Of a stretch of DNA of 64,000 bases, positions 1 through 64,000 are shown in pieces. The notes below the pieces were generated by a model, which saw only the letters and a program-made list of their open reading frames with translations, made no database searches and had not been told where the DNA came from. Each line of letters begins with the position of its first letter. Within the stretch, counting starts at the first letter, position 1. The stretch is from Fimbriosthenelais zetlandica. Its lineage: Eukaryota. The stretch is from the NCBI GenBank assembly GCA_977030845.1, contig OZ365114.1, forward strand, positions 14,818,001 to 14,882,000, written 5' to 3'. A program made the translations under genes and the position numbers.

Positions 1-321
1 AGCATTCATACAAAAGCATGTGCCTCAACAGAATGTCTGTATAACAGTAATTCATTAACCCCCTTGTAAATCATGCTTCAGGGATTTTGAAGAATTAAGA
101 TACGGCCTGATAGGAATATATTATGACTCAGTTTGAAAGCCACGTCCGGAACAATAGCTGAAGATGCTTGTTCAAGCAGAATAATACTTGCGGGGTTTCA
201 TAATATTATAACAAAATTAATACTAGGCCTACATTATCCGATATGCTTATAGCATTATTCTAATGGCGGATCATTCATTATTATGCTTAGGTGATTTAAT
301 AATGTATTTTCAATGAAACAG

Positions 322-2104
322 ACCCCCGGTCCTGCTAAATGGTCATAGGGACGTGATTGAACTGGATCCTAAGCAGATGTAAATGATCAGCATGTTAGGA
401 GCATGTGACTTGGCAGCCATGAGGGCCAGCATTATAAAGCCTTGCTCCTACACCACCATCTTATCACCAGTAACAATAGAACGCCAATCCAATTATATTC
501 CAACTGTGCATACAGCCTTGGTTTTGATTAATATTGCAAAATAGGCGGGGGCCCTGGCATAATTAATAAAGCAACTCCTCCTTCCTTCCTCTTGGGGTTT
601 TGGCACCAGAACAGGAGGCAAGTCACTGGGATGATAATAGCTCGTTACCACTAGGGTTGATGATATGTGGAAGATCCTACGAGGACAGTAAAATATAAAC
701 GCATCAATATATTCAAACCTCGTGTTATATTGAATGTTTTGACTTTAATGTCTGCGTAATGTCAATAAAGTACAATGTGACAACCATGTTATTAAATAGC
801 CCCACATAAATCTAAAACGGTTTTATATTCGATGGTACATTAAGCTTGAACAAGATGTATGCTACATAAAGCTCTATAGACATAATCAGACCACAGAGTC
901 AATTATATGGTTTTTTTAAAGCAGTCCATATGTATCGAGTCAGACATGTTTTACTATTTACATGTCCCTTTCTCATACACATACATGTACATATTCAGGG
1001 TACTTACAACGCATTGTTTGTAGGAAAATCAATGGCATGTAAGTGTTCTAATATGGGTCACAATTTCAATGGAAGATACTGGAAAATGATATAAAACCAA
1101 TTTGGATTATTTTCAAGGTTTCTCTTTCCTTATTAATGGAGGACTTGTATTGATGTTATGTTTGACTCAGGTTCCATAGACTCGGAGTGAGATAGCATAA
1201 TATTTGATATCAAACATTAATTAATTGATACCTAATCCGAGCCACGCCTAAAACTCCATATCAATTGCAGCTGATCACATCAATGTATTTTACCTAACAG
1301 ATGACAGACTCTTCTATCAATGTGTGATAGATGCATCATTAATGCCTTGAGATCAATAGATAAAAGAAAGATGCGCTAAGAGACTCTGAGATTGCCAAGC
1401 CCCAGTTTCACCTTGTTCATTATACTTTCTCCCCAAAGCTTTGCATTCGAATCCATTGCAAGCGTACTCGAGCAAACGGGTAATTGTATGGTTGCAGCGC
1501 AAGATAATTTGGTGAGTTCCTTCAGTAATTATCACAATGAATGCTGCTCCTTCTTCCCTCCCAACATCAATCATGATACATCTTGGTTCATCTCCCTAAC
1601 CCTGGTCCCTCCTATTCCCCTTAAACTTATCCATCAACTACCCCCATGAAAAAGCTCCTTTACAAAGCTGCAGTGGTCCGACATTTACAGTGCTAACCTT
1701 GCTCTTTGCCCCTTGATGACACAATCTGAGGGTAGACTCATGCACCACTGACCTCAACGGAGTAAATAAACTCCTGCTTGGTAGCCTTTCTAAGGGTACA
1801 ATATATATCATCAGCTGAAGAAGAGAATACCTATAGGCTATGGCCCAATACATAAACATTTTGATCCTGAATTGCAAGAAACAGTTTTAGTATGATATTA
1901 TTTGGATTATAATCTCGATTGAACGTTTAATTGAGTGGACAGCATCCCTTGCTTAGGGTGTTCTGCTTTCTGTCCAGTTTAGTCCATCAGAAGCCCGTTT
2001 CAAAAGGAATATTAGAAATGCTAAGTCTATGGCTAATATTTGTTTTTAGACAGGCTTCTGGGTGTATCATAGCCTTAACTAAGGCTCTCTTTTACAAGGA
2101 TGCG
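322..2104 (+). CDS. Internal or 3' exons of an unidentified gene: join(322..378,1439..1511,2054..2104), PPVLLNGHRDVIELDPKQIFAFESIASVLEQTGNCMVAAQDNLASGCIIALTKALFYKDA
   Basis: Three AG/GT-bounded segments with compatible phases (2 then 0). Exon 2 has a strong polypyrimidine acceptor and a GTGAGT donor. Exon 3 may instead run on to TAA at 2120..2122. No family recognised. Confidence 0.45.
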
Positions 2105-5100
2105 GTTAGTGTGCCCATATAAATCCCTCCACCAGCTCGTGGTGGTACAGTTACTTGCCAGACAGTCTTGCAGTCACGGAGCGTTAGGTTAATTAGTACC
2201 CGGTGTTTGCTATTCAGCCTTTTGTTGAGGTCTGACATTCCTGTAGTTAAACCATTACAGGATCGATACAGCACAGTGAGGGGGTTGTGGGGAAATATGA
2301 ACTCTTGAATCTCTTGTTCTGCGTGCCGCAAACAATGCGCGATTAACATTGGAAACCAGAGTTGGCCTACGTGCCTTTGATGTAAGAATGTTCTGATTCC
2401 TGTTCTGATTTGATCTGTATCCATTGTCCATGCAGTTCCATTAGATTACGGAATGCAAACTAATAATTATGGACTTGTCATTGACAATACATGGCATTAT
2501 AACACTTATATAATATTATCGTCATTATGTTTGTGAAATGTCAGCGACGTTCCTATTGGTAGCATACAGACTTAACTGTTCACTCCAAAAGAAACATGAT
2601 CTCTCTCGGCAGGGCATTTTGATCAAAAATGTAATATTTCGAATAAAGGTTTTGTTATCTGTTGCCAAGCAACGAAATCTCACATTGGACGTCGCTTGCA
2701 GCCTACATCATTTAGAGACTATTCCAGAAATTGCTGTATGATATTTGAGAAGACATTTCCAATAGACTCCAGTCTGTGCACACAAAAGCATTTCCTGTTG
2801 CTGCCTAATAATGCTTTGTCATTAAATGTGAAATGTTCTGTTTGGCATATTCGTGTGTTGCGATAGACAATACACTATAGAATTGTAAGGCAATTGTCTT
2901 CTAGATATTTTATAATGATTAAACACTAGTACACAATATTAGGTTTAGGCATGCCCTTTTTTCTAAATAAACTACATGGGCCAAAATGTTTTAGGTTAGT
3001 CATCAATAGGTATAATACAGTGTCTAACAATAACACCTCTGAGATCTCTGTTTGAAACAAATGGTAAAAATCCCTTTTGCAACTACAAAGTTTATAGTTA
3101 AATACAATGTAATCTTAACGCCAGGAAAACAAGGAATCAAAGTTCACTCACTTAATGTGTTCACTAATACATAAATAATGAGTCTGTGATCTCAAGAACT
3201 CAGACTCCGTTTTAAGCAACTCTCTGTCATCATGAAGGATACTAAGACTTTAATCACATGTTCGAGTAGATCGCTACAATGAGATCCAAAATGGGGAAAA
3301 GAGCAAGGCCTAATCCAATATGATTGTGTATCACCATTAGCCTCGTTCAGTCTATGACTCCTCAGTCGCAATAATATAGAAGACATTCTGCTTCTACTGC
3401 AAATATCCTTTAACGTTATTTTCATGTACATAAAATATTCGCAGACTTGAGTAAAAGAAGATCATATCATAAAAATGCATAATCCAGGAGAAATAAGATA
3501 TTTCATGATAGTTACAAATCATTGTTTCTCCGTCAGCAATAATTATTTAATGTGGTGGATAAAGTTTTGCATTTTAGATATGTGTATAATAATGGATAAG
3601 GAACATTGTGAAAATAAATACAGACATATGTGTTGGATACATATATATATATACACATATGACGGCAGCACAAAATAGGGATTATGATGAGCTAGAGTAA
3701 ATGTTTGCTGTATATATATAAACATGGTTCGCACTCAGATTAGGATGTGGAACAGGAAGTTTGTATCGATGTTTCCTGCCATCATGCAGCTTCATCCACA
3801 TGTAACCTATACACACAAGGAGTGTTAATCAGTATGGACACACTAGGCCATTTTTTCTGCATATCTAAAACCCTGTGTCCACTGGTTTTTCATTACTTGC
3901 GTCAGCTCTTTGACTTAAGTCAATCCATCCTTTCATCGGCTGTATCCAGTAGACAAGTAAAGACAATTTTTCCTTTCCCATTTCCCCACTTTTATATCCC
4001 CCGAGGTTTCCCCTTGTATATATGGAACCAATTTACTTAAGGAAAAGCCGAATACATGTAATGTGATGCAGTACATGCATAACTTAATTTTATTAGCTTT
4101 TTACAGAGACAGATGAACTATAAACATGTAAACATATATTGAAATGAAGCATAATTTAGTTTCGGTTTCATGTAAACTGGCATTTCGGGCTATTCTAGTA
4201 CCAATATTGCCTTCAATAACAGGTTTCATGTATAGATAACACGTTCTTTAAGAGCACTAACATAACATACATATTCTATGGCAACAAATATCAGGACCCC
4301 ACACTTTGCAATAGTCTAATGGTAGGTATTTAATGCTGAATTTAATGGGATGATGTACAAGGATCGATGACCAGCTTTTTGTAACATACTATTATGATCA
4401 TTACACCAGAAGGATTATAATATGAAATATATTCCTTTCAAATCTATTTATATACGCTATGAATTCATGTGAAAACAATAATTTGACTTCTGTAAAGAGA
4501 GACATGGAGGTATTTCTGATTTAGAGTGTCTTGGGGATAGAGATGGGGTATCTCTAATTCATATCATATAATGATAGGGATTACAGCGAGTAATCACATT
4601 AGTAATCATCGTGATCAACACATAACATTATAATCAATGACAGGATACAGTTAATGCTGTAATTATTAAATCTGGTGAATGGCAGGGGATATATATATCT
4701 AACCCTGTCTTCACCCACCGTTATCCCTTACACATCCACCTCTTCATACCCCACCCCCTCCCATTATCACCGTCCTCAACATCCAGACTCATTGGCCGTG
4801 AGCCTTTCCATCTGCCATGGAATAACCCCTGATTAAATGGTAATTACGTAATGACCAGATAATAGTCCATCGTCACGTATTCATGGATAGGATGTGGTTA
4901 TGGTGAGAAATAATGTGCCTACTATGTGGTGGTATGTTGGTCGGTTCATACCATTGTATTGGTATAGAGGCACGTATTTCCGAAAGAGTGAGGGTGGGGA
5001 AATAATACTGAAATAATCATAACCTTTATTCCCATCTCAGTGATAGACAGGTAAAAGGTAACCTTTTAACAGTCAAGAGTACAAAGAACGCTTTGTTGCG

Positions 5101-5675
5101 TATTCTCTTTTCAATTTTTATTACAATGCAAAGATGTACGATCCATGAGTGCAGACAGCCTTTGCTATCTAGAAAAAATGATTTTCGGTTGCATGTTTAG
5201 TTTGGACAGAACCCACATATGCAGTTACTTAGGCTCTTTAAAGTATTCTTTAATGTATTATTTCCTGTGTCATCATACTATAGTATCTACGATCCATATG
5301 AACTATACACTTCAAGTGTGTGCTACAGTCTTCTGAACATACCAACTTCAATAGTCTAAAAATAATATATAGATGTGATATAAGAAATGCAAGAAGGCAA
5401 CAAGCTATTCTACTTTTTAAAAGCAGTGCTGGTGTCGCCTTCACAAACTCTGGTTTCACCTTTCTCTACTCTGTTTGTAGAAGTATTAACCCACACCCCC
5501 ATAAGGCTACAAGTGGTGTTGGCTCCACCCTACCTTTTACTTCTCTCCAAATACCTGGAAGCAAGCTATTAAAACTAATCCTGGGAGCTGAAGGATGACT
5601 GGCCACGAGCTGAACATGAATGTTTTAGTTAAAGATTGACAATAAATAGAATGACCAACTATCTTTTCTGTCCAG

Positions 5676-5746
5676 AAGAGGTCAAAACTTCATGCCCTGG
5701 GGTCGAGACAGGCTCGGCAGGAGCCTATTGGCCTACAAGAATGCAG
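5676..5746 (+). other. Possible isolated 71-nt exon
   Basis: Acceptor TATCTTTTCTGTCCAG| and donor CAG|GTATTA, open in all three frames. Parent gene uncertain. Confidence 0.22.
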
Positions 5747-7988
5747 GTATTATGGAGTTCTATGGAGGCCTTTTCCTCAGAGCCAGGGGCTCTATATAAA
5801 ATTTCATTCGCTGGTGGTTTCCATTATTCCTCCCTTCACTTGAACTGAACAGAAAATAACTTCAAAAATATAACATTTTGAAAAATGTTGATGCCAATAA
5901 TTGTAATGCAGACATAGGTTTCTACCTCAAGAAATTGACGAGCATGGATGCTCCGAATTTTTGTAGGGGTTTTCTGAAGAGAACAAACAAAGTGAAGGGT
6001 TGGTAGGAAGAGAGGGAACTCTTCCATACCCACGTGTCCCCCTCTCCACGCCCGAGTCATTTACAAACACAACCTGGAAGTACATATGGGCAATATTTGT
6101 CTAAAGGATTCCCCATGCAGTAAAGACAGGTCTTGGTGAAGTTGCTGGTGCCTACATTTACTGACAGTCCTCAGTTCAAGGGGTCCATCCCTCTGTATGC
6201 TCAAAGCAGCATCCCCCCGCCTTGATTAAAGGGGTGATCCCATCTCGAGGATCACATCACATACTCTGACACATAACATCCACCCCTATACACCCTATAC
6301 TTTGTCTCTACCATGTACAAATCAGAGACAGTATTTTACAAGCACATCCTCCTACATCCACCCTTCCCATATACTCATTCATTACAAAGCCATAAGGGGG
6401 ATGGACCCCTGACTAAACCAGGTCCCCCACCCCCTTATTTTGTGGAAAAAATTCACCACCTTCCCATACACATTACTGATCTATGTGTCCCTCTGCGTTC
6501 TCAATGTGTCCCAATACATTACCTAGCCAGCCCGTGATTGTAATCAAACGACAGAGCGGATAAAACGATATCATTCGTATCGAATATCTCACGGTATCAT
6601 TACTGTCTTCAGAGGTCTCAAAGGGAATGCATCACCGCGCCGTGCCTTCTTTATGCATGGAAGATTGTCTCTCCCAGCACCACCATCAAGTATCAGGCCC
6701 CGTCCCTTCTCTACCAAACATGTCCAATATTGACAAATCTCTATGCTTCGGTGGGAAATTGCAATTACACATTTATGACCCGGAGGAGGTTATCATCCCT
6801 CCCACTGGGCGCTGGACTCATAGGAAAGGCATAGAATATCCTCAACAAAGAAGAAAGAATACAGGCGCGAATTATTACTTTCTATATAGATATCTCTTAA
6901 CAATTATACCATCCCCATCCCCATATTATACCATCCCCATTTAATTTTTAATAACAATAAACCTGAAAGAGATGTTTAAATTTAGATTTATAAACTATTT
7001 TTCTAATGGATAATTTAATGAATTAATTTCCAATTCTGTACTAATTCATTAATATCTAGACAGGAAACGATTATTTATTTTTACATCATGGGATATAGTT
7101 TGTCTCGTGTTATTTAGCATAATATCATATAAATCCATAATATAATATATCTTGGAAACAGTGTATTTATTTTTGTATTTAGAGCAATGCAGATTACGTT
7201 ATTATCCGTCATATATTGTAAGCAAGCTAGAGATATAAAGATGGTTTGTTTTTTATATGCGTCTCGCTGACAGTGATTCAGTTGTTGCTATCCTGTAATT
7301 CACCACGTTTAGATTGCCTTCGGCCAGGCAGCCTTCCTCTCTATATTGCTGTGCTTTACCCTAGGCAATGGCCACTAAAAGCAGAATGCAGTCTGAGAGC
7401 AACTGATAGCGACCAGCTTATAATTGCATTTGGACTCGATCACAAAGAGAGAATCTGTTCCCTCACTTAATCTCCCCGTCCCATCCATCATAAATGCCAT
7501 GCTCGCATTTCCTTTTGCATAAATCCTATATGAATATTCAATGACCATCATGGCTTCATGTAGGTGGAAAATGATGATGGGCGCATATATACAGATGTCT
7601 TGAGGGTCATGATATTTGAATACAGCCATAGTGGTAATTGGATATAAGGTGTATGGAATCGTGAAATGCGGATCCTGTCCTATCTACATAGAAAACAGAT
7701 TAGCAGGCGTAGTAGGCTATCAAATAGTCACATCTCTGAGTAGCACAGTAGCCTATACAGTTATCTCCAATTTACACTTAGGATATCTCTATATTTATGA
7801 CTTTTCGGCTTTTCACCTTATTTTCAAGTACCTTTAGTAAAAATTCAAATTCATAGATAGTCCTTTAGGCCTATTCGGTTATCACCATAGGTTATGAAAT
7901 TCCTAATTGAACTTCATTTGGTGAAAATCGGTTTCTCTTAAAAAGCCGTCTCCACCTTGTTTTTTCAGCGGATTGAACGTCGCTTGAG

Positions 7989-8113
7989 GCCCTCTAGCGT
8001 GAAGGGAGCGACCTACTGTGACCTGCTGGTAGCCTACTTTTCCCCTTTTCCCCGATCTCCACTTCCGGTCTGGGACAGCGCCCTTTTGATCGTAAGTCCC
8101 GCGAAAGGTGAGT
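7989..8113 (+). promoter_or_regulatory. Promoter-like or first-exon-like element
   Basis: CTCF-like GCCCTCTAGCGT (7989..8000), ETS ACTTCCGGT (8061..8069), E2F-type TCCCGCGAAA (8097..8106), and splice donors C|GTAAGT and AAG|GTGAGT. Motif matches only. Confidence 0.4.
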
Positions 8114-9723
8114 TTAGAGTATAATCATGGATTTCCTTCACTCTTTATTGTTCAAACTATTGTCAAATGTGTCCAAATACTGCATAAGATTTAAGATCGA
8201 TGTTTTATGTCCAATATAGGGATGGAACCTTGCCGGGCGCTTCTAGGAATGACTTGTCCGCTCCCATATTTTTGACAGGCAGGAAGAATCGCCAAGACAG
8301 TGGCCCAACGAAGATATCCTCAAACCCTTGTCAGTCTAGAGGTTCTAAATTGCTCAGGAAACCACCTTTCTGTCTTGAGTGTAAACATGAGGTTTCATAT
8401 CTTTAAATTAGGCCTATAGGGCTAGATCTTTTCTAACTCCGGTCCCTCGGCTCGGCACTTGTTTTGCGGCATGGCAATGACGTAGAATGACAGACCTACA
8501 CTGAGTGGTGCACACCCCGAACCATAAATAGGCCTACAGTCTGTCCTAAATTTATACATTCATACAATTTATAAATTTAGGACTAGGCCTATGTCGATCC
8601 AAAATATACAGGAAGGTAGATTGCATTAAATTTGATCTATATCATGAGATATCATGGAAGATATTTTTCAAAATGAATAATTATACGACTATTAAACATA
8701 CATTCATCATGGGCGAGGTAAAATATGGCCTAGGCCTAGCTAGTGCAGGCTAATTATGAAATAAATGAGAGGTTACTGCGGGTATAGGGCCTATAGGCCT
8801 AGGCATCGTTCTGACTGTATCCTATATATTCAATGTAGCTATACTCTAGAAATATTGACCATGCTCTTCCCTAATTTGATTCAAAGTAATATTTTCCAAG
8901 AGCGGAGGTATAGACAACCTTATAGCCATAAGAGAAGCACCCTGGACATCCACTGGCTTACCAGCCTCAATACCCTTATCCCCCTACTACTACTCCCCCG
9001 CCTCCTATTCCCCCTCCCCCCACCCAACTCTTCCACATATAGCCCCAGCTTCCCCTACCTCAGCAAAATATACTCCGAACACACTAAGATGATCTACCCA
9101 TCGGTTAACCATTGAGCAGTGTGTGTACTTAAACAAAAATTCAAATAATCCTAATGCCCTTATTTCCCCCCAGATCTGGATAACCATGTCAAAAGGTGAT
9201 GAAATGATAATCCGATATCAATACGGCTAGAAGCAGGCTCAAACCGGTAGTTGAATTAACCAAGTAGCACCACAGCTTAACATGTGAGTATAGGCGAGAC
9301 CATTTGCTGTCGCAAATGTGAGCTCCAAAGTAGGTAAGGGGAAGAAAAAACCAACCCAGGGAACATTAACAGGCAGCTCGTGATAGGTTTAAAGGATTTG
9401 CCTTGTACGTAGGATCTATATATCTTGCTTGGTTCCTTCCCAGAATGTGCGCCTATAGCTCCCGATATGGCGAATGGGGTTGTGTTGGGCTTGAGGGAGA
9501 AAGGTCACACTGAGGGTGTGGGGCATTATTTTTCTTTCCCACTGTCATGTTTGGCCTGCGCTTTAAGGCATATTGCTGCTGCTTCCAACTCCAATTGTGA
9601 GCACTGCAAGAAGAGACTAGTGCTTGGTCTGGTTGGTTGGTTGGGTGGGAGGAAGAGAGTGGTGGGAGTGGGAGGAGAAGGGGAGGGAGGGAGGAAAGAG
9701 ATGGTTGGTTTCTTGGCCTTTTC

Positions 9724-9783
9724 TCATAGGACTTCTTCACTTTTGACCAACCAATCACTTTCTATCTTGGTAAACAGACTGTC
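9724..9783 (-). CDS. Candidate exon 2 of the divergent gene (DSLFTKIESDWLVKSEEVL*), giving ~98 aa in total
   Basis: Acceptor TTTCCCCTGCACCTCATTTGTAG|, phase 0 matching exon 1, then TGA. Confidence 0.35.
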   Translation of the reverse strand, partial: DSLFTKIESDWLVKSEEVL

Positions 9784-10377
9784 CTACAAATGAGGTGCAG
9801 GGGAAATATCATAAATGAATAATGTATTCAATCAATGGTGAAAATACTGACCGATTCACCACCCCTGGTTCCCCCTCCCACGCCCCGCAGGTGCCTTATT
9901 CCATATAGTACCCCCTCCCCAAGCTCCCCACTCCCATGCACACTCCACAATTTCTTTCTATTTCCTTATTTTCTCCCACCCACTATACTAATTATCTTAT
10001 GGGCCAATGTGAATACTGGCAAGTAAAAGGCAAGATAAGATGAGAGAAGGAAACTATATTTGAAGTTGATAAACCATTTGACCCATGCATGTTCAATGTA
10101 TTGGTTCAGTGATTTGTGTTCTTTCTGGGTTGCGCATGGAAATTATGATTTGCCTATCATAAATAAAATCTAGGGACTGGGGTATAGCCGGCCTAACTTG
10201 TAAGAATCCCTATAATTGTTTTGTTATTACATTGTAACCACAATATAGAAATGAAACTCTGTGAGACGGATTTTTATTCAATCTTTCCATGTATAGTTTT
10301 ATACATTTACCTTAAACAAAAACACCCAATATCTAATACTAAAACAATGGTTTTTAACAGAAATAGTCGCCCATTAC

Positions 10378-10614
10378 CTGAACATTGTGTCTAATATGAA
10401 GTTCCACTATATTTCCAGCCTTTTCACGACCCACTTCGATCCTTTCTGCGAGGGAAAACTTTTGGCAATCCGCAGCCCATGAGGTATCCGATAGAAGGGC
10501 GGCTGAGGTGGGCGGTAGTCCGGCTCTGGGCCCGGGAAGGAGACCGGCCACGAGGGCGACAAGGCCCGCCACGAGGCAGCGGCCAGCAGGCGGAGGATCC
10601 ACGCCCAACCACAT
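10378..10614 (-). CDS. Candidate exon 1 of a divergent gene encoding a small secreted or membrane protein (MWLGVDPP...CLVAGLVALVAGLLPG...HIRHNVQ)
   Basis: GC-rich ORF from ATG 10614 ending at donor CAG|GTAATG, with a hydrophobic stretch near the N-terminus. No family recognised; could be non-coding. Confidence 0.5.
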
Positions 10615-11277
10615 AGTACTCCACTTTAAGGGGGTGTAACACAGTCGTCCACCTCTTAACACTCAACTGCCTTAACGCCTCCGTGGCGTATAGCTAGCCC
10701 CTAGCCCTCACCACTCACACTTGCTCACGCCTAGTTTTTCCAAGGTAAAATCCAGAATCATTTGGAGAAAATGCCTGAAAAACACCTAAGAGGTACTTCC
10801 ATTGGAATCCCAACAAGCGCACTACTAGCTCACTGAATCCGCGGGCATAGCATCGTTGCTGCTCAGACGCTGTTACAACAGTGTCTTTGCCCCCTCCGAA
10901 ATAATATCCAGTGCAATATTATTTTATTGTTCCGCGGCGAAGACCTGGCGAAATATTCTAAAAATTAACGAAATCACTCCTCGTGTTCTTTGATAAATTC
11001 GGAGCGCGTCAGAAAGTGTTTCTCCATTGATTTTTGCTTTGTATGCACGCTGCTTTAAGAGCGTTCTAGCTTTAATGACCGGGGTGTGCGCGCGTGTTGG
11101 AACAGCCTATTGAATTGTGTACATCAGTGGCTGAGGCATTGGAGAGTGGATTCCCTACACGAAAACCATGGAGAATTTTACCGATTGAAGCAGACCGAGG
11201 GACACTAGCGATTATTTGACAGTTCTGGGATTCCTCCCTAGTACATGGGACTTGGCAGAGCTTTGGAATCGCTCTGA
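10615..11277. promoter_or_regulatory. Putative bidirectional promoter and 5' UTR region
   Basis: Lies between two divergent ATG-containing first exons and is CpG-richer than its flanks. TSSs cannot be seen directly. Confidence 0.55.
11168..11277 (+). other. Two upstream ORFs in the ASTN-like 5' leader (11168..11188 MENFTD*; 11245..11277 MGLGRALESL*)
   Basis: Read directly. The TGA of the second uORF abuts the main ATG at 11278. They are uORFs only if the TSS lies upstream of them. Confidence 0.45.
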
Positions 11278-11309
11278 ATGGACGCTATGGAAGGAGAACA
11301 GCGACCCAG
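11278..11309 (+). CDS. ASTN-like exon 1 (MDAMEGEQRP + AG)
   Basis: ATG at 11278 and donor CAG|GTTAGT. The phase-2 end joins the G of exon 2 to give Arg, in frame with the next ATG. Translation could also start at 12370. Confidence 0.6.
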
Positions 11310-14300
11310 GTTAGTATGGACCGGGCCCCGATAAGCCTGGCTGCATTCACCATCAAAATATCCCCCATTGCTCTCTATACAAAGTGTTCACCCATTTCTC
11401 GCTAGGTGACGCCTGTACGCTCTCTTTCTCTGGTATATTGTTATGGTAAAAGCTCTGCATTCATGATGACAAATTTCTTTCCTTCAATCACTGATATTTA
11501 GTTTAATGTTGATCTGGGAAGGCTCTAGGCTTTGCTTTGTCTGTCAGCGAGGGTTGGGAGTGGGTGGTTGCCTGGTTTGAAGGGGTAAGATTCTGCTGAC
11601 AGTGGGATGAGGGGAGGGGAGGGATGCAGTGGATGGAGTCTGGGGCAAAACAACATGGAGGCAAGGCACTTCCTGTTGAGGGAGGGGATTTGGTAGATGA
11701 TCCCTAAAACACTGCTTATCCAGGATCAACTGGTATCTGTGTCATTCTGTGTCTATATTACACTATTGTATATGGTCTTAATAATGCAGTGAAAGATACA
11801 GAAGGGTAGGCCTAAATATGCAAGGGTCTTTAGGTGAACAGACTGCATCTGGCAGCATTATGCATTGACAGTGTGACAAGGGGTAGACAGCTGCCTCATC
11901 CCAGTATCCTATCTTATATTATGGTCCAAAAAGAAAGCCATATTTTTACCTCCCTGTTGTATTATAGGCCTAAACATAATTCAGGTAATGCTATTCAAAA
12001 TCTGATTGATTGATTATAATAGTAGACAAATTGGTACATTTTATGTCATTGTAGGCCTACTGGTAATGGTTTATGTGAAATGCTGTCAGAAATTTAAAAA
12101 ATGTGCCTTCAATCTTGTCAATCTCTGTCATCTAAATGGTATACACTATTGGATCGGGCAGGCCAATAGATATAAAACATGGGTGTGTATTGCAGTCTAT
12201 AGTACACATGGATGCGTATGGTAGGCTCTACCCATGGATGTGTATTGAAGGCTATACACATGGATGTGTATTGTGGATGTGTATTGGCCACTACCACCAC
12301 CACCCCTTGATTCCACCCCGCTAGCTTATGAATCTTTGCCTGAAACAAAGCCCCATTTCTCATTGCAGGATGTTTCGCCAGATAGTCCGCTTCGCCCTCG
12401 TGGGGATGCTGGCAGTGGTGGGATGCCATGCCGACCCTCAACCAGCTAATCAGGTGATCATATTCCGAGATTTACCCCTCAATGCCCAGCGCACGCCGGC
12501 ACACTTCATAATCAGGAGTACTTTCAAGGTAAGTAATTAACTTAGAACATTCACCCCCAGGCTAATCTAGATGGTGCGCTCCAGATAATGTATAATCATC
12601 TAGCGCTAAAGTTAAGTGATTACGCTTATCTTCCCCATCTCAGTCACCTCTCTTCCCCTCTATTAGATATAACAGGGGCTGTTAAGTACCTCTGGAATAT
12701 GGTTGTCCATTGGGCGATGATGAGGCAATTAAAAATGGTCAGTGTCAAAATGTCGTCGTCCTGCTTTGGTGTTTGGTTCCCTTAGGTTATAGAATTTAAG
12801 TTCCAGAGAATATTTTTAATTATTCATGGTATGAAGGGTATTCGTGATAAATATTTAAAAATTCGCCCGATATTCTCAATTGTTTCCTATTTCAAATACA
12901 TGTACATAGCATAGCTCAATACAATTTGTCAAGAGTATAGTTTGATTATATTCCCAGGTAAGTCTTGCTCTACTTGGTATTACTAACACTTTATTCCATA
13001 TCGTTATTGCATAACCCGACGCAGGTATATTTAAAATGAACAAAACAACAACACCAATTGTAAGCCATCTAGCTTCGACCAGACATTGTGTTCCCTGCTG
13101 ATCCCTATTGTTTCTCCAACGACCCTTCCCACCGGGCTTATTAAAACAATCATTGCCCACCAACATTATAACTGGTATACTAAATGAGTTGTATTACAGA
13201 AAGCTTATTACGCCTACATTGATCCAATAACCAGTATGTACATCCATTTCCCCATACAAAGGATTACTAATGAGTAAAGTATAGGTATTAGTATTGGTTA
13301 ATGCTTATGTGTACGCATAAGCATGCATTTACAAGCACCATGGTGGGATAATGCCTTGTTGTATAGCACTGTGTTTGGGGCTATGTAAACAGAGGTTGAA
13401 ATGTGGGAGGTTGGCAACTTGTATAGGAGCCGTTATTAAGATCAGTGCTACTGTGCCTTGACGTTTAAACCTGTGCATGTTTCTCTGCTCTGAACAACAG
13501 CTTGTATAATGAAATATCCACAGGTCGCCCCCGAATCTCAGAGGTCGATCTATTTACATTAAAAATACATGTACATGGGTAGATTACACTCACGACTCTG
13601 CCAATTGTTTACCAGTGGTTATATTTCTACAGACTGACTCGATACAGATTTAATTCAACCATAACTAAGCCCGGAGAGAGAGGGCTATAATATTGCAGTT
13701 GAAAGCTGTTTTCAGAGATAATGTTTACACTGAATGTCTGCAATTTTTTTGATATTTTTTTCCTCGAGAATTGTTGCATACAACTGTTTTGTTTAACTGG
13801 AGCCTTTGGTTTGATGAGGGCTGACACAGACAGAGAACAAGATCGTTCTGTTGAAAAGAACTAAATAATACACTTCTCTCACTGTTTCTCCATTGAAATC
13901 TATTTCTCCTTAATAATTATGAAAGCAGAAGTGGCAGGTGTCTAGTTAAAATGTGGAAACTTCTAAGATACATTTAATCTTTCTTTCAAAGTAATGGAGA
14001 GCCTATAAGTAATGTACTCACTAATAATTTTGCAGTCATTGAGACTAGGTAGTTTCAACACCTCTTTGAAATTCACAACATGGCTGGAGGCATGTTGCGG
14101 GTGTCCTTCCACTAATTATCAAGTCCATTTACCCGTACCAAGTGTGCATGAGCATGTAACTCCAGTATTGCGGAGGACTTTGACTCCCCAGAAAAATTTG
14201 TCAGATGCACGCGAAGTGTGTAACTGATCCACTGTAGGAACTGGGGTAGAATAGCAAGTTTACCAGTTCACCACGAATTAAATGCCTTGAAAGGAATGGC

Positions 14301-17300
14301 AGAAAAAGTGGTTTGAATTTATGGGGCCGACTGATAGTGAATAGCAGAACAAACACTAGTCGTTTGCATGCAATCAAGTCCCTTTACATGTCGCCACAAT
14401 TCAAAGGATGGATTTCCAATTGTTCTGTTAAAATGGAACACATTAAGTCCATTTTTCTCAATGGCCTGCCATTTGTTAGCCTTAAAACTTTACATCAAAC
14501 ATACATCTAGTTGCCAACAACTTTGGATGGTTCACTCACGATGCTTGATAGATAATTACCCCCACCAAAATGTGCAGCTATTAATTTCATATTGATCAGC
14601 TGTACGGGTTGTAAAATGGACGGCGAAATCAATTAAGTTTCTTTAAGATTCTTTATATGACGTTCCTCATGACACTATTATGGATATGTAATTTATTTTG
14701 GGACCACCTGGTACTCGCACGTGGAAGGCTGGGACACCTATATGTTCTGGCATCCCTCATACAAAATTAATTTAAAAATCTGATCAGTACCACACCCCTA
14801 TTACCATTCACATTGTCAGTGATGAACATTAGTGTGGGCTGGATATTTCCCATGGAAGGACACATACATAGTCAGAAATACTATACATTCATGACTGACG
14901 GTAAATGATATAAAACACCCAAGATGAATGAACATATGCATTCAATGTGCACATAGGTGTGGTCTAGAGAGAAAGCATTTGCCTGGAAGCTATAAGGGGT
15001 TGTGCAGTGAGGCAGCGTTAACTTGTTCTGACGTTGATTGTACTTTGATTTACGTCTTCACATAAATTGTGACATGAAATATTCAATGCCTGACAAAGCA
15101 ATCATTCCGGCTCCTTCCATTTCTTCCCCTCCCCTCTTCAGACGATGTACAGGGAAAATAATTTGTTGCGCCCTTTTAGTATCCAAGTTATCCTTCACAT
15201 GGGTACATGAATGTACAATCAAAACATGCATTCCTAGGTAAAACCAAGGTCTGGTATGGATCTAGACAGTGCTGGAGACACAGACCTTTTTATCAGCTAT
15301 TCTCTCAGGAAATTACCTTTTGTAACATGAAGACAACTTCCTGGATGCAGTGACATTTGTTGGAAATCAATGTCCAAAAAGCAGTCCTAGCCAATGTCTC
15401 CTCAAGAGGCAAGGCTTTTCATGTGAGATCAAAGCCAGATGCCGCCCCATTACCCACCTAAAGCATCTTTGCAGGTAATTACCGATTGACATCCAGGACA
15501 CATGGGGTGCACGTGCTTTTGACACGTCCTAGCTATCCTGCAACGCATTTCCCCCTCTCCCCCTTAAAGCTGTTGCATTGCAGATGTCCCGATAACATTT
15601 CCCAAAGTTTCTCATTGAAATGCACCAAAAACTGTTAGGGAATCAACCTGTTACATTTGTAAGTATGCATGGAAGGTCAATGGGGCATCTGCCATGGACA
15701 TTTAAAGTCATTTTCCGCATTGTTAAGGCCTTGCCTATTTGGGAGACCCCTATGCTCTATGGGTCGGGGTCAATATACTATAGGTTTATCACCTGTTGCC
15801 TGGCATAATGGGGCTGATTGTACCATGGTTTTGCTTATGGCCTGAGGGAAGCAACAAATACCACCCAGTAGGTTATAAAAGCAAATGAACATGCTTGCCA
15901 ATTGTTTGTGGTAACACCTCACTCAGAGACTCAAAATGGTGCCAGTCCATCCGTCTAAAGCACTTCTCACTTCCACACTTCTCATTTTTAAACGGCTTGT
16001 ATTGTTCACTCATTGAGTGCTGCCCTCCCAACTGATTTACTTTTATGCTGGGTAAATACAAACATGTTGGAATCAAGCACGTGTACAGTATTCGACTAAT
16101 GCAAGAATAAGCCTGAGGAGTGGGCCAAGTCAATAGGAACACTTCAGGCACTTCTAGCAGTAAAATGCCTTCGTGAAAGCAGACAGGCTCTCATTGATTT
16201 CCCCCCACTAGTTGGATCTCGATCTTTTGGCGTGAAGAAATTTGCCAACTTGGCACAAATTCTTTACGAAATGTCTGACCATCTGGCGTTATAATGCTCG
16301 ACATTAAAGTGGTTGACGTTGTCCTTAAATGGCAAGAAAATATACATTGTGGATAGACTTAATATCTGAAAAGAACAAATTGGCCTGTCTACGTATGAAT
16401 CTTCTTTGACTCTTCAAATTTTCATGTGCTTGCTTGAGATATATTACTGCCCTCATCCATCACTCTCTCACTATAACCCCGAAGAAATCTATTATCTCAG
16501 CTTGCTATAATTCATGATCTGAGCTTGAATACTTATCCATCCTCTTCCTGTTACTGAAGATTTTATCTCGCACTAATTTAAAAATTGTCACCTTTTCTTT
16601 TCACCCACCGCCAAAATGTGACTGGACTCATGGCAATTATGGTCGTGAGTGCCATCCTTAATTATTGCCTTTGCCCTAATTGTCCCCCCGAGAATGACTA
16701 AATTGGCAGGACAATTTATGAATGTATCTTTTTTACATTCACATTGTACTTTTTGGATTATAATGAGCCCATGTATAGTGTAGATTTTCGCATGTACAGA
16801 CTAGGGGAAATGTAAAACATAATCCTTAAATACAGAAAATAACGTGGCTTGACACAAATGTTTGATTTAAATAAACCAAGAAACCAATAAAACTTAAGGA
16901 CAGAGAAGAGAAACACTCGGTGTTCAAAGAATGTATAAGTAGCAGATGCACTCTGGTGTCCTCTCCACCTCATCTCACCCTGAAAGCTTATGGCCCACAT
17001 CTTCCAGGAAGCAGAGTGGTTCCTCTCTTGTCCTTTCTATTTCCTCTCCTACTGAAGATCGCCCATGGTGTAGTGCATCTATTTTTGCAAGAGTGGAAAA
17101 CAAAGGCATCTGTCAACCCAGACCGACAGCATTGTCCTGCGAAAGGCGGAGTCTGCCATTTATAACCAAAGCTTCATATCGACTCTCCTGGGAAAATGGA
17201 TTGTGAAATGGAATCTCGGGCAACAGTTTGTAAAGCCTTTTCGGCTGCCTTCTTTCACTTGATGTGGCTTTTCCTTCCCGTGGATTACTTCATGATTTGC

Positions 17301-20300
17301 TTCCCCATTTCTAATGCCATTATGTCCTCTCTTCCCTACTTTAATCTCATTGATCAGAATGCGGGAATACTTTTTCCCCCTGTGGTGGAAAGGGAGTTTC
17401 ACTATGAACCAACAGTGACTGACATCACGGGTGTACACAGCGAGTGAAACTAAAATGTACATTTAAATAGAGATGAACAGGGATGATTGGACAGCCTGTT
17501 GCTGACAAATTAGGAACAGTGGGTGTATAATTGGTAGGACTGTTTCTGTATATATATATACACATCACTGTTTGCTGTTCTCATTGTGCATGATGCTTTC
17601 CTCTGGGGGGAGAATCTTTAGTCTCGGCAGCCAGAGATTATGTAGGATACATGCAGAAGTCCACTTAAGCCAGCCCCATAAGAAGGCTAGAATGACCTGC
17701 ACTGGCTCGCCCACGACATGGTAATCCCCGGTAAAGGTTTGGGATACCATGGTTGAAGTACCTCTGGCCTTAGGTGAATCTTCACTCCTTAAAAAGGCCA
17801 TCCCCACATCCTGGCCCCAACCAATGCATCGTTTATATGAAAAACACCCAAACACCATCCTCACAAGTGGTCTCTTTGTGTACAACATAAAGGTTTCTGA
17901 CACAAATGTGGTTAACACCTCGATATCAGCATCAAGTGAGATAAACAGAATAAATAGTTTATTTCAGTCTTGTTGTAATGCGGTCGGTGTTAAGAGGGGA
18001 CAGGGGGCGTAGGGCCTTTGTCAGGTTCTTATTTACACTGGGAAGCTGCCTGTTTTGGAATGCCCCTTCAGGGGTGGTGGACGAGAAAAAGGGGGTTTGG
18101 GGAAGGACCCTGGTCCATAATGCCTGGATATGCACCTGCTTCTTCAACCATTGTCAAAGATAATGATCAGTCCCGAGCTGATAACATCTCTAAAGGAGCG
18201 CTTATCTTGAACTTTTGTGTTAAGGGCAATTGGAACAAGATGATTGATTCGTTGCTAAGGAGACATCTCCGAGTATTCCATTGTTTGTGTACTCGACTAT
18301 AAGTGAGGTGGGCCAGGCAGAGGTCAAGAGATTCACGGGTCGAATGTTGGTCAGAGGAGTATTGAACATGAACTGAGGCGTGAAGGGGCATAATAATTCC
18401 TCTTTTTTAACTCCTGACCTCCCAACATATAGCCCCAGTGAATATATATATCTTGTCCATGGTCTTGACATCCACAATTATATGTGTGATGAGCAAAACT
18501 AGTTGATCCATAGGACCTTTCCTATGACATTTAGGTTAGCTGACCTGATATCTCTTTCATGGCAGTCATATCAGTTTTCCAAGCAATTTTCGCTGTCGTA
18601 TGGTGTTTGCGTCTGCGCTATATAAACGAAAGCCATGCACGGGTGGATGTGCATGCATGGTGACTGAACGCATTCATATCTTATATGGACAGCTCCACTT
18701 CCCCAAATATTGCCTCGTGATATCCCCTCAGGCAGAAAACTCCCCTTCAAGGGTTACCACAATAACATCACACTAGAATGCTCTATGCCTTCACTTAATC
18801 CATGCTTCCAGCAACGTTTCACTATAATATACATATGCAGGCACACATAATATATATCCCTACTCGTGGGAGTTATACCAACCCGTTTCACTACGCCACT
18901 GTAATAGGCCTCCCCAAGCAGGCAGACGCACCTGGAAATTCTGAGGTCACCAATGCCCTCAGGTCATCAGGGCATTTTTCCGGGACCTTAGGAGGCGGGG
19001 CCTTTAGCCCTACTGAGGGCAGGACCTTATTTCATCCATAACCTGCCCCGCTGCGCTGACCGGTCTCGGCGGTTTAATCACCTGCGGTGTGGGTCGGGGA
19101 AAGTGGAAGCAGCGAGGAGAGAGCCCGAGGGGTTGATACTGAGAGGTGATATATGGAATAAGGTACATATAAGGATGGAGAAGTTGCTAGTCTGAGAGTG
19201 GAAGCTGACAGATGGTTGATGCTTTTTCTGATTCGTCCCACTATTTATTTAGTACGGACCATCATCGTGGGCTTCCGGGGGCGCCACCAATTGATTTTCA
19301 GACCACAAGGCCCGGGTGATAAAATAACAAAGACTGTTGCGGTCCATATGGATTGGGGCTGTGAATGAGGAGGACGACAAAAAGTTATTCAGGCAACAAA
19401 GGCTGATGGTTGTCACTATGATTGGCACGTAAAGGCACATAAAAGCCAAATTACTGACACTGCAAAAGGTCAGAAGACGTGTTGGATCTATTGATCAGGA
19501 CGGAACAAGTAGATGTGCCGCATGCTATGTTATCATTATCACCATCCTACATTGGGCATTTTGAAGATTTTAGGTCAGCACATAACCGTGGCCCTTCATA
19601 ATGAAGTATCTCACATACCTGCCACTGCTCAGATGTGGTTGTTGAAAAAACATGCCCAGAGGAGAATAAAGTATAAGAGGGTATATCAAAACTATCAAAC
19701 AGAATCAGTCAAGGCATAAATGATTTAACCTTTACTTTCTGTTAAACTTACATGAAAGAAATATCTACTTCTTAAGTATGCCTTGGCATTTTATATATGG
19801 CTTGAAAAACATGACCCTGATAGATTAAATAGATCTAAGGCTTCTGTGTGACACCCCTCACACATGTTGGGAATGGAATGATTGTTTGCTCACAAAACAC
19901 AGCAGCCCTAATTGCTGAAAAACTGTTTTGTCAAATTTAGATCAGAGTGGTTAATCCCTACCGAATATAGACTGTATACTTAAGATTGTTGTATTCTGAC
20001 ATACAGTTTGTCACATAATTGCCAGCAACACAAATTCCCAATGCCCTTCATTTGCCCAGAGCAAATGAACGGCATTGCAGTCTATTCAATGAATTAATAA
20101 ATTACTTTGTATAAGCTGCAAAGAGAGGAAGAAAGGGAAAGGCACATGCTTCCCTCCAAACAGGAATTATCTGCCTTTCTTTGCCCTTTCTGTCCCTGTT
20201 CCCAAACACTTCTTTGAGTCAGTGAACTACTGCTTTAGGGAACAGCAATGAAGCTGTTTTATAATCAGTTGCTTTAGGCCTACATTAAGCAGGTCCATTT

Positions 20301-23300
20301 AGAGTGATAAACTATTTAATGAACATGATTGCATTTGTTCTCAAAGTCAAACATTGGAACTGAAAAGGCCCTTATAGCTGGGCAGCAGAACAAATAACTC
20401 TTGATAATAGATGAAAGAAAATAGCCCGGAATATATAGACTGAGTTTCTAATGGAAAGTCTGCATAATGAAATGATTGCATTCAGAAGTCATTAGAAATA
20501 ATATTATAGATAAAAGACTTCAATGTTTTTAATTCTCGACATTTGCTGAAACCGTGCAAATATATGCTCCTAAATAAGAGGAATGTTTCATTGTGTATTT
20601 TCATTCACATAATATCATATTTTTATGAAGAAACAAGAAAACCCATGGAATTAAGTAGTGTTACATAAATCAATCTGGAATGGCCATTCTCCTGACTTTG
20701 TTTGCCTAGAATTCTAACTAGTCATGATATTCTTTTCTGACTTGAAAATAATTATAATACGTTTGTTCAGCTGTGTCTGAAGAAAACAAATTAGTATGCT
20801 GTTCTCCTGTTAGTTCTGCAAGTGGAATATTCCACTCTAATTTCGTTAAAGAAGCCCTTGTGTTTCACCTATTTCTTTAAGTCTTCATTTGAGCCCTGTT
20901 AAGGTGAGCACTCAGGAGAATCCCTCCATGCACTTGGTGGAATAATCCTTTAATAATAGCCTGAGGCCTCTCTCCACCCACATGCTGGTCCTATTAGACG
21001 CCGACAGGTGTTTGTAAAGTATGTACTAGTCATGAAAGGATCCAGTCACCACATCCGTGTCTGGCCAGGTTAGTAATATAGGTGGTCACACTGAGGCCTG
21101 CATTTTAATAACTGTGTGCGCTGGCCGCTCGCCACATTCGCATTTGCGAGGCCAAAATACCATGTGGCGAAGACAATCTCCCTCTAGAAGCCTTTACGTT
21201 CGCCACAGTGGAGAATAGCATTTTCTCCAGGTACACATGGTGGGGATAGGGGTGTTCAATGCACAACGCACCTGTCTCAAATCCCCAGTACAGTTATAGT
21301 TACAAGTTTCTTCATCAGAATTAAGCCATTAACCATGGAGCTAATAAGGCCAACGTATATCAAAGGCCAAAAAAAGGTGTGACGTAATACATTGTGATAT
21401 TGTGTAAGACGTGTATCAGAGAGACCGGGTATACGGCGTCCACCTCAGATAACAATGAGGGGTCAACTTATAAACGACTGAAAAAGCTACCCAAAAATGG
21501 AGGGAGATAGCCTCTAATCGACCAAGTGAGAAAATAAAATATCCACTACCACTACTACCACTACCAATGTGTGTGTGGCTAATCCATTTTAGCTCAAATT
21601 AGCCACAGTGGCTCAGACCTTCGGAATCCTAAAGCGCATCCAGAATAACATGCCTTTCTGATCCTGAGAAATCATAGTTCAAAAAGATGTTTTTCATCAT
21701 TTTGATGTTCATGCCAAGAACATGAACACAACATGAATGAACTGTTGTTGACATGAGGCATGCATACCATCCCAAATCATTCAACCACTGGCTTAAGTAT
21801 TGCTTATAAAACATGATGTAATCAATAGTGATATGGTTTACATTAATCATGTTTTTTCCCGTGCTAATCACATTTAGCTGCATGGCTATATCCGGTGCGG
21901 TATTTTACTATAGGCTTCTTTCTCGATCCGGAGGTCAAACTCCATTACAACTTTCAACCTCTCGTCTAGGCAGGCTGAAGGTTTCTCCGTGTTGGTGGGA
22001 TTCAGATTGCTCGGGGCTCTAGCCGGAAGGACAGGTCGATTTACATGGTAATTGAAATGTCAGGTAGAATTCCACACAGGTGTTAGCTTATCTTCGACTA
22101 GCCAGCCAAGATGTCTCCCACCCCGTTAACGAGGGCTCCCTTCTCCAACACTGTGTTCTCATTATGTTACTCTGATTGAGTACTTGTATACATTCCATGT
22201 TTGGGTACATTTGTGAAATCATAGTTCAAAAAGATGTTTTCATCATTTTGATGTTGATTGACAGCGTGAACCCACGCTAAAGTTACGTGTTGATTTTGAG
22301 CTTCTCTCTTTGAATATATTTTCTATGATGACACGCAGAAATGAATGTCGTTCGTGTTTCTCGTGCATAAGTACACGACAAGACCATTTCATATTCTGGA
22401 AAGCTCTCTCTGAAACAAATTGACTCTAATTTGTCGGTCTAAACCAGTTGGTTTGGTGGCATTGGTTTTGTTTCTAAGGAATGACTTCTATCTATATATA
22501 TGAGGGCGGTACACTTTGGCATGACTGCAGTGCTGTATACATGAAGGGAGACATAGAGGACATGATACTCGCCATGTATATGTGCTCATATCAGCTTTCC
22601 TCTATATGTAAGAGTAGAGGATCTTCATTAGCAGTAAATCAAGCCATGCTGGCCCTGTCAGGCTAGAGAGGGATGCCGTTTATTATACATGAAAGGGCAC
22701 TGACTTGGCGCTCACACCACAGGGGTCTGTTCTTGTGATTCACCTTGTGGATTGGTTTCGGTATTCTCAGGTTCCATTTGAACAGTGTGTGTGCATTATA
22801 CGCTCTTTTTCTTGGATGAATTATTAGTTCAAGGATTGTTACACACTAAGCTTTGTAATAAGATTGGTCCTGCATGGTCTATGCTTTGTAGACACCTGAT
22901 ATTTTCTGGAAAATTGAAAAAGAAACCAGTTCATTATCAGGCTTGCATAGACCTAAAAAGTATAATTTTTGGCCCGGAAAACTGCAGTTTTGTCGGGAAA
23001 ATGTCCTGGCAGTTGTGTTTCCTTTAAGGCTACAAACCTTGTAACAATTCTCAGGAGACAATAATATTGGTAAACGTTGTCCAAAAGGTTTACATCAAAA
23101 CTTGATCATTTGGAGAACTGACAGAGAGGAAATCAGTTCAGTATAACGCGGGTATTAAAGTTTATACGTGCAACATCCCGGGGAGTAGGTTTCTTTGATC
23201 ATTGTGCTCAGACATGGATTATGTTACCATCAATCAGCAGGGATCAACTAAAGCTACTTGATAAACCAGTCAAGCCTCTTACGGTCAAGTAGATTACATT

Positions 23301-26300
23301 TTGTAACTTTTTGTACTCAATTACCTCTTGAGAAAGGCTCAGGAGAGCTAAGGGGGAATAATTGCTGGCTTCAGTGCCCCATATTCTCATCGCTTCATTT
23401 TCCTGCAGCTGCTTCCCAGAATTATCATAGGCTGGGGGAGAATTTCCATTTCCAGTAAGTTTCCACAAAGGGAATTTATTTTGGTCAGCCATTCATTATA
23501 ATAACCTGAGATGTGGACAGATTTTCCAGGGGTTTTAAGTTCTTGGAGATTTAGCTTCAAGTCTTATAATGGGCAGTCGTACACTAGTCCTGATATGCAG
23601 TAATTTCCATATTACACCACATATTTACTCATCTGCCCACCCCTGGTGTGCCTTCTAGGTGGGATCTATTTCGTTTTATAGCCACATGATCTCTAACCTT
23701 TTTGTCATCCTGGACATAAATCACACGTCAGGAATTTGAATCCCTGCCTCAGGCTTTATGCATGGAATGACTTAAATCTGCATCGCACAAAAACAAAATT
23801 TGCATTGTATGTGTATATGCGAGAACCTTTGGCAATTCTCCCTGTTTTAGAAGCATTGGTTTATTGCCTTGCAATTTTCTTGGAATATCTTGCAAGTCTT
23901 TTGATAATGACTCGCCGTAGTTGCAAAGTGTAGCGAGTAGAAAATCGCAGGGAAATCGCAGTACTCTCAAGGCATGAAACGCGCTGGAACTGCCCCATAA
24001 ATAAACCTGGGGGCACGGGCTTAGTGCAGCCCGTTCTGGCACCTTCAGTCTCCACCCGCCTCCTCATATCCGACACTCCCTATCGTTGTGGCCCGCCGTC
24101 TCAAGCATGTTCCGCAATGTTAGCATGCCATGATGGATGCCCTAGCCACGCTGTCACGCGTGCCTGTGCCGCAGAGCGTGGCGTCATCTCCACTATCACG
24201 TGCTAAGATAACGGAAACTGTGCATGACTTAAGGCTCGTGTCGTCATTGTGATGAGGCAGGGTCTAACGAGCTATTGTTACAATCTGAGGTGGGACGCTG
24301 AGGTCACTTAAATGACCTCTGTCAGTCCCCTAATTTTATATTGAATGCTTAAAGCTGTCCTCCACTGCGATTGCGATTCTTTTTGCGATTATTTTTGCTA
24401 TGTGATATTGTTGCAAAAACACAATGTCGCAGCACTGGAGGATGGGCCTTAGACATAGAATGAAACTAGTATTTCCTCAGAGTCCCCAAAGGGAATGTGG
24501 CTCCTCATTCGACTGAAGCCCAGATGAAAAATGAAATAAGTTTTCTGTGAAGTTCACCACAAAATATATTGCCATTGATTTCGGAATTCTTTGTCTTCAA
24601 ATCTTCCAAACGCAAGACTGCACACTATACGAAACATGCTTGGAGCAATCCAGTGCAGCCTGATAGGTCAAGTATGAGGTTGTGGTTTCGAAAGAATCCT
24701 TGATTTTCAGGGAACATCTAATTCGTGAGCTTTGATATCAGACTTGGGATTCCCATTGAAAGCAGGTGTGATTTTTCTCAAATTAGGATCTTTCAGCAGT
24801 GGGTTGCTTTGGGAATTGGTTGTGAACTCGCTGTTGGATTTCTTCCTTGCCCATTGTCTAGATGGATTTATAAGTAGCCCACTGTACCTAGGGGCCTATA
24901 GAAACTGACAATTGATGACCTTTCTTCAGGTCAAGTGGTTGGTACATTCATATGCCAAACTCATCCCTAATTTCTTTATTGTGTGGGGCAGCAATTATGC
25001 AGAATGCCGTTTGAATAAGAGTTACTAAGGCTACATTTATAGCGACTCAATGCAGTTTATATCAAGCTTAAACGTTGGCATGATGATTGGGAAGACTCGC
25101 TCAAAAAGGGGTTTGCATCAGGGTTAAAACTTATTGCACTTCCTGGTGCCTAGTTGTGCATAAACCATGAAGGTTTGGTTCTAATATGGAAAACATTAGC
25201 GCGTGGATAACGCCTGCCTGCCACATCCATTACTCAAGTCCCCCCTCTCAGCACGCCGCCAGGGCATTTATCAGGTTGAACTGGTGCAAACTGAGCATTC
25301 CCGGCCAACTAGCAGCCTGCTTTTCATACTCCCCACTATCGTTTCACTAGGAAAGATGCTGTATTCTCATCTCCTATACACAAGAGACAATGGCCTCTTC
25401 CACTCCTGTACCAGCAGCACTGGCCGAGGTCACTAAATAAGCACCAGCAGCCCTGGTTCTTCATTGATGCCAGTTGGTATGGAGCGGTCAAGGGGGAGGG
25501 TGGCGGGGGGTGGGCATGGGGTGGTCATTGGTCATCTGTCATGTGGCGGTCAGTTAGAGGGGATTCACCCGACACAATGGCTCGGGGCGGAGTAGATTCA
25601 ATGGAGCAAGTCGAGCTTAATTGCAATGGAAGTGGATGAGGTCATTGATGCCTTGGCTCTAACCAAAGTTAAGCCAGTGTTAGGTACGGGTCATCTATCG
25701 GTCCTAATGGCATTGGCCTTTGCATGGACACTCTCGGACATGGGTTGGAATGTCTAATCTGCAGAAATCCTGCTCATTCGTTAAATCATTTGTGTCCGAG
25801 ACATTGTCATTGTTATCAGTAAATATGTACATGAATTCATTCAAGTATTAGTTCTCAAACTGCATTATAGCTGGTCATATACGTTCAGGAATATCAGATA
25901 TTCTGCATATAGATGACATTTAATTGCCCTTGATATGTACCAATATATATGCTTTCGTGGAGCGATGCACAAGAAGGATCATGAATAGGTAATGCTGCTG
26001 AGTCTGGCATCCACACTTTCATCGCACCAGTTTTTGTCATGAATTATGCAGGGCATATTTGCTGTTGGAAGTGGCGGATTAATTGCCGTCAGACTGATAT
26101 TCAGCCCACCTTGAATAAATCGATCACCCTTTAATTATTGTTTGAAATGTATCTAGTGCTTTGCACTGAATCATTGGTATTTCTTGCTATCAGATTTGTA
26201 TACTTGTTTCTTTAAGAAGGAAAGTTTCTTGATGATGGCAGCATGGGTAGTCCAGGATATTTTCCGGTGTTCTTCCTAATCATAAGAAAATCTTTAAAAT

Positions 26301-29300
26301 CATTGCAATACCACAAAATCACCCCTAGCCATGTAGGACTATTCTTTCTCTTGATTGGATTATCTGTATCCAACTTTTGTCCCTGCAAAAAGCTACCGTG
26401 TAAAGCTTCCAAAAAGGCAACTTCATTCCTATAATAAAATCATTTTTAAGGAATGTTTATTGGATTGCATGCCAAATCCAAGTTGACTTGTCTGGCCAGA
26501 TGCTCTTACGTTGATTGGATGATTCAATGAGGATTGGTGTAAATCATCTGTATTCAGCACTGAGAGTCCTCTCCATATCTGTATCAGATCAGTTGGGAAC
26601 TGGACTAAGCCACAGTGAATAGCTTTTCCTTCTTACCACTACCCCTTGGCACATAGTTTCTGCTGAAGATTTCATGCAATATTGTTTAGAAGAATTATGT
26701 GCAGTTCCTCTCAAGTCTTCTTCCCCCATCTGTTCAAACACGTGGCATTTATTCAAGGGAAAAGAAAATTTCAAAATAATATCCAGAGACAAGAACACTA
26801 CACATGCCTGCTCGTCCGTCCCTCTGGTTATCTTTGATCCTTGTCAATATTGATTTGCAGGTATTAAATTATCACCTTGCCTTTTCCCTCCGCCTATGAT
26901 GTTGACGCAAGGGGCCAGCGTTTATGGCGACTTGAATATCAATGGGCCTCCTTTATGGAAAAAAGCCCACTGGCTGACTGGATGACCAAATATTCCATAG
27001 CGTTGAACCACTTCAAACTCCGCATCTGTCAACCTCGAGTGGCGTATTCGTAATATTTCCCTTGGTTTTCTTTCTGAAATGAACACTTTTCAGACAGACC
27101 TACAACCTTCAGTGGTCGTATTTGAACCAGGGAGGACTTGAATAAGTTTGGGTTGTGCAAACACTCGCCATTTCCAAAGAGCAATGTTGTGAATATTTGG
27201 TCGACCGTGTTATGTGTGTTTGTGTTGTTTCTGGCAGGATTAAACTCTTTTCGACATGGCTGTTTTAAAACGAAGTAAACCACCAAATGTACTACGTAGG
27301 ATTTTTTTATAGGATGGAATCCCTCTGTTGGCCATATTACATACACAAAAATATAATAACCTCTGATAAATATAAATTCAAGTCAGTTAGGTTCAAGAAT
27401 ATGAGAAGTTGAAGGCTTACCAAAACTTAGCATGGTTTAGATTAGATGTTTCCTTATTGAAATCCATCCTAGTCAGTGACATATAGCCAGTTTTTTAGTA
27501 TTTGAGTATTAAAAACACATACAAATTAGTTGACATTGAGCTAAAACACACATTAAAATTAGTAAACATTGAGTTAAATTGGAATTGAGGGTTAAATTCC
27601 GAATTAGGTTTACATTGGGAGTCAGGGTCATTTTTGGCGTTAGGGTTGAATTGGACATGAGGGTTATATTGGATATGAGGGTTATATTGGATATGAGGGT
27701 TAAATTTGAAATGAGGGTTAAATTGGAAATGAGGGTTAAATTCGGAATCAGGGTTACATTGGGAGTTAGGGTTATTTTGGGAGTTAGGGTTACTTTGGGA
27801 GTTAGGGTTGAATTGGACATGAGGGTTAAATTGGAAATGAGAGCGTTCTGCCACTTGCCAAGCCGTTCCCTGACTTGAAAGTCTCATATAGAGTGTACAC
27901 AGAGCCTTCTGCCACTTGCCAGGCCGTTCTCTGACTTGAAAGTCTCATATAGAGTGTACACAGAGCGTTCTGCCACTTGCCAGGCCGTTCCCTGACTTGA
28001 AAGTCTCATATAGAGTGTACACAGAGCGTTCTGCCACTTGCCAGGCCGTTCCCTGACTTGAAAGTCTCATATAGAGTGTACACAGAGCGTTCTGCCACTT
28101 GCCAGGCCGTTCCCTGACTTGAAAGTCTCATATAGAGTGTACACAGAGCGTTCTGCCACTTGCCAGGCCGTTCCCTGACTTGAAAGTCTCATATAGAGTG
28201 TACACAGAGCGTTCTGCCACTTGCCAGGCCGTTCCCTGACTTAAAAGTCTCATATAGAGTGTACACAGAGCGTTCTGCCACTTGCCAGGCCGTTCCCTGA
28301 CTTGAAAGTCTCATATAGAGTGTACACAGAGCGTTCTGCCACTTGCCAGGCCGTTCCCTGACTTAAAAGTCTCATATAGAGTGTACACAGAGCGTTCTGC
28401 CACTTGCCAAGCCGTTCCCTGACTTAAAAGTCTCATATAGAGTGTACACAGAGCCTTCTGCCATTTTCTAGGCTGTTCACTGACTTGAAAGTGAAAGGTC
28501 AGTTTTTTTTTGAAAACCATTTAAAAATATATATACCAAATCGGCCCCAATCACTTTGAAACATTTTAAAACGATCGAAGTTTACAAAACTTCGGTCCCT
28601 ATATCAATCCTGAATTTTGATCATCAAAAACATAATGTTATCAAATTCTTCTGAATGTTGTGGATCCAACATCTGATTTTCACTGCAGGAACAACGAAAG
28701 AAATAAACAACGGCATACATTAACTCCGGAAAGTGAAATTTCCTGGCGTTTAAAACATTTTCCCCCAACATTAACTTTCAAGGTTAAGTTTCAATCTGAA
28801 CAAAATTCTTCGCCCATTAAGTTTTTCTCACCCTTTAATTTCCCCTCCAGGTTGAGGAAAATCTGTCTGCTTGCCGTGATTTGTTTGATGCATTCCGCCG
28901 TGACATTTTCCCTGGCTAAAACAATAAGGACGGGTTGCCATAGAAACTGATCCCTGGGGCTAGATTTACTAGGCGAGGTTTCCTGTCTGTTCGTCCTCTC
29001 TGGCATTGAGCATCGTTATAGATGTGTTCGTTTTGCAATTAGTGCCTCCTCTAAGTGCTGGGAAAACCTAGGGTATATCTTGGAGAACAAAACATCTTTA
29101 AATTAGGATACGTTTATGAAGTATTTTCTGTTGGAGCACGTCATGAATTTAAGGTGATCATGAAAATCGGTAACTTATTACGTTGAGCTTCTCCTCAATG
29201 AATAAACTGTAGGTAAAACATAATCTAAATTGCCCAAAACTATTGTACACTTTACATTTTGCACAAGGATTCTTAAAATCTTTTCAAATGTAGACAAAGG

Positions 29301-32300
29301 AATATTTTTAATTGCTGAACTTCTTTGTTTAGATTTGTGCTATTGCCATGGTGTAAAACCACCATTCAGATATGTTTTTCCAGTTAGTTTTAAATATGTT
29401 TTCTGTAACGCTAGTCATCAAAGCATTATGCCTTCTGATTTATCAATGGCAGTTTGATTATTTGCAGCTACGATCCTATTATGACAAGTGCATATTAAAT
29501 GAATTATTGTCTCCAACGTGAAGCACGTGGGGGCATATTTTTGGTGGTTAATATCCCTGCCAACTTTAGATCACAATGGCTTTAATGCTTGATGGTGGTA
29601 CCAATGACACAAATCAAGTTATTGCCACGCAGTTTGGAGGTATAAATCTCGCTTATATTTCATATTCAGCGCCTGTCACATTGCCTTGTTTCAGGCAGAC
29701 ATAACAGCTTTCTGAGGACGGCCATTTTATCTGCCTCTAGAAGCGGTAATCATCCTTCATCCAATACCGTAACGAGGTTAATAATGCTCTAACTTCCGGT
29801 TGGCAGATGCCTCACCGCGGTGTCCAAAATGGCGGCCGATTTATTATTCCACCGGAAGAACCCTCCCAGGGCGGACCATGCATTATATTCCGCTCTCTGT
29901 TTTTTGTACAGAATGAGACCTTTTTTGTCTTTTTCCTAGACAAGAGAATGATCGGGCATGTTATACTCAAAAGTAGGAGAGTTATATGTTTCCTAGGAAA
30001 ACATTTAGGATGAAATAGCAAAAGTAGCCTGACTAACTTTAATTTTAATGGTATCAGTTATGTAAAGTTGTATGAATAATTATGCAGCTATGCGAATATT
30101 GCAATATATCATTGCTTAAAATGAGATGGGTTTAGTATGTATAAAGGACGGCTAATGTTGGTCTAAAGTATTGCATATTGCATGACAAAAGAAATGCATA
30201 TAAAAGCTCTGCACATTGTGCTTCAAGCACATGCATATAAAAGCTATTTCTTCCACCAATTCTGTAATGCAGCATCCTTTCAGACTGAGAAGAATTGAAT
30301 GCTAGAAGAATTGAAGAAAAACTACACTGTGGTTTTGTTCAATTAATCAAATGGAAAAATTATTCTGCAAATAGCTTGCTAAGTGTGATGATTATGATGA
30401 ATCATAGTCTTCCATAATCTTTCCACAAACTGGAGCAAATTGAAACAATCAGACATCCCACCATATGCTGCGTTCTTTCGAAGCTCGCTCCTTTAAAGAA
30501 AATGCAATAATGGCGCAAATGAATCCAGTCCATTAATACTAATTGTTCTAAAATTCACGGAAACTGGTTTTTATACCCCAGCCACTAGGATTTTGTGGGA
30601 GTATGAAGCGAGGCAGAGTTAGAGATATCAAACAGACTCTGCTAGCTTCATTAGTGATGCTCATTAGAGGAGGAAATAAAAATTGATATGCCTAATGAAG
30701 ATTAAGAGTATTGGAGAAAATCTGAAAAATTAAGGAAATACTTTTCATCAGCTGGCGGCAGCTGAACTAACATAATTTCCAGAAAATATCTATCCTTTTC
30801 TCATAGTTGAAAGGTTGGAAGAGTATCGACAGACGGGAAAATATATGCCATTATAACTTTATATGCTCTAAAATTATTGTATATGCCTAATAAATTGCCT
30901 TATAAATTGATTATAATTATGATGTATAAGTACAGTATAACGCTGCTTGAATGATTAGTTTTTTTCGCGTGGCTACTGTCATATGATCTCAAATTGTCAG
31001 GTGCTCATGTCATACGGTTGATATCAAAACTGATTGTTGAGCGATTTTTTTTAGATTGCTGCTGAGCAAACCATAGAATCTGTATAATATGAGACAGGAT
31101 GGGGCTTGGCGATGTCAGAATGGAACATGATGTATTATGCATACAGTCTCTATGGAGGTCCATACGTGCCACATATGGATGCGGGCATAAAAGGAAGCAA
31201 TGGTGATGCCATCATGGTATATTATACAGGCTTCCCTCGCACGGTCAAGGAATGTCCTCCGGATTACTCATTTTGCGCGCAGCCCCACGATTCCTTGTAA
31301 ACTAGATTACGAGGAGCCCCATTCTGGGATCCAATCTCCCGGCCTGATAAAAAGATGATAAGCCTACTGTCGGCCTGTCCCCTCGCCTGACCCCGGGGAG
31401 GCGGTTGGAGAATGTGCCTGCCCTGTGGGTCTTACCCTGGGCTGAATTGCTGACAAACGAGCCAACATAATGCAGTTCCAGCAAGGCGGTGACATCCCAC
31501 CATCCCACACGTCACCACCTCGCCAGCCAACGATCATCATCCCTCTCAGAAGGATCATCATCCCCCTAAAAAAGTGCATGGGTAAGGCTTCCATCCTCCA
31601 CCACAATCAGACGCCTCTGCCTCCCACCCGTCTCAACCCCCCACTACACATTCTCACCAGTCAAAACACTATCATTTTCAAATCAATCTCCACCTGATAG
31701 GGCCGCCGTAATTCAATTACCAACAATGATGTGACCTTCCAGGGACCATCCCACCAAATGTCATTTCAGGACTGAACAATTGTGCCGCTATGTTTGCCCG
31801 GTCCAAGCGTTGATTGCTAATTGTATATGGACTTTCGGTCAGTCCTCAGGTGGTGCCTTATAGGCCATGAGTCAAGGGGGAAAGAAGCTGAAGAGAATGG
31901 CTGAATCAGGTTCAGGTTGAGTGGAATGTCCACATCAGGGTCAGTATGAATCAGGGGCCACCCAACCTTTACACTGGGAACTTCACCCTGCACTCCCCGC
32001 CGCTGGTCACACGTGCCTCTTATCTCCCCTCTGATTGGCTGTTTTCTGCCGCAGGAGGGCGTGAGAGATGATCATATCAAAGAGCAGTGATCTAGAGGGG
32101 GGAGGAAGTGAGACAATGGAGGCCTCGATAGGATGTGTCCTCAAGCCACTGAGGTTGAAGGGAATTAGGGGCTCCCCGGAGATGCCTTGCTATAAGGCAC
32201 TCCTATAAATCATTGCCCTGCTAGTCACTCTAGCTGGGATCAGGGGGGACAAATCGATTTCCTATTTTCTCGCTGTGAAGAATTCCATGGAGCATCCTTG

Positions 32301-35300
32301 CCATCAAGGCGAGGGTCTTGTTTTTCCTGTTCCTCCACAAACCGTTGCAGATTTATGAGAATGGCATCTTGAGTGACAGAGCGAGAGCGCTTGGCCGTAC
32401 ATGCAACACTGGTCGTGATTGAAATGCATTCCCTGATAACACATAACACACGCCCTACTTGATGTGTGTCGTATTTATGGACATGTATTGTTGATCGATC
32501 GAAACTACTCCACGATAACATTCCTCACTCGCATTGCAAGAGTGTCTGAGAAGAAGACTATTGCTCGATCTTTCCTCAGTTACTGAAATGTGCCATATTA
32601 AATATGAATCAAATTTTGTTCATTCGACTGAAGCCTTTAAAAGTGAGTCACAATCATACCCACACATTTTCAGCTTCTTTTCCCTTGGTTGATCCATTTC
32701 AGATAATTTAATAGCATTTGCCATACATTAGATGGTCTTTGATCATGTTAAGTACTCCATATGCCTCTCATATTCAGTGTACACCAAGTCTTGCTTGGTG
32801 CAAATGACATGAGAACATAGTGATATATATCAAACTGATTATTCACTGCATGTGACGTTATACATATAGTCACAAAGATTACAATAGGATGTTATTAGGA
32901 GCCACGGGAATGTAGTATCAGATAATTGTATAATAGCACCACTTGTTATTTGGCCTAGTGACTGATAAGAACGTTCAACTACCACAACAAAGGTGCTTAT
33001 CCTGGCTACATTTTTAACCACCCAAATGCCATGAACCGAAGTCTATATGCATTCCATCGTTGCACTGTTTTGATATGGACAGTTGTATTGCCAACCTCAA
33101 GGAAAGTTTTCTTTAAAATATGTTACCTTTTTTCATTTCACACAGAGGCTATGATAATGGCATGCAATATAGCACTTTGTACTTGTATTTCGTACTTTGT
33201 ATTTCATACGAAGAACATCATTATGAAGTAGCATTTCAAAGAGTGACCCTGAATAAGCCGAGTGGCATGTTTACTGTTTGACATTTGACTTGAAATAAAA
33301 TGATTTGAAAAGAAGATGAAGAAAATAATTACTTTCCATGACAGGGAAGTAAATAGCATGATAGATTAAATTGCTGTCACAAATTGACTGTCAACAGAAC
33401 TTCATTTGAAATGGGTGATGCATAATTTACTTTCGCTTTATATGACATGGCCCACATTATATAAATATGAGCGATTAAATAGGCATTTTGTATGCCCAAG
33501 CTGAGCGAATGTATACACAATTATTGTTGTACATCCTACAATTGACTAGTAATACTGATCTATATGTTGGAAGTTTTTAAATGATAAAGTTTCCAATGGA
33601 AGCTTTGTTTTGTTCAAGGATAGGCTGCCTCTGCATATTTGTCAAGCAGCTTCTCATATATATATATAGTTGGTTGCCTTGAGTATTTCTGGCATTTATT
33701 GATGTGAAAGTCCTGAAGTAAATCTTACAGCTTTTCACCTGTGGCACACCCTGACCGGCCCTATATATAAAGCTAGATCCTCTATAGTGCAGGGGGAATC
33801 ATAGCCCTGGGTTATTTACATTCCCTTTAAATAACTTTACTGGGCCTTGGGGGGCAATGAAAAATTCACAACAGACGGAAACTGGCATGAGTTGCTACAT
33901 GGTGCAGGTTGTCCCCTTTGACTGTATAGAATGGAAACAGGTCGTATGGCAAAGCACCAAACACTTGTACAATACTTTGTTTTCAGCATATTTAATCCCA
34001 CACTTCTGTCCTTAAAGTCCAAAATCAAATCTAAAAGAATCACCAGGTACATCTTTCTCCTCCTGAGAAGATGATTATAACTAGTAATAATGTTCTATTC
34101 TTGAGAAGAAATGTCCCGGGCGTTATTTAAATGAAAGTTTATTTATCAAATGTTCACTTCAAAGCACTCACTCGTCTTGGGAAATCATTCACTGTCAAAT
34201 CAGTTCTATACTCTAGCTTACAACATTAAGTTTTAAAAAAGACGCTAAATATGCCCGAGGTCTATAGGTACTTTTCTAATCAGGGAGTCTGTTCATTTCC
34301 AATTCAAATGACATTCAGACGTAAGTTATCATGACGTCTAACAGACTGCCTGAATGAGCTATGTTGACATAGTAATTTTCTCTGATTCATTTTGCGCCCC
34401 AGGTCCCTAGTTCAAGTCAAGCCTAGGGACTCATGGTCTCCATCGACTCAATACAAATACTATCAGGGGAATAGCCTGACGGAGCCCCTGTCTTCAGCAT
34501 ATGAATCATTGAAAAGTCCCCCTCCTTCCCTATTAATTGTCCAAAGACTTTGACTATCCTTGAGTCCAAGTAGGCCTACTGCTGGAAAGCAATGTTACCC
34601 TCGTGCAACTTCTCAAATACTAGTAGTGTGGCCCACGCAGCTTGCTGAAAAGCTATGATTCCCTCGTGCAACTTACTATTTGTAATTACAATTTATCATA
34701 TACTATTGTGTTACAGTAAGCCATGTTGCTTGCTGGAAGACAATGTTGCCCTTGTGCACTCACACTTGCAATTACACTTTCTAATAAGGCACTATAATAG
34801 TGTGACCACGTGCAGCTTGAATGGTTAATTTTCAGCTGGTTTGGAACAAAGCTTGTCCTGAGTATGAGTTATCGCGTGAAAGATCTAAAAATCCCTTGAA
34901 AGTGGCTCATTGTGCACTTCTGGTGCCAGTCCCCCAAAACCATCAATCGATTTAGAGCCATAAATCAGACAAATTGCCTTCCTATATATTACACTGGTTT
35001 TCGTCAGCAAGCCTTTAGCCAATCCCAAAGCTGTGGGAATGCAATCTGTGCAGCGAGATTTATTCCTCTTGCAGCAATGAATCTTTCTCTTGTCGCAAGA
35101 CAATTTTCACCCTTCATCGGGGTATGCCAGAAAAAGATAGCTCAGTATAAAATCAGTATAGTTGCCACCAAACTCAAAGCTGTTGAGTAGTACATCACCA
35201 CGGGATAATTTATTTCCCAATATCCATCCAAACTGAGATAGCAAAGGCTCTATTTGCCTAGATCTAAATTCCCGTTTCAAAATTTGCCTCGACCAACATC

Positions 35301-38300
35301 CAATTTCATACGTGGCTATCTCCCTATGCAACCATCATTACTGTGTCTGCATGACCCTGACGGACTTGACGTGACATGCCTGGCCTCTAGCGAGTGTTGC
35401 GTGATCTAATATTCAGTAGCAGGGATTTCCTATTTGTCACATCCGATAGGACCTGCTTCACTGACCAGGCCCACAACACCCACCTTGCCCTATAGCGGCC
35501 TCATAAAGCTAGCCCCATGCGGGAGACTTGCGTCAGCCAAAATCCAATCCCATGCGTCTGAAACACAATAGTGTCTTGAAATGTGTCGGGCTCTTCCTCC
35601 AGTGTGTCAATGAATTCGACCAACAAGGCGGATACATGGTCAAAGTGTTTGGGGTTTGAAAATGTTATATGAACCTCAAACGCCAGTAAAAAAACGCTCC
35701 AATTAGGCCCAGTAAGCATTGTGTTCATATCAAAGTTTGTCCTTTAGACACCATTTTTTTTAAAAACTTGTATCTTCCGCTCCATATGCTTCTTTGTAAT
35801 ACTAGTCCTGTAATACTAGCCTTTCTTTCTTATCTATCTCTCCATATGCTTACTTGTAATACTAGCACGTGTAACACTAATCTTCTCTAATCTTCCTTAT
35901 TAGCAACATAAAGTTCACTGAATGTACATGGTCTCCGATGAAGCCACTTTGTATACTTCCCGGAATGCTGGCCTTGCTAGATATCTGACGGAAACTAGGA
36001 CAATAAAATAACTATAAAAACTACGAGTTATCTCTGGCAATGTCTCTGGTCTTTGAGCAAATGTTTCTTGTGACATACCATTCTGTGTGAAATGCTTGTA
36101 GATATGCAAAGCGCGAAAGCTTATGATAGGCATGGCGTTCAGCTATATATACACCTCAGAAAAAGAGACACACTTTAGTGTGAGGCCACCTTATCTTGAG
36201 TATGCCATTGCTGCCAACAACCTTGCAGCTAGAAGCTATAGACAATGAGATAACACCATGGTCCCGAGATGTCCAACCTTGGACAGAAACACTTTCTACT
36301 TGTTTGTAAAAGATCAATGAGAAGTTTTATTGATTTAAAAAGATCTTAAGATCCCCTGACAGAGGTTGCCTAGCTCCCTTGTAGTTTAGAATAGAAAGTG
36401 GTCGGAAAAAATACAACTGATGGAGATTTCATTAGATATGGTGAGGCACATGTAGCTTAATGGAAGCCCTGCTGGGATTCGGCCTCATGTGATAGATCCT
36501 GCAGCTGAAAGGAGAAAAATCAAATGGAGGTCTTGATTGGGGAAGCCCCGGCAATGGTGGTAATTAGAAACTGAGTTATCTCTCTCATTCTTCCTGTGGA
36601 AACAAGAACCTGATCTTCAGTGTCCAGTTTCACTGCACAGGAAACCAAACGTATCAAACCCACGGCTCTATTCAGTTAGGACCTTTTTCCGGATCAGCTG
36701 ATTTTCATAAAGTATGCCAAGCATATCTTTGGGATCGATAATTTCTCTACTGAAATCACCAAGGGGGGGTAAGACATGACAGGTCCCTCAATCAGCTGTG
36801 CATGAGACATACCGTGTTCTACATGGTGATGAATCTCTCTCCCTCATGTCTGTCAGTCTCCATCCATATGGCCCCCTCCTCTTCACTCCTCCGTCTATGT
36901 ACCCGGATGACCCCGCCTCTTCGTATTAACCTCTAATAAAACTGAACTTCGTTAAGACCTCAGGGTCAGGACCTTGGGGAGAGATGTTTCTTGTCAGCAT
37001 TAGGAATTTACTCGGTTCATCTGATTAATATGTAGATGGTCGGGCAATGAATGTCGGTTCTCATGACCGCCCCTCTAACGCATCGCCATGGTTATGTCCC
37101 CACGCCTCGTGGACCTCGTGATAAAAGGACCAACTTTCACCTCATTGAGCAGACTGCTTGATAGTCCACAATGAACTCCCATCTGGCCTCATTACTCTCT
37201 GACCCATACAAATTATGATATCCCCATCTTCCATTGTCGCTGATGATATTATAAACTTGGCCGTCTTGATAACAATGCCGTGACAGATTGTGAAAGATAT
37301 GATGCACACTTTAGATGGATGGTCCAAACACACCCTCTCCTTTGTAATTGAGAGGGTCAAAAGGGAAATAAACGGTTCAAAGTTAAAGTCCGTGATTGAA
37401 CTTTCAAATGGGCCACATGGACACATTAGGTTTTGTATGACCATGGACCTATAAGCAAGGAACCATGTTGACTGTTGACTCTCCATGCAATTCTTGTGGC
37501 ACACTGATGGACTATAGCGCAGCCCCCAATTGCTTAAGTCTTCCTTTCAATGAAACCTCCAGTGGAGTCCCCTGGGCTCCCGTAATGTACACCCGCTGCT
37601 GTTTTATGCTCTGACTTCTCTTGCATTACCAATCAACACTCTACTCCCTAGCCCCCACGTGGCCTGCCCAATATTCCCACAGCTCAAGGACAATCCATGT
37701 CTTCCACCTTTATCTCCCGTCTCCGACCTCAGCTTGGAGGTCACGGCTGCTTGACCCCCTGATGAATTGCCTTCCTCAAACGCCCCCTTGTGGCTCTTGT
37801 TGGTGGTACCTGCGGTGAAAACATTTAACAGTGGACCCCCGTGGTGTTAGGCGAAATGTCTTCCTCGCTAACAAGGTGCCGATCCTCACTTCAACTCTAT
37901 CAGCCAGGGCTGTGGGGAAGTCTACTGATGTGCTTGCCCTAATGACCCAAGTTACCTGATTCTGACTGGGCCTGCATCATTAGAGATTACTCTATAGCAC
38001 TGCCTTTCAAAGCCTCTTTTCTAAAGGGCCACACCCAATCATTCTCCAACTTGAATGGACTCCAAAAGGTGAAAATTGCTTTGGACATTGAGCAGCCAAT
38101 TTCTTGGAGACTACCAAATTAAGATCTGTTGAGTTCAGACTTAGTATCTCTTTAGTAATTCAGACAAAACCATTTCAGGTTATACGTTCCTAATATCATA
38201 TGATACTTAGATAATATTGTGAGATATGGACCATATTGTCACACATATTGAACGCCAGAAAGTGAAATATAAATGTCATCTTAGCCGAAGGCTACAGAGG

Positions 38301-41300
38301 TGTAGTCTGAGAGGGAGTATTTAGAACATATCCCACACCATTTAAATGGGAAGTAGCCTGGGGCGATGGACATATGTTCTTGAATGGCAACCTTTCATGG
38401 GATTAGACTTGTCACGAGTATAGTCGATCAGTCACTATAAAATGATACCCCCTTGAAAGGAAGCAGAGCCCGTCTAATACTCACAATGACAGGACATCTA
38501 CTGAACTGGATAGTCCTTCTTTTATATCAATGGATATAGTCCATGTTCCTGATAAGATCTCACAAAGTGTGTTTCTTTTAGAAACCATTTTAAATGTCCA
38601 TCGAAAGTTGTTTTCAAATAGTAAAGGCCATTGGTCTAAAATAAAAGTGTTGCTTTAGTTTTCAGAAAGATAACTTATTTTTTAGTACTCAAGATATTCT
38701 GTTTGTTGTCAGTATCAGTTGTTGGTAAAAATAGTTTGCTTTGTAAAATCCCATTTGCTCATTCCTTGTTCGGTTTTTTCCCCACGTTTTTCAATTTCCT
38801 TTCCCAAAGAGGTGTATGGAAAGAGATCTACCCTGGCTATTTCACCAATCAACCTGATGCCAAAGAACGCATGCATATTTTACATTTGCCATTTCTGGTG
38901 TCGTTGCCCTACCAGTGAGGACACCTGTACAGGAAAGGACATTGGACTGGGGCAGGCCATCATGATGAAGCAGCTCCGGCTCAAGTGTGCTGTATGTGGC
39001 ATACATAGGACATTGAACCGATAGAGCACCACGTTTATTCAGGTCTTGTTATCACAGGAGATAACTAGTCCATGCCTGATATGCTTGTCCTTGCCAGACT
39101 TTTCCATTGTCAGTGACAGTGACTGTCATGCCCTCTAGTGTCTGTAATGCGAGGCTCCATGCCTGACCTGTCAGTAGCAATCCACGACAAGCTCACCATT
39201 GTGATTGATCAGTTCGCAAAGCATGATGGGACACTAGCGAGCCTCACTTTAGATTCAGCTCAGATCACGTGTGCCATTAGGGGAATAGGTCTTCGCGCTG
39301 AAGGCGTAAGCACTGGTCGTCACGATAAGCCTACGGAAAAGGGTGTGTTATTTTGCCATTTTCTGGTTGGGTTTAAGGTGGGCCGAGGACAATGAGGCTG
39401 TGGTGGACGTGAGATGAATGGAACAGTGTGGAAAGCCACATTATTTATTTATGACTTCATAAACAAAATGCCCTTATGATCTTGAGTACTCATAGACTGT
39501 ATCCAGATTGATCTGCAAGCGTTATTCACATGGAAGAAAACCTATAAACCCACAAAGACAGTGACCGATAGGACAACAGACAAAATTGTCACACTTCTGT
39601 GCCGTATGCATGTGTTAGCTCGCGTTTTGTGATTGACATGAAAATGATTCCATTATGTGAACGGGTTGTTCCTGGAATGTCATTAATACAAAATGAAGAT
39701 TTCCAAGGTAGTCCCTAATTGCAATTATTCACAAGCTGGAACAAATTATAAACATCACACGACAAACCCTGAACCTAATAGCAGCAATGATACAAATATT
39801 TTTCTAGCGAGCTGCTTATATAAACGAGACACATTCATTTCTTGCCTTAAATTACGTTGATTCAAAAATGGAAGGAAAACGTATTAGCACAAGATGGTAC
39901 AGACTTCTCTTTCGGTTCTCATTCATTGAAAACACCGTTTACCCATTGCCATAGTGATTTCCTATAGGTCCTGATTCATCAGGTGCTTGAGAGTATTACC
40001 AGATAATAGGTGGGCGCCAATGCGGAGGGGATGTAGAGGCCGTGAACGGTAATGGAAATGTATCTGTGTGAAAGCTGGCCGGGGATTGAGCCTGTATAAT
40101 TAAACTAGTTTTTTATGCCCATTGCACAAGACAAAGCGAGAACCTGCACCTGGTTGGCTGCCCGTTTTCCAGAGACATCGTTACCAGAGACAATCCCCCA
40201 CCCTACTGCTTGATGTTTTACACAGCATATTCAATCAACTTGTCCTTGAAAGGCTTGAGTGATTTATGTCCTAAGTGTTCCAGTATAAGGACGAACAGGG
40301 AATTATAGATTTATAATTGTCTTTCTGAGTCTATTCCCCAGCAAGACAAAACTGCTCAGGAGTTTTGACCCTTTTCCATCCAAGAAAACAAAGTTTAAAT
40401 TCCATGTCCATATTCTTTCCTCAGAATGTCTCTCTAAAGTCACTTATGTTCTTTTTGAGACTATACTATCTTGAAAAGACGTAATGTAGCCTTCATAACC
40501 TGGGGCGATTGCTCGATTTGAGCCAGATGATATTGGTACAAATTGGTCTGCGATTGATGGGAATTGAAATTCTATTGGTGGCAAATTAGCCGTATAGCTG
40601 AAAGTAGTATAGCCTCAGGCTAGGAGATACATAGAATATATATCAAGCCTGATACTCCTACTTTACTCTTCCCATGAACTTCTGGCTTGAGGCTATCATT
40701 TACATTTCAATGAGTGGATTCTGCTCTGTATTTATTCTCAGTAGTTTCACATCTTAGGAGGTCCAGGAGCTAATATCTATAGATGAATATGAGTTGTTAA
40801 TATTGAACTTACTAATGTTCCTGATATAATATTCTGTAACGGGCCCTGGCAGCTGGCATAAGGGCGTAAAAACCTCTAATTTACTTTGTAAAGGAGTTCT
40901 CATTCTATCTTGTCTCATCTTACCATCCTGGATAATTTTCTGGGAAAAGCCTGACCTTACGGTTTCCTCCTTTCCCCACTGTCTGTGCCCAAGACATCCT
41001 ATATATATATATTCCTTTTTTCGGGTGTTCAAACAAGGTAACGAGTAAAGAACTTGTTACAGCCTGATTCATATCTCACAGGTCTAGTGTCATATTTCTC
41101 TGAGAAATGGCGCCTCGGTGAAAGAACAATGGGCTCTTCTCCTTTCAACTCTTTGACCTTGAGGATATATCGCGCCTCACAGATAGCGACAGTCATTGGA
41201 CAGGCTTGCACCATTTGTCATGTACAATAGTCTCATGCACAGGATTTAACCTGTCCAAGCGTCTCTCTCCTTCCCCAGCTTAGCCTGCTTGCCTGAAAGA

Positions 41301-44300
41301 ACTGGCTTTCCTGCCTTAGCAATCTTTCATTTCCATGTTCGCCTGGGGATATTGTGTTAAGTGTGTGAGTAATTTTGATGAAAGTGCCGGCTTGGCTACG
41401 TGAATGATACTGAAATGGAAGTTTTTCAAAAAGAAATATGTGACCATAGTCTTATATGTTTTACCTGCTAGAAAATCACACTAATGTGTATTAGTTTTAT
41501 GCTTTCTCACAAGGACAACATAATGAAATCATGTTTGTCTGGGGAAATTTAGGTGACGAACAATTGGCTGTTGAGTCAGAATGGAAGGTGGGAATGACAG
41601 TGAGAATCTCTTATATGAGATGACATGAGATCTCGGGATTGAAATGGATCGGAGGCGAGTTTTCTGTACTCCCATTCACCAAAATACAAGCTCCCAGCCC
41701 GCAGTGCTCCATCCCACCTTCACCAAATGTCAAGATATGGGAATGAGCCCTCTTCACCTGTTTTAAAACTCGATTTTCTTCTGTCTCTAAGCTATTCATA
41801 TCTGCATAATAACTCGGGGAGATGGAAGAGACCAGACAGGCAGCCAGTGAGTTGATAGTATGGGAAGTTGCAGCCATCTATCATGCAGGTTCCGACATGA
41901 ATTATGAAGCTTTCCACTGCAGTTGCATCCCAATTTCCGGAGTCGCCTTAAAGAAAGTGAGAGCGAAACGGGTCTTCAAAAAGATAGTCTTTCACCACGC
42001 TTGCTTGAATGGGATTTTGGTTTCAATTCATTTTGGGCCAGCTAGTACACAGCTTTAGCATCTGTCAGTTTTGTATTATAGTTTTATTTTGAGATGTAAT
42101 TTACTCTTATATAAAGTGTTAGTATGGTGTTTACGTGTGCAATCACCTAAAAAAATCAGACCTCACTTTGTATTTCTATGATACATACTTTTTTGTTATT
42201 TGGCAAATTCAAATAGGCTATCCGTTCTACTGTAAACACCAGTATGCCCCTTATTGTCGCCGAGAACAGTGGGAGTTCTTTTACTACAAACTTTTTCCAA
42301 TATCTCATCTATTTTCCATTATACACAAGAAATGAGTGCCCGAGGAACAACAGTGGCACTATATAGGAAATGTCTCTAACAAATGAGGAAAGTATGAAGG
42401 GCTCTTTTATTATTTAAGCCCTAATAAACTCTAAGCGAATGGTCAAATCCTCAAAGGGATGCCTTATTTGAACGGGGAAGTCTTGCACGGAATTGAATGT
42501 CGACCTCTCTTTGTCATGCATACTGTATCAACCTGGCGACAGGGAAAAATGACACTTCCCAAGACTGTCCCATGCAAGACAAATTGGCCAGGTTTATATT
42601 GGAATTGACTGAGCTTACCTGATGGGGAAAGATAGAAACTTATTTATAATTTGCACAGAGCTTTGCCATTATATAAACGCATTTACTATTATCACAATAA
42701 TTATGTGATAATACTTGTATGCTATACAATGTAGATGACCTCTTCTTGTTAGCTGAAATTATGATATGAAGCCAAAACACGCATATAATATATGCATCCT
42801 CAGTGCCTTGAACTTCCAAACCAACTACATTTCCTCGAAGGAGGGCAACATTTTTTTTCAAGCCAATGGACATTTTCCAACCCAAATATTTTCTTTCTGA
42901 GCTAGCTAATTGCATCCGCTCCATCCTTACCACACACAAGGGATCGGCCCGGACAGTGTACAACAATTGAATTTTCTCCTGGCCTCCTCTTAAATACTTG
43001 GCACTCACTGTTTATGATCCTTCTGGCGTTTGTTGTAATTTGTTCGCCGGCCACAGTGGGACAGTGTACCCCAGCAGGACTGGAGGCTTGTTTGTCAGGG
43101 GGAAGTATTGCCCCATGGAAAGGATCTGCTCAGTTTGACCTACTTCTGGTTATCGGATGAGCAGATAGGGGTCCCCGCTTTACTCTGCCTCCTGTATTAT
43201 CATAGAGAATACATGACCTATAGTGTCAGCAATCATCACATTAGTCTGTGTATTATGTATGATGCTCGGTGGTCCATCGTTAAGCAAAATGTGCCACACC
43301 AGGGATTGCAGAAGTAAAGTGAAGTGATGAATTTGCCTCAATAATTCAACCCAAGTGCATTGCTCTAACAATTGTTTGCCAAACTTTGTGCAGTGATCTT
43401 TCAAGAACTACACTCGGCAACTAATATGATAAGGAAAATTTCAGCACTATTTGTACTCAAATAGATTTTTCACATTCTCCATAATTTGTATGTAGTAAGT
43501 TGTAAAGTGTTGTATATTTTCAAGGTCCATCGAATTGAAAAAATTCCAACTTGAAACTAAGATCAGTTTTTCTCATGTCTTCATGTCCTCATAATATCGG
43601 GTCCCTCTGAACAAAGCTCTGAGTTGACTTTAGCCTTAGGCTTTTACGTGCTAACAAGCATCCTCAGGGAGGCACCATTCAATATTTGACACTCCTTAAT
43701 ATCGCCGCACTATGGCCACCACCACTCGGAGGGAAACATTACTTGATGCACTGAATTAAGCATGTGGACTGAGTGACCGATATCCGATATGAAACAGTAT
43801 GTCACTAACTGAAATTGATAATATTTATTCCCCAAAGCCTGCCCATCATATGGGTTTCCCCTGCTGGGTCATACCACAGATGAATTATAAATGAATCCGC
43901 TGTGTGGTGCTACAATAGTATCATACCGTAATGTTGCATATCAATGGCGCGGGTGGCACATTGTAACGTTACACCGCGAAGTGGAGCACCTCCACCAGGC
44001 CAAACAACCAACCAATTTGTAATTACTTGCACATCAAGCGAAAAAAATCACCCTGACGTGCCCATTAAGAAATTGGATAATGTTTTCTTGTTCCAAAATG
44101 CACTCCCGACACGCCCACCCCCTGCCTCTTTTTTAGTCGCCTGAAAAAATAGGGGCAACGATCAAGGGTTCTGATTGGCGCCTCCTATTTTCAGATGCAA
44201 CCCAAGATGAACTATATGATACTAATATATACTACCCTTCGGTGTCTGGGTCACTGTTGTATATATATCCGAATCGGCTTGGATATCAGTTGAGTGTGTC

Positions 44301-44990
44301 CTCTTTTCATGAATACAATTTTGTTACATTGTGCCACTCTTGCGTGGGTCCTGTAACAACAGCGCAAATCATCATGCTCCTAAACGGACATGATTCATGA
44401 ATGAATTATCAGCGCTGTGGCCCATAGAAAAATGGTTGCCACAAATCCAATTAAATCACGATGATGGAATACTGATTGTGAAGGGGTTTCTTTCGCATTA
44501 TTATTCCTCATCCCTGCTTCTCAGAGATTTACACCCTGAATACACCTGATGAAGACCTCTATCAAAATCAAAGCAGCACAGATGAAATACTTCCTATTGG
44601 AATATATTTAGGTGCAAACTATCTTTATTTGTTGTCCTAGTAACTATTCAGTTCGTTAGATATAAATCTTACAATTCCACAGGGAAAACTCCTTGGAGCC
44701 AAGGTGAATCTGATATCGGAAAATCCATTTAAATGGGAAGGAATAAGAAGACATATTTGCTCCTGTGAAGAATACGGCATCTCATCTAACAAATCTTGAT
44801 GTATCGGTGGACATACCCATGTACCCTTGTTAATCTAAATGGACAGGGGACCCCTCTGTCCATATTTCACGCGAGGTCTCCAGAGATCCTGACCCGTCTG
44901 TAATGGACCCGAGAGGAAACAACTGGAGGCTCTGACACAATGTTTTTACCTCCCCACCCCACCCACCTCTCTTCTCTCTTCTCTTCTCTC

Positions 44991-45043
<53 letters not shown>

Positions 45044-48000
45044 AACCCCCAAATCTGGGTCAGTCTCAGCGTTGGCATGTCCCTTGCGATATTGATCAGA
45101 ATTAACATGGCTTTCGGCTAAAGATTTCCTTCCAGTGACACCAGCCAAGACTCCGGTTGGTTCTGCTAAAGCGTCAAATTATCGACAGACATTGTGCCCT
45201 CAGGAGAGTATGGATTTTTGTTCAACTTCCAAACTGAAGACCTCTTCTGATTAATTGCGCCCAACACTTGAATCACTGGCACATTGTATGGAGAGAATTT
45301 CACGGATTCACTCCTCCTGTTGAAAAAGTCATGAAATAACTTGTGTTTGTATAATGATTGTTTGGAATGGATGTGCACTATCCGCCCACCAACTGCTTGA
45401 AAATAGAATCGGCTGCAGTCTTTGGGAGTTGTGAAAATGCTTTTGGATTTGTGTTGATTTTTAATTCAAAACCCCATTCAGCTGAGTTAATACAGTTTTA
45501 ATTTGTATCGGGGTAATGGAATCCGCAGATGGCGTAGGCTTTTCGTTGCTTATTTGTGATGCACCAATCATTTTTTAGCAAATCAATCACATTCAATTTT
45601 GGAAAATGAATGCTTAAAAATAGAATTAGCTGGGCAAATCGGCTCTTGCATCTAACACGCACAAAAATAGAAGTGTTGAAATATTTCTGAGTCAACCGAC
45701 TGCTTCTTAAACACTCTTAACGGAGATAATTTGGGCGGCCTTGAATTAGATATGATTACCAAGTGCAATCCAGATTAAGCATATTATGGTTACTTTCACA
45801 ATGCAACTCTATGACAGAGCCTTGGGCAGAGAGGATGCCAATTATAGTCCATACATTTACGCAGGCATCTGTTGATTTAGCCAAGTAGCATTAGCATCTG
45901 AAGCCATATTGATTATCCCTTGTTGGTTCCAAACAATCAACATGGGGTTTTCTTATAATACTCTACCGAGACAGTTCTGACTTGTAGCTAGGAGGCAAAT
46001 TAGGAATTAACAAAAGCAGGCACGATGGTTCTTCCCTCAGGCAAGACCCGCCTGGGTGAGTGCACACAGGGGCCGTTCAATATAAGTCAAAGCTTCTACT
46101 ATGCCGCTGTTCGTTGCCACTATCATTACATATAAATCATCTTGAAAGGAGGGAATAAACTGGTCCCGGGAAGCACTATAGGTCTGCATGCCTCCCTGAT
46201 GTTAGTATTGAAACTCACAGACTACTCTAAGCATTCTGATGAATGGCTCTTCCGGATGCCATCCTTTGGGAGCCTTGTCTGCGGGCTAAGCAACTCAGTG
46301 TCTCTGTATGAGTGGTCTAGGAACAGGCATTGTTTATCCCTAATGAACATCGGCATGAAACTCCCCTGGGAAAAATATACTTCCTACAAAAAATCTATCC
46401 ACTTACAAACACCTTGTATAGCAGAGACATTCCCCGAGGCCCAATGTCCACTAAACCGTTTTTTTCACTATAGAGCCAATCCTAATACAATGCTGTGACA
46501 CAGTGTTTTGCAGCAGTATCGTGTCGCAATAAAAAGTGATAACATAACTAATGGTAATACTTTTATTGTCTTCCCTAGAATCACTGTCTCAAAGTATCTA
46601 GTTGACTGCAGAGCCGTGACACCCACAACAGTGAGGTCTCCTCACTTTCACTTTTATTATTCCTAGCCTCTAGACTTCCTTGGTTCGCTTACGCCCATCT
46701 ATTGATGTAATATGCAATGGATTTCTGTTTATCATCCATCAACATGTTCAATATTCTGCGTACCATATTTTAGGAGCATGTTAATCCATTCCATAATCAG
46801 TGTTTGCAACCATTCCTATCGGGTAGACCATTCATACGCTTGGTTGGTGGCAAATCCCAATGCCATGCCAGAATAATCAGGTCAGGATGAGTCCTCCCAT
46901 CATCTCCCTTTTTTCATTCTCCTCGTGCACGTCCCTGCTTGTCTCCCTCTTTTTTTACTTTCTCCCTCAGCAGTCACCTATAACTTCATACTTCCCTGGT
47001 GATGAGGGAGGGCCGACAGATTCATGCTGATTTACACCAACATATAAGTTATATAGTCATCAAGAGTATGGCTGTTTGCACAGTCTGTAGGTCTGTTCAA
47101 CAGTACACCCATCAGGGAACATCCTGCTATGTGTTATCTCCTACTATAGTTGGGGTTTTTATCGCTCTTTCCCCAACATACCCAATAATTGCCACTAGTA
47201 TGCTAAAAAAATCTCCCCATCGCCTGCTATGACAGGCTCCTAGCTATAAATTATGCCATGAAAAGGGTGTGTGCTCAAGTATGTCCAGAGATTTTTCTAA
47301 CTCTTGTTTTTTTTCACTTTTGCAGGGCTCAGTTGAATTCATTGAGTCGGAGAATTTCCACATTGAAGTAGACATAACGGCCCCATCCGTTGATGAACTA
47401 GCACTTGTTCAACACAATTACACGGACTACAAAGGATCTGTTCTTTTACAAATGGTATGTATTCATCATGTTTTTAACGCAATAATTAACCATTAAACCT
47501 ACTTCGATGGTACGGAATAGATTGTGATGTCTAAAAAGGCAGATTCTTCATTTGTTAAAAAAAATGGTAGCTTTTTTGAGTTAGTATTGTTTGAAAAAAT
47601 ATCCTACTCATTTGAATTCCTTTTCATCTACGCCTCATCTTGCATTAAATCAATTGTATTCCTAATTGCAGTGTTCAAAATGCAAATGCAAAATATGTCA
47701 ATGTTTTCTTAATTTGCCTATGCAAATTCTCCATACTTAGATGGAATCAATAATGCCAGCCTCAGCTTTGATTCACCATGCAAATTGGTTCATTTCTTTA
47801 TACTACTTGGCTAGGCCATGTTTTTGTTCCACATTTTACTGCACTACTTGAAAGACGAAGAAGGTTGCACAATACAAAAGCCCACATTGCTACATGGACT
47901 TTAGGAAGGAACCTGGAACATCCATTATAGTTAGACTAAAAATTTCTACTGAGCAACGAAGATATTTAATGATATATACGCCTCATGATACTCTATACAT

Positions 48001-51000
48001 GTATTTCCACTATGAAGGTTCACTACCTTAGATCATTCTTAGTGGTGAGACATTTTCTTGCGGCATAAGAAAATCCATTTGCTTAGACAAATATCTTAGC
48101 AAAGAGCTGAAAAGTCACATTCTACCATGGTCTTGGTGCTTGATGCATGTTCATGTCAACACAACCCTTATTATAATCCCGTAAAGCAACCACCCACCGC
48201 TCTTACCTACTTGACTCGCACGCCTGGCGGAAATATTCCAGGACACAAGACCAAAGATGCCCGCTCTTATACTCTGGGGAGCAATGGCTTACAATTCATC
48301 TACTTGTTTCATGTCTGCTTTATTGGTGAGACTGATAGTGGCTCAAGACCATATGGTGTTCTGTATAATATCTCTGTACAGTGTGCACGTGCCACAGTGA
48401 CAGTGCCTTTGGTATTCTTGTTTCTCTTAATTCTCATTTCTCGGCAGTCAGGAGTCCACTATCTTTAGCAGGTTGGGGTTTTCTTCCTCGTGTTTTTGAT
48501 ATATTCCTGTGCCTTTGATATATCATTATTAGACAGTTTAACTCCGGAAGGATGCCTGTTGAAAGTCTGTTAGTAGTTGGTGTAATTTCGTTGGACTCAC
48601 ATTTATATAAAAGAAATCAGCTTGAGTATTATTAACATTCCTCGTCTCAGTCATCGCTTATAGAACCTTCCATATGCAGCATATTGATGTCGGTTAAGTT
48701 GCTGTCCTCTCTTATGCTAAGTAACCAAGGTCATCAAATCTCTGCAGCGGTGAGAACTCAGGAAGAGGAAAATCTTCACCATCAGACGCACCTCTTCCTT
48801 TCTGTCCCTCACACCCTCATCACAGCTCCTGGAATCTAACAAACCCCGCTCAGTCCCTCCGTCTTCTACCTGATCGCCTCCCTAGCCTGGTCTAATCGAT
48901 GCGTTAAGTCTGCTGGAATCTAACATAGCCTCACCCATCACGACTCTCTTACTGATTCTCCTTCTACATCCAACCTTTTTTTATCCTCGCACCCCCGCCC
49001 CCCTTCAACTTGACAACGGTTCCCCCTACTTTAACTTAGTTCTGTACGAATGCACATATTACTAGCTCACATGCTTGGTTCACCCGTAAATGTAAGAAGG
49101 AATACAGTGCAATTTTATATTGCTCGGAATGAACCTTCAGCGAACCTGATTCTCACAAGCTATAACCCATTTTTATTAGGTGGATATCGCTGTGCGAATA
49201 TCGATTTACTTCATAATGTTTCTCTAAAGATGTTTTATGTTAACTTTTGGTTCCTGCTTGGCTCGTATATGTGCTAAACATATGTATGTATTTCGGGTGA
49301 ATGGAGGTCGTATTTTATTGTTGTAGCAAGAGACACCTCAATCCAAATGAAGGACACTGCTTCTATGTTTGGCACATCCTTTAATTAAAGGCTGCAGGAA
49401 TTTCCGGCCATTTCCGGCCACCTTCTCGAAAACCCATTATATTGTGCCTACGTTTGTTATGAACATTTGAACAGTGAATGTCCGAAATATGTTGGAAGGA
49501 TACAAAAGACCTTTTGAAGGCTTGTATAAGGCTTGCGTTGTTAATTCTGCCCTATAAAGATGATGTTGTGATCTCTGCTGAAAGCACCGAGAGAGGGGAT
49601 CAGTCTTCAACTCCCTGGTTTCACCATGAAAAGGCTTCCATCAAAACACGTGAATACCCCCATTAAACGCCTGTTGTATGTTCATCAGTCTTAACACGTT
49701 TTCCTTTGACTTAATGGGGATATATGGAAGCTTCCTAATACGGTCTTGAAGAAAATATTGGTTTCTTGTCCAATATGGTTCACGTTTGGAACTTCAGTCG
49801 GTTATTCTGCATCGACTCAGTTATAAAAATACTCATTTAATTAAAAGTGTCACCCATGACTTTTAAGTGACTGAAATATCCATAAATCGGTCCAATTTAC
49901 TCCCTTGATTTTCTTTGTACGGGACAAGGTATGCTCTCTCTGGCTTCCTTCAAGTTGTCTTGGTGACTGCTGTGTTTCTAAAAGACAAGACATGGTGAAA
50001 TTTCTTGAGGGATGCTTCATGATTCATGCTAATGATTGCACCACTGGGCCATTAGAAGGTGGAAGGATGGGGGGATAAAGAGGTTAAATGACACATTTGT
50101 TTTCTGAGGTTCGGCTAAGTGTCAGTTTAGCACCTTGCTACGTCGCATCGTTCCATGCACCCCACATTAGGGACAGAGTCTATGGATCTCTCAATACTTA
50201 CAGCCTTGTTCATCTTTCACCGCGCCCAGCCTTTCACCATCGTGCTTTAGCCATTAGCTCCCAGGGGGCCTCGCTAGAGATTTTGATGAGTCACATGACC
50301 CATGGAATTGTCCTAGATGACACATTTTATAAACCCGGTCTTCTTAACGCTACACTGCCTTCATTCTCTGCTGAAGAAAAGCCAAGGAAGTCAAACTGAA
50401 GTGACGCATTTTTATTGAGAAGGAAAGAAGAGAGAAGAGCACCCAATCAGGTCATGTACTGAGTCTGACCACCTGATTGTGCAGGATGGTGCTCCTAGGC
50501 TTTTACTCAGAATTCTAACAACCATTTAAGGGGTAAAAGGTCATTGTAATCTTTAATCATTGGTTCTGTAAGGTGGAATTCTGAGCTACAAACATGCTTG
50601 TGTTCAAAGGTTAGGCCCTCACAAAAGCTTGCCATGCAATACACCTGATTGTTGTGCAACGCTTACAGGCCTAATAAAAGTTGACAGAAGAAATGCCATC
50701 TCCTTGAGGATATGATTACATTCGGTAATGTGTCCTCTTGATTATGCATCATCATTGAGTTGGTTCACGCCTTGGTGTGAAGCCATCTGTAGCTGAGGCC
50801 CTGATAGAAAAAATGATATCCGATCTCGTATTCCCTTGAGAGACCGTGCAAGACATCAGCCGCTGGCTTTTGACCTGCACATTTTCCCTGTCATACCTGC
50901 AATGCATTATGTTGTCAAGGAGACGGGGGAAATCACATGACATGTGGACGAGAATTTGCGGGGTTCCGGGAGAACAGGAAATATAAATTGATCCTTCGTC

Positions 51001-54000
51001 TGGCATTATGAGCACGGCAGTGATAAACCAGCAAGCACCCGGTGTTATGAATTCCGCCATCTTGTGCTGCGGAAGTGAGGGATACATGGGGCTCGTGGGT
51101 AATAGGACGCCATATTTAGAACCCACCAAAGGTGGATAATGGCCCAAGACAGTAAAGCAGGCAGAGACAGTAAATGGACAGGAGCCCAGAGTCATGTCAG
51201 ATTTTACTACCGGCCCGAGAGTGGCCATGGTAAGAGGTTTAGTAAGGTTTGGTCCAAGCCTCAAGATTCAGGCACCTTTGGATCTAGATCATGAATTCTA
51301 GCACCATTGTACCACTTCTGTAGGCCAACACTGCCTTCAGTTACATTGCCTTCTTATTTTTCAAAATAGATCTAAAAAATCGGCTTTGAAATTATGCGTC
51401 TCGGTGTCAAGTGAAGTGAATGCGTGGGTAATGTGGATTTCTGCATGGTGGATTTGTCATGTAGGTTAGCAACACTGCCTGTGTCATTTTGTGACACATG
51501 GATGTTGTGGTTGAGAAGGAGACCTCAACGTGTGTATCCCACACACAGATATCCATCAATATCCACCTGGCGATATGTCACCTTGCACTATATGATGTGA
51601 ATAAGTGACTAGCCTTTGGCGTGCTGTTTGGTATGAAACATGTTGATTTTTTATTCTGCGTCTGGGATCCTTGCTAGCAGGAAGGCAAGGACAAGTTCCT
51701 TTGAAGCCTAACACTTGGATATTGAGGTTCAGGCAGGGCTATTGTAGCTGCCACCTTGAGGAGTTTGTATATACAGCCTCGTGTGAACAGGTCTATATAT
51801 AATATTGTAATTATGAACCTGGATGCTCTGCATTACAGGACCAAAAAATTAACTGTACTAATCTTGTGCTTCATTCTTTCTTTCGTTTAGTGTGGTCACT
51901 GGTTTGTTCATTGACCAGTTTGTTCTTTCATTCGTGCAAGCTTTTAGTTCAGAGAAAATGGATTGTTCCGTTGTATATCTTTTCTCATCTACCTTGAGTT
52001 TGAAGTGATGGGTTTACGAGCTATATTCTAGATTTACTGTCCCTCAAAACGCCCGCAGTAACTCGGAACTTCTCACCTCATTTTTATATTCATAATATAT
52101 TCATTTATGGCCTGCAGATGGTGTACATCAAATGTGCTGCGTAATTAGAGGATCTGCATAATATTATAGGGGTATGGAATACTGAGTCTATAGAAAGCAA
52201 ACCAAGCCAATCTTGAAGGCTGTAAGAGGTGGATGTCTTCAAGGCTTCCAGAATCTTCAAAATGTGGAAAGAAGCGCTTAAGTGAACCATAGATATTCCA
52301 AAAAAGTGATTTTATTTCGCGACGACGCAAGTTGATTCCCAAAGCGTTCTCCAACTTTGTTATTGCCCTGACCTTCACGCAGTTGGCAGGGTTCATAATT
52401 TCTGGAATTCCAGTCTCCCCTAACACTTAAAATTAGGTTACACAACAATAGTTATGTATCCAGGAAGGAGCTGGAACAGTTCGTTGTAACAAACGTGTTT
52501 GTGCCTATAACTACATGAACATTATTAGCGAGTGTCACTTACATGTAAATGAGACTGCATGATGACGACTGTCACTGTTGACAGCAATGTCACTGGGCCT
52601 GCCCTCTCGACCTGACCTCAGCCCTGAGGTGACACCAAGCTGACATTTAATGTTGACCCCTGTCCTGACCCGTCCAGGTTAATGACCGCTGTCGCAATAT
52701 TTCCCTTCAACAGCATATAAATAATGTGTGCACGTGCTCTCTGTATGACTGAGGTGACTCACAAATATTCGTTATATGGCAACCTCCCCTTCGGCTAAAC
52801 TGTCGACATAATCCTGTCAAGGTTGTGCAAACTTTCCAAGCTCAGGAAGGTTTTTGGAGTATAGATCATCGCTCTGCTGTCAGGATCAATTGGATGTCCC
52901 AACAGGAATTATAAAGTTAGGCAAGAATTGCGATAATTAATGCACTCGGAGGCTATGAAAGTGTGTGCTGGTAATTGTAATCTGTAATGTGCAAAGTTGT
53001 GGTTATATCCCGTGTAACTCATTAAGGTCCTTCTCCGGGTTCACCACCATGGAAGGTTTGACCAATTTGTTCTTGTTATGTTAATTATAGATATGTCTTA
53101 AACTTGTTACGTTATTGTCTTCTTGTTATGTTAAGTTGATTACAAAGTTTGTGTCGAGGAGGCATGGGGATTTTCAGGCAAATGCCTCAAACCGGAAGTT
53201 CCCAGATGCTGAGGCCAGGGCACATCCTAGAATTCCTTATTCCCATGTCTGTTCAGGATAAGCTAGTTGTTACATTTTCAGTTTTGCTGTCATCTTTGCT
53301 GTTTGTCATTGCTTTACTAAGCTTTATACTTATGGGTTTTATCTTCTCTTGCCAGTTTGAGAGCTTACCAGTGGTTCCGGCTTCACCCATCAAGTTCATT
53401 CTGCTGGCAGTAGGTGGCGGCACTGTGCTCATCTTCCTGCTGACGTTAGTGATTGTATCTTGGTGGAATGCGTACAAGAGACCACTTCTGAAAGACACTA
53501 AAATCTTCAACCCTGGTAAGACAACTCCTTTCTCTCGACATCAAACTGTTTACTGCATTGCATCAGAATGTTACATATACCATTTTGTACCAAACAAATA
53601 CACGTTTAGCATTGAAAGTATTGACAACAATTTTGGTAGGTTTCGTAATGTAAATATTTTATATTTTTGACCACACACAAAAATGTTGAATAACATATAA
53701 TTACGACAGAGTAAAGACAATAATTTATACTTTATGTCACAGTGAGACTGGAAGTCCTTGAGATTCATGCAAGATTTAAACCTGAAAGAATAGAATTTTA
53801 AAAAATCCATCACTGGCAAAGTAATAATTAAGAGCATCTCATGAGCCATGCATTACATTGTGCAGGTTGGGTGGAGCACTGTATCCATGGGCAAGTTTCA
53901 ATGAGTGAAAGCCAGGAAGTGCTGGCGAAAAAGGTATCATAGCTAGCTGAGCATCATTAATGGTGATTCATAGAGATCAATAGTATCACGCCTCGTCACG

Positions 54001-57000
54001 CTGGCTACTTGATGATACTACACCTACAGCCCTTCAAGGCACTTGTGTTGATTTAATGCCACATTTATCTCACACCATCAAAGTGATGGAATGGCAGAAA
54101 AGGAGAGAAAACCACTTGCAAGGCCCTAATACCATCCTCCGATTATTTCTTTTTTAGCAGGCTTCCAATGATTTGGAAATACTTTTTTTCCGAATGTGTT
54201 TAGATAGGGGCTCATGTAATATTCATGTATCTATATTTGCCTTAATATAAGGTATCCATCAGCAGTTTCTTGTGGGTTGACTGAATGTAATAGAGATGTA
54301 TAGTGAATGAACTGCGAACTATATGTACGAATGCCCAAGGCTCAATTAACCAAGAAACTCGCTGTTTGCATGCAGTCAAAGGACTTGGGTCAGAAAGAGG
54401 AAAATAGACTTGTGGAGGGGGTCGGCTGTCTATCTTGTGGAATATTCGTGATGTCTGACTGCATAATTTGGCAGAATTACCGGGGCGCCGGGACTGGGGA
54501 ATCCAATATTGCCCGTTCCTGCCATCGTATTACCCGCCCGCTACGAGATTAGCTTGAAAAGCGCGCACATCCTGCTCAGTCTTTATAATGACTACTTTTC
54601 CCCCATGCTCATCCACGGTGATTAGATTTCCACGTGTTTAATGGTATGCTTTTCATTACATTCTGTATCCATGGTAACCGAATATCATCGCCGCTTTTGT
54701 ATGTGTATATATGTACCCTTGGCATCAGTCAAACAAATCTGTCACTTTGAGAGGCGTGAAGGCTACCTAATCATCACCGTGGCTTTATGGAAGGCAATAG
54801 CCACCTTCGATAGTGTACCCTTGAGTCCTGAGTTAAGTTTTAATTAATGTTTGAAGTGGTCGGAGTGAATAGTAATAAGCAGCAAATGAAGAGGCTTGCC
54901 GGGTGGAATTGCTTCTTGCAGACCCAGCTGATTGTATGGTAAATTTGATATCATGTCCACTTACAGTATTGGATTCTCGGGCCAGGGTGCTTTCAAGCAG
55001 CTAAATTGTCTGCCCGCGCATCCATACAAAAATGGCCATCCTCAGAATAGATAGAGCGAGACATATTCTGATATTGCAGTTCGTTACTGGCTTCTTGGTA
55101 TTATATTCAATAAGGAATGGGAAACGTTCCTTGGTCGGAAATGGCTCTCTGGAAAGATTGTCTCAGATTATTGTAATTTTTTTTCCAGGGAATGAAAAAG
55201 ACATATTATATAGAAAAATATGTATCATTAGAATTATTTTCCAGTTTGGCCTTTTTTATAGGCACCATACACATTTTTACAACATATTATATCCAATCAA
55301 TTATTACAGAAGGAACACGCCTGCCTTTTCTCCAACAATTTTCTTTCAATACAAAAACATTTTAGTCACAAAAATAGATTTTTCACATGATAAATAGAGG
55401 TGGGGATAATAAAGTGACATTATTTACAGGCTTTCTAGGAGCTCCGGTGGCCAACAGTACAGATAATGAGCTATGTAAGTGTGGACAAGCTGGCCTTACT
55501 ATCTACAGGTCATTGTGCAACCATAGACTAAAGTATTGTTGTACAATGCCCTGTTACTCCATCAGTTGACGGGAACTGTGCTCAGCAGTTAACGTCAACT
55601 GATCCAGGTGGCAGCACTCTACAGTCACTCACTGATTGAGCAACTCGTGCACGCACACAGTCATATATTCCTCTCTATGTACTGCTTCTATTTGTTGTTT
55701 CATTTGAAAACGGCTTACATTCTGAACCCTGGGAAATCGATATATCTCTTTGTCTTCTGTAAAATTCATTCTTGTATACTTTTAATCTACAGAAAAACTT
55801 ATTTTCGTGTTCTATTGGGAAAAGTTTTTTTTTGAGACGGTCAATTGCAGTTCCCATCCAAAACTATCCTCATCAATACTCCAACTTTAAATTTTCATTT
55901 TGGGAAGGTTTCATTATCATTATGCAGTATTTCAAGTATGATTTGAAACAGTTCTTTTCTCAAAAATGCATAATATTCGGAAGAAAAAAATAATCATGAC
56001 CAAATGAAATATGATCCTGCATACTTCTTTGTTCACTTATGTTGCTTTAAGAGTAGATATCTGGTATACACACTCGCGTACACATCTATTGCACACATGC
56101 CAAATCACTAAGTCAAAACACAGGATCCGTATTGTTTCTACTGTATCCACCACCCCAAAACATTGTTTTTATTCAGTTTCTCTTTGTTGGTCAATTATTG
56201 CTCATTTTGATTCTTTTTTGCTAAAAGGTATTTTGCTTTTATACCGTGGACATATCAATATTAATTTCAGGCCTCGACACTTGTCATTATATTTATTGAC
56301 TCCATTGCATTTATCCTATACTCCTATGCTTACTCCTTTTTCTATGAATTTATGCAAGAAATCTGCATTTGCCAACAGCAATGTCCAGATTGAATTATGA
56401 ACATGGAAAGTTCAATATCCATTACATAAAGATATAATTTGAATATTCTTCATTCGATAGGAAATTGTAATTTTTAGATTTCATCTCTTGCACTCAATAT
56501 GGTCAGCCATAATTGAATCTGGAATATAATTCGAAAAGATCTGTCTACAATGACTTAAATGACATTTTCTACTTCACATAATTAGTTATCAAGTCAGAAA
56601 TTACTTCTTCGGAGACATGCTCTGATGTGGGAAGGAGCTCAAGTGGTTGCTATTGTCTTTTGGTAATGTCTATTTAATCACATAAATTGACACGAAGTCC
56701 ATTTTTATGTTTTCTTCAGACTCCTCACAAGCTCCCCTTTTGGATGAGAAGATTGGAGAAGGCGACAAGGGACAAAATGTAGGCATCCACCATTGTTCTC
56801 TTTCCTCCAATAATTCCCATTATTTCATCTTAACTGCACCTGGACAAAGCCAGCATAATAAAATAAAACAGACGCAACCAAATAATACTGTGCATATTTT
56901 ATGCCCTTTCAGATCTCCATTTCTCAAGTGATTGAATTTATTTAATTTGTCTGCATTTATTGTCTGGACTGATGTAAAAAAGATTCTTTCATACAACGTC

Positions 57001-60000
57001 AATTTTATTTTATATATGTTCATTTCCTAAAAATCTAGTATTTTAAGCCGTATTCTTGAGAAAGGAGAAAACTGACTCCTAAAACTTCTGGCTGTATTGG
57101 TTGTATTACTGACTTTCAATTCAAGACGGAATTATATTTATATTTTGGAGATGGCGTCGCGTAAAATCACCAATCATTCTATATTTTTCTTGCTACATTT
57201 TTTTTCAAGGGCGGGCATAAACTCAAGAAGCGAAAGAAGAAAAAGACGGCAGCCCGGTCCTCACAGGACGACTATGTGTCCAGTGAGGAAGACACTCTGG
57301 ACCGCCGATCAGACGCTGCCTCGCCCAACCGCAAACAGTACGTCCAGGGGCGCAGTCCCCAGAAGGACATCCCTGCTGAATCTGACCTTGTCGCGAGCTC
57401 ACGTCATGCACATTCGAGTGGGATGACCTTGACTGGAGTCAGGCCAGAGGGGATGACTGAACTCCCCGACCCGTCCACTCTTCCACCTCCACCACCGGAG
57501 CTCACAGGAGATAAGCCAGTTGTATCTTACATCAAGATGACCGGAGAACCGGCCCAGACGGATGCAAAATACAAACGGAAGAGTGCAGGAGGCCAGTACA
57601 TCCAGCTCAGCCAGTCCGAAGGATCTGGCAGCGACATCGAGAAACACAGCCAAGCGACGCTGAAGATACGTCGTGATGAATCAACAGAAGGCGCACCTCA
57701 CATGCCAGATGTGGTTAAGAGTCGAAACAGGAACCCGGAATACCCACCACCACCGTACATGCATAAGAATGGAGGCCGATACATACCTCTGAACAACTCT
57801 GAAGTTGACTCGAGTGACGGAGAGTACAACAGCAAGCTGTCAGCTCACCACATCGCGCAGATCCTGGGTGACAGTAGCACACGTGGCTCCCCCAAGTACA
57901 GCCACAGTAACACTGACAGACCCCCCATCACCTTTGGACCTCCGCAGCAGCGGCAGAGCGAACTGGACCAGCTTGAACTTGACAGCGTTGGAAGCTCTAG
58001 ATCTGGTGGTAGCTCCAAGTCATCTAGCGGCTTCAAGACGCAGACCGCCTCGTTCACTGACAGCATGAGAAGTGACAGCGAACGTCGTAACATTTCCGAT
58101 TCTGACTCGGCCAAATCAAGTACTTCCTCCAGTACTTTCCCAAGGTCACAGAATAAAGATCCGACGTACGGGTCCAAGTATTTTATGACACTTGGTGGAG
58201 GGAGACAAAACGGTCACACTTCACCGGCCACGGACTCTGAAGGCAGCAGCCCGCGACTAGTGGACGAGGCATACGGTACTATGGGATCTAACGGAACCAG
58301 CACCCTGAGAGGAAGGTAGGTCCAATCCTATATTCATAACTTAATGATTATATTTGAGAAAGCTAATATTTTGAAAGTTGTTATCAAAGAATTATATATA
58401 TGGAGAGGAATTTTGAAAAGAAATGTTGCTACACATTGTCGAAAGAATCAATCAGCTTCTGTTCCGTTTTGGGGCCTTCTCTCTATTCACTTGCTTCCAA
58501 AATTCACATAACTCAAGTTTATTAATCATGATTGAATTTTGGTAAATTGTCACTATTCCGATATTCATTGAGAGCATGTTCCGATGTCATCTATAATCAT
58601 TTGCACTTGCGGTTTGAACAGAATAAGCATGTGTACCAAACTTTACAATCTTAATTTATTAATGTTTTCAAGGGGTGCCCATAAGTAAGTGCATCTATCG
58701 TGACTGCGCCCATCAGTGTTGTTATTGAGTTATAGAAAGATTTGTCTGCCACGGATTAGACTAAATATTTCATCCTGTATCCACAAGTTCTTATACCATA
58801 TGACAATAATTATACTCATCTTTCCCTGTCAGTTTCCAAAACTCATTGTCTCATGCTCGACCCACACTTTTAATTAAATCACCTTTATATGTAACCTCTG
58901 TGTACAAATTCTATGCCATTGTTTGCTATGCATACCCTTTATACTAATTATCTTTGTCTCATGGCACCCAATTTTTATCTTCCATTTGTTCTCCATGGAT
59001 GTCATACTTTATCTCCCATTATATATCTATCGTCTCAGATATTGATTCTATACCCCATTAATAATATGATTGTGTAATAACCTCATGTTTACATTAATGT
59101 ACCAACCTTCTATATTTATAAACACCTCAGTTTCAAGTCGTACACCACAAATTATCCATTGCGTTCATCTGCTTGTCGCTTGTTTTTCCACCCATATGTT
59201 GTCCTGTTCAATTTTAACTACCCTAGTTTTCTTTTTTCTGTTCAATTTTTTCTTCACAGTGAGTACTTTCCTTTCCATAGTACTGCATCTACTGGAAGTG
59301 GTAGTAGCAGCAGCGTTGTAACCGTTATAGCAGCAGATGACCCCAACAACACGTTTGGCCGCCGACGTGTTCAGAGGCCACCAGATGGCATGGTGGAGGG
59401 TGAGAACACTACCGGAACAGGAACCTTCAAGAATCGATCCACGACTGGCCCCAACAGTGGCGGCAGTGGCAACACAGGTGGTGCTGGTGGAGGCGGCGGC
59501 GGTGGTGGTTTCCCTGCTGGCCAAAAATAGTGAGTTTTAAATAGAAATATGACTCGACAGATTTATTTTTGACGACAGTGTCAAGCATCTGGGATGGATG
59601 TTGTATGTTCTAACAGGTTATGTTTCCGGCACTCCAGTTGTGAAATGTGATACAACTTTCAAGAAACATGTATATACCCTAATGTCCGTTGTTCTGAATT
59701 CGTCCGACCCAAGGGTTTAGGCGTAGAAATACCCTAGCGAGCGTACACAACCATGAATCTTTGGATTTATTTCTTATCTGCCATAAAAACTTGTTTCAAT
59801 GTCGTTTATTTTTCCCCACCCAATTTAATCGTCAACTAGGGCGTTCCATGGAGAGCGAGACTACCTATATCAACTTCATTTTCCATGGGTGGTGGAGAAT
59901 GGAACCCTAGTGTTATTTGAAGTTGAAGGCAATATCAGATAAGAAATAAAGAAGGGATTCCCATATCTGTACATAAAATTCCATGGTAGTTTCCCACCCA

Positions 60001-63000
60001 GTAACCCATTGACCCATTTCTGTGATTTGAATAAAAAACATTCCACTATAGGGCCTATTACTTCCGTTTACAGAGGTCTTTGAGGTGGTCTGGGAGGTTA
60101 TTTTGAAATAGGCCTGCACCATCAAGGCTATCTCACAATGTTGGTCTGCATGGTAAACTGATCAGGTATAGCTGAAGCCAGTCAGGAATGGCCGGCCACT
60201 GTACCTCACTTCATAACCCAGACCCCCTACTGGCTTGCAATGCTGGTCAGGCTTTCTCGCTGTCCACCAGGGGGCCAGAGCGAGCTCCAATCAATGATAG
60301 CGCCTTGCCCCCGGCATTAGAATAGTCTCATCGGAGTCGTTTTTTAAGGTTCTTAAGGCATGTGGACAGAAGGTGGCATTATGGAGCCTGATTGGAGGTA
60401 ATGATAATGGATACGGCTACATAAGCCAGCGCCCGTACCAATCTTAGCGGACCCACTTTATCGCTGGTCGTAATGGATGCCATAGGCAGCACAAGAGGGT
60501 GCCACTGGGCCGGGTTGACATTTCCACCTCATCTTTCAATAAAAACACCTCCTCTACCAGCACAATAGATATTCCCTCCTTTAGGTATTTTCCATGTTCA
60601 TATGATATACGGCCTGGCTCCATAGTGCTTCCGCATTTACGCCCCCATGTTTTATATACATAACCACTATTTATAGATCTATATAGATGCAGCGGTGGGG
60701 CCGGGGCATTAATGTAGGCGCGCGTTATAACCGTGTACTAACTAACACTACATTAAGTATGGCCCGGCAAGAATTTACGCAGACATATCGGGCTGATTTG
60801 AATTGCAAATTGTTATGGAGAAGGTAAAACAGAGTGCCTTTGGTAGAGTGCTGAATGATCCCGGCCAGCTTTGAGGCTAGGCGTTACTCATTAGACAAAA
60901 CGCGGGCTGACGTTAATAGTTGGCGTTGACGTTCTTTGTTCCTTCCCCCTGTCGCATTAATCTTATTAACAGCAAGGCAAAGCCAGATTTGTTAGTGGAC
61001 TGTAGTGGCTACTTCTAATTGAAGAAGTTTAATTGAAGGCTGGCTCACAACCTATTAAGGATTATCCCTTAATGCAAAGTCGATATAGATCACTTTGGTC
61101 CGCAGATTTTATGGTTGAATGGCTATGATTACTTAAGATATCGGAGGGGTGATCCTTTTGTTCTGATGATGCGGCTCAACCATGGAAAGCTGTCTTTCAT
61201 AGCTGGGTACTCTCTCCATGCATTATGCAAATCCCCTCGTAAATCTCCCATAAAAACCAACAATATCGCATATTAGCTTTTAAAATGTCAGATGGGTGCC
61301 ACACAACGCAACACAATCAGATCATATTGCCATGATATCAGCTTCCGAATTAAATTCAGTTTTATCAATTACAATGTACTGTATATTGTAGATACAATGG
61401 TAAACTGCTTAATTTATCGTTGTATGCAGGATTTTGTAATTGCTTATACATGTATGAGTAGCGTGTATGTTCTAATCCCCTGCAAGAATACAGATTACAG
61501 GATGTAGCGGATAAGATACTGAACATTGTCCTTGAAAGAACTTAGCTCGCATGTTAAATCTAGCTGGAAAATTCATGCTTACTTAGATATAAGATGAAAT
61601 TATATTGCTATTGCTACGAAATGTGCAATGAAATTTCCAATAAGAAAGGGTCTCGCATTCGCTATTCGGTTGTATGTACTTACTCATCTGAGCTAATGCA
61701 TCTGCATCCTTGTAATATCCTGTTGTAATTAACTTATTCCATTGAACCTCGAGCTTGACCTTGTAAGCTTATATTGTAGATTACTTGCCCGTCATTGTTT
61801 GATTATGAAATTCATCTAATTGCTAATCTTTTCGTCGCTCTCTCCAGCCTCCACATGACGATGTTGACTGTACTGGGTATCATCAGCCTCATGACAGGAG
61901 TCTATGGGGCTCTAATGACCGAAACTGAAGTACACCTCAAGATTTACGCTCCCTCTGGCTTCATTAGGAACGGCTCAGAAGTCTATTATAACAAAGGAAA
62001 AGTCGTCTCTGTCAACGCTTCTCACATGAAGTACCAGCTGAACGTGGTCGAATTTGGTGAGTAATTGTTCTGATGAGATATTGGCCATCTCCACCAAGAA
62101 AAGACTTTTCCAATTTTAGGGAAAATACCGTTATTGTCTGGCGGGAAAAGTAGTCGAAAAGTATACCAAAAGTGGAAAGGTTTCTATACTTTCAGACGGA
62201 ATTATATAGCCTGCTAATTTGGTTGGGAGATCCAACACATTTTGCGGGCCAACCGTTTGTTTTATGCACTTTTCGAAAACACAGCATCGCCATCGACAAG
62301 AAAGTAGCCCAAAGGAATTAAAGATTTATTCCAAATATATCAATCTATTCCCCATCACATTGCATTGGTAATGATTCTTTTACATTTCTACTTGTCTATT
62401 TTAGGTGTTGGAAATGCCCAGATCCTCAACCCCGGCTTCAACAAGTGCACAATGACCAGTTGCGCCCAGGGCTGCGACCCCAACACTGGCACGTGCATTT
62501 GTCACCGAGGCTACCGCGTCTCTGACGGCTTTCACTGTGAAGGTGAGATGCCTGCACATAAAGATCCCTTATATACCTTTAAACAATAGTGACTCCCTCC
62601 TTGAAAGATCGCTTTGATGCTTTCCAGAATGCCCTATTCAAAAAAACGACTCAAGATTCCAACATGGCGAAATGTTTCTCTCAAAAGATGAAGGCGCTTT
62701 TATATCTAACATTATGTCTTTTAGTTCAGGATGCTGAACAAAGGTTATGCATGTTTTCCTGAGATGTTGAGCTATTTCCAAGGCAATTTATAGTATACAT
62801 TGTAATATTGTTTTTAAGGAATAGAACATAACATTTCCTTCTCAAAAGCAATTCTAAGTTGACATAGAATTTGGAATTTCTGACACGTGCATGGTCTCTC
62901 TTTCGTATCGAAACAGACGTGGACGAATGTACTGAGGCTGAATCTATCTGCGATCTCAATGCTCAATGCTTCAACACTATCGGCTCGTATAAATGCATTT

Positions 63001-63039
63001 GCGCTGAAGGTTTCTACGGCAATGGAACAATCTGCGAGG
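11278..63039 (+). CDS. ASTN: Astrotactin-like two-TM membrane protein, 10 exons in window, 3'-incomplete: join(11278..11309,12369..12528,47326..47454,53356..53515,56720..56778,57210..58315,59281..59529,61848..62056,62405..62542,62917..63039)
   Basis: All introns are GT-AG and the phases chain 2,0,0,1,0,2,2,1,1 into a stop-free frame of ~788 aa. Architecture is SP, small ectodomain, TM1, long S/P/G-rich loop, TM2, EGF. Segments resemble vertebrate ASTN1 as recalled: HFIIRSTFKGSVEFIE vs LFSVRNDFPGEMVVVD; LHMTMLTVLGIISLMTGVYG..EVHLKIYAP vs TLTLISITSCVIGLVC..VVKITLHVP; CAQGCDPNTGTCICHRGY vs CEHQCDPETGECLCYEGY. The family assignment is inference, since the MACPF domain is not in the window. Confidence 0.8.
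12180..12290 (+). repeat. Degenerate short tandem repeat (CATGGATGTGTATTG-like) in intron 1
   Basis: Several TGGATGTGTATTG or TACACATGGATG copies. Confidence 0.65.
12369..12528 (+). CDS. ASTN-like exon 2: signal peptide MFRQIVRFALVGMLAVVGCHA plus start of ectodomain
   Basis: Acceptor TTTCTCATTGCAG| and donor AAG|GTAAGT. Classic n/h/c signal peptide with C-H-A at the predicted cleavage site. Confidence 0.88.
21668..22255 (+). repeat. 41/42-bp direct repeat pair (21668..21709 and 22215..22255) flanking ~505 bp
   Basis: GAAATCATAGTTCAAAAAGATGTTTT(T)CATCATTTTGATGTT occurs twice, differing by one T. Confidence 0.9.
27571..27840 (+). repeat. Degenerate 18-bp tandem array, ~15 copies, consensus AGGGTTAAATTGGAAATG / AGGGTTACTTTGGGAGTT, telomere-repeat-like
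   Basis: Units counted directly. Most unit junctions form TTAGGG, TGAGGG or TCAGGG. Confidence 0.92.
27840..28491 (+). repeat. 61-bp minisatellite, 10 full copies plus one diverged partial copy
   Basis: Unit AGAGCGTTCTGCCACTTGCCAGGCCGTTCCCTGACTTGAAAGTCTCATATAGAGTGTACAC starts at 27840, 27901, 27962 ... 28450. Full copies differ by 0-2 substitutions from the consensus. Confidence 0.97.
29719..29858. promoter_or_regulatory. Intronic promoter-like island with opposed YY1-type and ETS-type motifs
   Basis: CGGCCATTTT (29719..29728), ACTTCCGGT (29792..29800), CAAAATGGCGGC (29825..29836), ACCGGAAG (29851..29858). Confidence 0.4.
34579..34820 (+). repeat. Degenerate local triplication (GCTGGAAAGCAATGTTACCCTCGTGCAACT-like unit)
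   Basis: Related copies near 34579, 34640 and 34728, with two related TAGTGTG..CACG..CAGCTTG segments. Confidence 0.6.
44967..45039 (+). repeat. (CT)n microsatellite
   Basis: About 70 nt of CT repeat, with a pure run of more than 20 units. Confidence 0.97.
47326..47454 (+). CDS. ASTN-like exon 3 (GSVEFIESE...SVLLQM), N-terminal ectodomain
   Basis: Long polypyrimidine acceptor TTTTGCAG|, donor ATG|GTATGT, 129 nt, phase 0-0. Confidence 0.85.
53356..53515 (+). CDS. ASTN-like exon 4 with TM1 (FILLAVGGGTVLIFLLTLVIVSWW)
   Basis: Acceptor CTCTTGCCAG| and donor CTG|GTAAGA. A 24-aa hydrophobic helix is followed by basic residues (YKRPLLK). Confidence 0.9.
56720..56778 (+). CDS. ASTN-like exon 5 (DSSQAPLLDEKIGEGDKGQN)
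   Basis: Acceptor TTTCTTCAG| and donor AAT|GTAGGC. Phase 1->0 exactly bridges exons 4 and 6. Confidence 0.82.
57210..58315 (+). CDS. ASTN-like exon 6: large Ser/Pro/Asp-rich cytosolic loop
   Basis: 1106-nt GC-rich open frame (extends the 57276..58319 ORF upstream), acceptor TTTTTCAAG|, donor AAG|GTAGGT. Confidence 0.93.
59281..59529 (+). CDS. ASTN-like exon 7: Ser/Gly-rich end of cytosolic loop
   Basis: Acceptor CTTTCCATAG| and donor TA|GTGAGT. Phase 2-2 fits both neighbours (AG+T = Ser; TA+C = Tyr). Confidence 0.88.
60264..60275 (+). promoter_or_regulatory. CTCF core motif CCACCAGGGGGC
   Basis: Exact match to the CTCF core consensus. Binding not demonstrated. Confidence 0.4.
61848..62056 (+). 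CDS. ASTN-like exon 8: second hydrophobic segment (TM2/internal signal) plus start of C-terminal ectodomain
   Basis: Acceptor CTCTCTCCAG| and donor TTG|GTGAGT. Encodes LHMTMLTVLGIISLMTGVYGA followed by a beta-rich segment with NGS and NAS sequons. Confidence 0.88.
62405..62542 (+). CDS. ASTN-like exon 9: EGF-like module (CTMTSCAQGCDPNTGTCICHRGYRVSDGFHCE)
   Basis: Acceptor CTATTTTAG|, donor AAG|GTGAGA, phase 1-1, six Cys. Confidence 0.92.
62917..63039 (+). CDS. ASTN-like exon 10: calcium-binding EGF domain
   Basis: DVDEC...C..[27 protein letters not shown] matches the cbEGF consensus. Acceptor AAACAG|, donor AGG|GTAAGT, phase 1-1. Confidence 0.93.
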
Positions 63040-63534
63040 GTAAGTACACTCACATCTATTGCTTAAACTAAGTAATTTCATAATGCCTTCTATAAGGCAC
63101 AAATAAATTGTGTTAGCTTATTTATCAATACCATATAATATTAACACTATAAAACTCAGATCAAATGGAACAAAACTTGCTTGTTGTCATTTTCCATGTC
63201 CATTTGTTTCTACTTCATAGGTGAAAGTGTCACTTTCAAAATATATATGGTATCTCTGCCGGTCGTAAGTCTCTGAAATGTTGAAAAATGTTCATTTTTC
63301 CAGGTTGACGTTTTGATGTTATATTTCATTTTTCAGCAGCTTTTACTTTTGATTAACTAAGCCTTGTTTCTTTCAGCAATTCACTAACAGCGATTTTTTT
63401 TAATGAAACTAATGGATTCATCTTTTCCAGTGTTCCCCAAATTATCTCGTTGTACTGTTTATATTCTTACTAATTATGCTTAATGATACCATATCTGATT
63501 TTACATTGTACTGGTTATTGCATTGTAACCTACT

Positions 63535-63738
63535 AATGGATGGTCGTTGGTTCGAACCGCCAGGTCGAGCCAAAGACTAGGACTGATCCGCCTAGTGTCA
63601 GGATAATATGACTGGGTGAGGTATCATGTCATGTGCCTACGACGTGATACCTCTGCGAGGCAGTGCTCACTGTCTGAAGTAGGCACCGTCAGCATTATAA
63701 CTGACAAATTGTTGAAAGTGACGTTAAACAACCATACA
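63535..63738 (+). mobile_element. tRNA-related SINE remnant
   Basis: Pol III B-box GGTTCGAACC (63549..63558), central GTGTCAGGATAATATGACTGGGTG, and tail AAATTGTTGAAAGTGACGTTAAAC. These resemble SINEs widespread in marine invertebrates, recalled from memory. No A-box or TSD resolved. Confidence 0.7.
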
Positions 63739-64000
63739 TTGTATATCATAGCAAGTATGAAGCCTGATCGAAGCCAGGCAATCATAACGTACCCACTTAA
63801 AGCTGGGTACTGAGACGCCCTCTGGTATGAATACATGTCATTAGATACGTGAGCATAGTTGGTGGAAATTCCTCCAGGTGGCAGGGCAGTACCTTGCACA
63901 TTAGAATGGTACTCCAAACTCTGCCCCAATTATGCAGAAGACAGTGGCATATAGGCAAAAAAATGGGTTCATGGTGGAATTGGATTCAGCAATATCTCCA

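What the first reader, a model, noticed from the sequence alone, without database searches (positions are those of the whole stretch)
11278..63039. Astrotactin-like gene in an apparently invertebrate genome
Seen: a 10-exon, phase-consistent ORF with SP, small ectodomain, TM1, long cytosolic loop, TM2 and EGF. Established: this unusual topology is that of astrotactins (ASTN1/2), MACPF-containing neuronal migration proteins usually described as vertebrate-specific. Inference: three separate segments resemble ASTN1 as recalled, so this may be a divergent pre-vertebrate astrotactin.
Basis: partly seen in the sequence, partly recalled or inferred. Interest (0 to 1): 0.85.

Follow-up and report, generated by a model that had tools for sequence, protein, structure and literature searches.

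The report
Two-pass EGF membrane gene, astrotactin-like topology
The gene is real and conserved in several related invertebrates (probably annelid worms), and its protein is predicted to cross the membrane twice as vertebrate astrotactins do, but no test I could run showed that it is related to them.

Summary
The ten exons join into 2,365 nt, which is 788 codons with no stop. Nine of the ten recur in the same order in loci from at least four other species. Against the closest relative pN is 0.088 and pS is 0.757 over 705 codons.

The critical joint, cytosolic tail to second hydrophobic segment, is well supported without RNA. All 7 loci end the tail exon in TA|GTGAGT or TA|GTAAGT. All 6 loci that hold the next exon start it after ag|C or ag|T. 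The split codon is therefore Tyr everywhere. Two species have no Met before the hydrophobic segment. It is one gene, not two.

The astrotactin reading is not supported as homology:
- Pfam ASTN_1_2_N hits none of 28 exon translations.
- A published ASTN-2 stretch after TM2 aligns at chance level.
- The EGF is a generic thrombomodulin-type EGF.
- No MACPF, FN3 or annexin-like exon turned up in 58 kb downstream or in the genome.

Exon 10 has a conserved donor, so the gene goes on, but I could not find its 3' part. No RNA run was listed. Best reading: a lineage-restricted precursor that works like an astrotactin in topology. Amphioxus astrotactin genes are already annotated, so "vertebrate-specific" is dated.

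The parts
11278..11309 (+). Putative exon 1 (MDAMEGEQRPR; donor gttagt). In phase with exon 2 but unverified.
   Evidence: Read from the sequence. No other species' locus reached this far upstream.
12369..12528 (+). Exon 2: signal peptide (MFRQIVRFALVGMLAVVGCHA) and the start of the N-terminal ectodomain.
   Evidence: Matches L014 at 43% aa identity. Hydropathy peak at aa 12-30. The L014 copy also has a Met right after an acceptor and a GCHG|D site.
47326..47454 (+). Exon 3: the best conserved ectodomain exon (GSVEFIESENFHIEVDITAPS...NYT...GSVLLQM), with a conserved N-glycosylation sequon.
   Evidence: 72% aa identity to distant L014 and 77-84% to relative L017. Single copy in the genome.
53356..53515 (+). 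Exon 4: end of the ectodomain, TM1 (IKFILLAVGGGTVLIFLLTLVIVSWW) and the basic stop-transfer flank (YKRPLLKDTK).
   Evidence: Hydropathy up to 2.68. Conserved in L014 and L016.
55430..55474 (+). It may be constitutive or a cassette.
   Evidence: The relative has the same cag| acceptor and |gtaagt donor, and similarity stops at the donor.
56720..56778 (+). Exon 5: DSSQAPLLDEKIGEGDKGQN, start of the cytosolic loop.
   Evidence: 95% aa identity to the relative. DSSQAPLLD is also present in L013 and L015.
57210..58315 (+). Exon 6: 369 codons of S/G/T/P-rich cytosolic loop. It holds a KKRKKKK cluster, three Y-x-x-hydrophobic motifs, one PPPPY and many conserved short motifs.
   Evidence: phmmer found 14 unnamed ORF fragments and nothing longer than 417 aa. 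Alignment A4. 92% aa identity and pN 0.048 against saturated pS.
59281..59529 (+). Exon 7: end of the loop (STASTGSGSSSSVVTVIAADD ... poly-Gly). It ends in TA|GTGAGT, so the unspliced reading gives TAG.
   Evidence: The donor is identical in 7 loci while the upstream codons differ. This exon is fused to exon 6 in L013.
61848..62056 (+). Exon 8: Tyr-Leu-His, the signal-peptide-like TM2 (MTMLTVLGIISLMTGVYG|A) and a 49-aa lumenal stretch with an N-A-S sequon.
   Evidence: ag|Y acceptor after a pyrimidine tract in 6 loci. No Met before the hydrophobic segment in L014 and L015. Single copy.
62405..62542 (+). Exon 9: six-Cys EGF of the thrombomodulin-EGF5 type (C.Q.CDP.TG.C.C..GY).
   Evidence: PDB best hit is thrombomodulin EGF5, E 2.2e-5. 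Pfam EGF_Tme5 was hit by 5 of the 28 translations scanned, which included the five exon-9 ORFs; the tool does not say which members hit.
62917..63039 (+). Exon 10: calcium-binding-type EGF (DVDEC...). It ends in a phase-1 donor G|GTAAGT, so the reading frame goes on.
   Evidence: Conserved in 4 other species with a donor at the same phase. The L013 gene call carries PF07645 EGF_CA.

Best explanation
This is one real, single-copy, lineage-restricted gene; other notes of this scan call the genome annelid, which I did not test. It encodes a precursor that crosses the membrane twice. Inferred route: an N-terminal signal peptide takes an ~85-aa glycosylated ectodomain into the ER lumen. TM1 stops transfer. 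About 490 aa of disordered but strongly conserved loop stay in the cytosol; the loop carries an acidic Ser cluster, three Yxx-hydrophobic motifs, one PPxY and many other short motifs, which suggests sorting or adaptor binding. A short, weakly hydrophobic second segment then restarts translocation like an internal signal peptide. It puts a small beta-rich stretch, a thrombomodulin-type EGF, a calcium-binding EGF and a still unknown C-terminal part outside the cell. The small residues at -3 and -1 (V-Y-G|A; V-M-A|Q and V-Y-A|Q in other species) make signal-peptidase cleavage after TM2 likely. That cleavage would give a type I membrane protein plus an EGF-bearing fragment from one reading frame. 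The protein works like an astrotactin in topology, but relatedness to astrotactins is not shown. Shown: exon structure, conservation, selection, hydrophobic segments, EGF modules. Inferred: orientation, cleavage, motif function.
For: Exons join without a stop. Nine exons plus a tenth small one are conserved in order in L012-L018, from at least 4 other species. pN is 0.088 and pS 0.757 over 705 codons. The exon 7 donor TA|GTGAGT is the same in 7 loci and the exon 8 acceptor ag|Y in 6 loci, so the split codon is always Tyr. L014 and L015 lack any Met before TM2. In L013 the intron is only about 130 nt. Hydropathy peaks lie only at the SP, TM1 and TM2. Basic residues follow TM1, and NYT and N-x-S/T sequons sit on the predicted lumenal sides. 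The gene is single copy. No named relative was found: 14 ORF fragments among 1.8 billion representatives, unnamed. The astrotactin tests were negative.
Against: No RNA evidence: no sequencing run was listed. The 3' part of the gene is missing. No conserved exon was found in about 23 kb after exon 10 in the relative, nor in the 2.7-12 kb available in three other species, compared with 100 kb of this genome. The C-terminal architecture is therefore unknown. TM and cleavage calls rest on hydropathy and the (-3,-1) rule, not on a trained predictor. The profile tests were run exon by exon, which is insensitive, so a remote astrotactin relationship could be missed.
Confidence: 0.6

Rival explanations
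1. It is a true, very divergent astrotactin orthologue. The MACPF, FN3 and annexin-like exons would lie beyond the 100 kb I could read, past a TNFR-like gene nested in a giant intron, or would be too diverged for exon-wise detection.
For: The rare topology is the same, including a signal-peptide-like TM2. The first EGF after TM2 shares the C.Q.CDP.TG.C.C..GY pattern with ASTN-2 EGF-like 1; human ASTN-2 scores a raw 68 against exon 9. Exon 10 has a conserved donor, so more exons exist. Introns here reach 35 kb. From memory only: vertebrate ASTN2 is very long and hosts a nested gene, and three short loop motifs look collinear with ASTN1. Those recollections are leads, not tests.
Against: ASTN_1_2_N gave no hit on 28 exon translations from 6 loci, even at E up to 10. 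The ASTN-2 stretch after TM2 aligns at chance: 92 to 1,924 of 2,000 shuffles did as well, and the weak match is not shared between species. The EGF is about as close to thrombomodulin EGF5. A calcium-binding EGF follows directly, unlike the ASTN-2 alignment. No Cys is available for the tether. There was no MACPF, fn3 or Annexin_2 signal in 58 kb or genome-wide, and the ASTN-2 MACPF core found nothing. Pappalysin, the conserved astrotactin neighbour in chordates, was not found.
Confidence: 0.17
2. These are two neighbouring genes wrongly joined. One would be a type I membrane protein ending at the TAG after exon 7. The other would be a secreted EGF protein whose signal peptide is the so-called TM2.
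For: An in-frame TAG sits exactly at the end of exon 7 in every species, and ORF-type gene calls in the databases all stop there. In the window, in L013 and in L016/L017 the hydrophobic segment starts with Met and looks like a classical signal peptide. Intron retention could produce the short protein as an isoform.
Against: The TAG is forced by TA plus the G of a consensus GTGAGT/GTAAGT donor that is conserved in 7 loci while the neighbouring codons vary. Exon 8 has a pyrimidine tract and an ag|Y acceptor in the matching phase in 6 of 6 loci. L014 and L015 have no Met in that ORF. The gap is only about 130 nt in L013. Order and strand are kept in all species.
Confidence: 0.08
3. The short form is the main product and the EGF-bearing long form is a minor isoform, or the reverse. 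Regulated use of the exon 7 donor would choose between a single-pass and a two-pass protein.
For: Any transcript that keeps intron 7 stops at once at the TAG in all species, with no extra residues. The loop (92% identical) is more constrained than exon 8 (65%).
Against: The TAG follows automatically from a split Tyr codon and needs no separate selection. No transcript data are available.
Confidence: 0.1

Closest known systems
Astrotactins ASTN1/ASTN2 (chordates)
   Same: Both have an N-terminal signal peptide, a small lumenal N-domain, TM1, a cytosolic loop of some hundreds of residues, and a second hydrophobic segment that behaves like an internal signal peptide. In astrotactins that segment is cleaved by signal peptidase (10.1101/493858). 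An EGF module follows soon after it.
   Different: There is no match to Pfam ASTN_1_2_N. The sequence after TM2 aligns at chance level. The second module is a calcium-binding EGF. No Cys is available for the disulfide tether. No MACPF, FN3 or annexin-like domain was found. The loop is longer (about 490 aa) and unrelated by phmmer.
Thrombomodulin-type EGF modules (Pfam EGF_Tme5, cEGF) followed by calcium-binding EGF
   Same: Exon 9 matches thrombomodulin EGF5 (PDB 1adx, E 2.2e-5), and five of the 28 translations scanned, which included the five exon-9 ORFs, hit EGF_Tme5. Exon 10 has the D-x-D-E-C calcium-binding signature.
   Different: Thrombomodulin-group proteins are single-pass, with the EGFs before the TM. 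Here the EGFs come after a second membrane segment.
Polyproteins matured by signal peptidase at internal signal sequences (for example alphavirus and flavivirus structural polyproteins)
   Same: An internal hydrophobic segment with small -3/-1 residues would restart translocation and be cut. One reading frame would then give a membrane protein and a lumenal protein.
   Different: This is a cellular, intron-bearing animal gene. Cleavage is predicted, not shown.

Membership tests
Astrotactin (ASTN1/2) | Topology: SP, small N-ectodomain, TM1, cytosolic loop, TM2, large C-terminal ectodomain | tested here: met
   Hydropathy peaks lie only at aa 12-30, 111-148 and 632-656. A basic flank follows TM1, and sequons sit on the predicted lumenal sides. 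This is prediction only. The size of the C-terminal ectodomain is unknown.
Astrotactin (ASTN1/2) | TM2 acts as an internal signal peptide cleaved by signal peptidase | tested here: inconclusive
   The hydrophobic core is short and weak. V-Y-G|A, V-M-A|Q and V-Y-A|Q fit the (-3,-1) rule in 4 of 5 lineages. No trained predictor was available and no experiment was done.
Astrotactin (ASTN1/2) | Match to Pfam ASTN_1_2_N (PF19441, 555 positions) | tested here: not met
   There was no hit on 5 window exons at E up to 1, none on 28 exon translations of 6 loci at E up to 10, and 0 candidates genome-wide. The tests were exon-wise; the joined protein could not be submitted.
Astrotactin (ASTN1/2) | MACPF domain in the C-terminal ectodomain | tested here: inconclusive
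   300 + strand ORFs of 42 aa or more over 58 kb downstream gave no MACPF hit. Matches to the MACPF signature pattern fell only in AT-rich non-coding sequence. The only MACPF hit in the genome is on another contig. The ASTN-2 MACPF core found nothing. The 3' exons of the gene were not located.
Astrotactin (ASTN1/2) | ASTN-type FN3 (PF19743) and annexin-like domain (PF18411) | tested here: inconclusive
   There were 0 candidates in the whole genome for both families. No positive control was possible.
Astrotactin (ASTN1/2) | Cys in the N-ectodomain that tethers the two cleavage fragments by a disulfide | tested here: not met
   The mature N-ectodomain (exons 2-4) has no Cys in the window, in L014 or in L016/L017. 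The only Cys lies in the c-region of the signal peptide.
Astrotactin (ASTN1/2) | Sequence similarity to ASTN-2 just after TM2 and in EGF-like 1 | tested here: not met
   The post-TM2 32-mer from Suppl. Fig. 5 of PMC4892435 did not rank exon 8 among the top 8 of 5,691 ORFs, and shuffles did as well in all species. EGF-like 1 is similar (raw score 45-68) but no closer than thrombomodulin EGF5.
EGF / calcium-binding EGF modules | Six-Cys EGF pattern, and the D-x-D-E-C signature for cbEGF | tested here: met

The most novel reading that the evidence does not exclude
The gene is a protostome descendant of the astrotactin ancestor. If so, the astrotactin N-terminal module (two TMs, cytosolic loop, internally cleaved signal, first EGF) would predate chordates. 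It might even predate the joining of that module to a MACPF-FN3-annexin ectodomain.
Probability: 0.15. Interest if true: 0.8.

Novelty: new variant of a known kind. Interest (0 to 1): 0.45.

Why it matters
Cellular proteins made by signal-peptidase cleavage at an internal signal are rare, and astrotactins are the textbook case. A second animal family with the same layout, independent or very distant, would show whether the layout is convergent or ancient. It would also offer a simpler system for asking what the layout is for, namely co-producing a membrane protein and an EGF-bearing partner from one frame. The family has no named relative among 1.8 billion representative proteins. Its "disordered" loop is its best conserved part (92% identity where synonymous sites are saturated), which points to dense, unknown cytosolic interactions. 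The case also shows how ORF-type gene calls cut such genes at a stop codon created by a splice donor.

Tried and rejected
- RNA evidence: two look-ups listed no sequencing run.
- Astrotactin Pfam families, MACPF and pappalysin (Peptidase_M43, the conserved astrotactin neighbour) in the whole genome: nothing near this locus. The tool warns that empty answers prove little.
- Pfam scan of 300 downstream + strand ORFs: only weak chance-level hits.
- Walking downstream in other species by exact-protein look-ups, to about 23 kb in the close relative and about 12 kb in L014: no conserved exon by tblastn, blastn or three-species consistency. One weak 29-nt match at about 75.25 kb lies in AT-rich non-coding sequence.
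- ESM Atlas look-ups of exon 8 and exon 6 gave no lead.
- Word-index protein searches with exon 8 and exon 3 found only 1 and 2 short unnamed ORFs.
- Complex prediction, N-ectodomain pieces against the post-TM2 stretch: no verdict (score 0.26, mark 0.34). This is evidence neither for nor against binding.
- I considered the Cys-rich exons at +36.7, +82.7 and +98 kb as the continuation of the gene and rejected this. The first starts with accATGG plus a signal peptide, and it cannot be entered in phase 1 without a stop.
- The joined 788-aa protein was not sent to any profile, fold or database search.
- Literature searches found no paper on a protostome astrotactin.
Full report
**Setting.** The window is G000:C21:14818001-14882000 of a 447-Mb, 79-contig eukaryotic assembly with about 41% G+C. 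Several earlier notes of this scan call the genome annelid. I did not test that myself. No astrotactin-specific Pfam family rings anywhere in the genome, which would be odd for a vertebrate.

**The observation.** I rebuilt the model from the sequence. Ten + strand exons (coordinates under parts) have AG acceptors and GT donors. They join into 2,365 nt, which is 788 codons with no stop and ends open in phase 1.
- Hydropathy windows above 1.5 occur only at aa 12-30 (signal peptide MFRQIVRFALVGMLAVVGCHA), aa 111-148 (TM1) and aa 632-656 (TM2).
- The roughly 490 aa between the TMs are rich in S, G, T and P.
- Exon 9 is a six-Cys EGF and exon 10 a DVDEC-type EGF.

**Is it a gene?** phmmer of the large exon against 1.84 billion representatives gave 14 hits. 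All are unnamed, 64-417 aa long, and are ORF-type calls. Fetching their contigs gave loci from at least four other species:
- L012, an NCBI draft genome;
- L013, a Logan contig;
- L014 and L015, ENA assemblies;
- L016-L018, a closer relative whose introns no longer align.

Exons 2 to 10 recur there in the same order and strand. Against the relative, 705 aligned codons give pN 0.088 and pS 0.757. The cytosolic loop exon is the most constrained at 92% aa identity; exon 8 stands at 65%. The gene is single copy.

A further 45-nt exon at 55430-55474 keeps the frame. It has the same acceptor and donor in the relative, and similarity ends at the donor. Exon 1 lies beyond all fetched flanks and stays unverified.

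Every database ORF ends a few residues after the poly-Gly stretch, at an in-frame TAG. TM2 in the window starts with Met and looks like an ordinary signal peptide. The nucleotides settle the matter.
- All 7 loci end the tail exon with TA|GTGAGT (TA|GTAAGT in L012), while the codons before it differ (QK, PK, HH, HQ). The TAG is therefore TA plus the G of a consensus donor.
- All 6 loci that hold exon 8 have a pyrimidine tract and ag|C or ag|T. The split codon is TAC or TAT, Tyr, everywhere, followed by Leu-His or Leu-Gln.
- In L014 (…LHATVLCC…) and L015 (…LQTSVICT…) there is no Met before the hydrophobic segment, so it cannot start a separate protein.
- In L013 the intron is only about 130 nt.

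I take the junction as well supported, though no RNA could be examined because no run was listed. A transcript that keeps intron 7 would stop at once and give a single-pass protein. That remains a possible isoform.

**How it probably works (inferred).**
- The signal peptide and the conserved NYT sequon place the ~85-aa N-domain in the lumen.
- TM1 is followed by YKRPLLKDTK and KLKKRKKKK, so the loop is cytosolic.
- Alignment A4 shows conserved short motifs in the loop: Y-x-SSEDD, EKPVVSYIKM, GGQYIQL, SEGSGSD-EK, TLKIRRD, MPDVVK, RYVPL, SD-EY-T-NKLSGAHIAQIL, TDRPPTTF, ELDSVGSSRSG, RLVDEAYGTMGSNG and STASTGSGSSGSVVTVIAADD.
- Three of these motifs fit Yxx-hydrophobic sorting signals, and the window has one PPPPY. 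These are leads for trafficking or adaptor binding.
- TM2 has a short, weakly hydrophobic core and small residues at -3 and -1 (VYG|A, VMA|Q, VYA|Q). That is the signature of a cleavable signal.
- Cleavage would release or expose the EGF-bearing part. Published work shows exactly this maturation for mouse Astn1/2 (10.1101/493858).

**Is it an astrotactin?** The topology agrees with the literature (PMC4892435). Every homology test I could run was negative.
- Pfam ASTN_1_2_N hit none of 5 window exons, and none of 28 exon translations from six loci at E up to 10.
- Five of the 28 translations scanned, which included the five exon-9 ORFs, hit EGF_Tme5 instead. PDB puts thrombomodulin EGF5 first (E 2.2e-5).
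- The supplement of PMC4892435 prints a machine-read ASTN-2 alignment from TM2 onward. Its 32 residues after TM2 did not rank exon 8 among the top 8 of 5,691 ORFs of the 164-kb region. Shuffled versions scored as well in 92 to 1,924 of 2,000 trials, and the weak match is not shared between species.
- ASTN-2 EGF-like 1 does resemble exon 9 (C.Q.CDP.TG.C.C..GY, raw score 45-68). It is no closer than thrombomodulin is.
- In ASTN-2 a long non-EGF stretch follows EGF-like 1. Here a calcium-binding EGF follows directly.
- The mature N-domain has no Cys for the astrotactin disulfide tether.

**Downstream.** Exon 10 ends in a phase-1 donor that is conserved in five species, so the gene continues. I read 100 kb further.
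- 300 + strand ORFs of 42 aa or more over 58 kb gave no MACPF, FN3 or annexin hit.
- Matches to the MACPF signature pattern fell only in AT-rich non-coding sequence.
- The ASTN-2 MACPF core found nothing in the genome.
- No conserved exon appeared when about 23 kb of the relative, and 2.7-12 kb of three other species, were compared with this region.
- At +36.7 kb a different gene starts: accATGG, a signal peptide and TNFR-like Cys-rich modules, which cannot be entered in phase from exon 10.

The missing 3' exons are therefore either few, short or poorly conserved within 63-100 kb, or they lie beyond a nested gene. More sequence could not be fetched.

**Verdict.** Because the tests were exon-wise and the 3' end is missing, I keep about 0.15-0.2 for a true remote astrotactin. 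Astrotactin-named genes are already annotated in amphioxus (PMC11401434), so only a protostome member would be new. I found no paper on one. The family itself is unnamed and very thinly sampled.

Noticed in passing
L005:5711-5910 (G000:C21:14917711-14917910, +); also L010:2747-2836 and L011:7988-8062: A separate + strand gene starts 36.7 kb after exon 10. It has a perfect Kozak accATGG, a signal peptide (MEFPWKQQNSGGFFHALLLVSLLVCVL) and a TNFR-like Cys-rich module ending C-K-G|gtaag. Two more modules with the same phase-1 donor lie 47 and 62 kb further on. Weakly similar modules occur elsewhere on C21, on both strands.
   Followed up: partly
window 59527-59535 and the matching sites in L012-L017: The stop codon that ends every database ORF of this family is TA plus the G of a conserved GTGAGT donor. 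ORF-type gene calls therefore truncate the protein at 632 aa. Intron retention would give exactly that single-pass form.
   Followed up: partly
window 57210-58315 versus 61848-62056: The compositionally disordered cytosolic loop is more conserved than the lumenal exon after TM2: 92% against 65% aa identity, pN 0.048 against 0.192. This is unusual for low-complexity sequence.
   Followed up: partly
window 27573-27841 and 27840-28492: Two adjoining minisatellites lie in the 35-kb intron 2: an 18-bp unit with 14.9 copies (79% matches) and a 61-bp unit with 10.7 copies (97% matches).
   Followed up: no
window ~44900-45100: A (GA/CT)n microsatellite shows up as SLSLSL/RERERE reading frames on both strands.
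   Followed up: no
L003:88-614 (G000:C21:14892088-14892614): A tandem repeat is open in all three + frames, with repeated ...PLCHQTVYGSLLTVLLGPFMSSNRVWVPAHCAFGPLYVIKPCMGPCSLCFWA... units. It lies in the region after exon 10 and had no Pfam hit.
   Followed up: no
L014:16700-21044 and L019:3036-8459: In the L014 species the intron after exon 10 is filled with reverse-transcriptase (RVT_1, endonuclease-like) elements with long open frames of 666 and 944 aa.
   Followed up: no
L013:3748-4953: In this species exons 6 and 7 are one exon (intron lost or never gained) and the exon 7-8 intron is only about 130 nt. Its genome is much more compact at this locus.
   Followed up: no
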